The notes under the pieces were generated by a model, which saw nothing but the letters and a program-made list of their open reading frames with translations, made no database searches and was not told the origin of the DNA. The position numbers were made by a program, and so were the translations under genes. DNA of 64,000 nt, taken from positions 3,490 to 67,489 of the forward strand of contig JANXZK010000022.1 in NCBI GenBank assembly GCA_025355565.1, read 5' to 3'. Each line of letters opens with the position of its first letter. Positions within the stretch are counted from its first letter, which is position 1. Source of the DNA: a bacterium (lineage in GTDB: Bacteria; Patescibacteriota; Minisyncoccia; Phycocordibacterales; PALSA-1337). Shown piece after piece: positions 1 to 64,000 of this stretch.

Positions 1-427
1 CCGCAATCGAGAGATAGAAGAGCAACATGGTGCCACTTTCTGGCCGACGGTCGATGAGGTATTGAAGCAATCGGATGTCGTTTCCTTACATGTGCCACTC
101 CTCGAGACGACTAAACATCTCATAGATGCTGATAGACTGAGGATGATGAAAAGATCGGCCATACTCGTGAACACTTCTCGTGGCGCCGTTATCCATGAGA
201 TCTCTCTCGTTAAAGCCCTCAAACAGGGGATGATCGCTGGAGCAGGATTGGACGTATTCGAACATGAGCCGGCGCTCTCGCCAGGACTGAAGGAGCTGAA
301 AAATGTAGTGATCACACCACATATCGCATCGTCGACAGTCGAGGCTCGCGGCGATATGGCGCGAATGGCGGCGCAAAATATCATCGATATGTTCGAGACC
401 GGCAAGCCGGCTGACGTGATATACTGA
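1..427 (+). CDS. D-isomer-specific 2-hydroxyacid dehydrogenase, C-terminal part (5' end outside window)
   Basis: Frame is open from base 2 with no upstream stop. Motifs DVVSLHVPL, NTSRGAVIHE and GAGLDVFEHEP match the NAD-binding and catalytic region of the glycerate/phosphoglycerate dehydrogenase family. Confidence 0.75.
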   Translation, partial: RNREIEEQHGATFWPTVDEVLKQSDVVSLHVPLLETTKHLIDADRLRMMKRSAILVNTSRGAVIHEISLVKALKQGMIAGAGLDVFEHEPALSPGLKELKNVVITPHIASSTVEARGDMARMAAQNIIDMFETGKPADVIY

Positions 428-472
428 TACTATATATGATATAATTACCTTAGCCTTCGGGCAGAAATATCT

Positions 473-724
473 ATGTCAGATGGAGTAGAATTTGATGAAG
501 AAAAGAGAACATACGTGAGACCGCCAGGCGCGCCTACCAGTTTTTCTGGTGGCAATGTTTTTAACGAGCAGCCATATATACCAAATGGCGATGAGCCGAG
601 GATGGTCCAGTGGCTCATAAATCACGGCTACGTAAAGAATCCCGCGAGAGGGAATATCGTCCTACTCACAGTTGTAGGTCTGAATATCATCATCATCTTT
701 TTTGTTGTCAAGAACTTTTTATAA
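473..724 (+). CDS. hypothetical small protein with a C-terminal transmembrane helix
   Basis: 83-aa ORF with a hydrophobic C-terminus (IVLLTVVGLNIIIIFFVV). No recognisable family. Confidence 0.3.
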   Translation: MSDGVEFDEEKRTYVRPPGAPTSFSGGNVFNEQPYIPNGDEPRMVQWLINHGYVKNPARGNIVLLTVVGLNIIIIFFVVKNFL

Positions 725-751
725 CTGATAGATATTTCATCATAAATATTC

Positions 752-1594
752 ATGACTCATTCAAATAGACAAGTGAATAGGAATGTCCAATGCTTGAAGA
801 GGGGGTTTACCTTGATCGAACTTCTCGTGGTCATTGCTATCATCGGTACACTTGCTTCTGTTGTTTTAGCGTCTCTCTCGACCGCGCGTGGCAAGGGCAC
901 GATAGCGTCAGGACAGACATTTGATAGCCATACATATAGCGCATTTGGGGCGGATGCTTACGCAGTATACAATTTTGATGAGGGTCCTGGTGATGGTAGT
1001 AAGTTTCTACCGATCGACACATCGGGTAATGGGCATAATTTTGTCAATGATAATGATTTAAATTGTCCGGTCATTCTTAAAGAACCCATCTCAATATCTG
1101 CTGGCATAAAGAGAAACGCTATACAGTTGGATTCATCCACAGCATGTGTGACTGTCTTTTCTGGAAGTAGTTTCGATAAAACAAATGGGTCTGTCTCTTT
1201 TTGGGTAAATCCCGCTTCAATAATCGGAAATAACAATTATATTCTTGATGTCGGGCAAAAATGGGTTTTGGTCAAGTCTGGTAAGATTGAGTCTTTTGGT
1301 CTGAGCAGTAAAATGACAGTCGCGGCGAATACTTGGACTCATGTTCTCATATCATGGGGAGGAACATCTGACCAACTACGTATTTACATAAATGGAAAAT
1401 TTGACAATAACGACGCTAATTTGCCTGGTTTTCTTGCGCCAAATGAATTAGGTTTTGGCAACTCTCCTGATAAGATCAAAATAGACGAACTGGCCATCTA
1501 CAACCGATCTATGCAAACAGCGCAGGTGCAGAAGATATACGCTGAGGGGCTCTCGAGACACATGATGGCGGCGGTGAATGACTTATTTAGGTGA
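752..1594 (+). CDS. type IV prepilin-like protein with a C-terminal LamG/concanavalin-A-like domain
   Basis: The N-terminus (LKRG|FTLIELLVVIAIIGTLASVVLA) is a class III signal peptide with G-1, F+1 and E+5. The C-terminus (KIDELAIYNRSMQTAQVQKIYAEGL) is a LamG jelly-roll signature. Confidence 0.75.
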   Translation: MTHSNRQVNRNVQCLKRGFTLIELLVVIAIIGTLASVVLASLSTARGKGTIASGQTFDSHTYSAFGADAYAVYNFDEGPGDGSKFLPIDTSGNGHNFVNDNDLNCPVILKEPISISAGIKRNAIQLDSSTACVTVFSGSSFDKTNGSVSFWVNPASIIGNNNYILDVGQKWVLVKSGKIESFGLSSKMTVAANTWTHVLISWGGTSDQLRIYINGKFDNNDANLPGFLAPNELGFGNSPDKIKIDELAIYNRSMQTAQVQKIYAEGLSRHMMAAVNDLFR

Positions 1595-1639
1595 CAAATC
1601 TAGGTGACAAAATTTGCACATTTTCTAAAATAGTGTAAG

Positions 1640-2368
1640 ATGGCACACATGCTATCACTAGAAGTAACCAAGCGAGATATGAAGCAAAATCCGGCTACCA
1701 TCCGCAAAGCAGGCAACATTCCTGCGGTTTTTTATGGTCCAAAAGAGGCAAATACGCCCATCACGGTGAACGCCAAGGAGTTCACGAAGATGTGGAAAAG
1801 CGCAGGCCAATCCTCCGTTATCATTTTGAAAGAAGGCACCAATGAACACGAAGTCCTCATACACGAGATCGACGTGCATCCGCTCTCGGGCGACATCAGA
1901 CATGCTGATTTTTATGTCATCGAAAAGGGCAAGAAGGTCAAGGTGTCAGTTACGCTCGTCTACGATGGAGTCTCCCCAGCTGTGAAGGAAAAAGGCGCGA
2001 TATTGGTCAAGGTCCGACGCGAGATAGAAGTAGAGGCAGTGCCTCGAGACCTTCCTCATGAGATCAAAGTAGACGTTTCCAAACTAGTAGAATTCACCGA
2101 TGTCATCAAGGTCAAGGATCTCGCATTGGCTCCGGGCGTTACATTGGTCAAGATCGGTCCAGAAGAAGTGATCGCTTCAGTCTACGAAGCCAAGGAAGAA
2201 GTCGAGGTAGCTCCAGCGGCTATCGATATGTCAGCGATCGAAGTCGAAGCCAAGGGTAAAGAATTGAAGGATGGTGAAGTCGCGGCACCTACAGGCGACG
2301 CGAAGAGCGTTCCAGCAAAGGGTGATGACAAAAAAGGCGGAGAGGGGAAGAAGGAGGTAAAGAAATAA
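1640..2368 (+). CDS. rplY: 50S ribosomal protein L25 / general stress protein Ctc
   Basis: The N-terminal 170 aa align to L25/Ctc (LEVTKRD..., AVFYGP, DFYVIEKGKKVKV). It has the acidic and lysine-rich C-terminal tail typical of the Ctc form. Confidence 0.85.
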   Translation: MAHMLSLEVTKRDMKQNPATIRKAGNIPAVFYGPKEANTPITVNAKEFTKMWKSAGQSSVIILKEGTNEHEVLIHEIDVHPLSGDIRHADFYVIEKGKKVKVSVTLVYDGVSPAVKEKGAILVKVRREIEVEAVPRDLPHEIKVDVSKLVEFTDVIKVKDLALAPGVTLVKIGPEEVIASVYEAKEEVEVAPAAIDMSAIEVEAKGKELKDGEVAAPTGDAKSVPAKGDDKKGGEGKKEVKK

Positions 2369-2400
2369 AGCCATAATCGCTCCATGCTATACTAACAGGC

Positions 2401-3801
2401 ATGAAATCTATCAAAATGGTGGTTTTGGTCGTAGTTGCCGTATTCGGTATGTCATTCACGGCTATTATGTTATCGATTCTTTTCTCTTCTTTGGGAATTT
2501 CACTTATCGCTAACGCACAGACATTGCAATGCGATACTCCGGTACAAAAGGCCAAGTGTCAGGCAGATCTGGCGCAAGCAGAGGCGGAAGCCAAGGCGGC
2601 GCAAGCTCAACTCGTTTCCGCGCAGGCAGAGAGCTCTTCCTTGAAGAGAGATATCAATGTTTTGGACGCCAAGATCAAAGTCGCGCAGGCCAACATAAAG
2701 GCAAAGAATCTGCTCATACAGACTCTGGGCAATGATATCACGCAGAAGCAGAGCCATATCAACGATCTCGAAGGGCATGTCTCTAGAGGCAAAGAAACAC
2801 TGGCGACGATATTGCGAAAGACCAACGAGATCGATGCTGATACGTTGCCAGAAGTGATACTTTCCCAATCTAGTGTGGCGGGTTTTTTCCAAGATTTGGA
2901 TACTTTCCAGTCGGTTCGTGAGGGACTGAAGACGACATTTGATCAGTTGAGATCGGATGAGGCCCAAACCACAGCTCTGAAAGATGCGTTGGATAAACGT
3001 AAGAATACCGAATCAGACGCCAGGTATGCTATACAGCTCGAGCAGAAGAATATCCAATCGGATCAGACACAGAAAACGCAATTATTGAACATCAGTAAAG
3101 GCAATGAGAAAGCCTACGGTACTCTATTGGCTCAAAAACAGGCCAAGGCGGCGCAGATCAGGGCGGCATTGTTCCAATTGGCGGGAGCGAAAGCTATACC
3201 ATTCGGAGATGCTCTATCCTACGCGAATGCCGCATCAAAAAAGACTGGTGTGAGACCGGCACTCATACTCGGCATCATCAAACAGGAGTCGAATCTGGGG
3301 TCGAACGTCGGGACATGCTATATGACCGACCCTGTAACTGGAGCTGGCATCAGTGTAAAATCTGGAAAATCAGTTTCAAGCGTGATGAAACCGACGCGCG
3401 ATGTTGCGCCATTTATGGCAGTGACTTCCGCGTTGGGCTTGGATTATAGGAACACGCCGGTGTCATGCCCGCTCTCTATAGGTTATGGAGGTGCTATGGG
3501 TCCTGCACAATTCATCGCTTCGACATGGGTTGGCATCGTCGATCAAGTGACGGCTGCGCTAGGGATCTCCGGCCAAGCGAATCCGTGGAATCCGGCGCAT
3601 GCATTCATGGCATCAGCATTGTTGCTGGGAGAGAAAGGTGCCTCGAGAGGTGGATATACCGCGGAGCGCAACGCCGCCTGTGGCTATTACGGCGGTGGAA
3701 GCACTTGTAGATCATCAAATGGCAGTACTGGTTATGGAAACAGCGTCCTCTCATACGCCACTGGTTTTCAACAGGATATCGATCAATTAGTTGGCTTATA
3801 G
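2401..3801 (+). CDS. membrane-anchored coiled-coil protein with a C-terminal lytic transglycosylase (SLT/GH23-like) domain
   Basis: N-terminal transmembrane segment followed by about 250 aa rich in Q/A/K heptad repeats. C-terminal motifs LILGIIKQESNLGSN (catalytic E-S) and GAMGPAQFIASTW resemble SLT motifs. Confidence 0.6.
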   Translation: MKSIKMVVLVVVAVFGMSFTAIMLSILFSSLGISLIANAQTLQCDTPVQKAKCQADLAQAEAEAKAAQAQLVSAQAESSSLKRDINVLDAKIKVAQANIKAKNLLIQTLGNDITQKQSHINDLEGHVSRGKETLATILRKTNEIDADTLPEVILSQSSVAGFFQDLDTFQSVREGLKTTFDQLRSDEAQTTALKDALDKRKNTESDARYAIQLEQKNIQSDQTQKTQLLNISKGNEKAYGTLLAQKQAKAAQIRAALFQLAGAKAIPFGDALSYANAASKKTGVRPALILGIIKQESNLGSNVGTCYMTDPVTGAGISVKSGKSVSSVMKPTRDVAPFMAVTSALGLDYRNTPVSCPLSIGYGGAMGPAQFIASTWVGIVDQVTAALGISGQANPWNPAHAFMASALLLGEKGASRGGYTAERNAACGYYGGGSTCRSSNGSTGYGNSVLSYATGFQQDIDQLVGL

Positions 3802-3853
3802 AAAAGTCTCAGAGAAAAATATCCGTGCCACTGAACCGTTCTGTGAGACTTTT
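3802..3853. terminator. bidirectional stem-loop between convergent genes
   Basis: AAAAGTCTCAGAG ... CTGTGAGACTTTT is an inverted repeat matching 11 of 13, flanked by an A-run and a T-run, between the 2401..3801 (+) and 3864..6062 (-) genes. Confidence 0.45.
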
Positions 3854-3863
3854 CTAGTAACTC

Positions 3864-6062
3864 CTAAATAGTCAAAATAACCGGTATCACCATCGGTCTC
3901 TTTGCAGTTTTCTGCATCAGATATTTACTGACTACATCAGTGACGTTGTCCTTGATGTAGTCGACGTTGATCGGGTTTTGACCATGAGCGGATTTCTCGA
4001 CAGATTCTCGGATGAGGAGACGAACTTCATGGAGGAGTTCCTGAGATTCACGCAGATAGACGAAGCCACGCGAGATGATGTCCGGGGACTTCTTCAACTT
4101 TCCGGTCTGACTATTCAATATGCCAAAGACGATGAATATGCCGTCCTGCGCCAATGCTTGGCGATCGCGGATGACTACGTCTTGGACATTGCCGACGGAG
4201 AATCCATCGACGAGAACCAGCCCTGATGGAGCTTTCTCTTTCAATCTTACTAGTTTGGTGCCACCATTCTGTATCTCGATCACTGAGCTATTGTCTGGAA
4301 CGACGACGTCCTCTTCTTTCAAACCATTGGCTTCCTTGGCGACGTCAGCATGCACGCGGAGCATGTAGTGATAGCCGTGGAGCGGCATGAAGAATCGAGG
4401 TTTGATCTGACGATGTATCCACAATGTCTCGTCACGATACGCGTGTCCGGTCGAGTGGACCTCGGCTGTGCGATAATGGATGATCTTGGCGCCTTGGCGT
4501 GATAGGTTATCTTTGAGTTTCTGCACGGCGCGCTCATTTCCTGGGATGACTGATGAGGACAATATGACGGTGTCTCTAGTGTTGATCTTGATCTTTGTAT
4601 GTGTCTTGTTGGACATGCGCATGAGGGCGGCGAATTCGTCGCCTTGCGCGCCTGTTGCCAATATGATGATACGATCTGGGGGATAATTGTCCATGTCGCC
4701 ACTGTCGATGATCGTGTCCTTCTTGCATTTCAAGAGGCCTAGATGCTTACAGACTTCGATATTGGATTTTAGACTACGTCCTTCGATCACGACTTTTTTA
4801 TTATAGAGTTCGGCGAATTCGACCATCTTCAAGAGTCTCTCCAATAGAGAAGAGAATGTGGCGATGATGAGTCGTCCTTTGGAATTCTTGATGTATTCTT
4901 CTAGGTTCTTATGGACTTGTCTCTCGGGAGTTGAAAATCCAGGTATCTCTACGTTAGTCGAGTCTGCCATGAGCATGAGGACCTTTTCATCCTTGAAAGC
5001 ACGCTCGTACTCAGCAGCTTCTTCTGCCGTCGGCTGACCATTTTCATGGTCCATCTTGAGGTCACCTGTATGCACGATCGAACCATATGGGGTCTCGATG
5101 ATCACTCCCATCGCGTCAGGGATGGTGTGGGTGACGGAAAAGAATTTTACTTTGAACTTGCCTATCGTCACTGTCGAATTTCGTTCAACCAGATTTATGT
5201 CCAATTTGGCGAGATGAGGGAATTCCTCTTGACGCTTTTGGATCAAAACTGAGGTTAGCATACGTGTATATACTGGTGGGTTGCCGATCCTGGGCATGAT
5301 ATATGGAATACCACCCGTGTGATCCAAGTGACCGTGTGTGATGATGAGGGCTTTGATCATACCCAGCCTCTCCTCGAGATATTTGGTATTTGGCAGGATG
5401 TAATCGATACCTGGCGTGTTCTCATCCCTGAATTGGAATCCCAAGTCGATGATGATGATCTCTCCAGCGTACTCGATGGCGGTCATGTTGCGGCCGATCT
5501 CTTCGACACCGCCCAATGGAATGATGCGGATCGTGTCAGCCGCGATCGGTGGGATCTTATCTTCGGTACTTTGGTATGTGAGAGATCGTGCATGTGCAGG
5601 TCCACTACGTTTCATCGGTCTCAATTCTTTGCGGATAACGTTCATGCGAGCCCCGGCGATGTGCCTGACGGCTTCGGGAAGCTTTTTAGCGCCTTTTCCT
5701 AGAACGATGCGGTGACCATTCCCACTGAGGAGATTTGAGGTCGGGGGTCGGAAGTTGGATGTGGGTATCGTCGAGGTTGCTGGCATGGAAGCACTCGCAG
5801 GTGACGAGCTACGCAAAGTTCGCGTGGCGAAACGGTTCACTTGATTGCCATGATTTACATTGTTTCGGTTGGTGTTATTGTTGCCTCCAGCATTTTGATG
5901 CCAAGGCTTCGCTCCACCCTTGTAGAGAGTCGTCCCTTTGTATGGCGTGGTCGGAGTCGGTCTAGCCGAAAACCTTGGTCTGGGAGCGCCAGCGGTAGCT
6001 TGGACAGGTCTCGTGGTGTTCGTTATGATCGGCTTCTTGATTGGTTGTTGCTCGTTCATCAT
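3864..6062 (-). CDS. rnj: ribonuclease J (beta-CASP metallo-beta-lactamase RNase) with an N-terminal low-complexity extension of about 175 aa
   Basis: HGHLDHTGG metal-binding motif, IIPLGGVEEIGRNMTAIEY start of the RNase J core, beta-CASP region and C-terminal domain. The N-terminal 175 aa are rich in N/T/P/R/S and look disordered. Confidence 0.85.
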   Translation of the reverse strand: MMNEQQPIKKPIITNTTRPVQATAGAPRPRFSARPTPTTPYKGTTLYKGGAKPWHQNAGGNNNTNRNNVNHGNQVNRFATRTLRSSSPASASMPATSTIPTSNFRPPTSNLLSGNGHRIVLGKGAKKLPEAVRHIAGARMNVIRKELRPMKRSGPAHARSLTYQSTEDKIPPIAADTIRIIPLGGVEEIGRNMTAIEYAGEIIIIDLGFQFRDENTPGIDYILPNTKYLEERLGMIKALIITHGHLDHTGGIPYIMPRIGNPPVYTRMLTSVLIQKRQEEFPHLAKLDINLVERNSTVTIGKFKVKFFSVTHTIPDAMGVIIETPYGSIVHTGDLKMDHENGQPTAEEAAEYERAFKDEKVLMLMADSTNVEIPGFSTPERQVHKNLEEYIKNSKGRLIIATFSSLLERLLKMVEFAELYNKKVVIEGRSLKSNIEVCKHLGLLKCKKDTIIDSGDMDNYPPDRIIILATGAQGDEFAALMRMSNKTHTKIKINTRDTVILSSSVIPGNERAVQKLKDNLSRQGAKIIHYRTAEVHSTGHAYRDETLWIHRQIKPRFFMPLHGYHYMLRVHADVAKEANGLKEEDVVVPDNSSVIEIQNGGTKLVRLKEKAPSGLVLVDGFSVGNVQDVVIRDRQALAQDGIFIVFGILNSQTGKLKKSPDIISRGFVYLRESQELLHEVRLLIRESVEKSAHGQNPINVDYIKDNVTDVVSKYLMQKTAKRPMVIPVILTI

Positions 6063-6160
6063 TTTTTGTTTATTCTACGTACGCTGATAAATTGTATTCG
6101 ACTTATTAATGTTGTTGATCTGATTCATGGTGGAGAGCTCTGATCTCCGAGTTCCACTTT

Positions 6161-7912
6161 TCATTCTTTTTTACCACTCGCAAAGAATTTCCATACATTT
6201 TCTGTCTTTAGGTACCAGTTGGTCACAGAATTCCATCTATCTCCTGGCACGGTTATGTCATGCAAAGTGATGCCTTTTAGAGTCTTGGGAACTATATATA
6301 TGAAATTCGGGGAATATAGGAAGATGGCGGGAATATCGGCAGTCAATAAGTTTTCGAACTGGGCATATTTCGTTGCCCGGACATCGAGATCGCTAGTTGT
6401 GCGGATATCCTCGAGGAGCTGGTCGATCTTGCTATTTGTGTACATGGAGACGTTCAAGCCAGGAGCTTTGATCTGTGAAGAATGCCAGAAAGCATACAAG
6501 TCGCGATCTTTTCCTATGAGCTCACCAAATAGTAGGGCATCATATTTCCTTGTGCGGATGACATTTTGATAGAGGTCGCTCGCGTTGAAGACACGTAGAT
6601 CGATCTGCGCGCCCATCTTCTCCCAAGAAGCTTTGACCATCTCCGCCGCCTGTTTTAGGTCTGGCGTATCGGCTGTGTATATGTCAAAAGAGATAGTTTG
6701 AACGACTTTCTTTGCATTGGCTTTAGAATAGATCCCAGTTGACAGGTCTTTCTTCCAGCCATTCTTTTCTAGGAGAGCTTGTGCGGCTGTGATATCTGGG
6801 ACCTTGACCGCGTCATCACCAGTAGGGACGATATTTGACGGCAATGGTTCGTCGATAGGGGAACCATAACCAGAAAGGACATTGTCGACGATCGCCTTTC
6901 TATCGACGGCCATGTTGAGCGCTTGTCGCACTATATCGTCGGCTAGTACGGGAGCCTGATTTTGATTGAAAAAAACTCCGAATATTCGCGGCAATGGCGA
7001 TTGCAGGACGGCATATGACGCGGCTTTGTCCGTCGCCAGTTTTGCCGCCTCGGCTGCTCCGACTGTTGCCAGACTATCTATCGTTCCTTCATCTATCGCG
7101 GTCAGAGCTTTTTCTTCGTCAGCGAAGAATGAAAATGTTATCGTGTTCACATAAGGGACTTTCCCGTAATAGCCGCTCCATGTGGAGAGGTTGTAACTGA
7201 CCGGGATGCCGGCGCCATCATTCTTGACTGAGGATATCTCGTATGGTCCGGAACCGATCGGCTCGATATTGTAGTGGCTGAAGATGAACTGGTCATCGTT
7301 CACGGTATTCCATATATGCTTTGGCAAGATGCCGACGGTGGTGTTCGTAAGAAATGGCGAATAGGCTTGTTTTAGGACGAAATGTATCTCTGTTGGCGAG
7401 ATGATCTGTACCGTGACGTTGGTCCAGTCTGATTTGCGAGGACTCTTCAACACTGCGTCTTGGATCTTTTGGATGGTGAATGCCACATCATCGGTAGTGA
7501 GGAGTGTGCCGTCTTGGAAACGGATGTCACTTCGCAGAACGAAGCTATATGTGAGGCCGTCATCGGAGACTTTGTATGATTTTGCCAAGTCGGGGACCAA
7601 GCGCCCATCGTCCCATCGCATCAAGCCTGAATAGACGAGCGAAGAGATGTCACGGTCGACGTCGGTTATGGCGAGGATCGGATTGACACTCCTCGGTAGA
7701 CCGATCAGTCCTTCGCGCAGTTCGCCACCGCTACTCGGTATCTCTGTCATGAAATGGCTATTGATCTTGCCTGCCATGACGATGGTCGCAATGATCGCCG
7801 CCAGCACGAATACGCCAAAGATCGCCTTTTCTGTCGCGGAAAATTGTCTGATGTAATTTATGATCTTCGGGCTTTTCTTGAAACCCAGTTCTTTTGGTTG
7901 TATGTCGGGCAC
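6161..7912 (-). CDS. ABC transporter substrate-binding protein, family 5 (OppA/DppA-like), membrane-anchored
   Basis: N-terminal transmembrane helix, then an SBP_bac_5-like region (LVYSGLMRWDDGRLVPDLAKSYKVSDDGLTYSFVLR...). No cognate permease or ATPase is nearby. Confidence 0.7.
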   Translation of the reverse strand: MPDIQPKELGFKKSPKIINYIRQFSATEKAIFGVFVLAAIIATIVMAGKINSHFMTEIPSSGGELREGLIGLPRSVNPILAITDVDRDISSLVYSGLMRWDDGRLVPDLAKSYKVSDDGLTYSFVLRSDIRFQDGTLLTTDDVAFTIQKIQDAVLKSPRKSDWTNVTVQIISPTEIHFVLKQAYSPFLTNTTVGILPKHIWNTVNDDQFIFSHYNIEPIGSGPYEISSVKNDGAGIPVSYNLSTWSGYYGKVPYVNTITFSFFADEEKALTAIDEGTIDSLATVGAAEAAKLATDKAASYAVLQSPLPRIFGVFFNQNQAPVLADDIVRQALNMAVDRKAIVDNVLSGYGSPIDEPLPSNIVPTGDDAVKVPDITAAQALLEKNGWKKDLSTGIYSKANAKKVVQTISFDIYTADTPDLKQAAEMVKASWEKMGAQIDLRVFNASDLYQNVIRTRKYDALLFGELIGKDRDLYAFWHSSQIKAPGLNVSMYTNSKIDQLLEDIRTTSDLDVRATKYAQFENLLTADIPAIFLYSPNFIYIVPKTLKGITLHDITVPGDRWNSVTNWYLKTENVWKFFASGKKE

Positions 7913-7948
7913 GATGTAAAAAAGTATCTCGGCGCCTATTTCCTAGAA

Positions 7949-8188
7949 TTAAATAAGGTTTAGCAACGCCGATACCGCAAACAAGATAGCAACTACGATG
8001 GTAATGATGAATAGCCCTCTCTCCATGCCACGTCGTGTATGGAATGCCGAACTGAAGTTGTCGCTCCCACCGAAGGCGCCACCTACTTGGGCGCCTGTTC
8101 TTTGGAGCAGTATTATAGCGACCAAAATAACAGACAAGATGATCTCTACGTAGGGAAGGAGTGACTTCATTGGGGATGATAGTAGCAT
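7949..8188 (-). CDS. secG: preprotein translocase subunit SecG
   Basis: 79 aa with two transmembrane helices and the SecG signature LLQRTGAQVGGAFGG. Confidence 0.7.
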   Translation of the reverse strand: MLLSSPMKSLLPYVEIILSVILVAIILLQRTGAQVGGAFGGSDNFSSAFHTRRGMERGLFIITIVVAILFAVSALLNLI

Positions 8189-8236
8189 ATATAGCTTTTT
8201 TATGCAAACGATGTATTCCCGAGTTCAACTTACCTG

Positions 8237-9112
8237 TTATCTAGAAGCGATATCTAGGTGAGAATGTAAACCTTCAGCGTATATGCGTTCCATATCAGCT
8301 GACGCGAGCGCAGAAGTATAGATGCGAACGTTGTCTATGTCACCGACGAAATTATAGCTTGAATTATAAGGCGGAAATGAACCGATCGAGATCGTGCCAT
8401 TTGTCGGTGTCCAATATGTCAGATCCGCCACGTTGCCGTTTTGGGGTGAACCTATCTGTTTACCATTTATATAGAAAGTAATTTTTGCACCACTGACTGA
8501 TGCGGCGACATTAGTCCAAGAATTCAATCCTATAGATACACCGCTATCAACGTTACCACTACGACAGGCAGAATAATATTGCAAATTATTACTAGTATTT
8601 AGGACGAGGCCAACAATTCGGTCGTTACAGGATTGTCCATTGTTGTCGGCACCTCCAAATAAGACTATTACGCATATAAAGTCAGATGAACAGTTAAATG
8701 ATGTTCGTACCCAAGCGCTAACAGAGAAAGATGTCGTTTTCGGTAGACCATTGACTGTGCTGAAGGACACGTTGTCTCTTGATCCAAAATGTAATGCATT
8801 CCTTTGAACTCCGTCTGGTATTATTGTCGTTCTAATACTACGCGTTCCGGTATTATTGTTGCCAGAAAGATCATAGACAGAATTACTTGCTGCATCTGTC
8901 TCATCAAAATTCCATATACCAGTAGCGTCTACTCCGAGTGCTTGATAGGTATGAGTATCGAATGTTAGTCCCGCTCCAATACTCGCTTTAGTTCTAGCTC
9001 CACCTAGGGCCGCGAGTACAACTGATGCCAGCATACTTATTATGGAAATAACGACTAGCAACTCTATGAGAGTAAAGCCTTTCGTACGGACATCGTTTTG
9101 GTATTTATTCAT
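8237..9112 (-). CDS. type IV prepilin-like protein with a C-terminal LamG domain (paralog of 752..1594)
   Basis: N-terminus TKG|FTLIELLVVISIISMLASVVLAALGG. C-terminus DIDNVRIYTSALASADMERIYAEGL. Same architecture and the same conserved C-terminal IYAEGL motif as the first copy. Confidence 0.75.
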   Translation of the reverse strand: MNKYQNDVRTKGFTLIELLVVISIISMLASVVLAALGGARTKASIGAGLTFDTHTYQALGVDATGIWNFDETDAASNSVYDLSGNNNTGTRSIRTTIIPDGVQRNALHFGSRDNVSFSTVNGLPKTTSFSVSAWVRTSFNCSSDFICVIVLFGGADNNGQSCNDRIVGLVLNTSNNLQYYSACRSGNVDSGVSIGLNSWTNVAASVSGAKITFYINGKQIGSPQNGNVADLTYWTPTNGTISIGSFPPYNSSYNFVGDIDNVRIYTSALASADMERIYAEGLHSHLDIASR

Positions 9113-9207
9113 GCGAAATGATTTTTAATGACTTCTATAGAAACATTATACAACAGTATATAGAGTAAGTAATCATGGCACTGTGGATAGGCTACGAATA
9201 GCCTGAC

Positions 9208-10401
9208 TCATCTGACCACTGTCCTTTTTAATGTACTGGGAATATGCACAGCCAACTCATAGGGGAGTAGCCCGCACTTTTTGGCGAGAGAGGCGATAGA
9301 ATTCGGGTCATCGATCTCGTTACTAAATACTGTGACTTTGTCGCCAGCTCTGACTCCCGCGACGTGCGAGACGTCTATAGTGGTCATATTCATGCTGACG
9401 TTGCCGATGATCGGACACTCGATATCATCATTGCCAACTTGCACGGCACCTAGATCTCCAAGCCGACGATCGATGCCTTCATAATATCCGACGGGAATAG
9501 TGGCGATCGTCATCTCTCTATCTGCGGCAAAAGCTCTGCTATAACCGACACTGTCATCTCGTCCGATCTTTTTCGTGCTAGCAATGATCGTGGTCAGTTC
9601 GAGTACAGGTTTCAGTTCCATTTTTTCTGGAAATCTCTCTCCGCCGACTAGTCCATACATGCCGAGACCCAATCTCAAAACATTTGCATCGATGTCCTGA
9701 GTGAAGCGGCTGCCAAAAGTCGCGGCGAGGTGCGTATATTCGAGCGATGGGAATTCATGTTTCAATCGCATGATGATCCTGTTCCAGATATTTACTTGCC
9801 CCTCTGTGAATGAGGTGTCATCATTGTCGGCGTCCGAGAGATGCGAGCAGATGCCTCGGAGTACGATATCGACATTGTTGGCCATCAATTCGATCGCTCT
9901 CTGTATTTCTCCGGGAAGGATGCCTTGGCGATGCATGCCCGTGTCGATCTTCAGGTGGATCATGATCGGATGCTCGGTTTCTCCTATTTTCTGTAATGCG
10001 TCGAGACTGGAGATCGTGAATGAGACATTATCGAGTTTGGAGGAGATGATAGTTTCCGGGCGGCTGTAGCCGATCAAGAGCAATGGGGTTTTTATGCCAG
10101 CTGATCGGAGAGCGACGGCTTCAAAATATGAATCAATGACGAAAAAGGGGATAGTCCCCCGACTATCATCGCTGTTGTCGGCTCTATTCGATGTTCGTCT
10201 ATACCTCTCCAGGATGGAAGCGATCTCGAGGAGTCCGTGGCCATAGGCGTTACTCTTCAATACTGGCGCTATGCCCCCTTTCGGAGAGAGCTTTTTGAAC
10301 TCATTTAGGTTATCGATGAGTGCCTGCCTGCTGATCTCGATTTTAACTAACGGTTCGTAAGGGAATCGACGTCTGGAAAGCCATGTGAGCGGATTTAGCA
10401 T
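9208..10401 (-). CDS. alr: alanine racemase
   Basis: PLP-lysine motif VLKSNAYGHG plus the N-terminal barrel and C-terminal beta domain typical of Alr. Confidence 0.85.
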   Translation of the reverse strand: MLNPLTWLSRRRFPYEPLVKIEISRQALIDNLNEFKKLSPKGGIAPVLKSNAYGHGLLEIASILERYRRTSNRADNSDDSRGTIPFFVIDSYFEAVALRSAGIKTPLLLIGYSRPETIISSKLDNVSFTISSLDALQKIGETEHPIMIHLKIDTGMHRQGILPGEIQRAIELMANNVDIVLRGICSHLSDADNDDTSFTEGQVNIWNRIIMRLKHEFPSLEYTHLAATFGSRFTQDIDANVLRLGLGMYGLVGGERFPEKMELKPVLELTTIIASTKKIGRDDSVGYSRAFAADREMTIATIPVGYYEGIDRRLGDLGAVQVGNDDIECPIIGNVSMNMTTIDVSHVAGVRAGDKVTVFSNEIDDPNSIASLAKKCGLLPYELAVHIPSTLKRTVVR

Positions 10402-10438
10402 ACTCTCAGTATACTTTTATGGCCTTGTCAAAGATAGC

Positions 10439-10466
10439 TTGACAAAATGCCGCAATGTGCTATACT
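10439..10466 (+). promoter_or_regulatory. sigma70-like promoter (TTGACA, 16-nt spacer, TATACT)
   Basis: TTGACA at 10439-10444 and TATACT at 10461-10466. An AAGGAG RBS lies 7 nt before the ATG at 10539. Confidence 0.5.
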
Positions 10467-10538
10467 GTTGCCCAGTGGCTCAAGTAGGCCATTTTTAAGT
10501 TCTACACAATCACATACCAATTATGAAGGAGTTTTGAG

Positions 10539-10766
10539 ATGAAAAGAATTCTTGTCGGAATCGGCCTTGTAGCCTTCGGTTTCGCTGTGGCGGTTTTGGT
10601 GATCGGCTGGAAAAATGCCAGCACACAGACTGCGGCAGTGGAAGTAGAAAATGTCGCCAGCACTGCGGATGCGGCGGTTCAAATGACCGTTACAAACGAA
10701 GTCGTTGGTAGCAATGTGCTGCGCATCCATGTAGCGAAGATCAGTTTCGCCGGTGCGCGTCACTGA
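10539..10766 (+). CDS. small secreted/membrane protein, hypothetical
   Basis: 75 aa with an N-terminal signal or transmembrane segment (ILVGIGLVAFGFAVAVLVIGW) and a strong RBS. First gene of the high-GC cassette. Confidence 0.4.
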   Translation: MKRILVGIGLVAFGFAVAVLVIGWKNASTQTAAVEVENVASTADAAVQMTVTNEVVGSNVLRIHVAKISFAGARH

Positions 10767-10826
10767 TAGTGTCGGAAAAACAAGCAACAAAACGGTAAAA
10801 CAAAAAAAGAAAGGAAAAGATAAATA

Positions 10827-11948
10827 ATGAAGAATTCGTTTAAATCGGTTCTGTCGGTATTGTTAGTCACGGTTGCGATCCTGGTCGGTCTCTGCGCGTT
10901 TGCTCAGGTGCCGCCCAATCCGGTCCCGCCGCCGACTCCGGTCGCCGATCTCAGCATGATCACCAATCACGCTGAATTGGTTTCCAGTCAGTTCAAGAAG
11001 GTCCAGGGGATAAGGGTTAACATCCAGGTTGACGGCAGCGCCGACTCCTGGTTGCCGAATGCCTTTTTCTCCTACACGAATACGGTCAAGACACTCGAGG
11101 ACATCATGGGCATCGTCACGAACAACTGGTGGGACGTGCGGGTGGTGGACACGAGGGCGACGATAACAATTGCCGTGAAGTTCTACGACACGGCAAGTTA
11201 CGACGCCATTCAAGGTTACCTTGGTGTTAACGCCGTGGCACCCAAAGCGTTGTTCGAAGGCTATGCCGGCGGACAACCCGAACTTGGGAAGGGTGGAGGC
11301 TATGTTCTCCCCGACTGGGCCGAGCAGGTCAGTATGCGTTTGGTCGGGAATGTGTTTGTCACTATGACCAACGTTACTTCCGCTCATCTGGTCTACACCA
11401 ACAATGCTGGTCAGTTCCAAAGCATGGATCTGCCGGTAACTTGGGGTCAAGGATTCGAGTATCCCCCAGATTTCGCCGGTCAGGGGATATTAGTTCTCAC
11501 CTGGATGGTTCCGGATAAAGCTGGGAACTTCTGGTGGTTCCAAAAGGCGTACGACGTCAGCAGCAACACGGAGGTGCCGATTACGGATGTTCTCGTTCGG
11601 GCATTGATTACTGATTCGGAAGATTTCCGGACGTCGGTAGATCAGTGGACGCTGAAGTATAACCTATACTCCTACCAGGGCTTTGGGAAGGTGCCGTTAT
11701 TGACGCCGACCTACAATAAGAGCGTCAACAACATCTACATCGAAGTGACCACGAGCGAAGGCGACTTCGCAAAGGGATACACAATTGAACACTTATCAAC
11801 CGGCAAGAAGACCACAGTCAGCGTGCCTGACGGCCAGATCGGTGTTGATGTGAAATTGCCAGGCGGCAGTTTCCATATCGTGCCCATCGGCCTCGATCTC
11901 CTGCCTTGGGAGATGTACAGTTGGTACGGTGGTGGAGGCAAAGGCTAA
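10827..11948 (+). CDS. secreted hypothetical protein (signal peptide, proline-rich linker, glycine-rich C-terminus)
   Basis: Signal peptide MKNSFKSVLSVLLVTVAILVGLCAFA, then PPNPVPPPTPV, ending in YGGGGKG. GC content is about 58% against about 42% for the flanks. Confidence 0.55.
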   Translation: MKNSFKSVLSVLLVTVAILVGLCAFAQVPPNPVPPPTPVADLSMITNHAELVSSQFKKVQGIRVNIQVDGSADSWLPNAFFSYTNTVKTLEDIMGIVTNNWWDVRVVDTRATITIAVKFYDTASYDAIQGYLGVNAVAPKALFEGYAGGQPELGKGGGYVLPDWAEQVSMRLVGNVFVTMTNVTSAHLVYTNNAGQFQSMDLPVTWGQGFEYPPDFAGQGILVLTWMVPDKAGNFWWFQKAYDVSSNTEVPITDVLVRALITDSEDFRTSVDQWTLKYNLYSYQGFGKVPLLTPTYNKSVNNIYIEVTTSEGDFAKGYTIEHLSTGKKTTVSVPDGQIGVDVKLPGGSFHIVPIGLDLLPWEMYSWYGGGGKG

Positions 11949-11994
11949 GAGGTTTCGCACCTTAAAGCTCGAGTTCTTTATCTAGTTTCATGGC

Positions 11995-12030
11995 ACGCCG
12001 CATTTCTTCGGAGATGCGGCGTTTCCTTTT
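11995..12030 (+). terminator. rho-independent terminator
   Basis: Perfect 9-bp stem ACGCCGCAT / ATGCGGCGT with a 10-nt loop, followed by TTCCTTTT. Confidence 0.6.
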
Positions 12031-12431
12031 ATGTGAATTCTATTGTCGTTAAAATTGCATCTGAATATTACAAAAATGTTTTCGATGGTTACTGTCTGTT
12101 ACATAGAGTTATTAATCCGCGAGGTATTTTCTGGCTGGATCTGTTCACTGAAATTTTATCCTTTATTTATCAAAATTTGATTCTTTTTTCATTAGGATTT
12201 TATCATCGTTTTGTTATGGTTACTCGATGGATGAAAAAACCCTGGCAGAATTCATTAAAAAAGCAAAAAAAGACGATTACAAAATAGGCTCTGTTACATG
12301 TCCTGCGTTTGGTGGAAAACAAGTTCACTTTGATTGTCGAGGATTCGATCATTCGATCATTACTGACAATCACACAATTCCTTTCCTATGGTTATGCCTT
12401 TGTTGAGCCGCCATAATAAGAAAGGAGTTTA

Positions 12432-12650
12432 GTGAAGATCAGTAAGAATCACAAACCGAGACCATTCAATGATTTGGCCAGACGTATCAGACTTTTGCCT
12501 TTAGCTGTAAGGGTACTCAAGGTTGCAAATGAATTTCACACCGACAAGAGGTATCACATAGTTAAAGGAGATATTGAAGGACAGGCCATTCGAATCGTGA
12601 TCGTACAAATAAATGATGAGTTATATTTTATCAGTGTTATGAATGAATGA
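12432..12650 (+). CDS. hypothetical small protein (possible ParE/RelE-like fold, very tentative)
   Basis: AAAGGAG RBS 4 nt before a GTG start. A 72-aa ORF followed by a stem-loop at 12689-12713. No convincing family match. Confidence 0.2.
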   Translation: MKISKNHKPRPFNDLARRIRLLPLAVRVLKVANEFHTDKRYHIVKGDIEGQAIRIVIVQINDELYFISVMNE

Positions 12651-12688
12651 TCTGGTCACAGAAAATTGGATCATATACATTAAACGAC

Positions 12689-12713
12689 AAAAGACCTCTA
12701 TTAAAGGTCTTTT
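12689..12713 (+). terminator. stem-loop terminator
   Basis: AAAAGACCT / AGGTCTTTT is a 9-bp stem with a 7-nt loop, with A- and T-runs either side. Confidence 0.4.
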
Positions 12714-13080
12714 GTAGAATCTCTGCATTTTGCAAAGCAAGATTGGTTCTGGAGGGACCCCTATTCGTTTCCCTCAACACCGGTTGCATCCATATGATCA
12801 CGGTCGTAGACCAGGGGGACTTACTACATCAAAATCAATCCTTATGAGCTAAGTTTAGCAGAAATATAGCTGGAGTCAATGGTCCCGCATTCACCGGTCT
12901 CGCAACCACCCAAAATTTGCTTAATAAGCATCATTATGCTAAACTACTCTCACGCGCTCATAAAGCGTTTTTAATAATCTAATAATAATTTATCTCCGAA
13001 GATTTGAATACTGTCGCTTGAGTCCCCGGCTCACGCACTCGAACGATACCATTCAAGTATTGGAGCACTAAAACAATATT

Positions 13081-14271
13081 ATGGCTACAGCAGAATTCAA
13101 TCGTACGAAACCTCACGTAAACGTGGGAACTATTGGTCACATCGATCACGGGAAGTCAACTTTGACTGCCGCTATTTTGGCCGTCCAATCAAAGAAGGGT
13201 CTAGCAAATGTCAAAGCTTACGCGGATATCACAAAGGGAGGAACAGTCCGTGATGCAACAAAGACAGTCACTATCTCTCTGTCACACGTAGAGTATGAGT
13301 CACCGACTCGTCACTATGCGCACATCGACTGTCCTGGACACGCTGACTTCATCAAGAACATGATCACAGGTGCCGCTCAGATGGACGGTGCTATCCTCGT
13401 CGTATCAGCAACAGATGGCGTGATGCCACAGACACGTGAGCACGTCCTCCTAGCTTACCAAGTCGGTGTTCCAAAGATCGTCGTCTTTCTAAACAAGTGT
13501 GACCTAGTGCCAGAAACAGACCTTATCGATCTTGTCGAGGAAGAAGTACGCGAACTTCTCACAAAGAATAAGTTCGATGGCAAGAATGTTCCGATCATTC
13601 GCGGCTCAGCATCAAATGCATTGAACGGTGATGCAGAATGGTCAAAGAAGATCGACGAGCTCATGAATGCTCTCGACACCTATATCCCGACACCAGTTCG
13701 TGAAGTCGACAAGCCATTCCTCATGCCTATCGAAGACATTTTCTCGATCGAAGGCCGCGGAACAGTGGTTACAGGTCGTATCGAGCGCGGAGTTATCAAG
13801 GTTGGTGAGGAAGTCGAGATCATCGGTTTCAAGGATACAGTAAAGACAGTCATTACCGGTATCGAGATGTTCAACAAGTCATTGAAGGAAGGTATGGCCG
13901 GTGATAACGCAGGACTCCTTCTACGCGGTACAGGCAAGGATGATGTATCTCGTGGTCAAGTTTTGGCCAAGATCGGTTCAGTCAAGCCTCATACAGAATT
14001 CGAAGCAGAAGTCTACATTTTGAAGAAGGAAGAGGGAGGCCGTCATACACCATTTTTCACAGGCTACAAGCCTCAGTTCTACATCCGCACAACGGACGTA
14101 ACAGGCGAAGTAACATTGCCAGAGAAAGTTGAGATGGTCATGCCTGGAGATACGATCACATTCAAGGTCAAGCTCGTTGCTCCAGTCGCTCTCGAGGACA
14201 AGCAGCGTTTCGCAGTCCGTGAAGGAGGTAAGACAGTCGGCGCAGGAGTCGTCACGAAGATCGTCGCGTAA
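13081..14271 (+). CDS. tuf: elongation factor Tu
   Basis: [24 protein letters not shown]-loop, [12 protein letters not shown]. The full-length 396 aa aligns to EF-Tu. Confidence 0.95.
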
Positions 14272-14276
14272 CAACA

Positions 14277-14651
14277 ATGCCCACTACAAAAGACACAATT
14301 AAAAAAAGAGCCCCTCGTGTAAAGAAAGCAAAGGCGGCCGGAGATATATCACGCCTCCGTATACGCGTAAGGGCTTATGAACACAAGATACTGGACGCAT
14401 CATTGAAACAGATCATGGACACCGCCGCGAGATATGATGCGGAGATACATGGTCCGGTACCACTACCAACGGAGATCAAGAAGTACACAGTCAACCGCTC
14501 CTCATTCATCGATAAGAATTCGAGAGAGCAGTTCGAGATGAGAGTACACAAGAGGTTGATCGACATCGTGAATCCGAATCCGAAGGTGATCGAGGCATTG
14601 ACCAACATGAGTTTGCCGTCAGGAGTGAACATAGATGTAAAGATGATGTAA
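14277..14651 (+). CDS. rpsJ: 30S ribosomal protein S10 (about 25-aa basic N-terminal extension if the ATG at 14277 is used)
   Basis: RIRVRAYEHKILDASLKQIMDTA...GPVPLPT...RLIDIV matches S10. The ORF opens 5 nt after the tuf stop. Confidence 0.9.
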   Translation: MPTTKDTIKKRAPRVKKAKAAGDISRLRIRVRAYEHKILDASLKQIMDTAARYDAEIHGPVPLPTEIKKYTVNRSSFIDKNSREQFEMRVHKRLIDIVNPNPKVIEALTNMSLPSGVNIDVKMM

Positions 14652-14711
14652 GTAGCTTGAAAGTGAAAAGACGAGACATGCATATCCCGTCTCTTTACAA
14701 TACAAAAACAC

Positions 14712-15320
14712 ATGAAATTCATACTAGGAAGAAAACTCAATATGACGCAGATCTACGATGCTTCTGGCAAGGCTATTCCTGCTACAGCGATACATATCCG
14801 CGGCAATGTCGTCGTCCAAGTACGCACCAAAGATACTGATGGTTACGAAGCTGTCCAGGTCGGCGAAGGTACGAGGAATCCGAACAGGATCGCTAAGCCT
14901 CAGAAGGGTCAGTGGAAGGACATGGGCTCGTTTGCATCTGTCTGCGAATTCCGCATGGACGCTCCGTCCCTCAAAGTTGGCGACAAGATAGAGCTCGCGC
15001 AATTCAAACTAGGCGATAATGTTGCAGTCAGTGCTACTTCCAAAGGTAAAGGCTTCCAGGGTGTGGTGAAACGTCACGGCTTCCATGGAGGTCCTAGGTC
15101 GCACGGTCAGAAGCACTCGGAGCGTGAGCCTGGTTCGATCGGAGGAGGCTTGCGTACGCACGTACCAGTCGGTATGCGCATGGCAGGAAGGATGGGTAAC
15201 GATAGGATCACCGTGAAGAATCTGACCGTCGCGCACATTGACGCCGAGGATTCAGTCATGTATGTTTCTGGAGCAGTTCCAGGTCGAAGGGGGAGCTTGG
15301 TGGAGATAGTAGGAATGTAA
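14712..15320 (+). CDS. rplC: 50S ribosomal protein L3
   Basis: ILGRKLNMTQIYDASGKAIPATAI...QVRT...GKGFQGVVKRHGF matches L3. Confidence 0.9.
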   Translation: MKFILGRKLNMTQIYDASGKAIPATAIHIRGNVVVQVRTKDTDGYEAVQVGEGTRNPNRIAKPQKGQWKDMGSFASVCEFRMDAPSLKVGDKIELAQFKLGDNVAVSATSKGKGFQGVVKRHGFHGGPRSHGQKHSEREPGSIGGGLRTHVPVGMRMAGRMGNDRITVKNLTVAHIDAEDSVMYVSGAVPGRRGSLVEIVGM

Positions 15321-15404
15321 AATTGAAATCTCAGGATAGAAAATCACACGAATAATATCGAAAAAACATTTTCAATTTTAACTTTTAAACCTTCATTTAA
15401 TTTC

Positions 15405-16109
15405 ATGGAAGCAATAATATACAATCAGATCGGTAAACCAGTAGGAAAGACAAAGCTTCCTGAAAGTATTTTTGGTGTGCCATGGAACGCGGACCTAGTT
15501 CACGAAGTCGTCCGCCTGATGAATAGCAACTCACGCAACAATATCGCCCATACAAAGACTCGCGGAGAGGTGAGTGGTGGCGGAAAGAAACCGTGGAAGC
15601 AAAAAGGCACAGGACGCGCACGTCACGGATCCTCGCGTTCTCCTATCTGGGTAGGTGGAGGCGTTGCGCATGGTCCTAGAAACGACAAGAACTTTGATCG
15701 CAAGATCAACAAGAAAGCGCGTGCCAAGGCTCTCTATGCTATCTTGTCAAAGAAATTCAAAGAAGGCGAGATCTTGTTCGTCGATTCATTTGACTTGAAG
15801 ACGCCAAAGACCAAGGAGGCAAAGAGCATCTTGGGAGCGCTCTCTACCGTGAAAGGCTTTGAAAAGCTCTCGACGAAGAAACAGAACACCGCTATCGTCG
15901 CCATGGATGTGAAGAGTAGTGCCATAGAGAAGAGTTTCCAGAATTTTGGCAACATCTCGGTCGAGGAATTCCGCAACATAAATCCAGTGTCAGTTTTGAA
16001 TCACACATACCTCATCATCATGAATCCCGCAGAATCATTGAAGGCATTGACAGCAAAGACTGCCGGTAAGGCCACAGTGATCGCATCAAAGACAGCATCA
16101 AAATCATAA
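15405..16109 (+). CDS. rplD: 50S ribosomal protein L4
   Basis: GGGKKPWKQKGTGRARHGSSRSPIWVGGGVAHGP matches L4. Confidence 0.9.
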   Translation: MEAIIYNQIGKPVGKTKLPESIFGVPWNADLVHEVVRLMNSNSRNNIAHTKTRGEVSGGGKKPWKQKGTGRARHGSSRSPIWVGGGVAHGPRNDKNFDRKINKKARAKALYAILSKKFKEGEILFVDSFDLKTPKTKEAKSILGALSTVKGFEKLSTKKQNTAIVAMDVKSSAIEKSFQNFGNISVEEFRNINPVSVLNHTYLIIMNPAESLKALTAKTAGKATVIASKTASKS

Positions 16110-16132
16110 TTTTACATTTTACATTAACTATC

Positions 16133-16510
16133 ATGGCTATCTTCGGATCCAAAAAAAGAAAAGACGACAAGCTACAGCAGTCAGTTGTTGTGACAAAGAG
16201 CGCGGTCGCAAAGGGTGCCAAGAAGTATGTCGTTGTCAATGCTTCAGAGGCCATCATCCGTCCTCGAGTCACTGAGAAGTCGGGTATATTGAGTCAGAGC
16301 GGACGTTATACTTTTGAAGTCTCAAAGAGCGCCAACAAGCAGGCTATCTCAAATGCCGTGAATGCTCTATACAAAGTCAGACCGATCAAGATTACTGTCT
16401 TGAATACACCGACGAAGAACGTCTTTGTGAAAGGTCGTCGTGGGACGGTGTCAGGCATCAGGAAGGCGATCGTCACATTGAAGAAGGGTGATAAGATCGA
16501 TTTTGTATAA
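16133..16510 (+). CDS. rplW: 50S ribosomal protein L23 (with N-terminal extension)
   Basis: IIRPRVTEKS...YTFEV...ANKQAISNAVNALYKVRPIKITVLN...VKGRRG matches L23. Confidence 0.85.
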   Translation: MAIFGSKKRKDDKLQQSVVVTKSAVAKGAKKYVVVNASEAIIRPRVTEKSGILSQSGRYTFEVSKSANKQAISNAVNALYKVRPIKITVLNTPTKNVFVKGRRGTVSGIRKAIVTLKKGDKIDFV

Positions 16511-16555
16511 TTTTCCATTTTTCCATTTTAATTTTTCCATTTTCTATTAACTAAC

Positions 16556-17410
16556 ATGAAAACATTCCGACCAACAACCAAATCTCGCCGACACATGACA
16601 GTTTTGCCATTCAGGGAATATCTGACGGCGAGCGAGCCGTACAAGGCTCTCACTGTCGGATTCAAACGCGATATGGGTCGCAATGCTTTTGGACGTATCA
16701 CTGTCCGCCACAAGGGTGGAGGACACAAGAAGCTCTACCGCATGATCGATTTCATGTATGACAAGAAAGACCAGATCGCCACAGTAAAGACAGTCGAATA
16801 CGATCCATTCCGTACAGGATACATCGGTATCGTGAACTACAAAGACGGAACGAAGCGCTACGTATTGCTCCCAAAGACCATGAAAGTCGGCAATTCGTTC
16901 ATCGTCTCTGAAAATGCGCCTATTGAGACGGGAAATAGGCTCCCTCTTAAAAAGATCCCAGTTGGTACTTATATTTATAATATAGAAGTCAAACCAGGTA
17001 GTGGTGCCAAGCTCGTTCGTTCGGCAGGATCATTCGGTCAGGTTATCGCTAATGATGCAGGTTATACACATATCAAGATGCCTTCTACAGAAGTTAGGAA
17101 AATCCATGAAGACGCATGGGCTTCTATCGGTGCCGTCTCTAACGAAGAGAACCGTCTCGTTACGATCGGTAAAGCTGGACGTTCACGTTGGATGGGTATC
17201 CGTCCTACAGTCCGCGGTTCTGCTCAAAACCCAGTTGATCACCCATATGGTGGAGGAGAACAGAGAACTGGTCGTGGTTTACGCCGTCTGAAAACTGCGT
17301 GGGGCAAGCCGGCAGGTAAAGGTCAGAAGACGCGTCGATCAAAGAAATATTCAAATGTTTTCGTCGTTTCTCGCCGTCAGCCAGGGAAGAATATGACCGC
17401 AGCAAGCTAA
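16556..17410 (+). CDS. rplB: 50S ribosomal protein L2
   Basis: RHKGGGHKKLYR..., GSGAKLVRSAG, DHPYGGGEQRTGRG match L2. Confidence 0.95.
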   Translation: MKTFRPTTKSRRHMTVLPFREYLTASEPYKALTVGFKRDMGRNAFGRITVRHKGGGHKKLYRMIDFMYDKKDQIATVKTVEYDPFRTGYIGIVNYKDGTKRYVLLPKTMKVGNSFIVSENAPIETGNRLPLKKIPVGTYIYNIEVKPGSGAKLVRSAGSFGQVIANDAGYTHIKMPSTEVRKIHEDAWASIGAVSNEENRLVTIGKAGRSRWMGIRPTVRGSAQNPVDHPYGGGEQRTGRGLRRLKTAWGKPAGKGQKTRRSKKYSNVFVVSRRQPGKNMTAAS

Positions 17411-17687
17411 TCGCAAGTCTGTAAAGTCAGGAAAGGGCGGCAAAGAACATGTCGCTCTTTTTACGCAAAATTTATGTTAAGATAATGATCAAAACATGTA
17501 CAAGATATTTATAAAGATGGGGAAAGACACGATCACATTCATGATGAGATTGATTCAGGGTAGATGAGGGTTAATGTAGGAGACTATTCCTGTCAGACTA
17601 TTCCTTGACTTCAGAAGATGGCTCTGTTAACATGGCTTATGAGCTCACGAGGGCTTATTTTCATCATCGAATTATAGGATTCATACA

Positions 17688-18041
17688 ATGTCACGATCAC
17701 TCAAAAAAGGCCCATATGTTGAAGAACGATTGCTCCGAAAGATCGAGGGCAAGAAGCCTGCATCAGCTGGAACTATAAAGACATGGGCACGACGCTCACA
17801 GATCTCTCCAGAGATGGTTGGATTTACTTTTGGCGTCCATAATGGCAAGATCCATGTGGACGTTTTCGTGACAGAGGATATGGTAGGACACCGCCTCGGT
17901 GAATTCTCACCTACGCGCAAGTTCGTACGACACGGAGGCAAGATGCAAAAGGAACTCGAGATGAAGGCCAAGGAGGCCGAGATGAATGCCGCAAAGTCCG
18001 CCAAGGAGGCCGCTACAGCCGCAGTTGTCAAGAAGGCATAA
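17688..18041 (+). CDS. rpsS: 30S ribosomal protein S19 (Lys/Ala-rich C-terminal extension)
   Basis: [11 protein letters not shown]...[23 protein letters not shown]...[13 protein letters not shown] matches S19. Confidence 0.9.
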
Positions 18042-18052
18042 TTATATCTACC

Positions 18053-18475
18053 ATGATCACCGCCTCACTGAAAAACTACAGAATATCACCACGCAAGGTT
18101 CGCTTGGTTGCGAATATGATCCGAGGCAAGAGTGTTGTTCAAGCTGAGAATATTTTGACTGGCGCAGTCAAGAAAGCGACCAGTCCGCTCTCGGATCTAC
18201 TCGCCTCTGCTATAGCAAATGCGTCTCACAATCACAAGATCGAAAAAGACATGCTCTTTGTACAGGAGATACGTGTTGATCAAGGTTACGTCTTGAAGCG
18301 TAGTCGACCGATGGCACGTGGTTCAGCGTATCCTATAAAGAAGAGGACGAGCCATGTATCGATCACCCTTGCACCGATAGGGGAGAAAAAGATGAAGAAG
18401 TCCAAAAGTCATGAGACTTTAAAGACCATAAAGTCTGTAAAGTCGAAGGCAGACGAAACGTCTAAAGCTAAATAA
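18053..18475 (+). CDS. rplV: 50S ribosomal protein L22 (C-terminal extension)
   Basis: RISPRKVRLVANMIRGKSVVQAENIL...RSRPMARGSAYPIKKRTSHVSI matches L22. Confidence 0.9.
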   Translation: MITASLKNYRISPRKVRLVANMIRGKSVVQAENILTGAVKKATSPLSDLLASAIANASHNHKIEKDMLFVQEIRVDQGYVLKRSRPMARGSAYPIKKRTSHVSITLAPIGEKKMKKSKSHETLKTIKSVKSKADETSKAK

Positions 18476-18487
18476 CCAATTACTACA

Positions 18488-19165
18488 ATGTCCCACACCG
18501 TACATCCATACTCCCATAGACTAGGCATCATTCGCGATTGGAAGAGTCGCTGGTTTTTGGTGGACAAATCATATCGTACAGCTCTCAAGGGTGATCTCAT
18601 CATCCGTGAATTCCTACAGAAGGAGTTGCGCGCCAACTATGTCGGTGGATTGGACATCGAACGCAGTCAGAAAGTCTTCCGCGTGATCATCAAAACTTCA
18701 CGTCCAGGAATGTTGATAGGCAAGTCCGGAGATGGAGTCGTGAGATTGCGCGAGAAGATATTGAAACTCCTGCGTACGAACGATGTCGTCGTCGCCGGTC
18801 AGGAACTGAAAGTCGACATCGAGGAAGTCAGGAGCCCTGAGTCGAACGCCGCTATCACAGCTATGATGGTAGCAGAGTCTCTGGAGAAGCGTCTGCCATT
18901 CCGCCGTGTGATGAAATCTACGATCGAGAAAGTCATGGCCAACCGAGACGTGAAAGGTATCCGTATCCGTCTGGGAGGCCGTCTCGGTGGTGCGGAGATC
19001 GCTCGTACAGAGGAGCTCAAGAAAGGTCAGATCCCACTACAGACTCTGCGTGCCGATATCGACTTTGCTCGTGAGAAGGCTCATATGACCTATGGAGACA
19101 TCGGCATCAAAGTTTGGATATACAAGGGCGAGATATTCAAAAAAGATCAGGCAATCGCAAAATAG
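18488..19165 (+). CDS. rpsC: 30S ribosomal protein S3
   Basis: VHPYSHRLGIIRDWKSRWF, a KH domain and the C-terminal S3 domain. Confidence 0.9.
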   Translation: MSHTVHPYSHRLGIIRDWKSRWFLVDKSYRTALKGDLIIREFLQKELRANYVGGLDIERSQKVFRVIIKTSRPGMLIGKSGDGVVRLREKILKLLRTNDVVVAGQELKVDIEEVRSPESNAAITAMMVAESLEKRLPFRRVMKSTIEKVMANRDVKGIRIRLGGRLGGAEIARTEELKKGQIPLQTLRADIDFAREKAHMTYGDIGIKVWIYKGEIFKKDQAIAK

Positions 19166-19212
19166 ACATCATATTCCATTTAGACTTTTCAATTTTACAT
19201 CGATTTACTACC

Positions 19213-19638
19213 ATGTTATTCCCAAAAAAAGTTAAACATCGCAAGTGGTTCACTATGCGTACGCATCCAGACAAGGAGATGTCACATTGTGATACTCGTG
19301 GTGTAAAGCTGGCTTTCGGTTCATATGGTTTGAAAGCCATGAAGTATTCGCGTATCACTTCAAACCAGATCGAAGCCGCTCGTAAAGTCATGGCACGTTA
19401 CGCGACCAAGTCAGGCAAAGTCTGGATCCGCATCTTCCCTGATCATCCTTTTACACAGAAGCCAGCCGAAGTGAAAATGGGAAAAGGGAAGGGTGATCCG
19501 ATAGGTTTTATCGCTGAAGTCAAGCCTGGCCGCATCATGTTCGAGATCGACGGTGTCGAGCAGAAGGTCGCCGCTGAGGCGCTACGAAAAGCTGGTACGA
19601 AATTACCAGTAAAGACGAAGGTGGTTGGGCGCGTGTAA
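19213..19638 (+). CDS. rplP: 50S ribosomal protein L16
   Basis: MLFPKKVKHRKWF... matches the L16 N-terminus. The ATG at 19213 is chosen over the ORF-track start at 19114, which would run 48 nt into the S3 3' end and add 33 non-homologous residues. Confidence 0.9.
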   Translation: MLFPKKVKHRKWFTMRTHPDKEMSHCDTRGVKLAFGSYGLKAMKYSRITSNQIEAARKVMARYATKSGKVWIRIFPDHPFTQKPAEVKMGKGKGDPIGFIAEVKPGRIMFEIDGVEQKVAAEALRKAGTKLPVKTKVVGRV

Positions 19639-19684
19639 TCGACTAATGACTCCGTAGACTTTAAAGACTTTTGACTCAAAAAAC

Positions 19685-19876
19685 ATGAAATTCAAAGAAA
19701 TAAAAAATAAGCCTGTCGCTGACCTAAATAGACTCCTTACGGAGAAGAAAGAGGCTCTTCGTGTGTTCAGATTCGGTTCCGCCGGTGCCAAAACCAAGAA
19801 CGTCAAGGAAGGTCGCGGAGTGAGAAAGGACATCGCGAGGATCATGACAGAGCTAGCAAATGTACATCGAGTATAG
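19685..19876 (+). CDS. rpmC: 50S ribosomal protein L29
   Basis: 63 aa. KPVADLNRLLTEKKEALRVFRF matches L29. Confidence 0.85.
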   Translation: MKFKEIKNKPVADLNRLLTEKKEALRVFRFGSAGAKTKNVKEGRGVRKDIARIMTELANVHRV

Positions 19877-19912
19877 ACAAATAGCAGAAAGTAAAGTAGT
19901 ATCTAACACCAC

Positions 19913-20170
19913 ATGACGAAGTCACAGACAACTGAAACCAAGCCAAAACGCCAGATATTTTCAGGTGCTGTTGTTTCTGACAAGATGAAGGATACATGTG
20001 TCGTCGTTGTGGAGAGATTTGAGAAGCATAAAAAATATCACAAGTTCATGACCAAGAGGACGAGAATCCTCGCTCACGATCCGGGTAATACAAAGAAGAT
20101 CGGTGATAAGGCGACAGTCGAGGCTTGTCGACCGATATCAAAGAAGAAAGCATTTAGAGTCATCGCATAA
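19913..20170 (+). CDS. rpsQ: 30S ribosomal protein S17
   Basis: GAVVSDKMKDTCVVVVERFEKHKKYHKF...TKRTRILAHD matches S17. Confidence 0.9.
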   Translation: MTKSQTTETKPKRQIFSGAVVSDKMKDTCVVVVERFEKHKKYHKFMTKRTRILAHDPGNTKKIGDKATVEACRPISKKKAFRVIA

Positions 20171-20189
20171 CTTTTCATTTTAAACCATC

Positions 20190-20561
20190 ATGATCCAACC
20201 ACGTACGATAGTCAAAATAGCTGATAATTCCGGAGCAAAGATCGGACGCATCTTCAAGGTGCTCGGCGCGACCAGGAAGCGTTATGCGGAGTTGGGCGAA
20301 GTCGTCGTTCTATCTGTCCAAAAAGCAGAGCCTCGAAAAGCGATCAAGAAGAAAGATGTCTTGCATGCCGTTGTCGTCCGACAGGTCAAGCCTACACGTC
20401 GCAGAGATGGTTCATACATCCGTTTCGATGAGAATGCAGTCGTCATCATCGAGAAAGACAAGAAAGAGCCTATCGCGGGACGCGTCTTTGGTCCTATCCC
20501 TCGCGAGATAGTCGAGGCTGGTTATAAGACGATCGCTTCAAAAGCGGCTGAGATAGTATAA
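20190..20561 (+). CDS. rplN: 50S ribosomal protein L14
   Basis: MIQPRTIVKIADNSGAK...VIIEKDKKEPIAGRVFGPIPREI matches L14. Confidence 0.95.
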   Translation: MIQPRTIVKIADNSGAKIGRIFKVLGATRKRYAELGEVVVLSVQKAEPRKAIKKKDVLHAVVVRQVKPTRRRDGSYIRFDENAVVIIEKDKKEPIAGRVFGPIPREIVEAGYKTIASKAAEIV

Positions 20562-20566
20562 ATACC

Positions 20567-20785
20567 ATGAAAATAAAAAAAGGAGACACAATCAAGATGC
20601 TTTCAGGTGATGACAAAGGTAAGACGGGTAAAGTCGTCAAAGCTTTTCCGAGCATTAACAAGATCGTCGTCGAAGGCGTGAATACGGTAAAGAAGCATGA
20701 ACGAGCTCGCAAAGAGGGTCAGAAAGGTCAGACTGTGGAGATCGCGATGCCGTTCGATGCTAGCAAAGCAGTGAAGATTGCGTAA
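20567..20785 (+). CDS. rplX: 50S ribosomal protein L24 (short form)
   Basis: MKIKKGDTIKMLSGDDKGKTGKVVK... has the KOW motif of L24. Confidence 0.85.
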   Translation: MKIKKGDTIKMLSGDDKGKTGKVVKAFPSINKIVVEGVNTVKKHERARKEGQKGQTVEIAMPFDASKAVKIA

Positions 20786-20831
20786 ACAACATTTTCCATT
20801 TTGATTTTTCATTTTATATCGATAAACTACC

Positions 20832-21371
20832 ATGTCATACAGATCAGTATACGAATTGAATAAGGACTCATTCAAAGCTCTCAAGGTCTCTTTGAGTCTA
20901 GAGAATCCGATGCAAGCCCCTCGATTGGTCAAGGTGGTTATTTCCAGCGGTTTCGGTTCTATCAAAGACAAAAAGAAGATCGAGATCATGGCTGATAGAC
21001 TCGCGCGCATCACTGGTCAGAAACCTGCCATTCGCGCCACGAAGAAAGCTATCGCCACATTCAAAACTCGCGTTGGTGACCCTATCGGATATCAGATCAC
21101 TCTTCGCGGCAAGCGCATGTGTGAGTTTCTCGATCGACTGATCCACATCTCTCTCCCTCGCACAAAGGACTTTCGTGGTCTCGCGCGAACATCTGTCGAT
21201 GTGATGGGAAATTATACGATGGGTATAAAGGAACACACTATCTTTGCGGAGACATCAGATGAAGATTTGAAGGATGTTTTCGGTTTTGCTATCACTATCG
21301 TTACGACATCTAGTGACAAAAAGTCTACTCTGGCTTTTCTAGAATACCTCGGCTTGCCTCTAAAGAAATAA
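20832..21371 (+). CDS. rplE: 50S ribosomal protein L5
   Basis: PRLVKVVISSG...ITGQKPAIRATKKAIATFKTRVGDPIGYQITLRGKRM matches L5. Confidence 0.9.
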   Translation: MSYRSVYELNKDSFKALKVSLSLENPMQAPRLVKVVISSGFGSIKDKKKIEIMADRLARITGQKPAIRATKKAIATFKTRVGDPIGYQITLRGKRMCEFLDRLIHISLPRTKDFRGLARTSVDVMGNYTMGIKEHTIFAETSDEDLKDVFGFAITIVTTSSDKKSTLAFLEYLGLPLKK

Positions 21372-21410
21372 GAAGATTTTCAAAGATTTTCCTGCTAGAT
21401 TTTCTAGCTA

Positions 21411-21439
21411 TTGACTTTGTAGTGGGCTTGTGATATACT
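21411..21439 (+). promoter_or_regulatory. sigma70-like promoter (TTGACT, 17-nt spacer, TATACT)
   Basis: TTGACT at 21411-21416, TATACT at 21434-21439, exact 17-nt spacer, immediately downstream of rplE. Confidence 0.5.
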
Positions 21440-21495
21440 GGTATATAGTTCCTCATCCGATGTCTCGTAGAAAACCTTAAGAAGAAAGGAATAGC

Positions 21496-21693
21496 ATGAA
21501 TCGTCGGAGAAATCGGTTTGACAGGGCAATGGATGACTCGTCGACATCAAGGGTGATGTTCGGCGCTATGTCAGTGATTCTAGCCATCGGGGCGTTGAGG
21601 ACATTACTCTACGCTGGTGGCATGGCACTGACACACCATTGGTACGACGCACCATTTCGGTGGTGCGTAAAGATACTGATGACGAGCCAATAA
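21496..21693 (+). CDS. small single-transmembrane protein, hypothetical (alternatively a small RNA)
   Basis: 65-aa ORF with an AGGA RBS 6 nt upstream and one predicted transmembrane helix (VMFGAMSVILAIGALRTLLYAGGMAL). It is bracketed by the promoter at 21411 and the terminator at 21714-21740. Local GC is higher than the flanks. Confidence 0.3.
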   Translation: MNRRRNRFDRAMDDSSTSRVMFGAMSVILAIGALRTLLYAGGMALTHHWYDAPFRWCVKILMTSQ

Positions 21694-21713
21694 GTCCGTC
21701 GCAATGTCGAGAG

Positions 21714-21740
21714 GGCCCGCTTAACACACGGGCCTTTTTT
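21714..21740 (+). terminator. rho-independent terminator
   Basis: GGCCCG / CGGGCC is a 6-bp GC stem with a 9-nt loop, followed by TTTTTT. Confidence 0.6.
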
Positions 21741-21835
21741 ATGATTGAAATATATCTACTTCGTTTCCACAAGTCCTCATTTGGCGCTATAATCACTAAG
21801 CGTTATAGTGAGTGTCGTATTGTTTTTGCGATATT

Positions 21836-21917
21836 GGGCACGTGGCGTAATTGGTAGCCGCGCACGCTTCAGGAGCGTGTGGAGTAATCCATGGAGGTTC
21901 GAATCCTCTCGTGCCCA
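21836..21917 (+). tRNA. tRNA-Leu (anticodon CAG), type II with long variable arm
   Basis: Acceptor stem GGGCACG/CGTGCCC, anticodon stem-loop CACGC-TTCAGGA-GCGTG, long variable arm, T-loop GGTTCGAATCC. CCA is not encoded. Confidence 0.8.
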
Positions 21918-22088
21918 CAATGAGATCATCTTCTTTATTTGACCAACCTCATTCTTCTTTTGCATTTCAAGCTCGATTTTGCTAATGTATAAGCACTGAT
22001 TTGAGGTATCAGCTCTGATCCAACTCCAAAGTTAGTTACCTCCGATCGGTCGTTGAAATAGGATCGTGATAATAATGAGAGTTAGAAT

Positions 22089-22164
22089 GCGCGCGTAGCT
22101 CAGTTGGTAGAGCACGCCACTGATACTGGCGGGGTCCCAGGTTCGAATCCTGGCGCGCGCACCA
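22089..22164 (+). tRNA. tRNA-Ile (anticodon GAT)
   Basis: GCGCGCG acceptor stem, D-arm TAGCTCAGTTGGTAGAGC, anticodon loop CTGATAC, T-loop GGTTCGAATCC, encoded CCA. Confidence 0.85.
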
Positions 22165-22260
22165 ATGATTTTTATGAATATAGAAACAACATTTATATTT
22201 TTTTAACGATAATGTTAAATTAATGTTGATATTTTTTCTCAGATTTGAGAAAATAAGCTA

Positions 22261-22506
22261 ATGAAAAAGAATTTTAATAAATGGAATGGCAAAAAGATCA
22301 TTGATGAAGTGTGTTGGGCTATTCCACTCTCAAAAACCAAAAAACGAGGAAAATATTATTTTGCGTTTCCATTTGATGAGAGCACGACAAGTGTAGCTAT
22401 ATTGTCACAAATCAAACCAATAGATGCCCACCGCTTGAGTAGGAAAATCGGCGATATGAGTGAGGAAAACTTCAAGACTGTAATAGAAAAACTCAAACAA
22501 AATTAG
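22261..22506 (+). CDS. MazF/PemK-like toxin domain protein (short, solitary)
   Basis: The C-terminal segment VAILSQIKPIDAHRLSRKIGDMSEENFKTVIEKLK follows the PemK/MazF C-terminal pattern (Q-x-R/K-x-ID-x-x-R-L...IG...V...L). It lies in a very AT-rich islet just after the tRNA-Ile. No partner ORF of 60 aa or more is upstream. Confidence 0.35.
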   Translation: MKKNFNKWNGKKIIDEVCWAIPLSKTKKRGKYYFAFPFDESTTSVAILSQIKPIDAHRLSRKIGDMSEENFKTVIEKLKQN

Positions 22507-22570
22507 TATTGTATCTCGAACATATTATAAGTTAATTCCGTCCTAATATCGCCCAAACGGCGAGCACAAA

Positions 22571-23143
22571 ATGTCCTTTACCTTCATAAAAGAAGCATTA
22601 AAGAGATTCAAGACTCAAGGAGCTCTGTTTCCTAGCAGTAGATCATTGAGTAAATGGATGCTAAAGCCAGTCAGACTCGTTCCTGGTGATGTCGTGGTCG
22701 AGCTAGGCGCGGGGACGGGAGTATTTACGAAAGAGATCATCGCCAATATGTGCGTTGATTCGAAACTGGTAGTCTTTGAAAACAATACAGCCTTGGCGAG
22801 ACTCCTACGTGACGATCTGCGTAAAAGCGTGGATGAGGGCAATGTCATCTTGATCGAGGATGACGCGGTGAATTTTCCGGCAATTTTGGAGAAGATGGGC
22901 ATCCCAAAGGCAAATTATGTCATATCAGGTTTACCGCTTGGAAGTTTCGACAGAGCTTTTCGTCAACAGATATTTAATGCTATAAAATCAGGGATGAAAG
23001 ACGACGGTGTCTATGTGCAATTCCAATACGTTCTGGCCAGCTGGCCTCATGTTCGCAGAGAATTCGATGCCAAAATTATAGGTTTTGAAATGAGAAATTT
23101 GCCTCCGGCGTTTATTTATAAATGTACGAAGAAAATGGGTTGA
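22571..23143 (+). CDS. class I SAM-dependent methyltransferase (COG3963 / rRNA-adenine-N6-methyltransferase-like fold)
   Basis: The SAM-binding motif VVELGAGTGVFTKEI is preceded by FPSSRSL..., the arrangement seen in Erm/KsgA/PmtA-like methyltransferases. Confidence 0.6.
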   Translation: MSFTFIKEALKRFKTQGALFPSSRSLSKWMLKPVRLVPGDVVVELGAGTGVFTKEIIANMCVDSKLVVFENNTALARLLRDDLRKSVDEGNVILIEDDAVNFPAILEKMGIPKANYVISGLPLGSFDRAFRQQIFNAIKSGMKDDGVYVQFQYVLASWPHVRREFDAKIIGFEMRNLPPAFIYKCTKKMG

Positions 23144-23222
23144 ATAGTGAATAATTATGTAACCCCCGAGTTCAATAATTCATTGATTTTGAAATGAGGG
23201 CATTTTGTAGTAAAATATTCGC

Positions 23223-24197
23223 ATGAATACAAATACTCACACGAGTCCCAAGGATTTTTTTCTTCATTTGGGTGCGACGATAGCATTGTATGCATCGGTC
23301 ATCGCACTTATCAATCTGGCTTTTGAAGTGGTAAATAGGGTGCTACCGGATGCGTTGCAATACTATTTTAACGTTAGTTCTATCGCGTGGCCTATCTCGA
23401 TGCTGATCGTCCTTGTCCCGATATTGTTCGTATTGGAGAGATCGATAGGTCGCGACATCATGAAACTACCTGAAAAGAAGGATCTGTGGATCAGGAGATG
23501 GCGAATATATCTGACTCTATTCTCGACGGGAGTGACGATCGCTGTAGATGTGATCATCCTAATAAATACATATCTGAATGGTGAGATCAGCACTCGATTC
23601 ATTTCTAAAGTCTTGGTCGTTCTCATAATATCTGCTATAGTATTCGCATACTATATCCTCGCGAAGGATCGATCTACTAGAAATATAGCCAAAGATCTAT
23701 TGGCTATAGTCGGCATCATCCTAGTCTTGACTGGGATAGTGGCAGGATTTATCATAGTCGGTTCACCAAGCAAGCAGAGAGCGATCAGATTTGATGAACA
23801 GAGAATGATTGACTTGAACAGTCTCGGATGGCAGATCACCAGCTATTGGCAGAAGACGGGTACACTGCCGGCATCACTCCAGGCTTTGAATGATCCGATC
23901 TCTGGCTACATAGTGCCGATGGATCCAGAAACGTCCAAACCATACGAATACTCGGTGAATAAAACGTCTTCAAAGAGCCCGTGGACATTTGACCTTTGCG
24001 CGACATTCAAGCTCTCATCATATGGCGACGGTGCCACATTTGCTGGTGGTAGCCTGGACTCCCAGCCATTAAAACCGACCAGTCGTCCTATAGGTGGTGG
24101 AAATCTGGGAGAGACATGGGCACACACAGCTGGGTACAATTGCTTTGAGAGGTTGATAGATCCGAAATTGTACCCACCTGGGAACAGTAAACAGTAA
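23223..24197 (+). CDS. polytopic membrane protein with a C-terminal GspG-like (pseudopilin) motif
   Basis: Four or five predicted transmembrane helices in the N-terminal 180 aa. The C-terminal segment WQKTGTLPASLQALNDPISGYIVPMDPETSKPYEYS matches the T2SS GspG / type IV pilin-like consensus (G-x-LP-x-x-L-x-x-L ... DP-x-x-x-x-Y-x-Y). Confidence 0.45.
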   Translation: MNTNTHTSPKDFFLHLGATIALYASVIALINLAFEVVNRVLPDALQYYFNVSSIAWPISMLIVLVPILFVLERSIGRDIMKLPEKKDLWIRRWRIYLTLFSTGVTIAVDVIILINTYLNGEISTRFISKVLVVLIISAIVFAYYILAKDRSTRNIAKDLLAIVGIILVLTGIVAGFIIVGSPSKQRAIRFDEQRMIDLNSLGWQITSYWQKTGTLPASLQALNDPISGYIVPMDPETSKPYEYSVNKTSSKSPWTFDLCATFKLSSYGDGATFAGGSLDSQPLKPTSRPIGGGNLGETWAHTAGYNCFERLIDPKLYPPGNSKQ

Positions 24198-24288
24198 ACA
24201 GAGAACAGCAAAAACCGCTAATCTCTCCGTTCACTGTTCATTGATTACTGTTTACTGATTATAAATACCCTAACTTATACTTAAATCT

Positions 24289-25704
24289 ATGAATCTAGGA
24301 AAGAAAACAAAGATCGTCTGCACTATCGGTCCCGTGACAAGATCGCCAGAGATGTTAAAGAAGCTCATGAATGCTGGTATGAATGTGATGCGTTTGAACT
24401 TTTCGCACGGAGATTTTGCTGATCATCAGGACAAGCTCGATTCTATGCGCAAGATCATGGCTGACACAGGTAAGATCGTCGCCATCCTTCAGGATCTTTC
24501 TGGTCCAAAGATTCGCATCGGCAAATTCAAGGACGGTAAGATCTTACTGAAGAAAGATCAAACATTTATCTTGACCACGGATGATTGCGTCGGCGATGAG
24601 AATAGGGTTTTCGTCAATTATGCGAGTCTTCCGAAGGAGGTGAAGATCGGTGGCACGATCATGCTCCAAGATGGTACGAAGAGATTGGAGATCATAGAAG
24701 TCAAAGGCAATGATATCGTGACGACTGTGAAAGTTGGCGGTACCCTAGGAGATCATCGAGGCGTGAATGTTCCAGGGGCCAGTTTATCGATAAGCTCGCT
24801 TACGGAAAAAGACCGTGCTGATCTCGAGTTTGGGATCAGAAACAAGGTTGATTATGTGGCGCTCTCATTCGTTCGTCGCGCGGAGGATATAATAGAATTA
24901 CGCTCGATTCTGGAAAAGGCTGGATCAAATGCTCACATCATCGCCAAGATAGAGACGCCTGAAGCTTTGAACAATATAGACGCTATCTTGGATGTATCTG
25001 ATGGTATCATGATTGCCCGCGGTGACCTGGCGATCGAGATTCCGGCGGAGGAAGTTCCATTGGTTCAGAAAATGATCATTCATAAATGTAATTCTGTCGG
25101 AAAGCCGGTTATTACCGCGACTCAAATGTTGGAGTCTATGCTCGAAAGTCCTGTTCCTACTCGCGCTGAAGTGTCGGACATCGCGAACGCCATCATAGAC
25201 GGTACTGACGCCATCATGCTTTCAGAAGAAACGACTCTCGGAAAATTTCCAGTTGAAGCAGTAGAGATCATGACCCGCGTGGCTACTCGCGTCGAGAAAG
25301 AAGTTTACACTCGAGATACGATCGCCGAGTATAACGAATCTCACGGAGTGACTGATGTCGTATCACAATCAGCTGTTCGCATGGCACATGCGTTGAATGC
25401 CAAGCTCATCGTCGCCCTCACGCGATCTGGACGCACTGCGCGTATGATCGCCCGCTATAGGCCAGCGGAATCGATCCTAGCTCTCTCCGATGCTGATCAA
25501 AATACAAACAAGATGGTCCTTACCTTCGGATGTTTTCCTATGGTTTCACCGACGTTCAAGTCCGCGGATGAGATCATGGACATCGTGCGCCAGGTGACAT
25601 TGGACAAGAAATTGGTCAAGAAAGGGGATAAGGTCATCATCGTTGCGGGAATTCCGCTCGGACATTCGAGTGAGACGAATGTTGTCTTGGTGGAGACGCT
25701 GTGA
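24289..25704 (+). CDS. pyk: pyruvate kinase
   Basis: TKIVCTIGP, MNVMRLNFSHG, KIETPEAL and MIARGDL are pyruvate kinase signatures, with a C-terminal regulatory domain. Confidence 0.9.
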   Translation: MNLGKKTKIVCTIGPVTRSPEMLKKLMNAGMNVMRLNFSHGDFADHQDKLDSMRKIMADTGKIVAILQDLSGPKIRIGKFKDGKILLKKDQTFILTTDDCVGDENRVFVNYASLPKEVKIGGTIMLQDGTKRLEIIEVKGNDIVTTVKVGGTLGDHRGVNVPGASLSISSLTEKDRADLEFGIRNKVDYVALSFVRRAEDIIELRSILEKAGSNAHIIAKIETPEALNNIDAILDVSDGIMIARGDLAIEIPAEEVPLVQKMIIHKCNSVGKPVITATQMLESMLESPVPTRAEVSDIANAIIDGTDAIMLSEETTLGKFPVEAVEIMTRVATRVEKEVYTRDTIAEYNESHGVTDVVSQSAVRMAHALNAKLIVALTRSGRTARMIARYRPAESILALSDADQNTNKMVLTFGCFPMVSPTFKSADEIMDIVRQVTLDKKLVKKGDKVIIVAGIPLGHSSETNVVLVETL

Positions 25705-25787
25705 GGATGATGGATATCTGATGTGCGATGATCGAGTCATGTTGAAAATCTGCTCGCAAAATTCTGAGATTCATATATACTTATGGT

Positions 25788-26519
25788 ATGCAAAGATCTG
25801 CATACAAAATAGTGGACAATTCGATGTTCCTTGATCGGTCCTTTGATCGTGATTACATACTCACGATACATGATCTCGCGAGTGAGGAAAAGCCTCGTCA
25901 GAGACTCATGTCAGTTGGACCACAGTCGCTCACCATGCGTGAGCTCGTGGCTGTGGTGCTAAACACTGGTTCGACCAAGGAAGACGTTATCGAGATGTCC
26001 AATCGGATCATGAAGGAATATGGGGAAAAGACCATATTGGCCGAAACAAATCCGACGCGCTTATCGAGCGATCTAGATATCCCTATCGGCAAAGCCTGCG
26101 TCATTGTTGCGGTGGGAGAAATAGCGCGAAGGTATGGTGATAAAAACCAATCGGGTTTTGTGACTATACGTAATGCTCGAGACGTATTCGATCATTTGCA
26201 AGATATGAGGAATCTACCAAAAGAACATCTACGAGGATTGTTCCTGAACAGTCACAGCAAGATCATACGGGATGAGGTGATATCTATAGGTACAGTCAAT
26301 TCCAACATTATCCATCCACGAGAAGTATTCCGCGCTGGTATCGAGTGTAATGCGGCGGCAATAGTATTGGCGCACAACCATCCATCAGGCGAGATCACTC
26401 CTAGTGACGAAGATGTCGAGATAACCAAACAACTAGTCCAGGCGGGGAAGATCTTGGGTATCTCAGTCCTCGATCATGTCATCATCACAAAAGATAGGTT
26501 TGTAAGCATTATTCAATAG
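25788..26519 (+). CDS. radC: RadC-family JAB/MPN domain protein
   Basis: JAMM motif HNHPSGEITPSDED and an N-terminal HhH-like region. Typical RadC/UPF0758 length. Confidence 0.8.
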   Translation: MQRSAYKIVDNSMFLDRSFDRDYILTIHDLASEEKPRQRLMSVGPQSLTMRELVAVVLNTGSTKEDVIEMSNRIMKEYGEKTILAETNPTRLSSDLDIPIGKACVIVAVGEIARRYGDKNQSGFVTIRNARDVFDHLQDMRNLPKEHLRGLFLNSHSKIIRDEVISIGTVNSNIIHPREVFRAGIECNAAAIVLAHNHPSGEITPSDEDVEITKQLVQAGKILGISVLDHVIITKDRFVSIIQ

Positions 26520-26550
26520 TCCATAGAGTCGCAAAGTTCGTATAGTTCAT

Positions 26551-26570
26551 AAAGTCGATTTGTCGACTTT
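26551..26570 (+). terminator. stem-loop terminator after radC
   Basis: AAAGTCGA TTTG TCGACTTT is a perfect 8-bp stem flanked by A- and T-runs. Confidence 0.4.
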
Positions 26571-26606
26571 ATAAAATCTGAACTTTCAGACTTTTGACTA
26601 AAATCT

Positions 26607-27014
26607 ATGCGAGATTATCAAATAGCCTCACCTTCGCTCGAAGGTGTATTGAATCACGATTCATTGTTGTACGATGGGATAAAGAGACCGATGGAGATAT
26701 TGCGGATATTGGACGGTCCATCGTCAAAGGGTAGGGAATCAGCGGCGAGGAGTAAGAAACGAGAAGTGCTCGGTAAAGATGATGGTGAGATTCGGGTTGT
26801 CGGACCTGGTAGGCGCAAAATTGGAAAAAATGCATTACTTAGCGAGACAGATTTCAAGGTATTACAAGAATATTTCTACGATCTCTATGGCGTATTTATG
26901 AAGAGGCTGTCGCATTTCTTGGTCGAGGCGGACGTATCCAGCGACGACAGTATAAAGCTCCAAGCAATGTTGCAAGAAATGATCAGAGTTAGGAATTGGA
27001 TCATGGGGAAGTAA
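26607..27014 (+). CDS. hypothetical protein
   Basis: 135-aa ORF with no recognisable motif. Coding-like composition. Confidence 0.3.
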   Translation: MRDYQIASPSLEGVLNHDSLLYDGIKRPMEILRILDGPSSKGRESAARSKKREVLGKDDGEIRVVGPGRRKIGKNALLSETDFKVLQEYFYDLYGVFMKRLSHFLVEADVSSDDSIKLQAMLQEMIRVRNWIMGK

Positions 27015-27132
27015 GTGCTGATATGTCGGAAAACTGATAGAGTCGTGGAGATCGCTTGAATGTTGTTTGAAGGCTACTTGTCTTGAAGGCTACTTTGCAG
27101 ATGCGTCATTTTCCATGTAAACTGTAGGTATC

Positions 27133-28452
27133 ATGGCATCTAGAGATTTCTTTAAAGGCAAGAGGGTTGCAGTGGTCGGATTGGGTCCATTTGGTGAGAT
27201 GGTAGAAGACGTAAAATATCTCATCAAAGCAGGTGCTCTTGTAGCGATCTATGACCTGCGAAGCGAAGCGAGACTCAAGAGTCATCTCATCTTCTTGCGT
27301 TCTATAGGATTGGCTAACTATGTTTGTGGATCTATACCTGTAGACGACCTTTTCGATATGGATATGATCATTTTGTCTCACGAATATCCGAGAGATTCAT
27401 CGTTCTTGAAAGAAGTCATCGCTAAAAAGATCCCCGTTGAATATCCGGAGACGGTATTTTTCAAACAGGCACCACCAATCAGCGTGATCGGGGTCTTGGG
27501 TATGTGTGGAAAATCGACAGTCGTCTCGATGTTAACACCGATGTTGGAGCATGCTTGTCGAGAATTCGGAGATCAAAAACTCTATTGTATCGACCCAGAA
27601 TCGGGCGAGGGTACGATGGCACATTTGAAGAAGATCAAAAGTGGTGATCTAGTCCTCATGCGTGTCACAGAACCGATGGCCATCGAACTTCATGCTATGC
27701 GCATGAGTCCACACGTGGTGATATTTACGACGCTTCCGACCAAAAGTACATACTCTGATGCCGCTTTCGAGTTGCTCGAATATCAGACTTATAACAACTT
27801 TATCATTGGTAATGATAAAGTGATCGATCTCATTCACGCATTGAAGATACAACCAAAAGCCAAAATGCTTCGTACAAAAGCAAACATCATTCCTGAATCG
27901 TGGCAATTCGTCGGTCGAGGCGATCACGATAAGGACAATGCGTCCCTCGCTCTGCAAGCCGCTCGATTGTTCAAGGTGGAAGATGATGTTGCAGAAAGGA
28001 TGTTTAAGGCATGGAAACCACTGAAGGGAAGGATGGAATTGGTTAAGAAGGTGAAGAATGTAGAATTCTATAATGATACAGCTTCGGTCGTCTCATGCTC
28101 GACGGAGGTTGCGGTAAAATCATTGTCTGAGAACAAAAATCTCGTTCTGGTCTTAGGTGGTGCGCAGACTGGTTGTGATTATAAAGAATTGTTTACCGTC
28201 ATACCGCAATATACACATGCCGTTATTCTCGTTCCAGGTTCAGGCACGATACGTGAGAGGGAGTATCTGCGAAATATGAAAGATGTGAATGTCATCTCAG
28301 CACCTTCGATAGAAGAGGCGACGCGTCTCGCCATGGAAAACGCCAAAAAAGGCGATCGGGTACTATTTAGTCCAGGTTTTGAAGCATATGGTTTTGACGG
28401 TTCGAGGCGTGAAAGGGGGGAGAGGTTTGTGAGAGCTGTGAGGAGTTTGTAG
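27133..28452 (+). CDS. murD: UDP-N-acetylmuramoylalanine--D-glutamate ligase (MurD-like Mur ligase)
   Basis: N-terminal Rossmann-like region (RVAVVGLGPFG), ATP-binding P-loop VIGVLGMCGKSTVVSML, and C-terminal GDRVLFSPGFEAYGFDGSRRERGERF, which matches the MurD C-terminus (GD-VLLSPACASFD-F-N-E-RG--F). Confidence 0.75.
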   Translation: MASRDFFKGKRVAVVGLGPFGEMVEDVKYLIKAGALVAIYDLRSEARLKSHLIFLRSIGLANYVCGSIPVDDLFDMDMIILSHEYPRDSSFLKEVIAKKIPVEYPETVFFKQAPPISVIGVLGMCGKSTVVSMLTPMLEHACREFGDQKLYCIDPESGEGTMAHLKKIKSGDLVLMRVTEPMAIELHAMRMSPHVVIFTTLPTKSTYSDAAFELLEYQTYNNFIIGNDKVIDLIHALKIQPKAKMLRTKANIIPESWQFVGRGDHDKDNASLALQAARLFKVEDDVAERMFKAWKPLKGRMELVKKVKNVEFYNDTASVVSCSTEVAVKSLSENKNLVLVLGGAQTGCDYKELFTVIPQYTHAVILVPGSGTIREREYLRNMKDVNVISAPSIEEATRLAMENAKKGDRVLFSPGFEAYGFDGSRRERGERFVRAVRSL

Positions 28453-28458
28453 TTTGTC

Positions 28459-28588
28459 GGAAAATAACAGAGAGAAGTCACCCTCGAGACACGAAAAAGT
28501 CCTGCAGGACTTTTTCTCGGCTTCAGAAATTTATTGCTATAAATTTCTTGCAGATGGTCTCTCAGATGACTTCTCTCTGTTATTTTCC
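28459..28588. repeat. 22-bp perfect inverted repeat enclosing two internal palindromes (compound hairpin between convergent genes)
   Basis: GGAAAATAACAGAGAGAAGTCA at 28459-28480 is the exact reverse complement of 28567-28588. Inside are GAAAAAGTCCTGCAGGACTTTTTC (28493-28516) and AGAAATTTATtgctATAAATTTCT (28523-28546). The right arm overlaps the 3' end of the 28580..28777 (-) CDS. Confidence 0.6.
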
Positions 28589-28777
28589 TTCGTCAACGAT
28601 CTCTGTCTTCACGTTGCCGTCCGGGGCGATCTCCTTGACTAGGAGAGTCATGCCGCAATGGTTGCATTCTACGACCATACCGGGAGTGATATTTGGATAT
28701 TTAGAGAGATCAACTGTGTTCTTGCATTCTGGACAAACGAGTAGAGTATTCATGGCTTTGAAATTTTGTTGAAACAT
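28580..28777 (-). CDS. small zinc-ribbon protein, LysW-like (amino-group carrier protein-like)
   Basis: CPEC-x16-VVECNHCGMTLLV with an acidic C-terminus (EIVDEGK). The pattern resembles LysW (CPECG-x15-VVCEDCGAELEVV...EDWGE). Confidence 0.45.
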   Translation of the reverse strand: MFQQNFKAMNTLLVCPECKNTVDLSKYPNITPGMVVECNHCGMTLLVKEIAPDGNVKTEIVDEGK

Positions 28778-28847
28778 GATTTTATTAATGCGCTAAATAA
28801 AAAGCGTTCTTTCAATAATAATAGAAAAAGTGTAGGATTACAAGGGT

Positions 28848-29747
28848 ATGATAATAGACGTGATCACACCACAAGAAAAATACCCAGCGCTCGCGAAAAT
28901 CATCGGTCTATCAGGATTGTATTTTAAACGCGAAGACCTGCATCCATACGGATCGCACAAAGGCCGTTCGATACCTACCATGATCGATCGATATGTGGCT
29001 AGCGGGTCGAAAGATTTCGTTATTTCATCTTCAGGTAATGCGGCACTCGCCGCGGCTTTGCATGTCAAGATGCTGAATGAGAGATCCCCAATATCTCTCT
29101 CTGTCTTCGTCGGACATCATATCGCTCCACATAAATTGGAAAAACTGAAAGCCCTGGAGGACGCAAATATTCGTGTTTTGATCAAGGAGAGGCCTCTTCA
29201 AGCGCTTACTATAGCTAGTCAGGAAGGGGCTACGGGATTACGCCAATCGACTGACGACAGCGCTCTCATAGGATACGAGGCTCTAGCGCGAGAATTGGGG
29301 CTTATACAGGGTATTGGAGCCATATTTGTAGGTACTTCTAGCGGTACTACAGCACAGGCTCTAGCAACGTATTTTAGTGCAAAAGATGGATATGGAAAAG
29401 GAGGTGGGAAGTCGGTTCAGGTCCATATCGTGCAGACCTCTGGTTGTCATCCGATCTCTGATGGAATGGAGATTTTTGATGGCAAAGAAGAAGAGTCTCT
29501 AGCTGACGCTATCGTTGACCGAACGGCGATGCGCAAATCTAGATTGGTGTCTTTGATCAAAAAAACTGGTGGCAATGCTTGGGTGGCGACGAATGATGAG
29601 ATCATCGCGGCGCGAGATATGGTTTTCGAAAATACAGGATTGGATATTTCTACGAATAGCGCGTTGTCTGTCGTCGGGGCGATGCAAGCAGTCTATCGAG
29701 GTTGGGAGATTGATGGGGATGTGGTCTGTATGATTTGCGGAGAGTAG
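28848..29747 (+). CDS. PLP-dependent enzyme, fold-type II (cysteine synthase / threonine synthase / TrpB superfamily)
   Basis: Candidate PLP-lysine motif HPYGSHKGRS, and glycine-rich GTSSGTTAQ that resembles a phosphate-binding loop. 299 aa. Confidence 0.55.
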   Translation: MIIDVITPQEKYPALAKIIGLSGLYFKREDLHPYGSHKGRSIPTMIDRYVASGSKDFVISSSGNAALAAALHVKMLNERSPISLSVFVGHHIAPHKLEKLKALEDANIRVLIKERPLQALTIASQEGATGLRQSTDDSALIGYEALARELGLIQGIGAIFVGTSSGTTAQALATYFSAKDGYGKGGGKSVQVHIVQTSGCHPISDGMEIFDGKEEESLADAIVDRTAMRKSRLVSLIKKTGGNAWVATNDEIIAARDMVFENTGLDISTNSALSVVGAMQAVYRGWEIDGDVVCMICGE

Positions 29748-29829
29748 TCATAGTACATGAACTAATCCCACATCTGCCCCCTCACTCCCTCGCAAAGAGT
29801 GCTCGGTCGTTCGAGGGTGAGATGCGGGA

Positions 29830-31293
29830 TTAGTTCATTTGACCACCTATCATTCTTACAACCTCTTCTATCATCCCCCGGAATCCATGCGAGCCGAGAA
29901 AAGCGATCACGTCGCCTTTGTTCGTATTTGAAATCAGATATTCGACGAGAGCTTTGTCGTCATCAATAAAGATAGTATTTTTTTGTGTTTTAGAAATAGT
30001 TGCAGCAAGTTCATCACCTTCCATCGGAGCCGCCGAATCATCTGAGGCAACTTTCAGTTTAGTTAAACGCGGAATGATGACTCGGTCTGCATCTCTGAAA
30101 GCATCGTCATATTTCGCAGCCGATGCTCGCTCGCGCCCACCAATATTTGGTTCGAAGATGGTGATAATTTTTCCCCCATCTTTGCCGCCATAGATTTCTT
30201 TCAGCGTCACCAGAACTGACACAGCTTTTTCTGGTGAATGGGCGATATCATCGATGACTGTTATGCCTTTCATAGTCGAGTTACCATCCAGACGTTTTTC
30301 CATTCTCCTTTTTAATCCCTTGAATTTGGCTATCGCATCGATGATCTTGTCTGATCCAATACCTATAGATGTTGCCATCGCGAAACAGCCTGTGATATTC
30401 TCTGCTTGATAGCTTCCGAGAAGGGGTGAATGTATGTGAAATGAATCACTACCATGTGAAATGCTAAAATCCATGCCCGAGGAAGATTGTTTTATATTTG
30501 AATAGGTGAAATCTGGTGATGTCGAATCGGCGCCTCGATCCCGAGTGCTGATACCATACGTAATGACCTTGCCTTTATATGAACCGATCACTCTCTCTAT
30601 TCCAACCTGTCCTGCACGTGCGACTAGCTGTCCATCTTTACCCATTATCGCCAATAATTTATCGAAGGCTTCGAAGTAGCTCGCTTCTGTCGGATACAAG
30701 TCTGCATGATCCCAGGATACGGCCGTCAAAAGCAGATGAGTCGGCCGGTAATGAAAGAATTTTGCGCGCTGGTCTGTTGGGGAACTCTTGTACTCGTCGC
30801 CTTCGAAAACGCTCCACTTGGAGTCTCCCAATTTTGCTGACGAATCGTGTGACAACGAAATACCGCCAAACATATAGCTTGGGTCCATCTGCGCTTCATT
30901 CAATATGAATGAAAGCAGTGCCGAAGAAGAAGTTTTGCCCCAAGTCCCGGAACAGACGATGGAGTTTTCTTTAACGAAATATCGCCCGAGGATTTCAGGG
31001 TATGAGAACATAGGTAAGTTGTGTTCCTTGGCGTATACAGTCTCCGGATTGTGGCTACCGGAAGCGGATCCGACCATGACGGCGTCAGGCATACCTCCTT
31101 CTACCATCTTTTCCGGATGCCAACCGGCATAAAAAGTCACACCTTGTTTTTCAAGCTCTGTTGAAACAGGAGGGAAGAAGCCTTTGTCGGAGCCGGTTAC
31201 GACAACACCGCGTCTCTTCAGGGCGATAGCGATCGCGCTCATGGCGACGCCGCAGATGCCGATAACGTGGATTTTTCTTGGTAGCTGATTCAT
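29830..31293 (-). CDS. murC: UDP-N-acetylmuramate--L-alanine ligase (MurC/Mpl-type Mur ligase)
   Basis: The N-terminal IHVIGICGVAMSAIAIALKRRG...GSD matches the MurC N-domain. It has a central ATP-binding domain and a C-terminal Mur ligase domain. Confidence 0.8.
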   Translation of the reverse strand: MNQLPRKIHVIGICGVAMSAIAIALKRRGVVVTGSDKGFFPPVSTELEKQGVTFYAGWHPEKMVEGGMPDAVMVGSASGSHNPETVYAKEHNLPMFSYPEILGRYFVKENSIVCSGTWGKTSSSALLSFILNEAQMDPSYMFGGISLSHDSSAKLGDSKWSVFEGDEYKSSPTDQRAKFFHYRPTHLLLTAVSWDHADLYPTEASYFEAFDKLLAIMGKDGQLVARAGQVGIERVIGSYKGKVITYGISTRDRGADSTSPDFTYSNIKQSSSGMDFSISHGSDSFHIHSPLLGSYQAENITGCFAMATSIGIGSDKIIDAIAKFKGLKRRMEKRLDGNSTMKGITVIDDIAHSPEKAVSVLVTLKEIYGGKDGGKIITIFEPNIGGRERASAAKYDDAFRDADRVIIPRLTKLKVASDDSAAPMEGDELAATISKTQKNTIFIDDDKALVEYLISNTNKGDVIAFLGSHGFRGMIEEVVRMIGGQMN

Positions 31294-31952
31294 GAGAGTA
31301 ATCTTTTTATAGTTTCAACATCAGTTTGCCAAGTCTTGCCATCGAACCATTCTAGTCCTTCGAATTGGAGTTTGTATAGGCTTGATCGATTTTGCAGGGA
31401 GCCGAGATAGATGTATTCGAGTCCATCTCTTTTGGCTTGATCGATCGCCGCTGTCATCATGCCAAGTCCCATATCTTTTGGTGATTTCATTAGATCATAA
31501 AATGGATATGAATAGTGCATCAATCTAGATATTTTATCCACGTACGTGATCGCGTATCCTAGAGTAGCATTATCTTTTGTGAATGAGATCAGAGTATTGA
31601 AATTGCTCTTTGTCACATCGGTGAGCATTTCTTTTATCTTTTGAGCACTCATGATGCCATTGCCAAATTTGGTTGAGTAAAAATCTTTTGCGAGCTTGCC
31701 GATTCGAAAGTCATATGGATTCACCGGAAATGGTAGATGTGTGTATCTCATCGCGAATCCTTCATTTTTTTTCAATATACGTCGATTCTCGCTCGATAGG
31801 GCAAATTTTCTGAGATCGATGCGCACAGAACGAGTCTGCTGCATGACACCACGGCCGAGACGAGTGAAGGCATAGCCATCGACGAACATCTTGTTGATAT
31901 TCTCGGGTGAGAAGTCGGTAATGGTTTGTTCGTTCCAGTGCAAGTAAGTCAT
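31290..31952 (-). CDS. Fem/ATE-superfamily (GNAT-fold) aminoacyl-tRNA-dependent transferase-like protein
   Basis: LGMMTAAIDQAKRDGLEYIYLGSLQNRSSLYKLQFEGLEWFDGKTW resembles the ATE_C / Bpt conserved block (G...Y-YLGY...YK--F-P-E-L-DG-W). ENRRILKKNEGF resembles the Fem K-x-R-x-x-I-x-K-A motif. Its stop overlaps the murC start by 4 bp. Confidence 0.45.
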   Translation of the reverse strand: MTYLHWNEQTITDFSPENINKMFVDGYAFTRLGRGVMQQTRSVRIDLRKFALSSENRRILKKNEGFAMRYTHLPFPVNPYDFRIGKLAKDFYSTKFGNGIMSAQKIKEMLTDVTKSNFNTLISFTKDNATLGYAITYVDKISRLMHYSYPFYDLMKSPKDMGLGMMTAAIDQAKRDGLEYIYLGSLQNRSSLYKLQFEGLEWFDGKTWQTDVETIKRLLS

Positions 31953-31964
31953 GTCTTGTGTCTT

Positions 31965-33092
31965 TCAATGAAGTGCCATCCAGAATCCGAATATTACGAA
32001 AAAGAAATGTGTGATCCAAAATCGCATGACGGTTTTCTCTTCGCTCCAACCTTTGAGCTCGAAGTGATGATGGAGAGGCGCCATGCGAAAGACTTTGCGG
32101 CCGAAAATATAACGTGAAGTGACTTGGATGACAACGCTCAGCGCTTCGATATAAAAGATGAAACCGAGGAACAATAGGGCGCTAGTTTCTCCGATCGCCA
32201 TGGCATTCACAGCGAGAAGCGCGCCCAAGCCCAAACTGCCGACATCGCCCATCATGAATCGAGCAGGTTTGATATTGAAATACGTGTATGCGACGAGCGC
32301 GCCGACAGTTGTGGCGTTTAGGATAGCGATTTCACCGAAACCATTTACCCACGAAAGAAATGTCAGGGCACTAAATGTGATGATAAGTGTCCCTCCCGCA
32401 AGTCCGTCCATACCATCTGCGATATTCACGGCGTTAGCGGTAAACATCACGATGAAGATGATGATAGGGATGATCAATATTCCCGCGTCGATGGATATGT
32501 CAAAAGGAAAATATATATAATGCCATGCAGGCCCCAATTTCGCGTAGATCCACCATGCTGTCAGGGTACCAGCGATGAATTGGAGAATGAGTTTTTCGTG
32601 CACAAAGATGCCTTTACCAGGCCTCGACCCAAACCAAACTGACATGCGTTTGAAGGCTGTCCAAGGTAAAGTGATGATGTACCAGATACGCATACGGATG
32701 TCTTTGTGGACACGTATCAGTCTCATCACGTGTCCCAATTTTCTAGAATATCTTTCGCGACCATATATATTCATAAAGTCATCGATCGCGCCCAGGGTGG
32801 CAGACAGGAGCATCACACCGATCGGAACCCATGTAAAGTTCCGAGACCAATTGAAGAATATAGTGATGATCGCGACTGTCAGAATGACGAGTAGTCCTCC
32901 CATGACTGGCGTATTGTTCTTGTATGAATGCGAACCGAGTCTTGCCAGCTCAGTTTTTGTACCTTTTACGACATGCAGTTTATAGAGGATCTTTGATAAT
33001 AAAGGAGCCCAAATGAAGGCCACAACCGCTCCTATTAACACAAAACTCAATATATAGGCCAGATCTGCCGTGCCCTGCAATATCGTTATCAT
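31965..33092 (-). CDS. mraY: phospho-N-acetylmuramoyl-pentapeptide transferase
   Basis: NAVNIADGMDGLAGG motif, ten predicted transmembrane helices and HHHFE near the C-terminus. Confidence 0.9.
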   Translation of the reverse strand: MITILQGTADLAYILSFVLIGAVVAFIWAPLLSKILYKLHVVKGTKTELARLGSHSYKNNTPVMGGLLVILTVAIITIFFNWSRNFTWVPIGVMLLSATLGAIDDFMNIYGRERYSRKLGHVMRLIRVHKDIRMRIWYIITLPWTAFKRMSVWFGSRPGKGIFVHEKLILQFIAGTLTAWWIYAKLGPAWHYIYFPFDISIDAGILIIPIIIFIVMFTANAVNIADGMDGLAGGTLIITFSALTFLSWVNGFGEIAILNATTVGALVAYTYFNIKPARFMMGDVGSLGLGALLAVNAMAIGETSALLFLGFIFYIEALSVVIQVTSRYIFGRKVFRMAPLHHHFELKGWSEEKTVMRFWITHFFFVIFGFWMALH

Positions 33093-33114
33093 GTTGGATA
33101 CAATACCACATCTA

Positions 33115-33936
33115 TCACATCCACTTCAATCTACGAACTTCAGTTTTGGACTTTGTCGCTCGAATAAAAAGACGGTTGTTCTCACCGGTCCTGCCATTTT
33201 CGTCCCACAGAGCATTTGTGATCGGTCTCCTCATATCAGCTATCTGAATGGTGCCTTGTCGTATACCGGTACCATAAATACCATCTTCCGGATAGGCGAC
33301 GGCATGTGAGTAATACAGTTTGAATGGAGTAAAATTCTGGTAGTCGATTTGATGAATAACGAGGATATGGTCACGTTCGTTATCGAAAATCTCGATTGAT
33401 CGATCGGCTGTCGGTTGGTTGGTCACAGACTGACCGGCCATCGTGATCATGTCACCTGGCTTGATCAGGTCGATCGGGACTAATAGGCTGTTTTTGTCGT
33501 GGGCGAGTGTCGCAACATCACAATTCTCTATCGGACGCAGGGAACAACGGATCTTGCCGATGATACTCGTGCAATTGATGAATGAAAGGTGCTTGTCTAT
33601 GGTGCCCCTACCGAGTTCCTGTGATTCGGCATTCAAGATATAGTAAGCAAAGCCGGAACAATCTATGCCGATATTTCTGTCAATCAATATCTTTTTTAGA
33701 GTTTTATCTGATAACTGGTCTGAAGGTAGATGGTCCCTGGTCATGATCGATTCTACCTCTTCGAATATCTCTTTTGGACTGCCTTTGCCGATGAAAGTTC
33801 TCAAGGCTATCCGTGACCGTGCCGTCTTGTTATTGAAGTACGGAACAGATGTCGTAGTCGTGCCGACAGTGAAGTGTCTGTATTGATCGATGATGGAGAG
33901 CGCGCGATTGGAAAGTATTTTGGTATTCATTGGCAC
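33115..33936 (-). CDS. hypothetical protein with an NlpC/P60-like papain-fold cysteine motif
   Basis: IGIDCSGFAYYIL resembles the NlpC/P60 catalytic Cys motif (D-C-S-G-F/L). A downstream His (DHILVIH) is a candidate catalytic partner. Confidence 0.4.
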   Translation of the reverse strand: MPMNTKILSNRALSIIDQYRHFTVGTTTTSVPYFNNKTARSRIALRTFIGKGSPKEIFEEVESIMTRDHLPSDQLSDKTLKKILIDRNIGIDCSGFAYYILNAESQELGRGTIDKHLSFINCTSIIGKIRCSLRPIENCDVATLAHDKNSLLVPIDLIKPGDMITMAGQSVTNQPTADRSIEIFDNERDHILVIHQIDYQNFTPFKLYYSHAVAYPEDGIYGTGIRQGTIQIADMRRPITNALWDENGRTGENNRLFIRATKSKTEVRRLKWM

Positions 33937-33938
33937 TA

Positions 33939-35225
33939 TTATACCGCGAGATTGAGATGCGCGCTTTTTATGGCCTCGGCGATCTCTTGGCCGTGTTTGT
34001 TAAACGAGCCGTGATCTTCCATGACGCCTTTTTCTGATTGGACACGGAGAAGGTCGGCATTGTATCCAGTGTTCTGGTAGGCGACTACTGTGTATCCGAG
34101 TTTTTGCAATTTAGCGGAAACATCATCGAATATGTCTTGGATATGTTTTGTCACGCGCTGGACGACTTGTGCGCCACCATCGATCTGGATCAGGTCTTGA
34201 TCGATAGGGAGGCCAGTGATCGCTCGGACATGAGCCTCAAAAGTAGTCAAACCTCTCGCTCCTCCCGCACGAGCTCTCTCTTGTAGCGCGGACTCGAATG
34301 TCGATGATGCTGGTTGACGCGCGTTGACTTCTATCAGGAATATGCGGCCACTCTTTTCGTGTTTGATGAGGTCTATACCAAAGAGACCTCTCCACCCTTC
34401 CGCTTGGAGTCGGGCACCGATCTCCTTTGTCATGTTATCAATATATTGTATATCATCTGTTGTAAGGAGTTTTTTTGCTAACGACCAATCGTTACCGACT
34501 GTACTAAATGAGCCATCCGTAAATGGTTGCATGCCCGTTATCTGATAGCTCACATTTCCAATCAAGATACGATTTGGGGTGATTATGACGTTCACTGTGT
34601 ATGAAGGCCCAGAGACAAAGCCACTGATGCGCGCTATCCTCTCTGGGAATTTTTCTTGTACAGCTCGGAGGTCGTCAAAAGTTTTGATGAGTATCGTGCC
34701 ATCGCCGGTGTGTCCATGATTCCACTGGATGATGAACGGGTTCTCACCTTTCCACGTGATCTGTTTGGTGACTTTGACCGCGTGCGGAGGTAAATACTTC
34801 GCGGCGAGATTACCCAACCAACGAATCTGACTGATCTTGTTCTCGACTCGCTCCGAGAGTGATGCCGCGGGGTTCAATAGTTTACAGGTCAAAAGGTTGG
34901 CTGATGTCTCAACACGGATAGTATTCTTGAAGACGAGAATAGAGATCGGAGATTGGACACTGGAGATTTGCGAACTCGTCGCGGTAGATCCTGATCTCAA
35001 TCTAGCGATCAGAGCTAGCGTGTTTCCGTGGGCCAAAAGGTCAGTCGTACCTAGGAGACCTTTTTCATTCGGTTCGACGAGTGTGACAAAATCTGGGTAT
35101 TGTGTCTGCACGATCTCGCCATATTTCGTCTTGTTGGAAACTATGTGGTAATTTTTACTTGGTTCCATGCCTAGCGCTCTTTCGATTTCTCTGGTGACGT
35201 ATATGATGATGGTGTTTGTGTTCAT
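33939..35225 (-). CDS. ATP-grasp domain ligase
   Basis: LFGIDLIKHEKSGRIFLIEVNARQPASS is the ATP-grasp C-terminal signature (E-x-N). The ATG at 35225 is preferred; the ORF track extends to a TTG at 35261. Confidence 0.6.
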   Translation of the reverse strand: MNTNTIIIYVTREIERALGMEPSKNYHIVSNKTKYGEIVQTQYPDFVTLVEPNEKGLLGTTDLLAHGNTLALIARLRSGSTATSSQISSVQSPISILVFKNTIRVETSANLLTCKLLNPAASLSERVENKISQIRWLGNLAAKYLPPHAVKVTKQITWKGENPFIIQWNHGHTGDGTILIKTFDDLRAVQEKFPERIARISGFVSGPSYTVNVIITPNRILIGNVSYQITGMQPFTDGSFSTVGNDWSLAKKLLTTDDIQYIDNMTKEIGARLQAEGWRGLFGIDLIKHEKSGRIFLIEVNARQPASSTFESALQERARAGGARGLTTFEAHVRAITGLPIDQDLIQIDGGAQVVQRVTKHIQDIFDDVSAKLQKLGYTVVAYQNTGYNADLLRVQSEKGVMEDHGSFNKHGQEIAEAIKSAHLNLAV

Positions 35226-35262
35226 AGTTTGCAGTCTAATACAAAACTGCCAGAATCTCAAT

Positions 35263-35330
35263 ACGTGCTAGACATACGTGCTAGAAATGTGTGCTAGAAA
35301 TGCAAACAGTAAACAGCAATCAGTAAACAG
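35263..35330. repeat. tandem short repeats in a divergent promoter region
   Basis: Three copies of CGTGCTAGA(A/C)AT in tandem, then two copies of CAGTAAACAG. The CAGTAAACAG motif also occurs at 24186-24256. Confidence 0.5.
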
Positions 35331-35358
35331 AAGAGCACAAATATGGTAATGTGATTTC

Positions 35359-36105
35359 ATGACGACATTTTCCGTAGTCGCGACACCTATAGGGAATCTC
35401 GAAGACATAACGCTTCGTGCCTTGAGTGTATTGAGGGAGGCTGATTTGGTGCTTTGTGAAGATACACGAATGACCAAACGTTTGTTGGATAGACATGATA
35501 TCAAAGTAAAAACCAAGTCGTATCATATGCATAGCGAACTCTCACGTGTTGATGAGATCATTGGAATGTTGAGGACTTCAATAGGTGGTGAGTCAACTGA
35601 CCGATCGACGGAAAAGCTAATAAACAATATCGTTCTCGTCTCGGACGCCGGTACGCCAAGTATTTCAGACCCAGGATCAGAATTGGTGGGTCAGATCAGG
35701 AGGGATCTAGCAAAAGAGATCGAGGAAGGCTCAGTGAAGATAGAGGCCATCCCTGGTCCGTCGGCTCTAACTGCGGCGTTATCGATCGCCGGTGTTCCAT
35801 GCGCGGAGTTTACTTTCCTAGGATTCTTGCCACACAAGAAAGGAAGGCAGACATTGTTCAAAGAGATCGCTGATTCAGAAAGGACAATGGTTTTTTATGA
35901 ATCACCACATAGAATCATGAAAACATTGGGAACACTGAGGGAGCAAGTTGTCAATAATCAGCCAAAACAGATCACAGTATGCCGTGAAATGACGAAGATT
36001 TTCGAAGAATTAGTCAGTGGGACGGCGGAGGAAGTGGAAAAATATTTTATTTCTCATGCTGACAAAGTGAGAGGGGAGTTCGTGGTGATCGTTTCATTGA
36101 AATAA
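35359..36105 (+). CDS. rsmI: 16S rRNA (cytidine1402-2'-O)-methyltransferase RsmI (tetrapyrrole-methylase fold)
   Basis: The N-terminal TPIGNLEDITLRALSVLREADLVLCEDTR is the RsmI signature. Confidence 0.85.
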   Translation: MTTFSVVATPIGNLEDITLRALSVLREADLVLCEDTRMTKRLLDRHDIKVKTKSYHMHSELSRVDEIIGMLRTSIGGESTDRSTEKLINNIVLVSDAGTPSISDPGSELVGQIRRDLAKEIEEGSVKIEAIPGPSALTAALSIAGVPCAEFTFLGFLPHKKGRQTLFKEIADSERTMVFYESPHRIMKTLGTLREQVVNNQPKQITVCREMTKIFEELVSGTAEEVEKYFISHADKVRGEFVVIVSLK

Positions 36106-36162
36106 AAGATCGTTAGATTAAAATACCCCCGTCTCAGTTTTTGACCGATGACGAGGGGATGG

Positions 36163-36558
36163 TCACGATGCGTCAGTACGCGCCTCTTCGATCCATTGTT
36201 TGACGCGCTCAGTGTCGTTTAGATCTTGATACAATGTTATTAGCTCATCGAACATCGTCGCTCTCTTCCAGTACTGTGGAAGGCTGCTTCCATTTGCACT
36301 GGGTTTCCTGAGCTCGCGTTCGATGGGTGTCATATGCGAGATGAGGTCGAGTCGCTTTTTCGGAACATCGGTGGATCCCGTATACTTTGTTACCTCGGTA
36401 ATTTTCACGATAGGTATCACTGCAACCAGTCGGATTCGATCGCAGCCAATGAAATGTACGGATTCAATTTGGCCGGCGTAAGTGATAAGTTCAGATTTGC
36501 CAGCATTGACTTCGGTCACCTCTAATAGAAATGAGGTGTATGTGCACGGGCTTGGCAT
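36163..36558 (-). CDS. hypothetical protein
   Basis: 131-aa ORF convergent with rsmI. No family recognised. Confidence 0.3.
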   Translation of the reverse strand: MPSPCTYTSFLLEVTEVNAGKSELITYAGQIESVHFIGCDRIRLVAVIPIVKITEVTKYTGSTDVPKKRLDLISHMTPIERELRKPSANGSSLPQYWKRATMFDELITLYQDLNDTERVKQWIEEARTDAS

Positions 36559-36647
36559 ATATTTTAGCTTACCTCCTTTCTGCCGCTATACTATCATTGT
36601 TGGCGGTCTTCCACAAATCATTGTTTGACTGTACAATGTGAACACTC

Positions 36648-36887
36648 ATGTCTAAACGTCAGGTCATCATGATAGTTAGTGTGATAATCGCTGCCATTCA
36701 ATTTCTCGGTTTTCCTAGTGCGTGGGATAAATTTTTTACTTTTGTTGCAGGTATCGTCATATTAGGAATCGCTTATCGTATGATGCCAAAAGTGAAAACT
36801 CCTGACGCTCGATCATTACCATATATGGATTACAAGAGAGGGGAGACGGCGACTATTACAAACCCAAATACAGAACAAACACAATGA
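36648..36887 (+). CDS. small membrane protein, hypothetical
   Basis: 79 aa with two hydrophobic helices. Its end overlaps the start of the downstream gene (translational coupling). Confidence 0.3.
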   Translation: MSKRQVIMIVSVIIAAIQFLGFPSAWDKFFTFVAGIVILGIAYRMMPKVKTPDARSLPYMDYKRGETATITNPNTEQTQ

Positions 36888-38074
36888 GAAAATTGTGGAA
36901 TGACACCGGCGCTACACGTATCGTGGCGATCCTACTCGGTGCATGCCTCATCTTTGTCGGTGTTGTTGTCATTTTTTCGATCTTGCCATTGGGAAAAGTT
37001 AAGTATAGATATATACCCGAGACATCGATCGTATCAACAACGACGCCAAAGGAGATCGTCACTCATATGAGGACGCCTGATCCATTGAAAGCGGTATACA
37101 TGAGCAGTTGGGCGGCTGGTAACGAGAAATTTCGTGCACATCTGTTCGATCTCGTTGACACTACTGAAGTGAACGCGGTCGTCATAGATGTCAAGGACTT
37201 CTCTGGCAGGATAAGTTTTCCAGTTGACGATCCGCGACTCATAAAGATCGGTTCTGCGCAAAATCGTATTTCTGATGTAAAGGATTTCATCATGAGATTG
37301 CATGAGAAAAACATCTATGTCATTGCGCGTATCTCGTCATTCCAGGATTCGTTCCTGATAAAAAATCATCCAGAGCTGTCGGTCAAGACGAGATCGGGCG
37401 CAATCTGGCAAGATTACAAGGGCGTGAAATGGTTGGATGCTGGGGCTCAGCCTGTGTGGGATTACTTAGTGGCGATAGGTGAACAGTCGTATGCTCTGGG
37501 CTTCGATGAATTGAATTTTGATTATATCAGGTATCCTTCTGACGGTAATCTCGAAGACATTTCTTACTCCTGGAGTAATGGGAGAACACGTAGAGAAGTG
37601 ATGCACGATTTTTTCTTGTATCTGCGCGAACAACTGGCCTCGACGTCAGTTCCGTTATCTGCTGACCTGTTCGGTCTCACGACGAGTTCCAATGACGATC
37701 TGGGCATCGGTCAAGTCCTTACCGATGCTCTGCCATATTTTGACTATGTGTCGCCGATGGTTTATCCGTCACATTTTTCGACTGGATATCTCGGTTTTGA
37801 GAAACCGGCGATACATCCTTATGATGTCGTAAAGTTCGCGATGATGACAGCAGTGAATCGTGTTATCGCCGCTTCGTCTTCACCGTCAAAACTACGTCCA
37901 TGGCTTCAGGCTTTTGATCTTGGAGCCACTTATACTCCGGCAATGGTTCGTGCACAGATACAGGCGACCAATGATGTCGGATTGTCCAGTTGGATGCTGT
38001 GGGATGCGGCTTGTATCTATGATAAGAATGATTTCGTAGCAAAGGAGGGGAGTAGTACGGCGGAGATTAACTGA
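36884..38074 (+). CDS. membrane-anchored putative glycoside hydrolase-like TIM-barrel protein (GHL10/DUF4015-like)
   Basis: N-terminal transmembrane anchor. KAVYMSSWAAGNEKFRAHLFDLVDTTEVNAVVIDVKD and GFDELNFDYIRYP resemble the GH-like family common in CPR genomes. Confidence 0.5.
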   Translation: MRKLWNDTGATRIVAILLGACLIFVGVVVIFSILPLGKVKYRYIPETSIVSTTTPKEIVTHMRTPDPLKAVYMSSWAAGNEKFRAHLFDLVDTTEVNAVVIDVKDFSGRISFPVDDPRLIKIGSAQNRISDVKDFIMRLHEKNIYVIARISSFQDSFLIKNHPELSVKTRSGAIWQDYKGVKWLDAGAQPVWDYLVAIGEQSYALGFDELNFDYIRYPSDGNLEDISYSWSNGRTRREVMHDFFLYLREQLASTSVPLSADLFGLTTSSNDDLGIGQVLTDALPYFDYVSPMVYPSHFSTGYLGFEKPAIHPYDVVKFAMMTAVNRVIAASSSPSKLRPWLQAFDLGATYTPAMVRAQIQATNDVGLSSWMLWDAACIYDKNDFVAKEGSSTAEIN

Positions 38075-38221
38075 TCTATACATGATTTATACACATCTTG
38101 CGTAATGCCAGATAAGTGGTAGTATTTTGTTTGGATAAATTGTCTTCGCGTAAACCGTTCCAGTCTTTTAGTTCCTCACGGTGTGCGTGATAAATCGTAG
38201 TTCAAAAGAAGAAAACAACAT

Positions 38222-38443
38222 ATGGCAAAAGTAACATTGCTCGACGGAAGTAAGGCAAAGTTGAATGGAGCTCAAGCATCAGTAGTGCTCGGGTCACGTC
38301 GTAGGTTTAAAGACCAGGCTGAACTCGGCGCATTTCTCGGTAAAAACGCCGATCTGATCGATAGTCGTCGTCCAGCTTCGCGCTGGATGATCGTGGCCGC
38401 AGTCCAGCAAAGATCGGCGGTGATGCCTGTCAACACGGCATAA
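38222..38443 (+). CDS. hypothetical small protein (uncertain)
   Basis: 73-aa ORF followed by a strong terminator at 38482-38519. Weak RBS. Could instead be a small RNA. Confidence 0.2.
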   Translation: MAKVTLLDGSKAKLNGAQASVVLGSRRRFKDQAELGAFLGKNADLIDSRRPASRWMIVAAVQQRSAVMPVNTA

Positions 38444-38481
38444 CCGATAGTTGCTTGAAAAGGTTGTTTACTTAATAAGGC

Positions 38482-38519
38482 CCCCACAAACTCGATCTCT
38501 GGAGCTTGTGGGGGTTTTG
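38482..38519 (+). terminator. rho-independent terminator
   Basis: CCCCCACAA / TTGTGGGGG is a 9-bp stem with a 15-nt loop, followed by TTTT. Confidence 0.5.
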
Positions 38520-38563
38520 ATTTATATATGGTACAATATTTCCAAGTTATATAAGTAAAATGT

Positions 38564-40339
38564 TTGATCATAGCTCATTCCATGGACGAAAATCGCATCA
38601 CATATTTCGCGCAGACTGACGCTCGTAACAAGCGAGTGAAATTTGGCATCAAAGCCAAGGATCGAACTAGACATGTTTATGTGATCGGAAAGACGGGTAT
38701 GGGTAAGTCCACCATGCTCGAGAATATGGCCGTGCAAGACATCCAAAACGGCGAGGGGATGTGTTTTATCGATCCACATGGAAAGACTGCCGACCTCATG
38801 CTCGAATATGTCCCCAAGGAGCGTATCAGAGATGTGATATATATCGCGCCATTCGATATCGAGCACCCGATCTCATTTAATGTGCTCGAATCAGTCGATC
38901 CAGACAAGCGTCATCTAGTGTCATCGGGACTCATGAGTACATTCAAGAAGATCTGGGAGGACGCCTGGTCCGCTCGTATGGAATATATTTTGACCAATAC
39001 TTTGCTCGCCCTCCTCGAATATCCAGGCGCGACATTGCTCGGTGTGAATAGGATGCTTTCGGATAAAGCGTACAGAACAGAAGTCGTGAACAATATCAAG
39101 GACCCTTCCGTAAAAGCCTTTTGGCAAAAAGAATTTGCCAATTATACCGAGAGACAAGCGGCAGAAGCAGTACCAGCTATACAGAACAAAGTCGGTCAAT
39201 TCACCGCAAATCCGCTCATCCGCAACATGATCGGTCAGTCTGAGTCGTCATTTGATTTCCGCGAAGCGATCGATCACAGAAAGATCGTCATCATCAACTT
39301 GTCAAAGGGAAGGATAGGCGATGAGAATATGAAGCTTCTCGGAGGTCTATTGGTGACGAAGATCTATCTCGCCGCTATGTCTCGAGCTGATGTTCCGGAT
39401 AGGACGATGCAGATGTTGCCAAATTTTTACTTATACGTCGACGAGTTTCAAAATTTCGCCAATGCTTCGTTCGCCGATATCCTATCAGAAGCTCGCAAAT
39501 ACAAACTGAATCTGACGATCGCTCATCAGTATGTCGAGCAGATGGATGAGATCGTGCGTCCGGCAGTTTTCGGCAACGTTGGAACGATGATCGCATTTCG
39601 CGTCGGCGCTACGGATGCAGAGCTCATGGAAAAGGAGTTTGCTCCGCAATTCGTCATCGAAGATCTGGTCAACCTCGGTTTCGCGCAAATATATCTGAAA
39701 TTGATGATCGATGGCCTATCATCAGCTCCGTTCTCCGCGACTACGCTGCCACCGATATCGCATCCAGATCATTCATTTGTGAAAGACATCATCGCGGCGT
39801 CACGTGAGCAATTCTCCAGACCTAGAGCGGAAGTGGAGGAGGCGGTAATCAGATTCCACAATCCTGTGGTGGCCAAGACCCGTGAGGAAGTTCCCCCGAA
39901 ACGAATGGTGTCGACTTCTGCTGAAGTTGCACCTCGTTCTCCTTCGGTCCAGAGACACGATTCTGCTGAATCGCCGTCGCTCAGTCCGAAAGTCGTTTCT
40001 GTGGAACCTCCTCACAGGTCTTCCGTTTCAGGATCCGTTAAGCTATCGACTCCAGCACAGCCACCAATCCAAGTATCGACACAGGCAGCAATCCATGCAC
40101 CGGTCCACAAACCTTTTGCGCCAGTCAGTCTTTCAAATCTTGCGCCAAAGGTGGAAGCACGCGTGCCGAAGGTAGATCCGAAAGTGCCGACGAAACAGAA
40201 TGTGAGCGACCTAAAGAATGCATTGGCGGCGGTTATGAAAAAAAGTTCTGCCAAAACGGCTCCAAAAGTTACGCCTTCAAAAGATCATCCAGAAGAGATC
40301 TCTGAGGACGTATTGCGCAACGTTTTGAATGTTGATTAG
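38564..40339 (+). CDS. P-loop ATPase of the DUF87 / HerA-VirB4-VirD4 (TraG/TrwB-like) superfamily with a disordered Pro/Ser/Val/Lys-rich C-terminal tail
   Basis: Walker A VIGKTGMGKST, CFIDPHGK, and a Walker B-like LYVDEFQNF. No N-terminal transmembrane segment. The last 150 aa are low complexity. Confidence 0.6.
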   Translation: MIIAHSMDENRITYFAQTDARNKRVKFGIKAKDRTRHVYVIGKTGMGKSTMLENMAVQDIQNGEGMCFIDPHGKTADLMLEYVPKERIRDVIYIAPFDIEHPISFNVLESVDPDKRHLVSSGLMSTFKKIWEDAWSARMEYILTNTLLALLEYPGATLLGVNRMLSDKAYRTEVVNNIKDPSVKAFWQKEFANYTERQAAEAVPAIQNKVGQFTANPLIRNMIGQSESSFDFREAIDHRKIVIINLSKGRIGDENMKLLGGLLVTKIYLAAMSRADVPDRTMQMLPNFYLYVDEFQNFANASFADILSEARKYKLNLTIAHQYVEQMDEIVRPAVFGNVGTMIAFRVGATDAELMEKEFAPQFVIEDLVNLGFAQIYLKLMIDGLSSAPFSATTLPPISHPDHSFVKDIIAASREQFSRPRAEVEEAVIRFHNPVVAKTREEVPPKRMVSTSAEVAPRSPSVQRHDSAESPSLSPKVVSVEPPHRSSVSGSVKLSTPAQPPIQVSTQAAIHAPVHKPFAPVSLSNLAPKVEARVPKVDPKVPTKQNVSDLKNALAAVMKKSSAKTAPKVTPSKDHPEEISEDVLRNVLNVD

Positions 40340-40382
40340 TTTGAGAGGACAGGTGTGAGAGATTATGATCGATCTCTGCTAC

Positions 40383-41225
40383 TCAAGTGCGTATATAAAC
40401 AAACAAGATCCGTAGATATGCCTTGGCTATTCCAAGCATAGGTCTCGGATATTTTTGACTGTTCTTGCGTACGATCTCTAGGATCTCGCGCGCGACAGTG
40501 AGCCGTTTCTTTTTTGTTATATTTTCACCGTGAATCCTATATCCTGATAATACCTGCGGAATATTGGTGAACTTATGCTTATTGCCGATCTTTAGCCATA
40601 GATCATAATCATCGCATATCTTGTATTCCGTCGAATAACCCTGAGCTTCGAGCGCAGCGGATTTGCGATATAACAATGTCGATTGCGCGAATGGGTTGTA
40701 TTGCAGGATGATGTTTCGGATAAGCGAATCATAGATAGGGAATAGGACTTTTTTCAACGGCTTTGAATCGATGTCGATATGCATGATGCCCCCGCCTAGC
40801 ATGGCGTAATCGGGATTTTCATCGAGGAACTCCACCTGTTTTCGGAGCTTTTCTCTGTCGAGCCAGACGTCGTCAGAGTCTAGTGGAGCTATGTAAGGGG
40901 CGCGAGCGAGGGAGAGGGCTCTGTTTCGTGTTGCGGCGATGCCGAGATTCTTTTCATTCTTGATGATGCGGATCCTCGGGTCATGTCCAAATCCACTGGC
41001 CTTTTCCGTCGTTTTGTCGGTCGATCCATCGTCTATGATGATGAGCTCGTAGTCTTCAAATGATTGGGCCAGTACGCTGCGGATGCTCTCCGCGATGAAT
41101 CTCTCGCGGTTGTAGGCGGGCATGATGACGGAGACTTTGGGTGTGTGAGTGTTGCTCGCACCCTTCCGTTTCTCGCTATTTGATTGGTGATTTTGTGTGG
41201 GCATGGGAGTTTGGTCGGTTGCCAA
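40383..41225 (-). CDS. glycosyltransferase family 2
   Basis: VSVIMPAYNRERFIAESIRSVLAQSFEDYELIIIDDGSTD is the GT2 N-terminal signature, with a DxD motif. Confidence 0.8.
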   Translation of the reverse strand: MATDQTPMPTQNHQSNSEKRKGASNTHTPKVSVIMPAYNRERFIAESIRSVLAQSFEDYELIIIDDGSTDKTTEKASGFGHDPRIRIIKNEKNLGIAATRNRALSLARAPYIAPLDSDDVWLDREKLRKQVEFLDENPDYAMLGGGIMHIDIDSKPLKKVLFPIYDSLIRNIILQYNPFAQSTLLYRKSAALEAQGYSTEYKICDDYDLWLKIGNKHKFTNIPQVLSGYRIHGENITKKKRLTVAREILEIVRKNSQKYPRPMLGIAKAYLRILFVYIRT

Positions 41226-41261
41226 GATTCTTTTGTTGGCACATGTGGATGTAGCATTGAT

Positions 41262-42149
41262 CTATAGACGTATCCATGAATTAGGAATGATGTCACGGTA
41301 ATTTCTTTCGTCTTTCTGTGTCCATCTTTTTGGAGCTATCACAATCTTATCACTTTTTTTGTCGAGCCAAGCACCCCACCAGCTGAATGATGAATTGGCA
41401 ATGATGTGGTGGTTGCATAGACTCATGAGATACATTTCCTCGTAGTCAGGGATCAGAGGGGATGAAACATAAGTAGTGGGGTATTGAAACAGCATATTTT
41501 CCATTACCCAATCAATGTCATCGGAAAAAACAAATAGGTGAATGCCCGTGCCGATCTTTGAAGTGATATATTCGATAGCTTTGGAATAGTAGTCAGCATC
41601 ACATGTCCCATGATATTGATTGGTATTCAGGTCGGAAACATAATCGCCTCGGCGGACGTGCAGTGAGACACTGTGATCTGTTTTATTTATCAATCCGCTC
41701 ATATTCAGAGTTTTGGCGCTGAATGGAACGATAATTTTTAGATCATTCCGAATCTGCTGTTCCTTATCCATAAAATATTTTTGTGTTTGAAAGAATCCAT
41801 CGAGATACAGGTCTTTTCTTTTTGTGGCAAATATTTCTTCATTGAATCCGATATTGTATTGATGAAAGGATTTCGCTCTAACGAATCTCAATCCCTTTGA
41901 AATAATGCCGTATGGATATTTGGAGGCTCTGATCTCCTCTGGGGTCGCAATATCTGCCTTTATGTTAAATGTAGATAGGGAATAATGTCGCATGGTGTCG
42001 ATGCCGTTATGTTCTCCATAGCCTGCGACGTCCAATTTTAGTTGCGTAGCGCTGCCATTCTGATCTTTTTGTCGCAGCGAGAGTGCCCTTCCTGTCGCGT
42101 ACTGGAAGATTTGATTACCAAGACCGCCTTTCAGGTTTATTATGATCAT
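41262..42149 (-). CDS. glycosyltransferase family 11 (alpha-1,2-fucosyltransferase-like)
   Basis: The N-terminal IINLKGGLGNQIFQYATGRAL is GT11 motif I. Confidence 0.8.
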   Translation of the reverse strand: MIIINLKGGLGNQIFQYATGRALSLRQKDQNGSATQLKLDVAGYGEHNGIDTMRHYSLSTFNIKADIATPEEIRASKYPYGIISKGLRFVRAKSFHQYNIGFNEEIFATKRKDLYLDGFFQTQKYFMDKEQQIRNDLKIIVPFSAKTLNMSGLINKTDHSVSLHVRRGDYVSDLNTNQYHGTCDADYYSKAIEYITSKIGTGIHLFVFSDDIDWVMENMLFQYPTTYVSSPLIPDYEEMYLMSLCNHHIIANSSFSWWGAWLDKKSDKIVIAPKRWTQKDERNYRDIIPNSWIRL

Positions 42150-42152
42150 AGA

Positions 42153-43055
42153 TTATTGTAATAAATCTTTGACTAGATTTAATTTTTCTCTTGGCAAAAA
42201 GAGTATGTTTGTGTATGTATAAGAGGATTTTATATCGCATCTTTCTATGAAACCAGAATCAGACATATTGTATGACTCATAGTTCGCTTTGAGTAATAGG
42301 TCAGATGATATTTTTCTGTTTTCTGACCATTTATCGTCACCGGCCATTTCCAGTGTTATGAGAGGTCGTGACGTTTTCAGTGTTTCTTTCAGGCCTGCAA
42401 TGATCTTGTATTCCAGTCCTTCTGCATCTAATTTTATAAAATCCGGTGTTATCGAGCGCTGTTTGAAGAATTCGTCGAGCCTGATGGTTTTGGCGACGAT
42501 CTTTTTCGGTTCAAAATTTAATATCGTGCCTTCTTTGCTAGCACTGTTGTATGCTCCATATCCAGGGCCATAATCAGAAAATGAAGTTTCACCATCTTGA
42601 TCGGATGCTGCAATGTTGAAAGTGTAAACGTTGTGCTTATCTTTTATATTTTCTTTGAGTAGCTCATAGGTCCATGGCGTCGGCTCGAATGCGCAGACTT
42701 TTCCTATATTTCCCGTGAGATTGCTAGCCAGCATGGAATAGAAACCTATGTGGGCGCCAACATCAATAAAGGTTGATCCTTCTTTAAGGTACCGTAATAA
42801 GAATGCTGCCAGGTTGGCCTCGCAGTAGCCATAATAATAAAAAGTATTTGCTTCAGGCAAATAGCCTATCATCTTGTCTCCCCAAAGTGTTGCGAAAGTG
42901 ATTTTGTAAGGTTTGAGGTGGCTCGCGGCTGCTAGAATATAATATGGGAGCGTACGAAAAGGTTTTCTTAGCAACCTCGAGATTCGATTCATAGATCGGA
43001 GTTTTTCATTGCAGAATATCTCATTAAGTATGTTATTTTTCTGTATATGATCCAT
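42153..43055 (-). CDS. FkbM-family methyltransferase
   Basis: FIDVGAHIGFYSMLAS SAM-binding motif and FkbM-type architecture. Confidence 0.75.
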   Translation of the reverse strand: MDHIQKNNILNEIFCNEKLRSMNRISRLLRKPFRTLPYYILAAASHLKPYKITFATLWGDKMIGYLPEANTFYYYGYCEANLAAFLLRYLKEGSTFIDVGAHIGFYSMLASNLTGNIGKVCAFEPTPWTYELLKENIKDKHNVYTFNIAASDQDGETSFSDYGPGYGAYNSASKEGTILNFEPKKIVAKTIRLDEFFKQRSITPDFIKLDAEGLEYKIIAGLKETLKTSRPLITLEMAGDDKWSENRKISSDLLLKANYESYNMSDSGFIERCDIKSSYTYTNILFLPREKLNLVKDLLQ

Positions 43056-43067
43056 TATATTTGAATA

Positions 43068-44147
43068 TTATATCTTATCAATACTTGGTTTTTGTTGATT
43101 GCTGATAGTATCATAAAAATAGGTATTAAGAATATGTTCGGAGGTCGACTTTTTATTATTCAGATTGGCATATATGTTTATCCATTCAAGAAAAGACATC
43201 TCTTGGTCATTTCTTATAACCTTATATTCCAAACGGCGATATTCACGCTCTCGTGCATATTTATGCCAATAAATATCAATGCTTTGTGAATCAAAAATGC
43301 AAAAAAATTTGCTATAACAGTACCAGCTATCGGCAATAGTCCACGACATTTCATGCCCGATATTTTCAAGATAGTTTGCGGATAGGTATACCTCGGCAAG
43401 CCTAGCTTTGGACCAATCGCCAACAGTTTTGTTCGGAGGGTAAATTTCTCGAATATCTTGATCGATCTCCCAATATTTGATCACATCATCAGTTCGGCCA
43501 AACATTACCTGATCTGTCAGACTGTATGGACGATATTTGAATGTATTTAAGCTTGGGAAGGCGAGTCTCATCTTCTGTCTTGGATTATCTGATGGAAAAA
43601 CTTTGATAAGATTTACCAAGAAGTCTATAGCATTTGGATTGTATATTCGCAGATCAGTTCTCGTTTTAAGAATGAAATCAAAATCGAGTTCCTTTGCTCT
43701 TTTGGTAGCACTGAGGGTGGATGTAACCTGGTAATTAATATTAGCAATACCAGGCCGCGGAGGTTTCATGTTTAATATTATTTCGATATTTTCACATCGA
43801 ATTTTTCGTAAATATTCCGGATCCTCATCATCCCATGTCGATAGTAGTATTTTACAGTTAGAATATATTTTTTTATAAAGTCTGATCGTTTCCAGGGTGA
43901 ACTGATCTTTTCTGAGAAGTGGCCCCTGGATGATGATCAACACCTTGGGATGTACTATTAATGAATCTGCCACCGAGTTATTTTCTGATGCCAATTTTGG
44001 TCTTAGATGATAAGTAAAGTATTTGTTAGATATATATTCTATGAGATTTAGTGCAGCGACTCTGCAGTTTATAGATTTTATACATGTTCTGATATTATTC
44101 ATATTTTTGTTATGAGCTGTTTCAGTAAATTGGGGTAATCTGTGCAT
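43068..44147 (-). CDS. hypothetical polysaccharide-biosynthesis protein (WavE-like?)
   Basis: 359-aa ORF inside the glycan locus. Weak resemblance to LPS or capsule biosynthesis proteins of unknown function. Confidence 0.35.
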   Translation of the reverse strand: MHRLPQFTETAHNKNMNNIRTCIKSINCRVAALNLIEYISNKYFTYHLRPKLASENNSVADSLIVHPKVLIIIQGPLLRKDQFTLETIRLYKKIYSNCKILLSTWDDEDPEYLRKIRCENIEIILNMKPPRPGIANINYQVTSTLSATKRAKELDFDFILKTRTDLRIYNPNAIDFLVNLIKVFPSDNPRQKMRLAFPSLNTFKYRPYSLTDQVMFGRTDDVIKYWEIDQDIREIYPPNKTVGDWSKARLAEVYLSANYLENIGHEMSWTIADSWYCYSKFFCIFDSQSIDIYWHKYAREREYRRLEYKVIRNDQEMSFLEWINIYANLNNKKSTSEHILNTYFYDTISNQQKPSIDKI

Positions 44148-44956
44148 ATCGCATCTGGTTTAAGCAATAATATATTATCTATTCTTTTTCTGAGTTTAGC
44201 AAAGTCTCGAGCGTCCTGGTGAGATTCGTTTTTCAGAAGTCCTGGAGAAGATCCGTGAAGTTCAGGACTGACAATGGCGATTTTCAATTGCTTATCGCGT
44301 AACCTTTCGATAGTATTGAAGGTATATAATTCTTTTGTTCCGCCGTCAATATCCGATCTGTCCCATTCGTCTAACCAAACCCAGTTGAACAATTGGTCAA
44401 ATTGTAATACATCATCAACGGACATCAGAGTTCCACCTACAGCCGCATTGTATCTAAATATGTCATACTTGTGCGCTACCGAAGGGGCTAGGCAAATTGT
44501 TGGTAGGCGTTGTTTTAAATAAATGGCTGTTTCAGGTATCAGATCGAAAATGACCAATCTACTGAGTGTCTGCGGTTGTGTCTCCAAGGAGGATATTAAT
44601 ATGTTAAGATGTTTTTCATTTTGAAACTTACTTTTGAGATGCAACGCATTCAGAGGAGAAGTGCTTCTGAGAATCAACGCCAATAACTCTTCTAAATCGC
44701 AAAAATGTCCTTTCGGTAGATTAATATCTCGTATTTCTTTTGAGGTCATCTCAGAAAGCCTTTTTTGACCTACTTGTGGCACAAATCTTTTCAAGTTATC
44801 ATCATGGAATGTTATAAGCTTATCATCTTTTGAGATAATAATATCAAATTCTATTCCAAAACCCCTCGCAAGTTGATCAGAGAATGCCTCTATAGTACTT
44901 TCAGTAAAAAAAGACACATTCTCTGGTTCTAAACCTCGATGAGTCAGAATCTGCAT
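44099..44956 (-). CDS. glycerophosphodiester phosphodiesterase family protein (GDPD)
   Basis: MQILTHRGLEPEN...ESTIEAFSDQLARGFGIEFDIIISKDDKLITFHDDNL matches the GP-PDE catalytic motif pattern (HRG...E.DV....DG.....HD). Confidence 0.7.
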   Translation of the reverse strand: MQILTHRGLEPENVSFFTESTIEAFSDQLARGFGIEFDIIISKDDKLITFHDDNLKRFVPQVGQKRLSEMTSKEIRDINLPKGHFCDLEELLALILRSTSPLNALHLKSKFQNEKHLNILISSLETQPQTLSRLVIFDLIPETAIYLKQRLPTICLAPSVAHKYDIFRYNAAVGGTLMSVDDVLQFDQLFNWVWLDEWDRSDIDGGTKELYTFNTIERLRDKQLKIAIVSPELHGSSPGLLKNESHQDARDFAKLRKRIDNILLLKPDAICTDYPNLLKQLITKI

Positions 44957-44962
44957 GTAAAT

Positions 44963-45709
44963 TTATATCTTAATCTTACCTACTTCAAGTTTATTGACGA
45001 ATGCTTTCAGATCTTCTGGTGTTCCTAGACCATGCATCTTGCTGATTTCGATATCGTATATACCAACATTCTTGTTGTTTAATATCAGCTCATTATAAGT
45101 CGGACACACATAAAACTCGTTATTAAAACGGATATTTTTTTCGATCATGTTCTGGGCACTTTGCACGAAATCTGACCCTTTCTTATAATAGTATATGCCG
45201 ACTGTGGCTTTGTCAGATATAACCTTCTTCTCCGCAACTTCGATAACTAATCCTTTAGCGTCGATACGGGCGTAACTCCATTTCGGGTGAGAAGAGGGGA
45301 ATGTCATTATCAGCCCGTCACAGCTCTTTTGTTGTCCATGTTTAATGAATGCGTCTATGTTGGTTTCGACGAACTGGTCCGAGTTTGCGATCAGCAGATC
45401 GTTATCGTCGTTGATGAATCTCATCGCAGTCAAAACAGTACAGGCCGCTCCTTCCGTTATTCCATCGATCTGGATGACTTCAAACTTGTTACGCGTAGCG
45501 TTTTTTAGGACATTGAAAAAATCATACTTGTCATAATGTTCTTTTTGGCAAATGAAGATGAATCTGTGGTTGCATTTTGGTCGCAGATTGTTCACGACCA
45601 CCTCTATCATTGTCTTACTTTTGATCTCGATCAGTGGTTTAGGAAATGCATAACCAGCATCCTTGAACCTCGAACCTCTGCCTGCCATAGGAATTACTAT
45701 ATTTAACAT
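44963..45709 (-). CDS. sugar/alcohol-phosphate nucleotidyltransferase (LicC/IspD-like NTP-transferase)
   Basis: LNIVIPMAGRGSRF...FPKPL is the nucleotidyltransferase G-x-G-T-R-like motif. Confidence 0.6.
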   Translation of the reverse strand: MLNIVIPMAGRGSRFKDAGYAFPKPLIEIKSKTMIEVVVNNLRPKCNHRFIFICQKEHYDKYDFFNVLKNATRNKFEVIQIDGITEGAACTVLTAMRFINDDNDLLIANSDQFVETNIDAFIKHGQQKSCDGLIMTFPSSHPKWSYARIDAKGLVIEVAEKKVISDKATVGIYYYKKGSDFVQSAQNMIEKNIRFNNEFYVCPTYNELILNNKNVGIYDIEISKMHGLGTPEDLKAFVNKLEVGKIKI

Positions 45710-45721
45710 GTTAGTTTGATA

Positions 45722-46045
45722 TTATTGGATAATGTATTTATCATTCCTGGCAGATGGGGTCTTGATCACGGCGGTGTAGCCAGATTCGAGGCATTTGAAT
45801 TTAGATGATTCGCCTGGTTCGAGTAGTACGATATCTCCCTCGGATAATACGTCACTGTTCATATAGAATTTTCCAGTAATTATGACCGAGATCTCTTTTG
45901 CAATAGCGTGATAATGCCGTTCTTCTTCATCTCCAGTCTGATATTTCTTTATGCCAAATTCGAATTTATCTGTTTTCAATACACTGGGTTCAAAATCACC
46001 TACTAACCAGCCTCTAGTAAAGTCCTTTAATCGTTGTATTTTCAT
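45722..46045 (-). CDS. cupin-domain protein
   Basis: 107 aa containing the His-containing segment ERHYHAIAKEISVIITG. Candidate sugar-nucleotide isomerase (WxcM-like) or regulator. Confidence 0.45.
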   Translation of the reverse strand: MKIQRLKDFTRGWLVGDFEPSVLKTDKFEFGIKKYQTGDEEERHYHAIAKEISVIITGKFYMNSDVLSEGDIVLLEPGESSKFKCLESGYTAVIKTPSARNDKYIIQ

Positions 46046-46048
46046 ATA

Positions 46049-46654
46049 TTATAATATATCTTTAAATAGTGATAAGTGCACATCTTGAACGCCTTTAACT
46101 TCATAGACAACCGCGCCACTGGCTCTACCAGCAGCAATTCCGTGAGGCGAATCTTCTACGATTATTGCTTCAGCAGGCTTGATGTTAAGTTTATTGAACG
46201 CAGTAATGTATATCTCTGGATGAGGTTTTGAATTCTTTACTTCGTCATTGCCTATGATCAGATCAAAATAATCAAAGAGTTGGGCGGACCTTAGCATCAA
46301 GTGTAGTGTGTCTTTTATCGAGTTTGAACAACATGCAATTTTATACCCATTATTTTTCAGGTGTTTAAGCATGATAATTTTTGAGTAATCGGGAATGCAG
46401 TAGACAGGTATGATCTCTTTGGTGTATTTTTGCTTAATCGAATTTATTGTTTCACAGAGGCCCGTAGGAAGTCTTCCAAGCTCTTCGAGCCTACTGATCT
46501 TCTTTCGCGTAGGTAGACCGTTGAAATAGGTAACATGTTCATCTATATCTATCTCAGCACCAAATAATCGTAGGGCTTTATTCAACGATTCATAATGTCC
46601 TTGTGGCATATCTACCAAGACGCCATCGAGATCAAATAGTATTGCCTTTATCAT
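46049..46654 (-). CDS. HAD-superfamily hydrolase (beta-phosphoglucomutase-like subfamily IA)
   Basis: MIKAILFDLDGVLVD is HAD motif I. Confidence 0.7.
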   Translation of the reverse strand: MIKAILFDLDGVLVDMPQGHYESLNKALRLFGAEIDIDEHVTYFNGLPTRKKISRLEELGRLPTGLCETINSIKQKYTKEIIPVYCIPDYSKIIMLKHLKNNGYKIACCSNSIKDTLHLMLRSAQLFDYFDLIIGNDEVKNSKPHPEIYITAFNKLNIKPAEAIIVEDSPHGIAAGRASGAVVYEVKGVQDVHLSLFKDIL

Positions 46655-46686
46655 AGGACAAACTATACTCCTGGAGGGCGCTTATT

Positions 46687-47598
46687 TCAAGCAAACATCA
46701 TCCTCAGTTTGTAGACGATCTTTTTTAACAGATTTGTCTTGTATAGCTTTCTATAATGATATCGATCAGCCTGATCGTTTGTGGCCAGTGTGTGGGGATG
46801 AACTATATTAGTCAGGTTTTCGGTGGCAATCGACAAGCCAAGATCTCCTTTTGTATGGGTGGCATCTGGGCCAAAACCTATATTTGTCACTAAGTTATAG
46901 TTAGGAATGATACCGATGCCTCCGTGACTCCAGATAGTAAAAAGCCACTTAACATCCCAGAAAATAAACTTTCCGCTATATTCTTTTTGAAAGAAACCTA
47001 ACCAGTAGCGTTGTTCATTAACGGCTCTTCTAGGCACTATTTCGTGAATTTTGTTTTTTGCAATAAAATCAGGAAACTCTCTCATGTTCTTGTCATATAA
47101 TCTCCATGCTCGCCTCCAAGTGGCCCATCCCCAGGTGGATGGGTATATAGAAAAATAGTATGAAGCATTGCCGCGTTTTTTTCCATCTTGAAAATTACTG
47201 CCAGAAATATTCATGACCTTTTGACTATCTTTGTAATGTTCGAGGAGTTCTTGGCAATAGTAGAAAAAAGAATCGTTGGGAAGACAGTCATCTTCAAGAA
47301 TAATCCCATTTTCAACGTGTTCAAAAAACCAATTTATGCTTAATTCAATAGTAATACTGCCACCATGATTTTCTCCATAGTATTTCCTGAATACTTCACA
47401 CGGCCAATCAATATTTTGAACGGCATTTCTCGTTTCTTCACATAGCTCAGCTTCTTCTTTTTTATCGAGTCTGGCACCGTCGGCAGCAATAAATAATTTT
47501 GTCGGCTTGATTTTTCTTATAGCTGCAAAAACCTGTTTAGTAACATCTGGACGATTGAATATCATTAATAATATCGGCGTTTGAAATGAGTTTTCCAT
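46687..47598 (-). CDS. putative GT-A-fold glycosyltransferase (HlpA-like), hypothetical
   Basis: PILLMIFNRPDVTKQVFAAIRKIKPTKLFIAADGAR resembles the N-terminus of GT-A-fold transferases. Confidence 0.35.
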   Translation of the reverse strand: MENSFQTPILLMIFNRPDVTKQVFAAIRKIKPTKLFIAADGARLDKKEEAELCEETRNAVQNIDWPCEVFRKYYGENHGGSITIELSINWFFEHVENGIILEDDCLPNDSFFYYCQELLEHYKDSQKVMNISGSNFQDGKKRGNASYYFSIYPSTWGWATWRRAWRLYDKNMREFPDFIAKNKIHEIVPRRAVNEQRYWLGFFQKEYSGKFIFWDVKWLFTIWSHGGIGIIPNYNLVTNIGFGPDATHTKGDLGLSIATENLTNIVHPHTLATNDQADRYHYRKLYKTNLLKKIVYKLRMMFA

Positions 47599-47624
47599 GA
47601 CAGGAAGATCGATATTTATGATCG

Positions 47625-48617
47625 CTAAATCTTATTCGCAAAAAATTCATATGATGTCTCGATCATATCTTTAACATCGACAAATCTAGGTTTCCAGTGT
47701 AACTCCCTTTGTGCCTTAGTTGAGTTGGCGATCAAGCGAGCCACATCACCAGGTCTCCTCTCTTTGAAGCTGTATTTAAGTTTCTTATTGGAAATACTCT
47801 GGGCCACTTTTATCAGATCTAACACTGAGAAACCTTTGTTGGTGCCTAAGTTGTATTGCGCACAAACATTCTTTTCATCTGTGATTTTGTTCATCGCACA
47901 AATATGTGCTTCTGCAAGGTCGCTAACATGTATATAATCTCGAATTCCTGTGCCGTCTGGAGTGGGGAAATCGTTGCCGTAAACAAAGAATTCATCCCTC
48001 CGCTCCAGTAGAGTCTCTATTATCGCCGGGATCACGTGCGTCTCTGGACTGTGGTATTCACCCAATCCGGAATTTTTGTCGCAGCCAGCTGCACAGAAGT
48101 ATCGGAGTGATACTGAAGAATATCCATACGCCCGATTGTAGTCCTTCAAAATATTTTCAAACACCAACTTTGTGTACCCATAGGTATTGGTAGGATTTTT
48201 TGGATGATCCTCATTGAGTTCCTCAGTTTGAGGTTCACCGTATACTGCAGCGGACGATGAAAAAACTATCTTTGTGACACCTGTTTCATGCATGCATTCG
48301 AGCAGATTTAGCCCGCCGATAATATTTGTGTCGTAATATTTATATGGCATGGTTACTGAGTCAGGGACATTTGCTATTGCGGCAAAATGGAAGACTATGC
48401 TGGGTTTTGTCTTATTGAAGACATCCATTAGAGATCCTTTATTTCTGATGTCAACCTCGTGGTAGGTGACTAAATCATTCGTGATCACATTTCTTCTAGA
48501 TTCTCTAAATATATCGATTACTTCGATCTTGAATCCTTGTTTAATCATGGCATTCACGACATGAGATCCGATATATCCGGCACCACCGGTGATTAATATT
48601 GTTTTATTTTGTTTCAT
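47625..48617 (-). CDS. galE: NAD-dependent sugar-nucleotide epimerase (UDP-glucose 4-epimerase GalE-like)
   Basis: ILITGGAGYIGSH is the Rossmann motif, with a YxxxK region. 330 aa. Confidence 0.75.
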   Translation of the reverse strand: MKQNKTILITGGAGYIGSHVVNAMIKQGFKIEVIDIFRESRRNVITNDLVTYHEVDIRNKGSLMDVFNKTKPSIVFHFAAIANVPDSVTMPYKYYDTNIIGGLNLLECMHETGVTKIVFSSSAAVYGEPQTEELNEDHPKNPTNTYGYTKLVFENILKDYNRAYGYSSVSLRYFCAAGCDKNSGLGEYHSPETHVIPAIIETLLERRDEFFVYGNDFPTPDGTGIRDYIHVSDLAEAHICAMNKITDEKNVCAQYNLGTNKGFSVLDLIKVAQSISNKKLKYSFKERRPGDVARLIANSTKAQRELHWKPRFVDVKDMIETSYEFFANKI

Positions 48618-48628
48618 AATAGTCGTGA

Positions 48629-49093
48629 TTATAATCCATAAAAGATATTATTACCAATGCCAAACTTTTTTCCCATCTGGAGATCTTCAACTGAATCGCT
48701 TATCAAAATTGAATTTGGCAGATCAATATCATATTTTAGACAAGCCTGCCGCAGCAGCCCATCTTTCGGTTTTCGACAATCACAGCTGTCGATGTTGTGT
48801 GGACAGTAAAAGACATCTAATATATCAATCGAATTTTTTTTGAACTCTTCTCTCATCAAAGCGTGAATATCCTTTAGTGTGCTTGTCGATAGAAGCCCCC
48901 TGGCTATACCTCTCTGGTTGGTTATCACTATGAATTCGAAGCCCTGTTTTTTTAGATCTAAACAATCATCTATTATATCATCGTTAATGACGAAATCCTC
49001 CAATCTCGTTATGTAACAGTGCTCATCTGCTTTCTTGTTAATCACACCATCTCGATCTAGAAATGCTACTTTAATTTTGGTCAATTTTTTCAT
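48629..49093 (-). CDS. gmhB: D-glycero-D-manno-heptose 1,7-bisphosphate phosphatase (HAD-IIIA, GmhB-like)
   Basis: AFLDRDGVIN, ITNQRGIARG, and the zinc motif C-x-H...C-D-C-RKPK are characteristic of GmhB and histidinol-phosphatase-like HAD-IIIA enzymes. Confidence 0.7.
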   Translation of the reverse strand: MKKLTKIKVAFLDRDGVINKKADEHCYITRLEDFVINDDIIDDCLDLKKQGFEFIVITNQRGIARGLLSTSTLKDIHALMREEFKKNSIDILDVFYCPHNIDSCDCRKPKDGLLRQACLKYDIDLPNSILISDSVEDLQMGKKFGIGNNIFYGL

Positions 49094-49128
49094 GTCATTT
49101 TATGTGGTGACTTTAGGCGGAACACATA

Positions 49129-50127
49129 TCACGAATTGAACAACATATCGACTCCAGATGACGTCAACTCAAATGGTATTCTTTTAAAATTTTCTAATTT
49201 AATTCTGGTTGCGCTGTATTCCAAAGAATTTTGGATCTTTTTGTGGTCATTGGGTTTTGCCATAATCAGCATGCACCCTCCTCCACCTGCACCCAAGATT
49301 TTGCCTCCCCAGGCGCCAGCCCTTATGGCAGCTTCATATAATATGTCTGTTTTGTTGTTAGTCACACATGAAGCTAGTGTTTTTTTTCTCATCCATCCCT
49401 CATGAAGCATGTTGGCCATGCCTCTTAGGTCTTTGTTCAATATTTTGTCTCTAAATACAAGGACCGAGTCGGACATTTTCTTATATGTTTCGAAATTATC
49501 CTCGATCTTATTCTTTTGTTCGGCCAGTACACTGCTTGCTGGTCTCGTCATACCTGTAAAAAATAACATCGTATGATTTTCAAATTCAGATTGAAATTGT
49601 TTATCGATAGGAACAGGTTCAATATCGACGGATCCGTTAGCGTTGAACGTGTATACGTTCAGTCCTCCAAAAGCTGCTGCATACTGATCTTGCTTGCCAA
49701 TCGGTTCATGTAAAATATCGATTTCGAGTTCACAAGCCGCCTTCGCTGCTTTTTCTCTGCTAATATCTTTTCCCTTATTGGCGTAAAGCGCTTTCATCAA
49801 TGCAACACTGAAGGTCGATGATGACCCTAGGCCGGTCTTTGCAGGAAGATCTGCAAATGAAGCTATCTCCATGCCAGTACTCAATTTCAACTTCAACAAA
49901 GCCTCTTTAAATCTAGTGTGTTTAAATTCGCGTGGATGGTCGGCTGTTTCCGTTTCGAGATATTTGATAATAAACTTTCCGGACCAATCGTTTTGGTTCG
50001 TCACGATGTAAACAAATTTGTCTATGCTTGTAGAAATGACTCGACCTGGATAGCGCGAGTAGAATTCTTTTATGTCAGTGCCTCCACCGACGAAGCTAAT
50101 TCTAAGTGGTGCTCTTGTAATTATCAT
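49129..50127 (-). CDS. hddA: GHMP-family sugar kinase (D-glycero-D-manno-heptose 7-phosphate kinase HddA-like)
   Basis: IITRAPLRISFVGGGTDIKEFY matches the N-terminus of HddA-type GHMP kinases. GLGSSS ATP-binding motif. Confidence 0.65.
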   Translation of the reverse strand: MIITRAPLRISFVGGGTDIKEFYSRYPGRVISTSIDKFVYIVTNQNDWSGKFIIKYLETETADHPREFKHTRFKEALLKLKLSTGMEIASFADLPAKTGLGSSSTFSVALMKALYANKGKDISREKAAKAACELEIDILHEPIGKQDQYAAAFGGLNVYTFNANGSVDIEPVPIDKQFQSEFENHTMLFFTGMTRPASSVLAEQKNKIEDNFETYKKMSDSVLVFRDKILNKDLRGMANMLHEGWMRKKTLASCVTNNKTDILYEAAIRAGAWGGKILGAGGGGCMLIMAKPNDHKKIQNSLEYSATRIKLENFKRIPFELTSSGVDMLFNS

Positions 50128-50145
50128 AAAATTAATCGATACATA

Positions 50146-50934
50146 TCATTTCAAATTTCGGCAGATTGCGACGACAAATCTAGATTTTTCTACCCATACC
50201 ATGTCACTTTTCAGAATGATATCGGACATTTCCAGTTTAAGCTTGATACGATTAATGATATATAGCTTAATAGTGTTGTTGATGCTATAGGGGATTAACC
50301 ATTTAAAGGCAAACAGGACAGGATTTACGATCTTCCAAATAAAATGATCGTTGTAGATTGGTGTCCGCTGGCCATAGAACTCTTCTATGACGAAAAATTC
50401 GCCGAGGGCTTTTTTGAATTCAGATATCGTCATTTCAAAGACATGATGCGGATTGATGGGTCTTTTTGTGCCAGGGGAGTACAGCGTCTTGTTTGGTGTA
50501 GAGATGTAGACTAGTCCGTTTGGCTTCAGCACCCTTTTTACTTCTGACAGAAGTCTTTTCCAATCATGGAGATGCTCAAAAACTTCAAAGGCAGATACTT
50601 CGTCAAAAGTATTGTCTGGGAACGGGATGTCAAGACAACTACCAACTTTGAACTCGATGTTGTCCATCTGCCAGTTATCTCTTGCGTAGATTATGGCATC
50701 TTCAGAAATGTCGACACCGTAGACCATCTTAAACTTTTTTGCCAATGTATTGCTACCGTGACCTGAACCACAACCGATATCTAGTACGATCTTATCTTTA
50801 CCACCTTTCAAAAGCTCGTATCTGACCAAATGCTCGAGCAAGTTATTTCTCGACAAGTTACTTTTACTTTCCATTCGTTCGCCACCAAATTTATTTTCTT
50901 TGATCATGATTGTTGGATGCAATTTCTTGGGCAA
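50146..50934 (-). CDS. class I SAM-dependent methyltransferase
   Basis: VLDIGCGSGHGS is the SAM-binding motif I. Confidence 0.7.
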   Translation of the reverse strand: MPKKLHPTIMIKENKFGGERMESKSNLSRNNLLEHLVRYELLKGGKDKIVLDIGCGSGHGSNTLAKKFKMVYGVDISEDAIIYARDNWQMDNIEFKVGSCLDIPFPDNTFDEVSAFEVFEHLHDWKRLLSEVKRVLKPNGLVYISTPNKTLYSPGTKRPINPHHVFEMTISEFKKALGEFFVIEEFYGQRTPIYNDHFIWKIVNPVLFAFKWLIPYSINNTIKLYIINRIKLKLEMSDIILKSDMVWVEKSRFVVAICRNLK

Positions 50935-51634
50935 TTTTATACTGTTCTATTGTGCCGATATCGATTAAAAAATCACTGATTTTGAAAACAGACATCTTTT
51001 CGTTCTTTTTAAGTAGGTATGGAAATACGTCGTGACCAAAGTCCAATGTTACTTGTTGATCACTGAGTGGACTGATCTTTTCTATCAGTTCCGTCTTTAT
51101 GACATAAATACCACAATTGGAATAGTTTGATATTACCTCATCTTTGCTCGGCTTTTCCTTAAAATGTTTTATCTCATCGTTCTCGTCAAACACAATCATA
51201 CCTTTTTCTTGTATATTTTCAACTTTATTACACACGATCGTCGCGAGACTGTTTCGCATCTCATGGAATGAGATCAGCTCTCGATAGTTAAGATTTGTGA
51301 AGTCGTCCCCATAAATGATCAGCAAGTTTTTGTCATTAGCGAAGTAGGCTCTATTTGCAATCATAGTTCCAGCGCTTCCTAGTAGAGATTTTTCATAGGT
51401 CACAGTGATCGTCAGTCCATTATTTTTCTCATTGTATAGGTCACAATAATCTTGCACTATGTCTGACAAGTAGTGAGTATTGATCAAGACGTCGGTTATA
51501 TTGCTACGACGAAGACTCTCCAGATGGTAATCTAATAGGGGTATTCCGTTAATTGGAACCAATACTTTTGGGATAGTATCGGTCAATGGTTTTAGCCTTG
51601 TTCCTAATCCCGCAGCTAAAATTAGCGCTTTCAT
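50891..51634 (-). CDS. hddC: sugar-1-phosphate nucleotidyltransferase (HddC / mannose-1-P guanylyltransferase-like)
   Basis: MKALILAAGLGTRLKPLTDTIPKVLVPI is the NTP-transferase signature. It lies adjacent to gmhB and hddA. Confidence 0.65.
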   Translation of the reverse strand: MKALILAAGLGTRLKPLTDTIPKVLVPINGIPLLDYHLESLRRSNITDVLINTHYLSDIVQDYCDLYNEKNNGLTITVTYEKSLLGSAGTMIANRAYFANDKNLLIIYGDDFTNLNYRELISFHEMRNSLATIVCNKVENIQEKGMIVFDENDEIKHFKEKPSKDEVISNYSNCGIYVIKTELIEKISPLSDQQVTLDFGHDVFPYLLKKNEKMSVFKISDFLIDIGTIEQYKIAQEIASNNHDQRK

Positions 51635-52635
51635 TTTGTCATTGGGTTTTTATCTGTGGCTTCAATTTTATTGTCCCAATAATTTAGAAGGTCAGACAGG
51701 GTCTGTTCTATGGGAATTTTAGGAGTCCAGTTTGTAGCTTTGTATAATTTGCGGAAATCTGGAATCTGGACATCAATGTCGATTGGTCGCCATAGCTTTT
51801 GATCTATCTCTGTCCTGACTTTTCCTTTTAGATTTCGCAGATTTATCATAATATCTAAGATCTCTCCAATAGAATATATTGCATCTCCTCCTACATTGTA
51901 CGCTTCACCTCCTTTTGCCTTTTGCATTAGAGCGTAATAAGCTTTTACACAATCTCTGACGTCGATAATCGATCTGACAGATTTCAAATTCCCAACCTTG
52001 ATTACGGGCTTTTGTAAACCTTTTGTAATCCTGGATATCTGTATTGCGTCAGAAGATATAGAGAACATGTTTCCTCTCCTCGGTCCGGTATGAGAGAATG
52101 CTCTGGAAACAAAGTATGGTTTGTTTAATGATATTGCTCTTTCTCGGATATATAGATCTAAACAAGCCTTACTGACACCATAAGGATTGACTGGTGATAT
52201 CGGAAATGATTCGTTTATCTTACCAGCCTTTTTCGGCACGTTCCCGTAGACTTCTGAAGTCGAGCAAAACATAAATCTACAGTCAGGTTGTTTTTCAAAC
52301 ATTGCTTCAAACAAATTGAGCGTGCCAATGACATTCGTATGCATAGTTCCTTCGGGATCATTAAAACTTGTTGGTGGGTGGCTCTGCGCAGCGAGGTGGA
52401 AGACACCATTGAAAACAGTACTACCAAATATTTTTACTAACGATTTACGATCTAATAAGTCACCATAGACAAATCGGATCTTCGAAAAGTTTACATCTGG
52501 TACAATATCTCTGATGTCGTTTTCTCTTCCGTTTGAGGATCGAACTAGCCCATATACTTCATGACCTTTACCTATCAATAAATTGGCCAAATGAGGCCCG
52601 GCGAAACCCGTTATTCCTGTTATTAAGTATCTCAT
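51631..52635 (-). CDS. GDP-sugar 4,6-dehydratase (Gmd-like SDR; candidate GDP-heptose or GDP-mannose 4,6-dehydratase)
   Basis: YLITGITGFAGPHLANLLIGKGHEVYGLVRSS closely follows the Gmd N-terminus ([28 protein letters not shown]). Confidence 0.7.
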   Translation of the reverse strand: MRYLITGITGFAGPHLANLLIGKGHEVYGLVRSSNGRENDIRDIVPDVNFSKIRFVYGDLLDRKSLVKIFGSTVFNGVFHLAAQSHPPTSFNDPEGTMHTNVIGTLNLFEAMFEKQPDCRFMFCSTSEVYGNVPKKAGKINESFPISPVNPYGVSKACLDLYIRERAISLNKPYFVSRAFSHTGPRRGNMFSISSDAIQISRITKGLQKPVIKVGNLKSVRSIIDVRDCVKAYYALMQKAKGGEAYNVGGDAIYSIGEILDIMINLRNLKGKVRTEIDQKLWRPIDIDVQIPDFRKLYKATNWTPKIPIEQTLSDLLNYWDNKIEATDKNPMTK

Positions 52636-52697
52636 GCATCGTTTTGTTATTTTATAATGATTTCCAGTATAAGCATTTTGTCGAACATTTACAATAT

Positions 52698-54680
52698 CTA
52701 GACAGATTTAAGATATTTACCTCTGGAGTTGAAGAAGCAAAAATTATAAACGCTGCTATTCATCGCATTATATGGCAGAATCACTGAAAATGGTTTGTTT
52801 AAACAGGCTGATATTGCCGCCCCACCTGAGGATGTTCCGATATAGTATTTACACGAATATATCATATCTACAAATCCAAAGAGATCCTGTTTTTTTGGAT
52901 CAATGTGTTCTATCCTGTCGATTTTGGTCAAATGATTCACCGCCTCTTTATAGAAGATATCCTTTTGAAATTTCCATCCAAATCTCTTACCGCTTATGCT
53001 ATTTTCGTCAATCAAAATTACATTATTCAGGTATTTGACTAGCGTTGGCTTGTAATATATCTCTGGTAGCCCATTTCCCGTGAGGTGGAACTGATTTTCA
53101 ATAGTTTCGATCACATTTTTTCCTCCTTTGTCGAAAATGAATTCTTTCAAGCGGTTTTCTCTCACAAATTTTTTATATACAAACGGTCTGGTGGATATCT
53201 TTACCCCCTTAAAATAGGGATTTAGTCCAAAACACAATTTTAGTATGTCGACATTTCTCAGTCTTGTCAGACTTTGTTCTGTTATGTAAAAGTCTACGCC
53301 ATATTGCACTTTTAATAATCTTGGTAGACTGGAATAAGCTAGCCAATCTCCGATTCCACCATATTGAATATCAAACACGACTTCTTTTTTGAGCTCAAGT
53401 ATGGTCTGTATTTCTTCACAGTATTTCCTATATTCTTTACCCTCACGTATCAAGACAAAACATTTAGCAACAAATATATAGCAGTACAGTATTGGATAGT
53501 ATATAACCTTGATAGACTTGATTATTTTTTTTAGCTTCCTGAGTAACCGTGTGATTATACGCGATTTGCTACGGTAACGTTTGTTTGGGAGGTTTGTTAG
53601 AGATAATTCTCTGAACAAGTCGTCGATGTCTTTTTGTCTCAAAGGTGCTAGACAATCAATCAGTTTATAATATGTCGAGGCCGTCCGGTTTCCAGTTCTC
53701 ACTGAAGCAAGTAAATAATTTAGCGCAATTTTGTAATTTCTTTTAACATATTCGTTATTTCCGAGCCAAAACAACCAGTATGGATTAAGTCGTTCTTCTC
53801 TTGCAATTTTTTCAATCTGAGCTGGACTTAATAATAGTTGCTCATAGTTTTCAACAAGGCAATCTCGGTTACTTTTTATCATTTCTAGGATGTTCTCTTC
53901 GGAATTGATATCATATTCGAGAATCAAGTTTTTTACTCGGTCATTGAAAATATATATGAATTCTTCTAATATCAACTTTAGATTGTAATTGACCTTGCCC
54001 GATTCATATTCTCTCAGGTAGTATGATTTATGAAAATCAACTCGATGATAATATGTAGTGTCAGGACACGTGAACGCTACAAGACCTGCAGCCAAAAATC
54101 TGAAGGCCATCCCTTGTGTATCGAAACCATGGTTAGTTGGATATCCACCGATAGTGTTAAACGCGGATCTCGTGATCATAAATGTAGAATACAATGAACA
54201 TGATCCATCTTCATTTGTCGAAAATAGACTAATGAAAGGGATTTTCTTTCCGACGTAGCCAAAGTTGCTGACATAGGCAACATTATTTAGATTTTTGCCT
54301 TTAAATTTTATTGATGTACTTATTCCTACTGCATCACAATGTTTATTATGCAAAAACTTGAGCATCTTACTGAGAGTATTATCTCCTAGCATGTCATCAC
54401 TATCTAAACAAAAAAGTACTTCAGAAGTCGAGTTTGCAGCAGCAGTATTTCTTGTAGCCCCTCCGCCTAGGTTTGTGGTGTGAAATAGACACTTTACATT
54501 GTCATATTTCTCCGCGATCTTTGCCATAATCTTTTTGGTGTCGTCCGTTGAGCAATCATCAACCATGATGATATCGAATGATGACTTGTCCAGACCTTGT
54601 CGGAAGCACGAATTAACAGCTTCAGATAGTGTGTGTTCGCAGTTATAACAGGGTATTATGATTGTCAGAAGCGGGTTCAT
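52698..54680 (-). CDS. two-domain glycosyltransferase: N-terminal GT2 plus C-terminal GT9-like (heptosyltransferase-like) domain
   Basis: N-terminus LTIIIPCYNCEHTLSEAVNSC...IIMVDDCSTDDT is GT2. C-terminus GGIGDWLAYSSLPRLL ... YIGTSSGGAAISACLNKPFSVI resembles GT9 motifs (the -DSGpmHLAAAlg-P-v-LFG block). Confidence 0.6.
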   Translation of the reverse strand: MNPLLTIIIPCYNCEHTLSEAVNSCFRQGLDKSSFDIIMVDDCSTDDTKKIMAKIAEKYDNVKCLFHTTNLGGGATRNTAAANSTSEVLFCLDSDDMLGDNTLSKMLKFLHNKHCDAVGISTSIKFKGKNLNNVAYVSNFGYVGKKIPFISLFSTNEDGSCSLYSTFMITRSAFNTIGGYPTNHGFDTQGMAFRFLAAGLVAFTCPDTTYYHRVDFHKSYYLREYESGKVNYNLKLILEEFIYIFNDRVKNLILEYDINSEENILEMIKSNRDCLVENYEQLLLSPAQIEKIAREERLNPYWLFWLGNNEYVKRNYKIALNYLLASVRTGNRTASTYYKLIDCLAPLRQKDIDDLFRELSLTNLPNKRYRSKSRIITRLLRKLKKIIKSIKVIYYPILYCYIFVAKCFVLIREGKEYRKYCEEIQTILELKKEVVFDIQYGGIGDWLAYSSLPRLLKVQYGVDFYITEQSLTRLRNVDILKLCFGLNPYFKGVKISTRPFVYKKFVRENRLKEFIFDKGGKNVIETIENQFHLTGNGLPEIYYKPTLVKYLNNVILIDENSISGKRFGWKFQKDIFYKEAVNHLTKIDRIEHIDPKKQDLFGFVDMIYSCKYYIGTSSGGAAISACLNKPFSVILPYNAMNSSVYNFCFFNSRGKYLKSV

Positions 54681-55750
54681 ATGTGATTACTTGATACGTT
54701 ATTATGGTTTGATAACCTTGTCCTTATCGTGTGAATAACGACATTGTTGATGAATCTGATCTTGCTGAGGAGATTTAATCCGGGCAGTTTCCAGAGGTCT
54801 GATTTCCAAAAAACGCTTTGAGGAAGCCACCATGTCTTTCCATCATTGATACAGTATAAGTACCATCGTCCCAAAAGAGCTTTAAGGAAGAAGAACTTAT
54901 TGAAGGTACCGGCATCATTATTCGCTATGATAAGTTTATTAAACCATTTGCTTAATTCGTCGCCATTCTTAATAGAAAATGGCAATTGGCCACTACAAAA
55001 TTTGTAGTGAAAGATCAGTTCTTCTTTTGAATATGAAAATCTAAGCTTTGAAAGTTGGTGGGAGTAAATGGTTTGCATTGCGGTGGAATAATTCTGCCTA
55101 TGCGTTTTTGATAGATTTTCGCCATGCTCTCTTATCTGCGTCAATATCTCTTGTAGGTTCCACATCTTATACTTACTATCGATTCTGGTCCAAAGATGAT
55201 AATCCTCAGCAGGTGTGGTATCTGTCATGTATGGGACTTCAGGTAGTGCATTTTTTCGGATCATCACTGCTGAATGTGCGAAATAGTCAGAAAATAGTAA
55301 GATACTCGGTATCTCTGTTGAGGTCGCGGTAAACGACCAAATCATTCCCGCTGATATATTGTTTGTACTATCAATCGTTTCTGTATATGATCCAATCATG
55401 CCAAAGTCAGGGTGTTTATTTAAAAAATCGACCTGTTTTTGTAGTCTTGAAGGATATGACCAGTCATCACTATCCAGAACCGCAATATACTTGCCCTTTG
55501 AAACACTGATTCCTAAATTGCGTGATTTGGCGGCGCCAATGTTTTCTTTGTTAGAGATCAGGTAGATTCTACTGTCTGCAAATGAGTTTATTATCATTTT
55601 TGTTCTATCAGAGGATTTGTCATCTATAATGATGAGTTCGAAATCAATAAGCGTTTGATCCAGTATGCTTTTTATCGCATAACCGATATATTTTTCTCGA
55701 TTATATGCCGCCATAATAACCGACACGGTTGGAAGGCTGTTATTGGTCAT
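54677..55750 (-). CDS. glycosyltransferase family 2
   Basis: VSVIMAAYNREKYIGYAIKSILDQTLIDFELIIIDDKSSDRT is the GT2 signature. Confidence 0.75.
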   Translation of the reverse strand: MTNNSLPTVSVIMAAYNREKYIGYAIKSILDQTLIDFELIIIDDKSSDRTKMIINSFADSRIYLISNKENIGAAKSRNLGISVSKGKYIAVLDSDDWSYPSRLQKQVDFLNKHPDFGMIGSYTETIDSTNNISAGMIWSFTATSTEIPSILLFSDYFAHSAVMIRKNALPEVPYMTDTTPAEDYHLWTRIDSKYKMWNLQEILTQIREHGENLSKTHRQNYSTAMQTIYSHQLSKLRFSYSKEELIFHYKFCSGQLPFSIKNGDELSKWFNKLIIANNDAGTFNKFFFLKALLGRWYLYCINDGKTWWLPQSVFWKSDLWKLPGLNLLSKIRFINNVVIHTIRTRLSNHNNVSSNHI

Positions 55751-56777
55751 GATTTCTCTTTATGAAATTGTACCCAATAATTTCGTGGGCTGCTGTGTTC
55801 ATATACTCGTAAAAAGCTCTAAAGTCGATCTGGTAGCCGTTATTCCATCTTTCTAGTAATTCGTCCTGATGGATATCGCCATGACGATTATCGACGTCAG
55901 TTTGTACTCTGTTGCAAGGTATGTTGAATAGTCTAGATTTTTTATATGCTATACCGAAGCGTTGCAAAAAAATAGGGTTGAATATTTGCAGGTTTCCTTC
56001 GTAAGTATTTGGCGATGAGAAGGATATGTATTTGGTCATTGCGAGTATCTCTTTAGTAGAAAATACATGGCCGTCTAAAGATATCGGATATCCCCAATCA
56101 AATGTCCCTTCATTCCATTTCCAGCGTATTTTGCCGGTTTGTCCGCCTTCCATGGAGACGAACTTTGGTAATGGTTGAGGGCTATCTGCGTTATATGATG
56201 TCTGGAGATTAGATCCCAATCTTAAACTTAAGACTGAGTTACGAGTATCTACATTATTTATCTCTGATATATCGATCTTTTCTGTTATGAGAATATCATC
56301 CACCAAGAAAAACATCTTATCCGTGTTAATGTTTTCCAAAACATCAATGAGTTGGTTGTGAAATGAAGAATCATTATTTTGTTCGACAAACTGTATGGAT
56401 CTTGATTTTAATGACTTTATTATTTCAGAATACGCTCGCGCAAAACTTCTATTCGTAGCACGAAATAGAACAAATATTGGTATAGTGGTACTTGCATTAT
56501 CTAGGAATGAGGAAATCAACCCGTGAAGTTGCATTGGTCTGTTCATAGAGAATATGATACAGCAGATTCCGCGTGTTAACGCTTTATCGTCAGATATAAC
56601 GCTATTATAAAAATTTGATAAGGACTCAATTTTTTGCTCGTTTTTACGACATATTTTTGGTCCATATGTAGTCGGTTTTAACCCAATGGCTGAAAAAAGT
56701 CGGTCCATCATCCTAATAAATAAGTGCCAGCTTCGATGATACATTCGGATTATTTTTATATTATCGTGATTGGACAT
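55740..56777 (-). CDS. hypothetical protein (possible glycosyltransferase-like)
   Basis: 345-aa ORF embedded in the glycan operon. No clear motif. Confidence 0.3.
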   Translation of the reverse strand: MSNHDNIKIIRMYHRSWHLFIRMMDRLFSAIGLKPTTYGPKICRKNEQKIESLSNFYNSVISDDKALTRGICCIIFSMNRPMQLHGLISSFLDNASTTIPIFVLFRATNRSFARAYSEIIKSLKSRSIQFVEQNNDSSFHNQLIDVLENINTDKMFFLVDDILITEKIDISEINNVDTRNSVLSLRLGSNLQTSYNADSPQPLPKFVSMEGGQTGKIRWKWNEGTFDWGYPISLDGHVFSTKEILAMTKYISFSSPNTYEGNLQIFNPIFLQRFGIAYKKSRLFNIPCNRVQTDVDNRHGDIHQDELLERWNNGYQIDFRAFYEYMNTAAHEIIGYNFIKRNHDQ

Positions 56778-57810
56778 ATGTTGTTATTCTCGTACAAAAC
56801 AGATAGTAGTTGTTTTTCAAGTATTCAGTTTCAGCATTGTATGTTTTGGTATATGTCTTGGAAACATCCGAGAGATTTTCTGCAAACAAGAATGTATCGT
56901 TGGATTTTTGATAAGCCAGCAGCAGATATTTAGCCTTAAAGTAATCGACATTTTTTACATACCTTTGCATAAACTCATTTGATTCCGACAGTGCCCATGT
57001 ACTAACAAATAAATCAACATGTTCATTGGTTAGCAGTTTACCAATCTTTTCCAGTATTTTTTTGTCCAATGGTATTATGTTTATCAACCCCTTTTTTATT
57101 TGAATATTTTGGCCATGAACCATGTTGATAGCTGAGCTTCCAAAAATTGCTTTTAGGTAAAGAGCTTGAATATATGAGAATATGGGGATGTCAATGATAG
57201 TGTAGGTACAATCATAATTAATCTGCTTATATATCTTTGCAAGGTTGCCGTATCCTCCACCGACTTCAACAACATTGTTTATGTCTCCTAGTTTAGTTTT
57301 TGTTTCTAAGCAGAATTTTGTCAGGTGATAGAGGTGATGAATATTATTTCCAGATGTAAAGTATTCGATATCATTTAACATTGGTTTTCCGACGTTATAT
57401 TCACGTAAGATGTTTCTAGCGGAACGCAAATCGTAATGGTCAGAAATCAGTCGTTTTTGAATTTCTTTCCAACCTCGGAAACTATAAACGAACATAGTGT
57501 TCTTGATTACGGGGTAGTTGAGAAAAGAAAAAGAGAAGTTATGTAAATAATAGTTTTCGATTTCACTCGTGTTTTTTCTCCATTGATCAATCACAAAATC
57601 AGCATAATCATATTTGTCTTTGTTTTCCAGATATAGATTTTTCATTTCGTGATATATTGTTTTGTACAATTTCTGACCAATTCGTCTTGAAAACGGTGAG
57701 ACGAGTTGAGAATAAATGGTTTTATATAAATCTAAAACGGTTGTATTCCGTTTTATTTTAGAGACTAACTCCCGTATTCTATTTTTCATTTTTTTGAATT
57801 CTGAAATCAA
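56761..57810 (-). CDS. putative SAM-dependent methyltransferase-like protein
   Basis: VVEVGGGYGNLAKIY is a GxGxG-type motif in the class I methyltransferase context. 349 aa. Confidence 0.4.
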   Translation of the reverse strand: MISEFKKMKNRIRELVSKIKRNTTVLDLYKTIYSQLVSPFSRRIGQKLYKTIYHEMKNLYLENKDKYDYADFVIDQWRKNTSEIENYYLHNFSFSFLNYPVIKNTMFVYSFRGWKEIQKRLISDHYDLRSARNILREYNVGKPMLNDIEYFTSGNNIHHLYHLTKFCLETKTKLGDINNVVEVGGGYGNLAKIYKQINYDCTYTIIDIPIFSYIQALYLKAIFGSSAINMVHGQNIQIKKGLINIIPLDKKILEKIGKLLTNEHVDLFVSTWALSESNEFMQRYVKNVDYFKAKYLLLAYQKSNDTFLFAENLSDVSKTYTKTYNAETEYLKNNYYLFCTRITTYVQSR

Positions 57811-59047
57811 ATAATAATGCCATCCGCCCTATGCTATTTCCACCATAAATCAATGATCTCGGATTATTTTTGTCGTCAATAATCTCAATGCCTAGATTCA
57901 ACTTATGATCAAACGTCATTATCATTGGTCTGTGAATGTTGACATTGTAGAGAAATAACCCAGTATTGAATGTGAATGGCGGTATCTCGGCTGTGACTGA
58001 GTAATCACCTACCTCGAGGTTGCCGACATCCATCGTCTTGTCAGAAGGGGATGCGAGAAGCAATATTTCTCCTTGATCAAAGAATGCCAGTGACACCATC
58101 GTCTTGGTAAGTGGTTTGAAAACAGAAATATCTGTCTTGATAAAGAATCTTTCTGAGACCGGTATTCTAGCCGACGGTTTTTCATCTTTATCGAGAATAG
58201 TGACTCTGGAGATTTGTGCATCTTTGCTATTGTCAACGCTAAAATCAGTGATGGCGTTCGCGTGCTCGCCTTTGTTCAAATAGTGGTGTATCACCTTATC
58301 AGTGTCATCGAACATCTTGAACTCGCCTTTTTCGAGCAGGATAGATTTTTTGCATAGATTCTGTATAACGCCCATATTATGGCTTACGAACAATATTGTC
58401 CTGCCTTCTTTTTTTGAAATCTCATCCATCTTTCCTAGACATTTCTTTTGGAACTCCGTATCACCGACGGCTAACACTTCATCGACGATCAATATATCTG
58501 GTTCCATGTGAGCGGCGACTGAAAAGGCGAGCCGGACATACATGCCGCTCGAGTAATATTTTACTGGAGTATCGAGGAACTTTTCGATGCCAGCAAATTC
58601 GACGATCTGATCGAATTTCTTGACTATCTCTCTTTTTGTCATACCGAGGATCGCACCATTTAACATGATGTTTTCTCGTCCAGTGAGCTCTGGGTGAAAA
58701 CCGGTACCGACTTCTAGTAGACTGCCGACAGTTCCGTGAATCTTGATCTCACCAGTTGTTGGTGGTGTGATCTGGGAGATGATCTTTAGTAAAGTTGATT
58801 TGCCTGCACCATTTCTGCCGATGATGCCTATAACCTCTCCTTTGTTAACTGAAAAGTTTAGATCTTTCAGTGCCCAATAATCTTCTCTGGATTGGAAACC
58901 TGTAACTTGTTTCGCTTTTGCTTTTAGAAAACTAAACGGAGACTTGAGCGCATTCATTAAAACGTCGCGCAGAGATATGTATCTGCCTTGCTGATGGTTT
59001 ATGTTGTATTTCTTTCCTAGATTTTTTACTTCAATGATTGGTTCCAT
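57779..59047 (-). CDS. wzt: polysaccharide ABC exporter ATP-binding protein (Wzt/TagH-like) with a C-terminal carbohydrate-binding extension
   Basis: Walker A GIIGRNGAGKSTLLKII, LSGG-like signature YSSGMYVRLAF, Walker B ILIVDE, plus a C-terminal non-ABC domain of about 150 aa. Confidence 0.85.
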   Translation of the reverse strand: MEPIIEVKNLGKKYNINHQQGRYISLRDVLMNALKSPFSFLKAKAKQVTGFQSREDYWALKDLNFSVNKGEVIGIIGRNGAGKSTLLKIISQITPPTTGEIKIHGTVGSLLEVGTGFHPELTGRENIMLNGAILGMTKREIVKKFDQIVEFAGIEKFLDTPVKYYSSGMYVRLAFSVAAHMEPDILIVDEVLAVGDTEFQKKCLGKMDEISKKEGRTILFVSHNMGVIQNLCKKSILLEKGEFKMFDDTDKVIHHYLNKGEHANAITDFSVDNSKDAQISRVTILDKDEKPSARIPVSERFFIKTDISVFKPLTKTMVSLAFFDQGEILLLASPSDKTMDVGNLEVGDYSVTAEIPPFTFNTGLFLYNVNIHRPMIMTFDHKLNLGIEIIDDKNNPRSLIYGGNSIGRMALLFDFRIQKNEK

Positions 59048-59052
59048 ATATT

Positions 59053-59877
59053 TTATACTATATCTGCGAAATACCTTTCGACTTTCTTAAATATATAAAT
59101 GCCTACGAACAGCAATACTAAGCATGCCACGAACGATATTCCGATAAGTTCCCAGTTGATGGGTGCCGTTCCCAATAGAGCAGCGCGAGCACTCTGTATC
59201 GCTCCAGTCATCGGATTTAGAGCTAGTAAGTACGAATACTTTCCAGCGATGCTTGCAGGATATATGACTGGTGTGATGAATAACAACATTTGGATGAAGA
59301 ATGGGAGAGCGTATCTGACGTCGCGATATTTTACATTGATTGACGCTAGAATGAGCCCGAAACCGACTGATGCCATGAATGAAATGATCAAGACCAGTGG
59401 GATCACGATGATGCTCGACGGTTGGGGTGCAAATCCATAGAAGATCATCATTACTGCCAAGATTATAGCGGCGATGAAAAAGTCGACTAATTTTGTTAAT
59501 ACTGACGAAAGTGGCAAAATTAGGCGAGGAAAATATACTTTTGTAATGATCGCTTGATTTGCAATGAGACAGTTGCTGGTTTCACTCAATGCCGTTGAAA
59601 AAAACTGCCAAAATAGGAGCCCTGTGAATACGAAGATAGGATAGGGGATGCCATCTGATGGGACCTTCGCAAGACTTCCAAAAAAAACAGTAAAAACAAC
59701 CATGGTTATAAGCGGTTGGAATATAGCCCATGCGATGCCGATCATCGTCTGTTTATATCTAACCTTCAGGTCTCTCCATGTAAAGAAATACAATAGTTCC
59801 TTGTATTGCCAGAGCTCTTTGAGATCAGATAGGTGAAAAAGCTTCTTTGGTCTGATGACCGTGACCTTTGTTGACAT
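59053..59877 (-). CDS. wzm: ABC-2 type polysaccharide exporter permease (Wzm/TagG-like)
   Basis: Six predicted transmembrane helices and the ABC-2 family signature region. Translationally adjacent to wzt. Confidence 0.8.
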   Translation of the reverse strand: MSTKVTVIRPKKLFHLSDLKELWQYKELLYFFTWRDLKVRYKQTMIGIAWAIFQPLITMVVFTVFFGSLAKVPSDGIPYPIFVFTGLLFWQFFSTALSETSNCLIANQAIITKVYFPRLILPLSSVLTKLVDFFIAAIILAVMMIFYGFAPQPSSIIVIPLVLIISFMASVGFGLILASINVKYRDVRYALPFFIQMLLFITPVIYPASIAGKYSYLLALNPMTGAIQSARAALLGTAPINWELIGISFVACLVLLFVGIYIFKKVERYFADIV

Positions 59878-59939
59878 ATGCCCATCCTACCATAACCTTG
59901 CTCCCTTGTTGAGTATTTGCTATTTATTCAGTATGATGT

Positions 59940-62324
59940 ATGAATTCTGCAAATTATCATAACAATCGACAGAAGATATCCACATTTAATACGTCTATGA
60001 AAATAATAACCAAATATATTTCGATCGTCGCTCTGTTCCTGGTACCGCTCTTTCCCCTCATTGTCGCCAACTCCTATTTCTTCCCATTCATCACGGGTAA
60101 AGCGTTCTTTTTCCGTATTGTTGTGGAGATCGCCTTTGCGGCGTGGATTATTTTGGCATTTCTAGATGCCAAATATAGGCCAAGGTTTACTTTGCTCAAT
60201 GTCGGCGTAACATTGTTCGCAGTAGTCGCTCTCATCGCAGATCTCCTTGGTGTCAATCCGATGCGCAGTCTCTGGTCCAACTTCGAACGCATGGAAGGTT
60301 GGATAGTGATAGTACATCTATGGGCATTCTACATAACTTCAACAAGTTTGTTCGGTGCTTTGACTGCAACGGGGGCAGGCGCAGTGGCTGGTGGTACTGG
60401 TGGTGGAGCTGGTGCGGCATGGAAGAAGATCTGGCACAGATGGCTAAACTGTTCTCTAGCGATCGCCACAATCATCTCACTTTATGGTATCGGACAATTG
60501 CTCGGCTGGTTCGCTATCCACCAGTCAGCTGCTCGTCTCGATGCGACGATCGGTAACTCCGCGTATCTCGGTATCTACATAGTGATCCATATGTTCATCG
60601 TTGCCTATATGTATTTTGCCGTCAGGAGTGATGAGTTTAATGGAAAAAAATTCCTTCAATGGGCGTATCCGGTGTTATTCGTTTTCTTTGGATTCATCGC
60701 TCTCGAGACTCAGACTCGCGCGGCAGTATTGGGTCTCGGCACAGGGCTCATGATCGGGTTACTGCTTTACACGATCTTTGCCGGAAAGTCGCGCAATGGC
60801 TATGGTCATTTGCATGCCGGCCAAACAAACGCTGATCGTTCACACGGTGATATATCGATGTCGAGCACATCCCTCAACAAGAGCCGTAAAGTTACAGGCA
60901 TCATTTTTGGTGTGATCATCTTGCTCGGCATATCGTTCATCGTTGAAAGGAAACAGCCGTTCTTTGCGAACAGCCCGATATTTGGCCGCCTAGCTAGCCT
61001 CTCATTATCCCAGTTCCAAAATGAAGGCCGTGCATACATCTGGCCCATGGCGATAAAGGGTGGTCTAGAGAGACCTATCTTCGGATGGGGTCAAGAGAAT
61101 TTTAATTACATATTCAATGCCAACTATGCTCCGCAAATGTATGGTCAGGAACAATGGTTTGACCGCGCGCATAGCGTATTCCTCGATTGGTTCGTGGCAT
61201 CCGGATTCGTTGGTTTGTTCGCATATCTCGCTCTATTCGTGCTGGTCCTAATCACCATCTGGAAAGCTGACCTCTCGTCGTTGTCGGTGGCCAAAAAATG
61301 CGTATTGACAGGTCTCATCGTCGCTTACGCTGTGAACAACTTGGCTGTGTTTGATAACCTCGCGAGCTACGTATTCTTCTTTGCGGTTCTCGCATTTGTG
61401 AATTCATTCAGGGAAGGGAAGCAGATCCGCTCGCTCGGCGTAACTCCTGTCCGTATCGATGCTGTCGAATATATCGTCGCACCGATCGTCATCGTTCTTT
61501 TGGTGGTTGTCGTCTATATGCTCAACGTTCGACCTATCCAAGCCAACACTCGTCTCATTACCGCTTTGAGAAGTTGTGGCAGTGGCAAGCCGGATGCGTC
61601 CTTGTTCGAAAGCGCTCTCGGGGTGAATACGTATGTTGCTAACCAGGAGATCCGAGAGCAGTTGTTCTCATGCGCGACACAGGTCATCTCGAGCCAACAG
61701 AGCCCAAATCAATTGAAACAACGATTTTTCGCATTGACTTCTAGTGAGATCGCGGCACAGATCAAGGCGACTCCGAAAGATGCTCGGGCTTATGTTCTCG
61801 GCGGTTCATTCATGAATGATGTCGGTCAGGTAGCAGAAGGGTTGTCATTGTTCGAGAAGGCTCATGAACTCTCACCGGCAAAACAGTCCGTAAGTATTGC
61901 TCTCGCCAATGACTACTTGAGCGCCGGTAAGAAAGATGAGGCGGTCGCGCTCTTGGAACAGGCGTATCAGTCAGAGACGGATGATTTTTCAGCAAAAGTC
62001 TCATACGCGAGCGGTCTGGTTTTGACGGGCAAAGAAACAGAGTCTAGAGCTATGTTCGCCAATGATCCAGCGATCTTTGATACCCAACAGATGGCCAATA
62101 TCTTTGCGTCGCTGAAACAATATTCTAAGGCGATCGAGATCTATAACCAGCTGATCGGTACTAGTACCAAGGATGTGAATCTGATGGGATCATTGGCTCA
62201 ACTGCAATATACGGCTGGTTTGAAAGACGCGGCTGTGAGGACCTTGCAAAGTATTCTCGTCGATCATCCGGAGTATAAAAATCAAGTCGACGGGGCGGTC
62301 AAGCAGATCAGGAGTGGGAAGTAA
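59940..62324 (+). CDS. polytopic membrane protein with an O-antigen ligase/Wzy_C-like domain and C-terminal TPR repeats (candidate O-oligosaccharyltransferase or ligase)
   Basis: At least ten predicted transmembrane helices. The Wzy_C-like loop motif FDRAHSVFLDWFVASGFVGL, a Gly/Ala-rich insert (TATGAGAVAGGTGGGAGAA) and a TPR-like region of about 250 aa at the C-terminus. Confidence 0.6.
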   Translation: MNSANYHNNRQKISTFNTSMKIITKYISIVALFLVPLFPLIVANSYFFPFITGKAFFFRIVVEIAFAAWIILAFLDAKYRPRFTLLNVGVTLFAVVALIADLLGVNPMRSLWSNFERMEGWIVIVHLWAFYITSTSLFGALTATGAGAVAGGTGGGAGAAWKKIWHRWLNCSLAIATIISLYGIGQLLGWFAIHQSAARLDATIGNSAYLGIYIVIHMFIVAYMYFAVRSDEFNGKKFLQWAYPVLFVFFGFIALETQTRAAVLGLGTGLMIGLLLYTIFAGKSRNGYGHLHAGQTNADRSHGDISMSSTSLNKSRKVTGIIFGVIILLGISFIVERKQPFFANSPIFGRLASLSLSQFQNEGRAYIWPMAIKGGLERPIFGWGQENFNYIFNANYAPQMYGQEQWFDRAHSVFLDWFVASGFVGLFAYLALFVLVLITIWKADLSSLSVAKKCVLTGLIVAYAVNNLAVFDNLASYVFFFAVLAFVNSFREGKQIRSLGVTPVRIDAVEYIVAPIVIVLLVVVVYMLNVRPIQANTRLITALRSCGSGKPDASLFESALGVNTYVANQEIREQLFSCATQVISSQQSPNQLKQRFFALTSSEIAAQIKATPKDARAYVLGGSFMNDVGQVAEGLSLFEKAHELSPAKQSVSIALANDYLSAGKKDEAVALLEQAYQSETDDFSAKVSYASGLVLTGKETESRAMFANDPAIFDTQQMANIFASLKQYSKAIEIYNQLIGTSTKDVNLMGSLAQLQYTAGLKDAAVRTLQSILVDHPEYKNQVDGAVKQIRSGK

Positions 62325-62661
62325 TTGAGTCTATTTATCCACACCCTGTCATTGAAATTCTCGCCAATTCTTGCTATATTCACGAGGTGAGTAATCGTGT
62401 GGGCAGTATCCAAAGCAAATGTTTCGCAAAGTGTCCCCCTCGGGGGCCTTTTGCGTTATAGGGGCAATCAGTTATAATAGGCGAGGATTGTACCAAATGA
62501 CGGCGACGGTTGTACTCACATTAAATTTAAACATTTTTATTTGGAGCTCGCACCCGTCGCCATCATTGGGCGCAATAATAATGATGCATTGTTGAAATAT
62601 TTTGACGTAAGATTTTGCTCCAGTGTGGTCAGATCTTCTATACGCATGACATGAAAATGAT

Positions 62662-63702
62662 ATGAAAATCAGAGAAAATATACCGATAGCTCCATACACG
62701 ACATTTAAGATCGGCGGACCTGCCAGATTTTTTTGTTCGGTTACGAGTGAAGATGAATTGGTAGAGGCTGTAGGATTTTCTCGAGACAAGAAGATTCCAT
62801 TCCTAATGCTCGGTGGCGGATCGAACCTTTTGATCGCTGATAATGGATTTGACGGTCTGGTCATCCGAAATGAGATCATGGGTAAGAAATTTGTAGAAAA
62901 TCGAGGCGTAAAAGACGCAAAAGATTTCGTTTTGGTCGAAGCTGGTGCCGGTGAAGACTGGGAGTCTCTAGTTGCAGAAGTCGTCGCGAGAGGTCTATAT
63001 GGTATGGAGAATCTCTCATCTATACCAGGTAAGGTTGGGGCTTCACCAGTGCAGAATGTCGGAGCGTACGGAGTGGATGCTTCAAATATCATCCAGTCTG
63101 TTCGCGCGTTGGATACGACGACTATGGAGTTCGTCGATCTGTCAAATGCTGATTGTCTATTTTCATATAGAGACAGCATCTTTAAACATGAGAAAGGGCA
63201 CTATGCCATATCGAGAGTCACCTATAAATTGCAAAAAGATGGAAAAGTGCAGACTTCTTATAAAGGGTTAAAAAATTATCTGTCGGAGAACGGCATCACT
63301 GATCCTTCAATAATGGAGGTTCGCGACGCGATTGTAGAGATACGAAAAAACAAGCTACCAGATTGGACGAAGTGGGGAACAGCTGGTTCATTTTTCAAAA
63401 ATCCGATCATTTCTCATGAGAAGTTTCAAGAGCTCAAGGTCAGATACCCGGAACTCCCTGGTTTTCCAGAATCTGATGGTCGTGTTAAGGTCTCTCTCGG
63501 ATACGTATTGGACAAGATATGTAACAAAAAAGGCATAGTCATGGGCAATGCTGGTACTTATGAGAAACAAGCCTTGGTCATCGTTACGAAGCCTGGCGCG
63601 AAAGCGGCAGAAGTCATCGCTCTGGCACGAGATCTCATGAAGGACGTCTTTGATCATACTGGTATAAAGATCGATTCTGAAGTCGAGTGGGCGGTGGTGT
63701 AG
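62662..63702 (+). CDS. murB: UDP-N-acetylenolpyruvoylglucosamine reductase
   Basis: FAD-binding N-terminus (PYTTFKIGGPARFF, LMLGGGSNLL) and the MurB C-terminal domain. Confidence 0.85.
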   Translation: MKIRENIPIAPYTTFKIGGPARFFCSVTSEDELVEAVGFSRDKKIPFLMLGGGSNLLIADNGFDGLVIRNEIMGKKFVENRGVKDAKDFVLVEAGAGEDWESLVAEVVARGLYGMENLSSIPGKVGASPVQNVGAYGVDASNIIQSVRALDTTTMEFVDLSNADCLFSYRDSIFKHEKGHYAISRVTYKLQKDGKVQTSYKGLKNYLSENGITDPSIMEVRDAIVEIRKNKLPDWTKWGTAGSFFKNPIISHEKFQELKVRYPELPGFPESDGRVKVSLGYVLDKICNKKGIVMGNAGTYEKQALVIVTKPGAKAAEVIALARDLMKDVFDHTGIKIDSEVEWAVV

Positions 63703-63732
63703 GTGCGTGCGTGTTTTTATTGGAGCTAAAAT

Positions 63733-63999
63733 ATGCTACAGTGGACTATCTTTATGTCATTTTTCAGTAAATTAATGGGGGAATCGCACACCAGAGGTGT
63801 TAAAGAATTCCGACCTATAGTTGTGAAAGTCAATGCACTCGAAGCACAGATCCGAGCTCTTTCTGATACAGAACTTTGCGCAAAGACAGATGAATTCAGG
63901 AAACGATTGAGAGTCTCCAAGGATGAAGATGAGAATAAAGATGGGAAAATAGGCTCAAATGATACGCAAAATCGTACAGATGCGAACACTCTTTATGAT
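63733..63999 (+). CDS. secA: preprotein translocase ATPase SecA, N-terminal fragment (continues beyond window)
   Basis: The translation MLQWTIFMSFFSKLMGESHTRGVKEFRPIVVKVNALEAQIRALSDTELCAKTDEFRKRL matches the SecA N-terminus (MLxKLLxKVFGSxNDRxLRRxRKxVxxINxxExxxxxLSDEELxxKTxEFRxRL). GGAG RBS 7 nt upstream. Not in the ORF track because no stop falls in the window. Confidence 0.75.
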   Translation, partial: MLQWTIFMSFFSKLMGESHTRGVKEFRPIVVKVNALEAQIRALSDTELCAKTDEFRKRLRVSKDEDENKDGKIGSNDTQNRTDANTLYD

Positions 64000-64000
64000 A

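Follow-up and report, generated by a model that had tools for sequence, protein, structure and literature searches.

Two probable LamG-headed type IV pilins encoded among housekeeping genes of a Patescibacteria genome

The locus and its positional counterparts

The source of the DNA is a bacterium of Patescibacteria/Paceibacterota type. Two genes of the 64-kb window (the whole stretch of DNA that was analysed) encode proteins in which an N-terminal prepilin signal precedes a LamG domain: ORF A (752..1594, forward strand, 280 aa) and ORF B (8237..9112, reverse strand, 291 aa). The original prediction had described them as paralogues on opposite strands about 7.5 kb apart; the strands are as described, and the spacing is 6.6 kb (about 8.4 kb end to end). 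This interval is occupied by housekeeping genes, encoding L25, an SLT-like protein, RNase J, SBP_bac_5 and SecG. ORF A lies between a gene for a small membrane protein and rplY (L25), at a site that is conserved, and ORF B belongs to the co-directional string alr - ORF B - secG - SBP_bac_5 - RNase J. The small membrane protein (473..724, forward strand; 83 aa, tail-anchored, 27 nt upstream of ORF A) was delimited as an ORF and compared with its homologues in alignment A3; it has no Pfam match.

Positional counterparts of the ORF A site are found in five other genomes (including L005, L009, L090 and the P0016 contig), indicating that at least the ORF A copy is ancient, and the ORF B site has one looser counterpart (L007). 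A protein identical to ORF B (P0001) is present in the metagenome-assembled genome GCA_043724765.1 and in Logan contigs. The 83-aa gene keeps its position upstream of the pilin site in relatives, where the neighbouring site holds a LamG pilin in L090 and a conventional one in L091 but is without a pilin in L092; its product is a site marker and not an obligate pilin partner. A conventional, major-pilin-like gene occupies the ORF A site in both L016 and L091; the site is conserved, and its pilin occupant differs between genomes. In L005, L007 and L090 the LamG pilins show 31-40% identity, as against 52-94% for the flanking housekeeping genes; by this comparison LamG pilins change much more rapidly than the genes around them, as would be expected of a head exposed as an adhesin.

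None of the genes for PilB, PilC, PilD, PilM or a conventional pilin occurs within the 64-kb window, nor was pilus machinery found at any LamG-pilin locus examined; the two genes are linked to a pilus by sequence logic only. A related lineage (Zambryskiibacteriota, L038) encodes the complete machinery in one locus, with PilM, a PilO-like protein, PilB, PilT, PilC and PilD beside pilins. Among 868 Patescibacteria genomes, most phyla have been reported to possess homologues of pilB, pilT, pilM and pilC (PMC11623550).

Prepilin signals and the alpha1 helix

Both proteins match the N_methyl family PF07963 (ORF A, 30.3 bits at residues 16-39; ORF B, 30.8 bits at residues 9-33; Pfam gathering cutoff 21.2) and TIGR02532 IV_pilin_GFxxxE (34.6 and 30.2 bits, respectively; cutoff 16.3). 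The ORF A leader, MTHSNRQVNRNVQCLKRG, comprises 18 aa (752..805, forward strand) and ends in Gly-1 at the site LKRG↓FTLIELLVV, the mature sequence beginning at position 806 (KRG↓FTLIELLVVIAIIGTLASVVLA). That of ORF B, MNKYQNDVRTKG, comprises 12 aa (9077..9112, reverse strand) and ends in Gly-1 at RTKG↓FTLIELLVV (TKG↓FTLIELLVVISIISMLASVVLA). In each case Glu stands at +5, and both N-termini show the charged leader, the Gly, the Phe+1, the Glu+5 and the stretch of about 20 hydrophobic residues of type IV pilin signals; they are the only G↓FTLIELLVV-type motifs in the window. The AF2 model of ORF B, which lacks Met1 so that its numbering is that of the ORF minus 1, predicts an extended alpha1 of about 50 residues (model residues 14-61, block pLDDT 88-95), corresponding to ORF residues 15-62 (8927..9070, reverse strand). 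Matches to pilins in the PDB (Geobacter PilA-N and others) cover ORF B residues 10-47.

ORF A and ORF B belong to a family that is very large within Patescibacteria, with members of about 255-312 aa and often several copies per genome. Across the family alpha1N is 82% identical, and Glu5 is invariant. Conventional Patescibacteria pilins (140-190 aa) are 70-86% identical to this alpha1N over 33-37 aa, and they include pilins that adjoin PilB-type ATPases in L038 and L044; the L038 pilus locus adjoins conventional pilins whose alpha1N is near-identical. Besides the N-terminus, the family is marked by a WNFDE linker and by a C-terminal helix with the motif IYAEGL..H..LA (in the family alignment A2, Y in 66/70, A in 58/70, G in 60/70 and H in 51/70). 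The original prediction had singled out IYAEGL(S/H)(R/S)H as shared by the pair. Both proteins do carry it, as IYAEGLSRH in ORF A (residues 262-270; 1535..1561, forward strand; predicted from the ORF B model to lie in a C-terminal helix) and as IYAEGLHSH in ORF B (ORF residues 277-285; 8258..8284, reverse strand; within the predicted helix 271-290), and it characterises the family at large rather than this pair.

A predicted LamG sandwich in place of the pilin head

The C-terminal parts of both proteins match Laminin_G_3 (PF13385; cutoff 27.6), ORF A with 53.4 bits (E 4.1e-14) and ORF B with 74.1 bits. The core of this domain spans residues 133-260 in ORF A (1148..1531, forward strand; also aligned to ORF B) and residues 110-272 in ORF B. 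The ORF B model (pLDDT 87.4, pTM 0.84) consists of alpha1, a LamG sandwich and a C-terminal helix, with about 15 predicted strands at 62-264 that form a jelly-roll. By phmmer, ORF B aligns over residues 64-275 with 4qvs, a stand-alone LamG structure; the match starts directly past alpha1 and places the LamG/ConA-like beta-sandwich at about these ORF residues (8288..8923, reverse strand). Aligned to ORF B, the ORF A jelly-roll likely also starts soon past alpha1. Foldseek relates the ORF B model to LamG-type modules with probability 1.00, domain 4 of the arabinanase AbnA (5hon) giving E 1.2e-11, and the family profile matches LamG modules of the PDB with E values of 8e-24 to 1e-14. The reading of both ORFs as a prepilin signal joined to LamG is thus borne out by Pfam, by a confident AF2 model and by Foldseek and PDB matches; the original prediction had allowed that profile searches might reclassify the C-terminal domain, and PF13385 lies above its gathering threshold in both.

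Neither the ORF B model nor its alignment to 4qvs contains a canonical pilin head, that is, an antiparallel beta-sheet on alpha1C, for which the LamG sandwich substitutes; nor is a separate pilin module with a short loop seen before LamG in either. The neighbours of the head by structure and sequence, which are ligand-bound AbnA domain 4, a trans-sialidase lectin domain and the clostridial neurotoxin Hc, are carbohydrate- or receptor-binding LamG modules. From the fold and from such neighbours (AbnA domain 4, the ganglioside-binding toxin Hc), binding of carbohydrate or another ligand by the LamG head is plausible. LamG domains elsewhere also bind proteins or play structural roles.

An anchored, non-pilus function has to be considered here. 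The class III signal and alpha1 might serve as a mere membrane anchor, or as a very short pseudopilus stalk, for a surface glycan-binding LamG domain that captures nutrients or associates with the wall or S-layer of the cell itself, an arrangement resembling the archaeal 'bindosome', in which class III signal peptides are found on sugar-binding proteins. The missing pilin head would fit such a role, as would the best sequence match in the PDB, which is the LamG domain of an S-layer-domain protein (4qvs), and the position of the genes, always apart from pilus machinery and amid housekeeping and envelope genes, which include those for SecG, SBP_bac_5, alanine racemase and an SLT-like lytic transglycosylase. 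That synteny may be mere inherited gene order, however, and the 82% conservation of alpha1N, together with its match to bona fide pilins beside PilB, exceeds the constraint that a simple anchor needs; Glu5, which matters for filament assembly, is moreover invariant. We regard the anchor as unlikely, although it is the most serious competitor of a pilin function.

The same architecture could also be that of a major subunit. LamG pilins would then build a dedicated thick filament with a lectin head on each subunit, analogous to archaeal type IV pilins, in which a beta-sandwich follows immediately on alpha1. In keeping with this, alpha1 and the sandwich are joined without a linker, Glu5 is kept, the family is very abundant with multiple copies in many genomes, and the ORF A site is given over to a conventional, major-pilin-like gene in L016 and L091. 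Against it, conventional small pilins are encoded beside LamG pilins (L005) and beside the machinery, and the head, with 25% mean identity across the family and many indels, changes too fast to keep homotypic packing contacts. A dedicated filament of this kind therefore seems improbable.

Divergence of the two copies

The ORF A and ORF B proteins are 33% identical (E 5e-31) in an alignment that spans both ends, and the identity is uneven, amounting to 84% in alpha1N and to only 25% in the LamG domain. It had been proposed that paralogues in this orientation could recombine, by inversion or gene conversion, and thereby vary the adhesin. The geometry is indeed that of an opposite-strand pair about 6.6 kb apart, but the two genes are only 49.6% identical as DNA, share no word longer than 12 nt and reach 65% in their best 60-nt window, so that aligning them, as the original prediction had suggested, reveals no recombination tract. 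There is no long inverted repeat between them (the only repeat joining them measures 14 nt at 93%), and thus neither the near-identical tracts nor the specific inverted repeats of pilE/pilS-type systems, invertible segments or shufflons. An inversion would also flip the genes for RNase J, L25 and SecG. The NCBI contig L001, the only other assembly spanning both genes, is collinear with the window, and the Logan contig L002, which covers the ORF B side only, agrees with it there. The counterparts of the ORF A site in five other genomes, and the looser one of ORF B, likewise speak against exchange, as does the lack of a recombinase among the annotated genes of the window. On these comparisons of sequences and assemblies, recombination between the copies is effectively refuted; ORF A and ORF B are old paralogues.

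Proposed role

The explanation that we favour places ORF A and ORF B, which diverged long ago, in a large Patescibacteria family of 'LamG-headed' type IV pilins, and we put the probability of this explanation as a whole at about 0.6. The products are probably sticky pilus parts. Their sequences show that both are made as prepilins, each with a short, basic leader whose last residue is Gly. The leader would be cleaved and Phe1 N-methylated by a PilD-type peptidase whose gene lies elsewhere, and the hydrophobic alpha1N, nearly identical to that of the conventional pilins of the phylum, would allow the type IV pilus machinery to pull the subunit from the membrane and assemble it into a pilus. Since the jelly-roll follows directly past alpha1 and has roughly double the size of an ordinary pilin head, each protein would most likely be a low-abundance pilin, located either at the tip or at scattered points along the filament, with its lectin-like surface on display. 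As Glu5 is kept, nothing marks the proteins specifically as the tip-most subunit. The ligands of this surface may be glycans or other molecules of a host cell or a substrate, and variable LamG loops, along with several paralogues per genome, could provide different binding specificities. ORF A and ORF B would act as independent genes and not as a recombination cassette.

The modular pilins that have been characterised, PilB and PilC, possess a separate head and a flexible linker; the two proteins have neither, which weighs against the pilus reading and makes their packing into a filament hypothetical. Display on a pilus as an adhesin or minor pilin, as originally proposed, is kept here as plausible, with the precedents described below in its favour (PMC9934059; PMC11623550).

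Comparison with known systems

The combination of domains seen in ORF A and ORF B is a common one that has been catalogued before, and the pair adds to a known type. In an InterPro census of modular pilins, based on domain signatures only, IPR012902-PF13385 was the most frequent architecture, with 229 proteins (Raynaud et al., 2021, PNAS, PMC8179133, Dataset S1), and the first representative in Fig. 8 of that work is a protein from the CPR (Ca. Magasanikbacteria). ORF A and ORF B have the same composition, an N-terminal prepilin methylation motif and Laminin_G_3, but the modular pilins of that study possess a complete small pilin module followed by a loop, whereas in ORF A and ORF B only alpha1 precedes LamG. 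The Paceibacteria-type family to which they belong, with its length of about 255-312 aa, its WNFDE linker, its IYAEGL..H..LA helix and LamG as the head, was not described in the census.

PilC of Streptococcus sanguinis, a monoderm, is a modular minor pilin with a ConA-like lectin that binds glycans; modelling places it at the tip of the pilus (Shahin et al., 2023, PNAS, PMC9934059). As a type IV pilin with a lectin module of the ConA-like/LamG superfamily it offers a model of how ORF A and ORF B may function, and it differs from them in build and in genetic setting. It is a protein of about 53 kDa in which loops join a pilin head, small and distorted, to an Ig-like module and this to the lectin, and it is encoded within the pil locus; ORF A and ORF B, of about 30 kDa, have alpha1 fused directly to the jelly-roll, no Ig-like module by Pfam or in the AF2 model (280 and 291 aa), and are orphans. 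Nor does PilC appear among the 60 best matches of the family profile in the PDB, which makes it probable that the fusions arose independently, or among the top 50 Foldseek matches.

The closest relatives of the head, AbnA domain 4 (5hon/5ho0), 4qvs and the clostridial neurotoxin Hc-N, are none of them fused to a pilin helix, and their ligands differ among themselves, so that they give no prediction of specificity. A further comparison is with TM7x (Nanosynbacter lyticus, Saccharibacteria), which has two lectin-like minor pilins: PilX2, which the episymbiont requires in order to bind its host efficiently, and PilX1, with a jelly-roll similar to that of L-type lectins (bioRxiv 2024, PMC11623550). 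Both are encoded within pilus loci; ORF A and ORF B are found outside such loci and have canonical G↓FTLIE signals and no separate head; the TM7x pair and the present one come from the same superphylum and follow the same idea, that of a pilin carrying a lectin-like beta domain.

Prepilin and LamG Modules of ORF A and ORF B

The two open reading frames ORF A (752..1594, plus strand, 280 aa) and ORF B (8237..9112, minus strand, 291 aa) both pass the curated Pfam thresholds for the prepilin N-terminal methylation motif and for Laminin_G_3, and both are matched by TIGR02532. Their cleavage sites read ...LKRG↓FTLIELLVV (ORF A) and ...RTKG↓FTLIELLVV (ORF B), each with Glu at +5, and a six-frame motif scan found no third G↓FTLIELLVV-type prepilin site in the 64-kb window. 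The original prediction of two genes at these coordinates with a prepilin plus LamG architecture is thus confirmed as a genuine and correctly described observation. The two proteins share 33% identity end to end (BLASTP, E 5e-31), and the C-terminal IYAEGL(S/H)(R/S)H is visible in their alignment. This motif had been noted as shared by the two; it is indeed present in both, but it is not particular to the pair, since in a 70-sequence family alignment (A2) its Y is conserved in 66/70, A in 58/70, G in 60/70 and H in 51/70 sequences, making it a hallmark of the whole family.

Searches with ORF B retrieved at least 778 proteins, nearly all of the listed relatives being ~255–312 aa long and carrying PF07963 and PF13385; among the matches listed, those with names belong to Paceibacterota, Taylorbacteria, Parcubacteria or the "Patescibacteria group." The search with ORF A returned the same family together with generic small pilins. 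In A2 FTLIELLVV is invariant and is followed by the consensus ..AR.KA.IAAG..F....Y.A.GA.A.G.WNFDE, the family ending in IYAEGL..H.LA; mean pairwise identity is 82% in the N-terminal part of the pilin helix (alpha1N), 44% in its C-terminal part (alpha1C) plus linker, 25% in the LamG domain and 38% in the C-terminal helix. Two members occur together on several contigs, in L006 as a tandem pair. A scan of genome contigs gives no copy-number census, as it used the FTLIELLVV pattern alone and most of the 80 loci listed hold generic prepilins from Verrucomicrobiota, Lentisphaerota and Planctomycetota, with true family members only in L007–L010. Likewise, the 798,553 matches of a family-profile search against 1.84 billion representatives are dominated by giant multi-LamG repeat proteins and are no measure of family size. 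Similar LamG_3 domains occurred in that search in proteins of up to ~7,700 aa with dozens of LamG repeats, and the LamG pilin of a related genome has, ~6 kb upstream, a giant protein (L005, 1-4295) that exceeds 3,700 aa and weakly matches Peptidase_S74.

Predicted Structure of the LamG Head

The AlphaFold2 model of ORF B built with A2 is confident (pLDDT 87.4, pTM 0.84) and consists of a single long helix (model residues 14–61), a beta-sandwich directly after it (62–264) and a C-terminal helix (270–289) on which the IYAEGL motif sits; Met1 is absent from the ORF B row of A2 and from the model, so that model residue n corresponds to ORF residue n+1. The stand-alone LamG crystal structure 4qvs aligns in sequence to ORF B residues 64–275 (profile E 8e-24), and LamG homology over this entire stretch leaves no room for a conventional pilin beta-sheet head. 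Foldseek searches of the PDB matched the model to LamG/ConA-like modules, namely domain 4 of the arabinanase AbnA (E 1.2e-11), which was solved with bound ligand, a trans-sialidase lectin domain and the Hc-N domains of clostridial neurotoxin/NTNH. Together with the 4qvs alignment, these matches uphold the LamG assignment made in the original prediction. In the PDB sequence searches, pilin-side matches were restricted to alpha1 (e.g., Geobacter PilA-N).

In a far-reaching but improbable reading, the LamG jelly-roll of this family would be no added module but a full replacement of the pilin head, which the conserved C-terminal helix (IYAEGL..H..LA) may re-dock onto alpha1; this layout would converge on archaeal pilins built of alpha1 plus a beta-sandwich. 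Subunits of this kind could then polymerize as the main building block of a lectin-sheathed filament, or could alternatively be exchanged at a conserved chromosomal "pilin site." That ORF A or ORF B forms the major subunit of a lectin-coated filament is likewise improbable.

Gene Neighborhood and Pilus Machinery

The genes between and around ORF A and ORF B encode L25, a coiled-coil SLT-like protein, RNase J, an SBP_bac_5 lipoprotein, SecG and alanine racemase, with the EF-Tu/ribosomal-protein operon farther on. Pfam scans of 30 further ORFs and motif scans (PilB Walker A/His box, PilD GGGDxK motif) detected no PilB, PilC, PilD, PilM or PilT in the window, and pilus machinery was not found either in the LamG-pilin loci examined in other genomes. 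Conventional Patescibacteria pilins of 140–190 aa adjoin PilB-type ATPases in L031, L038 and L044; the L038 locus (Zambryskiibacteriota) comprises PilM, a PilO-like protein, PilB, a response regulator, PilT, PilC, a pilin, PilD and a second pilin. Homologues of pilB/T/M/C are reported for most phyla among 868 Patescibacteria genomes (preprint, PMC11623550).

Over 33–37 residues, alpha1N of ORF A and ORF B is 70–86% identical to that of these conventional pilins, and it is chiefly this similarity that argues, at the sequence level, for use of the same pilus machinery. We favor, with a probability of about 0.6, a reading of the sequences in which both prepilins would be processed by PilD and, as low-abundance LamG-headed subunits, would lend the pilus a lectin-like binding surface. 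The genes' housekeeping surroundings would also suit a surface-anchored lectin outside any filament; with alpha1N so close to that of conventional pilins, we regard this as unlikely. An adhesin-type function, as originally proposed, is plausible for the pilus subunits that we favor.

In every related locus that has the site, L25 is directly followed by a counterpart (39–61% identity) of the gene at 2401..3801 (+). Its 466-aa product combines an N-terminal signal/TM segment with a long coiled coil, matches SLT/SLT_2 lytic transglycosylases weakly and is possibly a cell-wall remodeling enzyme. RNase J (3864..6062, -) bears an N-terminal low-complexity extension of ~90–170 residues rich in Asn, Pro, Thr and Ser; in the Logan contig L002 the gene is called at 640 aa and an ORF of 97 aa lies on the other strand, a discrepancy that probably stems from start-codon choice or annotation. 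Genes for a 75-aa membrane protein (10539..10766, +; only sub-threshold DUF matches) and a 373-aa secreted or membrane protein (10827..11948, +; no significant Pfam match) separate alanine racemase from the EF-Tu/ribosomal-protein operon and are kept in both other assemblies.

A Variable Pilin Site Upstream of L25

The order around ORF A (2-hydroxyacid dehydrogenase or aldolase, small tail-anchored protein, pilin, L25, SLT-like protein) recurs in the P0016 contig, L005, L009 and L090, the last being a Ca. Taylorbacteria MAG and the closest relative seen (L25 81%, RNase J fragment 94%). The window, L090 and L009 have a LamG pilin at the site, L005 has both a LamG and a conventional pilin, L016 and L091 have only a conventional pilin, and L092 has none. 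If, as in the improbable reading above, pilins are swapped between the small membrane protein and rplY (LamG pilin, conventional pilin, both or none), Paceibacteria could in this way change their host or substrate specificity. ORF B has a single, looser counterpart, the LamG pilin of L007, 4.6 kb upstream of SecG-SBP-RNase J in conserved order and orientation. Positional counterparts of the pilins are 31–40% identical, versus 52–94% for flanking genes, and the LamG pilins are, judged by these identities, the fastest-evolving genes of their neighborhood.

Immediately upstream of the site, the small tail-anchored membrane protein gene (473..724, +; no Pfam match) has counterparts in L005 (9751-9990), L009 (10767-11015), L016 (4457-4741), L090 (4001-4258), L091 (4001-4267) and L092 (4001-4240). 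The homologues (79–94 aa) have in common an N-terminal ..F(D/E)E(D/E)K.., a (W/F)L(I/L)..G..K segment and a C-terminal TM helix, and the gene is kept whether the next one encodes a LamG pilin, a conventional pilin or L25. An obligate partnership with the pilin is ruled out by L092, which has the small gene without a pilin. Promoter and terminator scans gave matches no better than shuffled background, and the match at 416-445, which precedes the small gene, no more than hints at transcription of this gene and ORF A as a single unit.

The original suggestion that the two paralogues may recombine or invert is not supported and was rejected on the basis of a nucleotide alignment, a search for repeats and an analysis of longest common words. 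Identity over the aligned nucleotides of the two genes is 49.6%, their best 60-nt window reaches 65%, their longest common word is the 12-nt AATTTTGATGAG coding NFDE, and the sole inverted repeat linking them is a 14-nt IYAEG codon stretch (I16). The MAG contig L001 covers both genes and is collinear with the window; L002 covers the ORF B side only and agrees with the window there.

Glycan Island and Other Genes of the Window

A large low-GC glycan-biosynthesis island occupies ~40400..62300, mostly on the minus strand (GC 0.34–0.41 between 42 and 59 kb), with several GT2 and GT11 glycosyltransferases, FkbM and other methyltransferases, NDP-sugar dehydratases/epimerases, nucleotidyltransferases, a GHMP kinase, HAD phosphatases and a Wzm/Wzt-type ABC exporter (57779..59877). 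Both the MAG and the Logan assemblies are fragmented across this island (contigs L003, L087–L089), suggesting strain-level heterogeneity. The product of the gene at 59940..62324 (+) has 794 aa, a Wzy_C (O-antigen ligase family) domain and TPR repeats at its C terminus; the bacterium is presumed to have no LPS. As the pilin O-oligosaccharyltransferases PglL and PilO/TfpO belong to the same Pfam family, surface proteins, perhaps including pilins, could be its glycosylation substrates. Close to the LamG pilin of the P0016 contig there is likewise a multi-TPR protein, of 755 aa and truncated by the edge of the locus. The 591-aa ATPase encoded at 38564..40339 (+) resembles VirD4/TraG-type coupling proteins, with weak matches to TrwB_AAD_bind, DUF87/HerA and TraG-D_C; it stands alone, no other recognizable type IV secretion genes being seen nearby.

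Comparison With Known Lectin Pilins

Paceibacteria/Parcubacteria are uncultivated, and abundant, fast-evolving, multi-copy lectin-headed pilins are reasonable candidates for attachment specificity, small enough for expression and glycan arrays. Full-text literature searches found no paper specifically describing the Paceibacteria LamG-pilin family. Prepilin plus LamG is an architecture that has been catalogued before, and reading such proteins as adhesins is standard. Among the "modular pilins" defined by Raynaud et al. (2021; PMC8179133), IPR012902-PF13385 is the most frequent architecture (229 proteins, Dataset S1), the first representative drawn in their Figure 8 being a CPR protein. The ConA-like lectin pilin PilC of S. 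sanguinis, to which our family is not orthologous, binds sialylated glycans and GAGs and was modeled in a tip complex (Shahin et al., 2023; PMC9934059). The Saccharibacterium Nanosynbacter lyticus TM7x has two lectin-like minor pilins, PilX1 (jelly-roll) and PilX2 (propeller), of which PilX2 is needed for efficient host binding (2024 preprint, PMC11623550). Since modular lectin pilins and those of Saccharibacteria are published, ORF A and ORF B provide a well-defined example with structural and syntenic detail and no new principle. Differently from the known lectin and modular pilins, the Paceibacteria family has no pilin head module or linker, possesses a conserved C-terminal helix, and is encoded by orphan genes embedded among housekeeping genes.

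Follow-up and report, generated by a model that had tools for sequence, protein, structure and literature searches.

Why a peptidoglycan-precursor operon of a patescibacterial genome carries, between mraY and murC, the gene of a 220-aa protein resembling aminoacyl-tRNA transferases, with an ATP-grasp ligase gene and an NlpC/P60-like gene upstream, is the question raised by this locus, which lies in a 64-kb stretch of DNA analysed as a whole (the window). The operon is a minus-strand run of five tightly packed genes at 29830-35225, in the order ATP-grasp, NlpC/P60-like, mraY, 220-aa Bpt/ATE-like and murC (Table 1), and all five open reading frames of the original prediction were found there on that strand. 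The junction sequences, read directly, show 8 nt from the ATP-grasp stop to the P60-like ATG, 22 nt from the P60-like stop to the mraY ATG, 12 nt from the mraY stop to the Bpt-like ATG and, as had been claimed, an ATGA overlap of the Bpt-like stop with the murC start at 31293-31290. The ATP-grasp gene most likely starts, in agreement with the earlier proposal, at the ATG at 35225 (428 aa), not at the maximal-ORF TTG at 35261; for the P60-like gene, where position 33936 (a GTG) had been put forward, the ATG at 33930 (271 aa) is the most likely start, being the one from which the database gene calls and the homologs begin. The MraY and MurC-type ligase assignments are clear from sequence, the murC product reaching 208 bits with the Mpl model vs 257 bits with TIGR01082. 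No canonical ddl, murE or murF was found among the scanned ORFs of the window.

Table 1. Features of the operon and its borders (positions within the window)
Feature	Position	Strand	Remarks
ATP-grasp carboxylate-amine ligase (428 aa)	33939..35225	-	first gene of the operon; ATP-grasp_3 above cut-off
Cytoplasmic NlpC/P60 (C40)-fold protein (271 aa)	33115..33930	-	start taken as ATG at 33930; fold and invariant Cys/His
mraY (phospho-MurNAc-pentapeptide translocase)	31965..33092	-	TIGR00445 191.5 bits; Glycos_transf_4 85 bits
Bpt/ATE-like, cysteine-free aminoacyl-tRNA-transferase-fold protein (220 aa)	31290..31952	-	putative catalytic Y193-K194; basic helix S53-K62
murC-type UDP-MurNAc:L-alanine ligase (487 aa)	29830..31293	-	TIGR01082 257 bits; three Mur-ligase Pfam domains
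Divergent intergenic region, operon vs rsmI	35226..35358		probable promoter region
Inverted repeat, possible bidirectional terminator	29757..29838		24-nt arms, 34-nt loop; convergent ends of murC and a PLP-enzyme gene

The 220-aa protein had been predicted to be ATE/Fem-like; its homology to ATE/Bpt enzymes stands, the catalytic lysine being conserved, but it is not a FemABX member and has no ATE zinc finger. Its ATE_C score (23.9 bits) is just under the Pfam cut-off of 25, and the best NCBIfam Bpt equivalog score (PRK01305 models) is 56 bits vs cut-offs of 170-358, the homologs of groups 2 and 3 described below being likewise under; ATE_N gave no match in the protein vs 75.7 bits for the canonical Bpt, for which the 271-aa A. 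baumannii Bpt from plasmid/chromid records served as reference, and the FemAB profile (PF02388) gave no match at E <= 1. Homology of the ATE_C-type GNAT domain was confirmed on the predicted structure by fold search, where the top matches were ATE1, aa-PG synthases, FemX and LFTR, and the plain acetyl-CoA GNATs, which the original prediction had named as the best matches that would speak against it, ranked lower. In the predicted model all 220 residues fall into two soluble lobes, an N-terminal beta-sheet lobe and a GNAT lobe; the two-lobe ATE architecture is kept (TM 0.70 to ATE1), and the similarity to aaPGS is confined to the GNAT lobe (TM ~0.47). The hhalign comparison with canonical Bpt gave 98% (E 1.5e-13), and the sequence-only PDB searches with the family profiles A1 and A2 returned nothing useful.

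The residue pattern leads in the same direction. Y193-K194 aligns with the Y-K of Bpt and is invariant in both family alignments (A1 and A2), and at identities as low as ~26% the residues Y147, G162, Y182, G184, Y193 and K194 do not vary; in klAte1 the corresponding Y303-K304 holds the catalytic Lys, with residue roles described also for FemX (PMC9351520, PMC10115844), whose equivalent catalytic lysine is K305. The segment SSENRRILKK was aligned by hhalign to the basic segment of Bpt, and in the predicted model the helix 54-62 bears R57, R58, K61 and K62, all of them fully or almost fully conserved, as a putative tRNA-binding helix. The position matching Glu277 of klAte1, which binds the Arg side chain, is Ala169, as judged from the Bpt alignment and residue spacing, and is Gln in Bpt (PMC9351520); the remaining pocket positions are Tyr147, Met165 and Ile181 in place of the Arg/Leu pocket residues of ATE1/Bpt. 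In contrast to ATE1/Bpt, the protein has no CxxC...CC zinc finger, because it contains no cysteine at all, the Bpt segment ECHLCRQCLSC being aligned to GRGVMQQTRSV. It is also shorter, with 220 aa vs 271 aa in A. baumannii Bpt and 348-503 residues in the solved ATE1 chains. FemX, FemAB, MurM-MurN and BppA (PF02388) are also GNAT-fold aminoacyl-tRNA transferases, but the two tandem GNAT-like domains characteristic of FemABX are absent here. Since the protein is not a FemABX member and lacks the zinc finger which defines ATE/Bpt, it belongs to a family of its own, by its alignments a discrete one with its own N-terminal motif.

The family was found in Patescibacteria (Paceibacteria, Microgenomates, Dojkabacteria) and Verrucomicrobiota, and its linkage to peptidoglycan-precursor genes occurs in three independent arrangements. 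In group 1 (Paceibacteria; mraY-X-murC, X being the family member) mraY is immediately upstream in 74/74 informative loci and murC downstream in 69/69, with unrelated insertions between the Bpt-like gene and murC in about a quarter of the loci. In group 2 (Microgenomates-type CPR; murE-X-murC) murC is adjacent in 22/22 and murE upstream in 26/27 loci, the setting being a full dcw cluster, mraZ-rsmH-ftsI-murE-X-murC-murB-murA-murF-mraY. In group 3 (Verrucomicrobiota; alr-X) alr is upstream in 26 of the 32 loci. The locus L110 has murE-X, and family members without peptidoglycan neighbours occur at the locus L115 and in 6/32 loci of group 3. The operon arrangement recurs in 80 species-level genomes and is, therefore, not a chance juxtaposition; the gene order is not unique to one genome, a finding that the original prediction had named as a ground for refutation, but is present in essentially all related Paceibacteria, with an independent peptidoglycan link in two other lineages. 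The group-1 synteny spans the whole 14-kb region and, therefore, could by itself reflect shared ancestry, not selection. One in-frame Bpt-like-MurC fusion ORF was found (locus L007), a single case that could be due to a lost stop codon. The weakest matches of the representative search, considered as canonical Bpt, proved to belong to the same cysteine-less family. The literature search found no description of an ATE/Bpt-like family in CPR or dcw contexts, in accordance with the earlier remark that no such arrangement was known for a small-genome, CPR-like lineage.

Taken with somewhat more confidence than doubt, the explanation is that the 220-aa protein aminoacylates a peptidoglycan precursor in a tRNA-dependent manner, as FemX does, and that the five-gene operon comprises mraY/murC and two accessory modules; it builds on the folds, homology, conservation of the catalytic motif, gene linkage and fusions. 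The first module would be a minimal, zinc-finger-free aminoacyl-tRNA-dependent GNAT-fold transferase of the ATE/Bpt branch, a functional analogue of FemX/MurM on an ATE scaffold. An aminoacyl-tRNA would be taken up with its acceptor stem most likely on the basic helix S53-K62, the free amino group of the precursor would attack the aminoacyl ester, and the invariant Lys194 would stabilise the tetrahedral intermediate. The most plausible acceptor is the amine in the side chain of the diamino acid at position 3 of the UDP-MurNAc-peptide or lipid I/II, whereas ATE/Bpt enzymes act on a protein N-terminus; FemABX enzymes are dedicated to peptidoglycan precursors, and the mur/dcw context of the present family serves as a proxy for the same predicted role. 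Ala169 and the pocket residues Tyr147, Met165 and Ile181 suggest a donor amino acid that is probably small or neutral, and Ala-tRNA is a reasonable guess because MurC, an L-Ala ligase, and alanine racemase are the recurrent neighbours; no dedicated tRNA gene near the transferase gene recurs in 94 related loci, and the surroundings, therefore, give no clue to the donor. ATE1 depends on a Cys4 zinc finger both for its stability and for binding tRNA (PMC10115844); with that finger missing here, the use of tRNA is not guaranteed. As the original prediction suggested, the locus would thus point to non-canonical stem-peptide or cross-bridge chemistry. The MurE of group 2 looks DAP-type, and branched DAP-type peptidoglycan is uncommon, which counts against the explanation.

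Other explanations have to be weighed against it. It is unlikely that the protein is a divergent Bpt, serving these lineages as the N-degron transferase that takes a residue such as Leu from tRNA and attaches it to the N-terminal Asp/Glu of proteins for Clp degradation, with an accidental cell-wall location: Bpt and ATE1 are indeed the closest relatives by sequence and structure, the two lobes are retained and JGI labels the homologs arginyl-tRNA-protein transferase, but three independent arrangements adjoin peptidoglycan-precursor genes, unlike the aat-bpt pair of canonical bpt in Acinetobacter, and the missing Cys4 zinc finger, the score far below the equivalog cut-offs and the distinct N-terminal motif of the family also speak against it. 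The same low probability is given to an acyl-CoA-dependent GNAT that N-acetylates or otherwise acylates a peptidoglycan precursor or amino acid, having returned from tRNA to CoA after loss of the zinc finger. This would agree with the motif A of the window protein, K159-D-M-G162-L-G164, which is near Q/R-x-x-G-x-G/A (family-wide just G162 is invariant), with the sequence-profile search of the PDB, in which small acetyltransferases were the only matches, and weak ones (E 0.008), and with the Pfam Acetyltransf_6 matches in some members; the ranking of the fold search, given above, has plain acetyl-CoA GNATs below the aminoacyl-tRNA transferases.

Aminoacylation of a lipid (phosphatidylglycerol, undecaprenyl phosphate or a lipid-linked sugar), in the manner of the MprF synthase domain, would explain why the protein is coupled so tightly to MraY, a membrane enzyme, and is slightly less probable again. 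The C-terminal aaPGS domain of MprF (DUF2156), whose acceptor is a lipid hydroxyl, unlike the predicted precursor acceptor here, matches the GNAT lobe only and gives no Pfam match; the 220-aa protein carries neither a membrane nor a flippase domain, and its partners in groups 2 and 3 (MurE, MurC, Alr) are soluble. Least probable of all, and quite improbable, is that the protein transfers nothing in vivo and instead regulates or edits, sensing or deacylating (mis)charged tRNA and so tying the translation status to MurC/Alr. The constant physical association with MurC (the ATGA overlap and one fusion) is consistent with it, the pneumococcal MurM has a comparable secondary role, and a precedent exists in a peptidoglycan aminoacyl-tRNA transferase active on mischarged tRNA-Ala (PMC8040666); however, the strictly conserved catalytic Lys and the conserved N-terminal acceptor lobe favour a two-substrate transferase.

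The second module of the preferred explanation consists of the ATP-grasp and P60-like proteins, both of which bear out their original assignments. The ATP-grasp protein scores 30.4 bits with ATP-grasp_3 vs the Pfam cut-off of 23.2, and its family has an invariant E-x-N-x-R segment within LIEINARQPAS. Weak matches, far under cut-off, were obtained with NCBIfam PRK06524 in 31/31 family members and with the archaeal pseudomurein Ddl-like model in 18/31 (best 1e-7, cut-off 500 bits), and none of the members matched bacterial Ddl. Like Ddl and D-aspartate ligase, the protein is a carboxylate-amine ligase, here in a peptidoglycan operon, but it scores below every equivalog cut-off, that for Ddl included, and sequence searches gave no relative in the PDB; the D-aspartate ligase of E. 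faecium is an ATP-grasp ligase of the peptidoglycan side chain. The P60-like protein is just under the NLPC_P60 cut-off (17.4 bits vs 23), and 2/120 of its homologs listed carry a precomputed PF00877 match, but structure prediction and fold search show the papain-like alpha+beta fold of peptidoglycan DL-endopeptidases, and the C of GIDCSGF, the H of RDHILVIH and the H of YSHAV are invariant in sets of 30 and 39 sequences. This triad is that of the NlpC/P60-fold gamma-D-Glu-diamino-acid endopeptidases of the YkfC/MepS type, from which the protein differs by extra N- and C-terminal elements and the absence of a signal peptide. PDB sequence searches with both proteins, singly and as family profiles, returned nothing useful. 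The two genes stand together upstream of mraY in 62/64 informative loci and are fused in one genome (locus L073), with the Cys and His residues kept; a near known system is glutathionylspermidine/trypanothione synthetase-amidase, which has an ATP-grasp ligase and a CHAP/papain-like amidase in a single protein. The earlier view of the two as one set with mraY/murC holds in so far as the five-gene order recurs, but the pair can be separated from the transferase, to which it is not obligatorily tied (locus L067), and as a module it is confined to one Paceibacteria clade. It may act as a ligase/amidase pair on an amide bond of the peptidoglycan peptide, either in salvage or editing of the stem peptide or in the reversible addition of an extra residue.

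Around the operon, a -35/-10-like site lies at 35261-35233 (minus strand) in the intergenic region shared with rsmI, its match quality being no better than expected by chance, and scanning the operon for promoters and terminators yielded no more matches than the shuffled controls, a result that speaks neither for nor against co-transcription. Three tandem 13-nt repeats occur upstream of the operon at 35261-35299; they are not conserved in 52 related intergenic regions and were rejected as a shared regulatory element. A search for long inverted repeats on either side of the inverted PLP gene, as an indication of site-specific inversion, revealed just short hairpins at the gene ends.

To our knowledge, the only enzymes that use tRNA to add amino acids to peptidoglycan precursors are the FemABX group of Gram-positive bacteria, those of the ATE/Bpt type modify protein N-termini only, and the wall composition of CPR bacteria and Verrucomicrobia has hardly been described. 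An ATE-like family in mur/dcw clusters would join the FemABX-type wall chemistry with the ATE/Bpt scaffold, and it is a tentative proposal, to which slightly less than even credence is given, that it forms a third class, so far unrecognised, of aminoacyl transferases that use tRNA to modify peptidoglycan precursors, a class widespread in Patescibacteria and Verrucomicrobiota. If so, tRNA-dependent wall chemistry would extend to CPR bacteria and Verrucomicrobia, and these largely uncultivated lineages would make branched or amino-acid-decorated stem peptides drawing on the tRNA pool, to which Paceibacteria would add a novel ligase-amidase module that edits or salvages the peptide; the ATP-grasp/P60 pair may, thus, matter for wall-peptide building or salvage in ultra-small symbionts. 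The family is presently annotated as 'hypothetical', 'GNAT acetyltransferase' or 'arginyltransferase' and is, therefore, missed by automated metabolic reconstructions. A testable handle is offered by one soluble protein of 220 aa, whose catalytic Lys is predicted and for which candidate substrates can be named. The family would also hint at an evolution of ATE/Bpt enzymes from, or towards, small-molecule acceptors.

The close-packed set of five minus-strand genes that had been read from the ATP-grasp ligase to murC was borne out by the ORF coordinates and by direct reading of the junctions, the last of which is indeed the ATGA stop/start overlap. The gaps on the two sides of mraY are 22 nt (upstream) and 12 nt (downstream), and the ATP-grasp and P60-like genes are separated by 8 nt. 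The operon is limited by a divergent rsmI upstream and a convergent PLP-enzyme gene downstream, and Pfam and NCBIfam confirmed the identities of the ATP-grasp gene, mraY and the murC-type ligase. The Pfam matches of the other two proteins fall just short of the cut-offs, with 17.4 bits against 23 (NLPC_P60) for the P60-like protein and 23.9 bits against 25 (ATE_C) for the 220-aa protein, whose gene is hereafter designated X. Since murD, alr and murB are also encoded in the window, the canonical pathway is present. Sequence composition and the names of the organisms from which the homologs come assign the organism to the Paceibacteria/Parcubacteria portion of Patescibacteria.

Features of the peptidoglycan-precursor operon and related genes in the window
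Feature	Coordinates	Strand	Basis
ATP-grasp protein	33939-35225	minus	ORF reading; Pfam
P60-like protein	33115-33930/33936	minus	ORF reading; NLPC_P60 just below cut-off
mraY	31965-33092	minus	Pfam and NCBIfam
220-aa ORF (X)	31290-31952	minus	ATE_C just below cut-off
murC-type ligase	29830-31293	minus	Pfam and NCBIfam
murD	27133-28452
alr	9208-10401
murB	62662-63702
PLP-dependent gene	28848-29747	plus
OppA-like binding protein	6161-7912

The membership of the 220-aa protein in the ATE family, as originally proposed, falls short in the single-domain search and holds in the profile alignment, where the family profile was matched to the Bpt of Acinetobacter baumannii (98% probability, E 1.5e-13, 182 columns), a bona fide reference with 75.7 bits for ATE_N and 149.9 bits for ATE_C. 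The invariant Y193-K194 was aligned onto the Tyr-Lys pair of Bpt, with Y303-K304 of klAte1 and F304-K305 of FemX as the counterparts; this lysine stabilises the tetrahedral intermediate in klAte1 and FemX, and its mutation kills Ate1 (PMC9351520). The helix S53-K62 (SSENRRILKK) falls onto the basic helix responsible for binding the tRNA acceptor arm. By contrast, the cysteine cluster ECHLCRQCLSC of Bpt is aligned with GRGVMQQTRSV, and the window protein contains no cysteine at all, so that a zinc site of the CxxC...CC type, on which ATE1 depends for its stability and for binding tRNA (PMC10115844), cannot be formed. The arginine pocket of Ate1, formed by S255/S273/E277/Y289 and represented by Ala/Ala/Gln/Leu in Bpt (PMC9351520), was mapped by counting residues from the catalytic Lys, the spacing being constant; the corresponding positions would be Tyr147/Met165/Ala169/Ile181, which suggests an uncharged and probably small donor pocket and makes Arg an unlikely donor.

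A total of 1760 homologs of the 220-aa protein were found at E <= 1e-3 in a collection of 5.8 billion proteins, those with organism names being Patescibacteria MAGs, with a typical identity of about 60% and the invariant blocks HYSYPFYD, KDxGxxMM, YLGSLQ and YKxQFxGxxWFD. The family is compact, as only 313 clusters were matched when 1.84 billion cluster representatives were searched exhaustively, and its members are labelled in databases as 'hypothetical', 'GNAT family N-acetyltransferase' or 'arginyl-tRNA-protein transferase'. Members at 26-35% identity are longer, at about 260 aa, and carry MKxxFSExxxDYxxYxFPY at the N-terminus; they keep all core motifs and likewise lack the cysteines. The family is discrete, Cys-less and ATE-like and does not consist of decayed Bpt genes. 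One distant representative with this type of N-terminus carries ACD/OGM CPR accessions, which we take to be Woesebacteria/Microgenomates, and another is from Dojkabacteria.

The conservation of gene order in related genomes was checked by mapping the window's proteins onto 80 species-level Paceibacteria loci from GTDB genomes (group 1). There, mraY lies upstream of X in 74/74 informative loci (within 150 bp in 64) and murC downstream in 69/69 (within 150 bp in 41), with the ATP-grasp/P60 pair upstream of mraY in 62/64. However, this clade keeps synteny across all 14 kb of the neighbourhood, and the linkage in group 1 alone could therefore reflect common descent. The decisive evidence for the linkage comes from distant relatives found in metagenomes. 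Group 2 consists of 28 loci (GC about 0.40) whose Bpt-like protein and MurC are about 33% identical to those of the window, and is provisionally assigned to Microgenomates, a label drawn from family representatives and not from these loci themselves. Its gene order, mraZ-rsmH-ftsI-murE-X-murC-murB-murA-murF-mraY, places X inside a textbook dcw cluster; X is adjoined by murC in 22/22 loci and preceded by murE in 26/27, this MurE passing the DAP-type equivalog and retaining the DPR arginine. In group 3 (51 loci, GC 0.55-0.67, two cluster members being named Verrucomicrobiota), X follows the alanine racemase gene, frequently with an overlap, in 26 of the 32 informative loci. Peptidoglycan neighbours are absent beside X in the other 6/32 and in the separate locus L115, while in L110, from a lineage with a GC of 0.28, the order is murA-x-sigma-murE-X. 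One 424-aa protein of the Verrucomicrobia group (P0300) has an Ala_racemase_C domain followed by a Bpt-like domain; it is either a fusion of Alr with a Bpt-like protein or an artefact of how the overlapping alr and X genes were called.

For the non-canonical stem-peptide or cross-bridge chemistry of the original prediction, the most likely mechanism is that an aminoacyl-tRNA would be bound by the basic helix and the GNAT lobe of the transferase, and the aminoacyl group would be passed to a free amine of a peptidoglycan precursor held in the N-terminal lobe, while Lys194 would stabilise the oxyanion. On chemical grounds, the obvious acceptor would be the amine on the side chain of the position-3 diamino acid, either in UDP-MurNAc-peptide or in lipid I/II, and the protein may be regarded as an analogue of FemX/MurM that uses the ATE scaffold. 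For the donor, Ala-tRNA is a reasonable though weak guess, because the partners include MurC (the L-Ala ligase) and Alr and the predicted pocket is small and uncharged. A divergent Bpt kept in its housekeeping role is unlikely; the canonical bpt of Acinetobacter is located in the classic aat-bpt N-degron pair, whereas the X family stands beside the peptidoglycan-precursor genes. Just as unlikely is a CoA-dependent GNAT, which is favoured by the resemblance of the window's motif A (K-D-M-G-L-G) to a CoA loop, but within this motif G162 alone is conserved. An MprF-type enzyme that aminoacylates a lipid appears slightly less probable again, and the most improbable of the four is a tRNA sensor or editor without catalytic activity. 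The proposed aminoacyl transfer accounts better than any of them for the triple linkage to peptidoglycan genes, the conservation of the catalytic Lys and the resemblance of the acceptor lobe to that of ATE.

The ATP-grasp protein is a putative divergent carboxylate-amine ligase, with specific similarities limited to far-sub-threshold matches, namely to 'PRK06524' (31/31 members) and to an archaeal pseudomurein Ddl-like model (18/31); no relative was found by a sequence search of the PDB. A natural fusion of 628 aa (L073, 3573-5459) joins the ATP-grasp (residues 1-376) to a full P60 domain (residues 377-628, hhalign probability 100%) with the catalytic residues kept, and this fusion, together with the 8-nt spacing and the frequent co-occurrence, indicates that the two proteins act together. 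The arrangement recalls glutathionylspermidine synthetase/amidase. The pair would make and break a peptidoglycan-peptide amide bond, either in salvage of imported stem peptides or in a reversible side-chain addition; peptide import fits with the OppA-like binding protein encoded in the window. The pair is a module separate from the transferase, since it is lacking in loci of the type of L067, a divergent Paceibacteria relative with the order ftsI-x-murF-mraY-X-murC. The dcw-like cluster of this relative contains a UMPH-1-type pyrimidine 5'-nucleotidase (HAD) gene (3579-4430) between ftsI and murF.

Full-text literature searches yielded no description of the X family at all, nor of any ATE/Bpt-like gene located within a mur/dcw cluster. 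The kind of enzyme and the concept of tRNA-dependent peptidoglycan modification are already known, while the combination of this scaffold with the putative function, the X family and its phyletic range are new.

About a quarter of the group 1 loci have 0.5-4 kb of unrelated genes between X and murC, and this junction is a recurrent insertion point (L001, L022, L025, L046 and L058; also L021, L023, L066 and L074). The inserts include related secreted proteins of about 330-360 aa with the motif ..LTI(I/V)R.(F/Y).GG.PP(T)NS.GTGN.., opposite-strand genes for proteins of about 230 aa, putative methyltransferase-like ORFs, small ORFs in pairs and a large ORF resembling a P-loop ATPase. In a single instance (L007, 7001-9253), X and MurC form an in-frame ORF of 750 aa, which could represent a genuine fusion or the loss of a stop codon. 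The PLP-dependent gene adjoining murC, of the PALP fold and threonine-synthase/serine-dehydratase-like, is inverted in this genome; it was found in 71 of 80 related loci, where it runs in the same direction as murC, about 300 bp downstream of it. The gene may likewise belong to the cell-wall neighbourhood, encoding, e.g., a racemase or an amino-acid-modifying enzyme. Two long gene-end hairpins, at 28459-28588 after murD (32-nt arms, 66-nt loop) and at 29757-29838 between the PLP gene and murC (24-nt arms, 34-nt loop), may be terminators or repeat elements. The probable divergent promoter region between rsmI and the operon contains three tandem 13-nt repeats, (T/G)TCTAGCAC(A/G)(C/T)AT, at 35261-35299, next to a -35-like hexamer. 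None of 52 related intergenic regions has these repeats, which may be a strain-specific regulator binding site.

Elsewhere in the window, a block of lower GC (42000-59900; 0.34-0.40 against about 0.45 elsewhere) is rich in glycosyltransferases. A Wzt/Wzm-type ABC exporter is among its genes, an O-antigen-ligase/TPR protein comes after it, and the block is probably an island for surface polysaccharide. Two type IV pilin-like proteins, with an N-terminal methylation motif and a Laminin_G_3 lectin domain, and a TraG/VirD4-like coupling ATPase are encoded at 752-1594, 8237-9112 and 38564-40339; such pilin-like lectin proteins and coupling ATPases are typical of the surface/DNA-uptake apparatus of CPR episymbionts.

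Follow-up and report, generated by a model that had tools for sequence, protein, structure and literature searches.

The slg clusters of Geobacillus stearothermophilus NRS 2004/3a and Paenibacillus alvei are of low GC content and combine wzm/wzt export genes with a 2-O-methyl cap (WsaE) and a Wzy_C O-oligosaccharyltransferase (O-OTase; WsaB/WsfB) that carries a TPR domain or lies next to one (PMC2943079). The locus described here, from a Taylorbacteria-like member of the Patescibacteria (CPR), resembles them in its host without LPS and in its tight, low-GC arrangement of wzm/wzt, methyltransferase and nucleotide-sugar genes. Its Wzy_C transferase has a counterpart in WsfB, with a C-terminal TPR, or in WsaB with the neighboring TPR protein WsaA, a comparison at the level of described domains (PMC2943079). 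It differs in its predicted heptose/6-deoxyheptose, where slg clusters have rhamnose, in the absence of an S-layer gene and a WbaP/WecA primer from the window (the whole 64,000-nt stretch analyzed), and in that the transferase gene lies beyond the variable cassette and belongs to the core gene set of the whole lineage, occurring with Wzm/Wzt or Wzx in relatives.

A second comparison is with ABC-dependent O-antigen systems that use WaaL (E. coli O8/O9a; Aquifex aeolicus WzmWzt; Cupriavidus WaaL, 7TPJ), which share with the locus Wzm, a Wzt C-terminal domain alignable to that of A. aeolicus, and a transferase of WaaL fold. Whereas WaaL has about 400-420 aa, the transferase here has 775, with a 13th TM helix and an extra extracellular TPR domain. 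Patescibacteria are not known to possess an outer membrane or a lipid A-core. The Wzy_C domain is also common to the lipoteichoic-acid ligase TacL and the pilin O-OTases PglL/TfpO (PMC3643930, PMC5727136), but unlike PglL/TfpO the transferase here gives no Pfam match to PglL_A (PF15864) and has no adjoining pilin gene. For sugar supply, the GDP-6-deoxy-heptose pathways of C. jejuni (DdahA), Yersinia pseudotuberculosis (DmhA/DmhB) and Burkholderia pseudomallei (WcbK/L/M/N) are closest (PMC10680097); the locus shares with them an HddA/WcbL-type kinase, GmhB, a nucleotidyltransferase and a 4,6-dehydratase, but it has no C4-reductase, C3/C5 epimerase or gmhA, and its nucleotidyltransferase is ManC-like rather than HddC-like.

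A glycan locus had been proposed at 40383-62324, with 23 co-oriented genes running from 59877 to 40383. The locus is real and its coordinates and strand stand, but the ORF listing gives 21 co-oriented minus-strand genes at 40383-59877, spaced by -49 to +62 nt (Table 1). GC is 0.32-0.41 in the cassette 41262-57810 and 0.44-0.54 in the flanking core genes; the distal GT2 gene, at 0.48, is at core-genome level. Pfam and NCBIfam annotation recovered Wzm/Wzt, sugar-activation, glycosyltransferase and methyltransferase families, and the three or four methyltransferases of the preliminary description turned out to be three (FkbM, class-I and NanM-type). There are up to eight glycosyltransferase domains when unassigned and marginal candidates are included, namely three GT2, GT11 and a GT9-fold module, together with three GT-A-like proteins whose assignment is missing or marginal. 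We favor, with moderate confidence, the reading that this is an ABC-dependent island for a methylated heptose-glycan, which the Wzy_C-TPR protein transfers en bloc to an acceptor, most likely a surface protein. What is directly established in this reading comprises the identities of the domains, their folds, the synteny and the conserved residues.

Table 1. Features of the glycan locus in window coordinates, with supporting matches
Feature	Coordinates	Strand	Support
Wzy_C-TPR membrane protein, predicted glycan ligase/oligosaccharyltransferase	59997..62324	+	divergent; core gene
Wzm, ABC-2 permease of glycan exporter	59053..59877	-	PF01061 64.8 bits; NCBIfam galactan/KpsM-type permease
Wzt, ABC ATPase with C-terminal carbohydrate-binding-type domain (residues ~263-422)	57779..59047	-	ABC_tran 84.9 bits
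NanM-type putative sugar O-methyltransferase	56761..57810	-	TIGR04371 52.7 bits (cutoff 44)
345-aa (334-aa) protein without family	55740..56777	-	68 homologues
GT2 glycosyltransferase, 357 aa	54677..55750	-	PF00535 119 bits
660-aa fusion, predicted heptosyltransferase	52698..54680	-	N-terminal GT2 (1-~260), helical/hydrophobic linker, compact GT9-fold module (~411-660)
Nucleotide-heptose 4,6-dehydratase-like SDR (DmhA/DdahA-like; GDP_Man_Dehyd)	51631..52635	-	PDB 7US5
Sugar-1-phosphate nucleotidyltransferase, HddC role	50891..51634	-	PF00483 142 bits
Class I SAM methyltransferase, inside heptose operon	50146..50934	-	Methyltransf_11 94 bits
HddA/WcbL-type kinase (GHMP kinase)	49129..50127	-	PDB and NCBIfam matches
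GmhB-type heptose-1,7-bisphosphate 7-phosphatase (HAD-IIIA)	48629..49093	-	TIGR01656 127 bits (cutoff 84)
UDP-glucose/GlcNAc 4-epimerase GalE	47625..48617	-	TIGR01179 372 bits (cutoff 262)
303-aa protein with 'EDD' motif	46687..47598	-	recurs in related islands
Second sugar-activation module, three genes	44963..46654	-	HAD-IA, cupin, NDP-sugar pyrophosphorylase-like
HAD-IA beta-phosphoglucomutase-like	46049-46654	-	PDB 3E58/beta-PGM
Small cupin	45722-46045	-	cupin and HAD pair recurs in L009
NDP-sugar pyrophosphorylase-like nucleotidyltransferase	44963-45709	-	NTP_transferase; PDB 4EVW
GDPD-like protein	44099..44956	-	PF03009 42.6 bits, residues 6-92
WavE-like protein, possible glycosyltransferase	43068..44147	-	PF07507 28.2 bits (GA 27), marginal
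FkbM-family methyltransferase	42153..43055	-	TIGR01444 110 bits; PF05050 68.6 bits
GT11 (alpha-1,2-fucosyltransferase family) glycosyltransferase	41262..42149	-	PF01531 113.5 bits
GT2 glycosyltransferase, distal operon end	40383..41225	-	PF00535 124 bits

The divergent gene had been described as encoding a 794-aa protein at 59940..62324. The gene is real, but while its longest ORF starts at 59940, the likeliest start is Met-20 at 59997; the resulting protein has 775 aa, the length of P0001, a public protein of identical sequence. The claimed union of an O-antigen-ligase-like core with TPR repeats is borne out by Pfam (Wzy_C 64.8 bits, GA 31.7, plus TPR) and by structure, a 13-TM domain of WaaL fold followed by an extracytoplasmic C-terminal TPR domain of 263 residues. 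The Arg/Arg/His residues equivalent to WaaL R215/R288/H338, named beforehand as a check on the O-OTase idea, are present; they are common to lipid ligases (WaaL) and O-OTases (PglL) (PMC3643930). The transferase gene belongs to the core genome and is followed downstream by murB and secA. Among 59 informative related loci it adjoins, divergently, Wzm/Wzt in 21 (with Wzm orthologues 68-91% identical) and Wzx in 19, and in 14 no exporter occurs within 10 kb upstream of it; beyond Wzm/Wzt or Wzx lie cassettes of hypervariable gene content.

Both exporter subunits were confirmed by Pfam (ABC2_membrane and ABC_tran). The extra C-terminal domain proposed for Wzt gives a Wzt_C match of 24.5-27.9 bits, under the Pfam GA of 30.4, but the best PDB match, full-length A. 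aeolicus O-antigen Wzt (7K2T/8DKU, 216 bits, residues 54-374), aligns through that domain. Orthologues keep 68-87% identity in the NBD, but their C-terminal domain is hypervariable and similar in only 3 of 23. Recognition of a methyl cap by this domain is plausible, and the hypervariability would fit; a candidate for the chain-terminating methylase is the NanM-type enzyme, whose gene overlaps wzt by 32 nt.

The protein encoded next to it (55740..56777) has no Pfam or NCBIfam match; one of its homologues is named 'Nucleotide-diphospho-sugar...' in UniRef and several are fused to GT2, and it is probably a GT-A-type transferase of an uncharacterized family. The 303-aa protein, likewise without a Pfam match, is represented by orthologues in 13 of 80 loci as well as in the L088/L089 clusters, and its sequence suggests that it, too, is probably a GT-A transferase. 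The GT11 gene, found in 16 of 80 related loci, is fucosyltransferase-like as described earlier. The proposed glycerol- or choline-phosphate decoration was not upheld: the supposed LicC/IspD-like nucleotidyltransferase matches an NDP-sugar pyrophosphorylase instead, the HAD protein is beta-phosphoglucomutase-like, and the GDPD match stops after the N-terminal ~90 residues of the protein, covering just the first third of the domain. No initiating phosphoglycosyltransferase was found in the window or just beyond, where the sole Glycos_transf_4 protein is MraY.

The GT2-GT9 fusion holds for GT2 and for the fold of its partner, but not as a sequence match: the C-terminal half gives no GT9 signal with Pfam PF01075 or in a PDB sequence search, and is GT9-like by fold only. 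In this it differs from the GT9 heptosyltransferases WaaC, WaaF and TibC, as it does in being fused to or neighboring GT2, and at about 230-250 aa it is ~90 residues shorter than WaaC (320-350 aa). The two partners are separate adjoining genes in other loci. Heptose genes lie near homologues of the module in some loci, while two of four neighborhoods have none. Its donor is likely GDP-heptose rather than ADP-heptose.

The four top PDB matches of the kinase are heptose kinases (3K85, 4USK, 4N3O; ~140 bits), with the next family at 46 bits; its best NCBIfam match is HddA (163 bits). The phosphatase scores 144 bits with NF006506 (cutoff 178), and the HddA, GmhB, HddC and Gmd matches all fall under NCBIfam equivalog cutoffs. 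The nucleotidyltransferase is nearer ManC/GMPP than HddC (NCBIfam 111 vs 99.6 bits; PDB, GMPP 87-109 vs HddC 56 bits). The absence of gmhA noted previously extends over the window and just beyond, as does that of any C4-reductase. Of the claimed GDP-6-deoxy-heptose set, heptose activation and the dehydratase are supported. Every characterized route requires a reductase (PMC10680097), and as no C4-reductase is present, the term 6-deoxyheptose reaches to the dehydratase step only.

One could argue that the Gmd-family enzyme instead uses GDP-mannose and feeds a GDP-6-deoxyhexose (D-rhamnose/fucose type) to the GT11 protein, heptose being left unmodified or, because gmhA is absent, possibly not made at all. 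The adjoining nucleotidyltransferase is indeed most like mannose-1-phosphate guanylyltransferases, GT11 enzymes are known for using GDP-fucose, and Rmd is the second-best match of the dehydratase (182 bits). Its best match, however, is the C. jejuni GDP-heptose 4,6-dehydratase 7US5 (210 bits), well above Gmd (105-125 bits); clustering with bona fide Gmd was part of what had been set in advance as the refutation of the heptose reading, which survives on this point. The Gmd equivalog score is 145 bits, far under the cutoff of 415, and the CSTSEVYG and GPRR motifs agree with dehydratases. The dehydratase gene sits among the HddA, GmhB and nucleotidyltransferase genes, with which it is translationally coupled (it overlaps the last of them by 4 nt), and no Fcl or Rmd reductase accompanies it. 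In the related locus L090 a 55%-identical orthologue lies between heptose-pathway genes and a GT9-like module; no mannose genes occur there, and the heptose genes are of ADP-heptose type (PfkB, CTP_transf_like), in contrast to known GDP-6-deoxy-heptose pathways. We consider use of GDP-mannose quite improbable.

The acceptor invites other alternatives. With the same assembly and export, the Wzy_C-TPR protein might ligate the glycan to a membrane glycolipid (lipoteichoic-acid-like or lipoglycan), as Streptococcus pneumoniae TacL does, or WaaL with lipid A-core, no protein being glycosylated. The WaaL fold and catalytic residues would suit this, the lipoteichoic-acid ligase of a Gram-positive is itself a Wzy_C protein (PMC5727136), no acceptor protein gene was found linked to the transferase gene, and the PglL-specific model finds no match. 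Yet TacL (397 aa; PMC5727136) and E. coli WaaL (419 aa) leave no room for such a TPR domain, which occurs in the O-OTases WsfB and PglL (PMC2943079) and whose size points to a protein partner; nor were glycolipid-anchor genes seen in the window. This is the strongest of the alternatives but still unlikely. The least probable, in our view, is that the exported chain serves as a wall polysaccharide, linked to peptidoglycan by a ligase (LCP-type or otherwise) whose gene lies elsewhere, with the Wzy_C-TPR protein merely an adjacent housekeeping envelope enzyme or a polymerase, or itself attaching glycans to peptidoglycan or its precursors. O-OTase activity is plausible by analogy, because the TPR domain is extracellular as in WsfB and PglL (PMC2943079), and our best guess, modeled on Gram-positive S-layer glycosylation clusters, is a protein acceptor. 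That the prepilin-LamG proteins of the window serve as such is pure speculation.

For transfer to a surface protein we propose the following scheme, in which the methyl cap, the acceptor and the carrier lipid are inferred, as are donor sugars other than those that follow from heptose-1-phosphate logic. The HddA-type kinase, GmhB-type phosphatase and nucleotidyltransferase would activate D-glycero-D-manno-heptose, part of which the DdahA/DmhA-like dehydratase would turn towards 6-deoxy-(4-keto)-heptose; GalE would supply UDP-Gal(NAc), and the HAD, cupin and pyrophosphorylase one further activated sugar. Up to eight transferase domains could then assemble the chain at the cytoplasmic face on a polyprenyl-diphosphate carrier, primed by an enzyme encoded elsewhere, and the three methyltransferases would O-methylate it, one probably capping the non-reducing end. 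Wzm/Wzt would export the finished lipid-linked glycan, its terminus being recognized by the variable Wzt domain. Outside the membrane the core-encoded Wzy_C-TPR protein would move it en bloc from the carrier at the Arg-Arg-His site, the TPR domain presenting the acceptor, at best guess a pilin or an S-layer protein, by analogy with WsaB/WsfB. In conclusion, the swappable ~16-kb low-GC cassette of this ultra-small member of the Patescibacteria likely produces a methylated surface glycan with heptose among its sugars; glycan systems of this kind are known, and the lineage in which this one occurs is little studied.

We find that the Wzy_C-TPR gene at the edge of the glycan operon keeps the same setting across many genomes. 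Its 487 relatives confirmed in species-representative genomes are full length and 40–73% identical, with the best of them in Candidatus Taylorbacteria, Paceibacterota and other Patescibacteria MAGs, and murB lies downstream in 53 of 68 loci, with secA, obg and gatB further down. On the upstream, divergent side, 21 of the 59 loci with at least 2.5 kb of sequence carry Wzm/Wzt and 19 a Wzx-type flippase (Polysacc_synt, checked by Pfam); the exporter is farther away in 5, and none lies within 10 kb in the other 14. Past the exporter the gene content is almost wholly different between genomes, with many genes for GT2, for GT11, and for FkbM and other methyltransferases. Given this conserved setting beside variable cassettes, we regard Wzy_C-TPR as a core gene that marks one edge of a variable glycan island. 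As it stays constant across unrelated cassettes and both export routes, it would be a ligase or OTase recognizing the carrier-proximal end of the glycan and a constant acceptor; the same constancy speaks against a Wzy polymerase specific for a repeat unit. Methyltransferases (FkbM, TylF, class I) are unusually numerous in related islands, with up to five to seven each, as seen in two of the related loci (L009 and L002) and in the neighborhood of one homologue of the GT9-like module (L087), and one island has a carbamoyltransferase; this suggests that glycans across the Taylorbacteria-like lineage are heavily O-methylated or carbamoylated.

The identical public protein (P0001, annotated as 'O-antigen ligase family protein') has 775 aa and begins at Met-20, so the true start of the gene is probably at 59997; the 794-aa form gave no exact match in the lookup. 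Wzy_C (PF04932) is matched at 64.8 bits against a GA of 31.7, and the protein has a WaaL-type multi-TM fold with thirteen helices, a clear positive-inside bias and the N-terminus inside, which places a 76-residue catalytic loop and a 263-residue TPR domain outside. The preliminary description had proposed an O-OTase and named conserved loop Arg and His residues as its test; these are present, R241, R345 and H392 being invariant in 55 family members. The hhalign alignment to E. coli WaaL is weak (E 0.005) and pairs ETQTR with LTQTR (R215), G-R-A with G-A-R (R288, with a one-residue offset) and DRAH with HLH (H338), three WaaL residues reported to be important and conserved in PglL (PMC3643930). 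PF15864 (PglL_A), the PglL-specific model that separates PglL from WaaL (PMC3643930), gave no match at E ≤ 0.01. The conserved residues thus confirm a predicted ligase/OTase-type site, one that would be compatible with a lipid or a protein acceptor.

The preliminary description had counted 23 co-oriented genes in the operon; the run itself is present, but the ORF listing holds 21, separated by gaps of −49 to +62 nt, with several overlaps of 4–49 nt. The GC content is 0.44–0.54 in the flanking core genes versus 0.32–0.41 across the stretch spanned by the GT11 and NanM-type methyltransferase genes; wzt and wzm have 0.41–0.42, and the distal GT2 gene has the core value of 0.48. The remaining window is housekeeping (a ribosomal protein operon, EF-Tu, MurC, MurD, MraY, Alr, pyruvate kinase and two tRNAs), apart from two prepilin-LamG proteins. 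Neither tRNAs nor Rfam elements were found at the island borders, and the window contains no LPS genes; Patescibacteria are generally regarded as lacking LPS. The same locus is held by GCA_043724765.1, whose contig ends inside wzt, and the public assemblies of the present genome (L081, and L082 on NCBI JAYSMK010000036.1) are split inside the glycan island. Such island-internal breaks are expected because the region is strain-variable and low in GC, and islands of this kind may therefore be under-represented in MAGs.

Features of the window and of related loci, with their positions
Feature	Sequence	Coordinates	Strand	Remark
Divergent ORF (Wzy_C-TPR)	window	59940-62324	+	longest ORF, 794 aa
Glycan operon	window	59877-40383	-	21 ORFs
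Low-GC stretch	window	41262-57810		GT11 to NanM-type methyltransferase gene
345-aa protein	window	55740-56777	-	in operon
660-aa protein	window	52698-54680	-	N-terminal GT2 and GT9-fold module
GT9-fold module	window	52698-53450	-	residues 411-660 of the 660-aa protein
Dehydratase (SDR)	window	51631-52635	-	in operon
Coupling-protein ATPase	window	38564-40339		591 aa
DUF4015 protein	window	36884-38074		just outside island
ATE_C, 273-aa and ATP-grasp proteins	window	31290-35261		between murC/mraY and next genes
Glycos_transf_4 protein	window	31965-33092		MraY
SIS-like tblastn match	window	30127-30450		within MurC
Prepilin-like proteins	window	752-1594, 8237-9112		Laminin_G_3
Secreted protein	window	2401-3801		466 aa
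345-aa family member fused to GT2	L001	5322-7235		closest related locus
Dehydratase orthologue and heptose genes	L090	6245-9735		ADP-heptose-type
Heptose genes	L088	982-6391		ADP-heptose-type
Methyltransferase-rich regions	L009, L002, L087	5831-7684, 3106-8294, 8220-13578

Several further genes of the window can be noted. Abutting the distal edge of the operon is a TraG/VirD4/HerA-like coupling-protein ATPase of core-like GC with a long C-terminal tail rich in Pro, Ser and Val, and no other conjugation genes were seen. The DUF4015 protein, a putative glycosyl hydrolase (328 bits) with an N-terminal TM helix, has no relatives among the 80 related loci. The ATE_C (arginyl-tRNA-protein-transferase-like), 273-aa and ATP-grasp proteins may be enzymes of a non-canonical peptidoglycan stem peptide or cross-bridge. 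The N-terminal half of the secreted protein is a long coiled coil; this protein has no Pfam or NCBIfam match, and its C-terminal part may, on our own reading, be lytic-transglycosylase-like in look ('QESN...').

Export would be of the ABC type. Wzm matches ABC2_membrane, and Wzt matches ABC_tran and, below threshold, Wzt_C, which scores 24.5 bits with the whole protein and 27.9 with the domain taken alone, against a GA of 30.4 (E 2.6e-6). Its best solved homologue is the full-length O-antigen Wzt of Aquifex aeolicus (7K2T/8DKU; 216 bits), onto residues 32–353 of which (of 404) residues 54–374 align, so that the alignment reaches well into the C-terminal carbohydrate-binding domain. The 23 Wzt orthologues found beside Wzy_C-TPR genes are all 396–457 aa long and have ATPase parts that are 68–87% identical, and the C-terminal ~160 residues are recognizably similar in only three of them. 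This variability fits the pattern expected of a reader of a glycan-specific terminus. It would be compatible with, though it is not proof of, a terminal modification, for instance methylation by one of the operon's three methyltransferases: a NanM-type sugar O-methyltransferase (above cutoff), whose gene overlaps wzt, an FkbM and a class-I enzyme.

The operon also encodes a predicted heptose module. The best NCBIfam match of the GHMP kinase is HddA (NF049969; 163 bits against a cutoff of 600), and its top four PDB matches, at ~140 bits, are all D-glycero-D-manno-heptose phosphate kinases (3K85, WcbL 4USK, HddA 4N3O), with the next family at 46; the HAD-IIIA phosphatase best matches the GmhB models of NCBIfam. 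For the dehydratase, the C. jejuni GDP-heptose 4,6-dehydratase (7US5) comes top at 210 bits, against 182 and 140 for Rmd reductases and 105–125 for Gmd. In the alignments both the dehydratase and 7US5 carry CS[ST]SEVYG and H[ST]GPRR, where Gmd has ESPRRG and both Rmd have GPGQ, and owing to this motif sharing we read the enzyme as a dehydratase and not a reductase. Its gene overlaps by 4 nt that of the upstream nucleotidyltransferase, which in sequence is nearer to ManC/GMPP than to solved HddC, and we therefore infer the nucleotide and sugar of the latter from context.

The preliminary description had read a 6-deoxyheptose pathway here. This holds as far as a predicted 4-keto-6-deoxy intermediate, to which alone the dehydratase product can be traced, but both gmhA, already noted as missing from the window and confirmed as such by our search, and a C4-reductase are absent from the window and its immediate flanks. 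The window has no C3/C5 epimerase either, and past its edges no gmhA, reductase or primer was found before the public contig stops, shortly after murB. Every characterized 6-deoxyheptose route uses a reductase (PMC10680097). On an unrelated metagenomic contig (L090), a 55%-identical dehydratase orthologue has heptose-pathway genes (PfkB kinase, CTP_transf_like) on one side and a GT9-like module homologue on the other, again with no partner C4-reductase. The orthologue there keeps company with ADP-heptose-type and not GDP-heptose-type genes, and these observations suggest either flexible nucleotide specificity or a bifunctional dehydratase/reductase. Some candidates for the missing functions were rejected: the weak SIS-like match considered as gmhA; the only other SDR, which is a bona fide GalE far above the equivalog cutoff (372 bits against 262 in NCBIfam) and thus unlikely to be the C4-reductase; the Glycos_transf_4 protein considered as priming transferase (191.5 bits for MraY against 44 for WecA); and the cupin, as a GmhA substitute or, with the HAD and NTP-transferase proteins, as part of a PMI/PMM/GMPP set, ideas that no similarity supports, the cupin of L090 being unrelated at E < 1e-3.

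The 660-aa protein had been described as a GT2-GT9 fusion, and its N-terminal GT2 domain, the GT9-type GT-B fold of its C-terminal module and the fusion itself all stand; membership of the Pfam GT9 family, or any match to it at sequence level, does not. The C-terminal ~250 residues have no Pfam match even at E ≤ 5 (PF01075 is absent), a profile search against the PDB matched no solved chain, GT9 included, and hhalign of the module against WaaC (E 0.13) covers just 24 residues around G-x-G-D-x-L. An exhaustive HMM search found 626 cluster representatives at E ≤ 1e-3 among 1.84 billion, mostly stand-alone proteins of 230–280 aa along with some ~660-aa fusions, and the family members (P0121–P0132, P0201–P0348) usually stand alone with a GT2 gene ahead. 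In two homologue neighborhoods (L088 and L089) the gene directly ahead of the module encodes a separate GT2, 49–53% identical to residues 1–283 of the 660-aa protein, which identifies our protein as a fusion of the two. The window, L088 and L090 each have heptose genes adjacent to the module, whereas L087 and L089 have none in 9 kb; behind the L088 module come a methyltransferase, SIS_2 (GmhA), a PfkB kinase and a CTP_transf_like-HAD fusion, an ADP-heptose-type set, and L090 is similar. In none of the 80 Wzy_C-anchored loci did the module co-occur with heptose genes over the 10 kb covered, so the link to heptose comes from the neighborhoods of the homologues themselves. A heptosyltransferase function is plausible for this GT9-like fold.

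The operon genes were identified from Pfam and NCBIfam. Besides those named above there are a marginal WavE match, a GT11 (PF01531, 113.5 bits against a threshold of 23.9, with the C-terminal two-thirds of the model covered) and a small cupin; the operon has three GT2 domains in all, that of the 660-aa protein included, and two NTP_transferases, one of them in the heptose module, and the dehydratase is a GDP_Man_Dehyd-family SDR. Two proteins, of 303 and 345 aa, matched neither database. The former occurs in 13 of the 80 related loci, as well as in unrelated clusters bearing the GT2/GT9-like pair. The latter belongs to a Pfam-less family of ~320-aa proteins, of which ~68 relatives can be detected across diverse phyla (Patescibacteria, Nitrospira, Desulfobacterales, Kiritimatiellota and others); fusions to GT2 occur in several, including that of the closest related locus, and one UniRef relative is named nucleotide-diphospho-sugar transferase, and the family is probably an undescribed GT-A family. 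A glycerol- or choline-phosphate decoration, suggested earlier from a nucleotidyltransferase, a HAD protein and a GDPD, is not well supported by any of the three. As a LicC/IspD-type enzyme the nucleotidyltransferase fails (IspD at 21 bits, below the GA of 27; no match to LicC 1JYK; TagD not the best), and its sole solid PDB match is the NDP-sugar pyrophosphorylase 4EVW; the HAD-IA protein is of the beta-phosphoglucomutase family, and the GDPD match, confined to the first ~90 residues, takes in just a third of the domain. It is simpler to read these genes as a second nucleotide-sugar pathway.

We favor a model, which we hold to be somewhat probable, in which the glycan would be assembled on a lipid carrier, exported in finished form by Wzm/Wzt and handed en bloc to its acceptor by the Wzy_C-TPR protein. 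By analogy, the locus most likely functions like the Gram-positive S-layer glycosylation (slg) clusters, which are of low GC, contain wzm/wzt, make a chain with a methyl cap and have a Wzy_C transferase whose TPR repeats are fused (WsfB, PglL) or adjacent (WsaA/WsaB) (PMC2943079). Going by the described features, the likeness to WsaB/WsfB lies in a Wzy_C domain with a C-terminal TPR and in its position next to wzm/wzt, within a low-GC cluster in a bacterium that lacks LPS.

Within this model the chances that the acceptor is a protein are close to even. No target glycoprotein such as a pilin is adjacent, the conserved neighbors being the exporter, murB, secA and obg, and the prepilin-LamG proteins once proposed as acceptors lie 50–59 kb from the Wzy_C-TPR gene and have normal type IV pilin N-termini with nothing diagnostic of glycosylation. 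These two prepilin-like proteins, which carry Laminin_G_3 (concanavalin-like lectin) domains and have a GC of 0.42, lower than neighboring core genes, are candidate adhesins on pili. Among the rivals, the acceptor may be a glycolipid, as with TacL (PMC5727136), or the product may be a wall polymer that an unseen ligase attaches or that is joined to peptidoglycan itself; the linkage to murB and the SEDS-like fold hint weakly at this. A further rival concerns the sugar, with GDP-mannose instead of heptose as the dehydratase substrate; clustering of the enzyme with true Gmd had been named as what would overturn the heptose reading, and 7US5 is its best match while the Gmd equivalog (TIGR01472) scores 145 bits, far below its cutoff of 415.

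Patescibacteria are rich in surface-modification genes, and their phages bear O-antigen sugar genes (PMC12911398). In the literature searched, this architecture appears for CPR only in general statements, and we found no published description of the exporter|Wzy_C-TPR-murB-secA anchor with interchangeable ABC and Wzx exporters, of a heptose or 6-deoxyheptose module in this lineage, or of the compact GT9-fold family. The analysis flags two glycosyltransferase families without Pfam coverage, the compact GT9-fold module and the family of the 345-aa protein, and a heptose 4,6-dehydratase twice found without its partner reductase. Known principles are left unchanged; the locus carries them into a new lineage and offers targets for testing in heterologous hosts.

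Patescibacteria account for a big part of the diversity of bacteria; they live attached to other cells and have hardly been cultured. Essentially uncharacterized as it is, the chemistry of their surface must mediate both attachment to hosts and recognition by phages. The island amounts to an O-antigen-like serotype locus of a non-LPS bacterium, and the model is testable in its parts: a conserved WaaL-fold/TPR transferase at a fixed site near murB/secA, a swappable ABC or Wzx exporter and a hypervariable low-GC cassette. We speculate further, as a possibility that is on balance unlikely in its entirety, that Wzy_C-TPR is the lineage-wide general glycan-to-surface transferase of Paceibacteria/Taylorbacteria, which would bind the acceptor through its extracellular TPR domain, accept any strain glycan delivered by Wzm/Wzt or Wzx and O-glycosylate S-layer or pilus proteins, the coat here containing methylated 6-deoxyheptose made by a dehydratase without a separate reductase and added by a new compact family of GT9-like heptosyltransferases. 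If this is true, the glycan would form the serotype-like, phage- and host-facing coat of these episymbionts.
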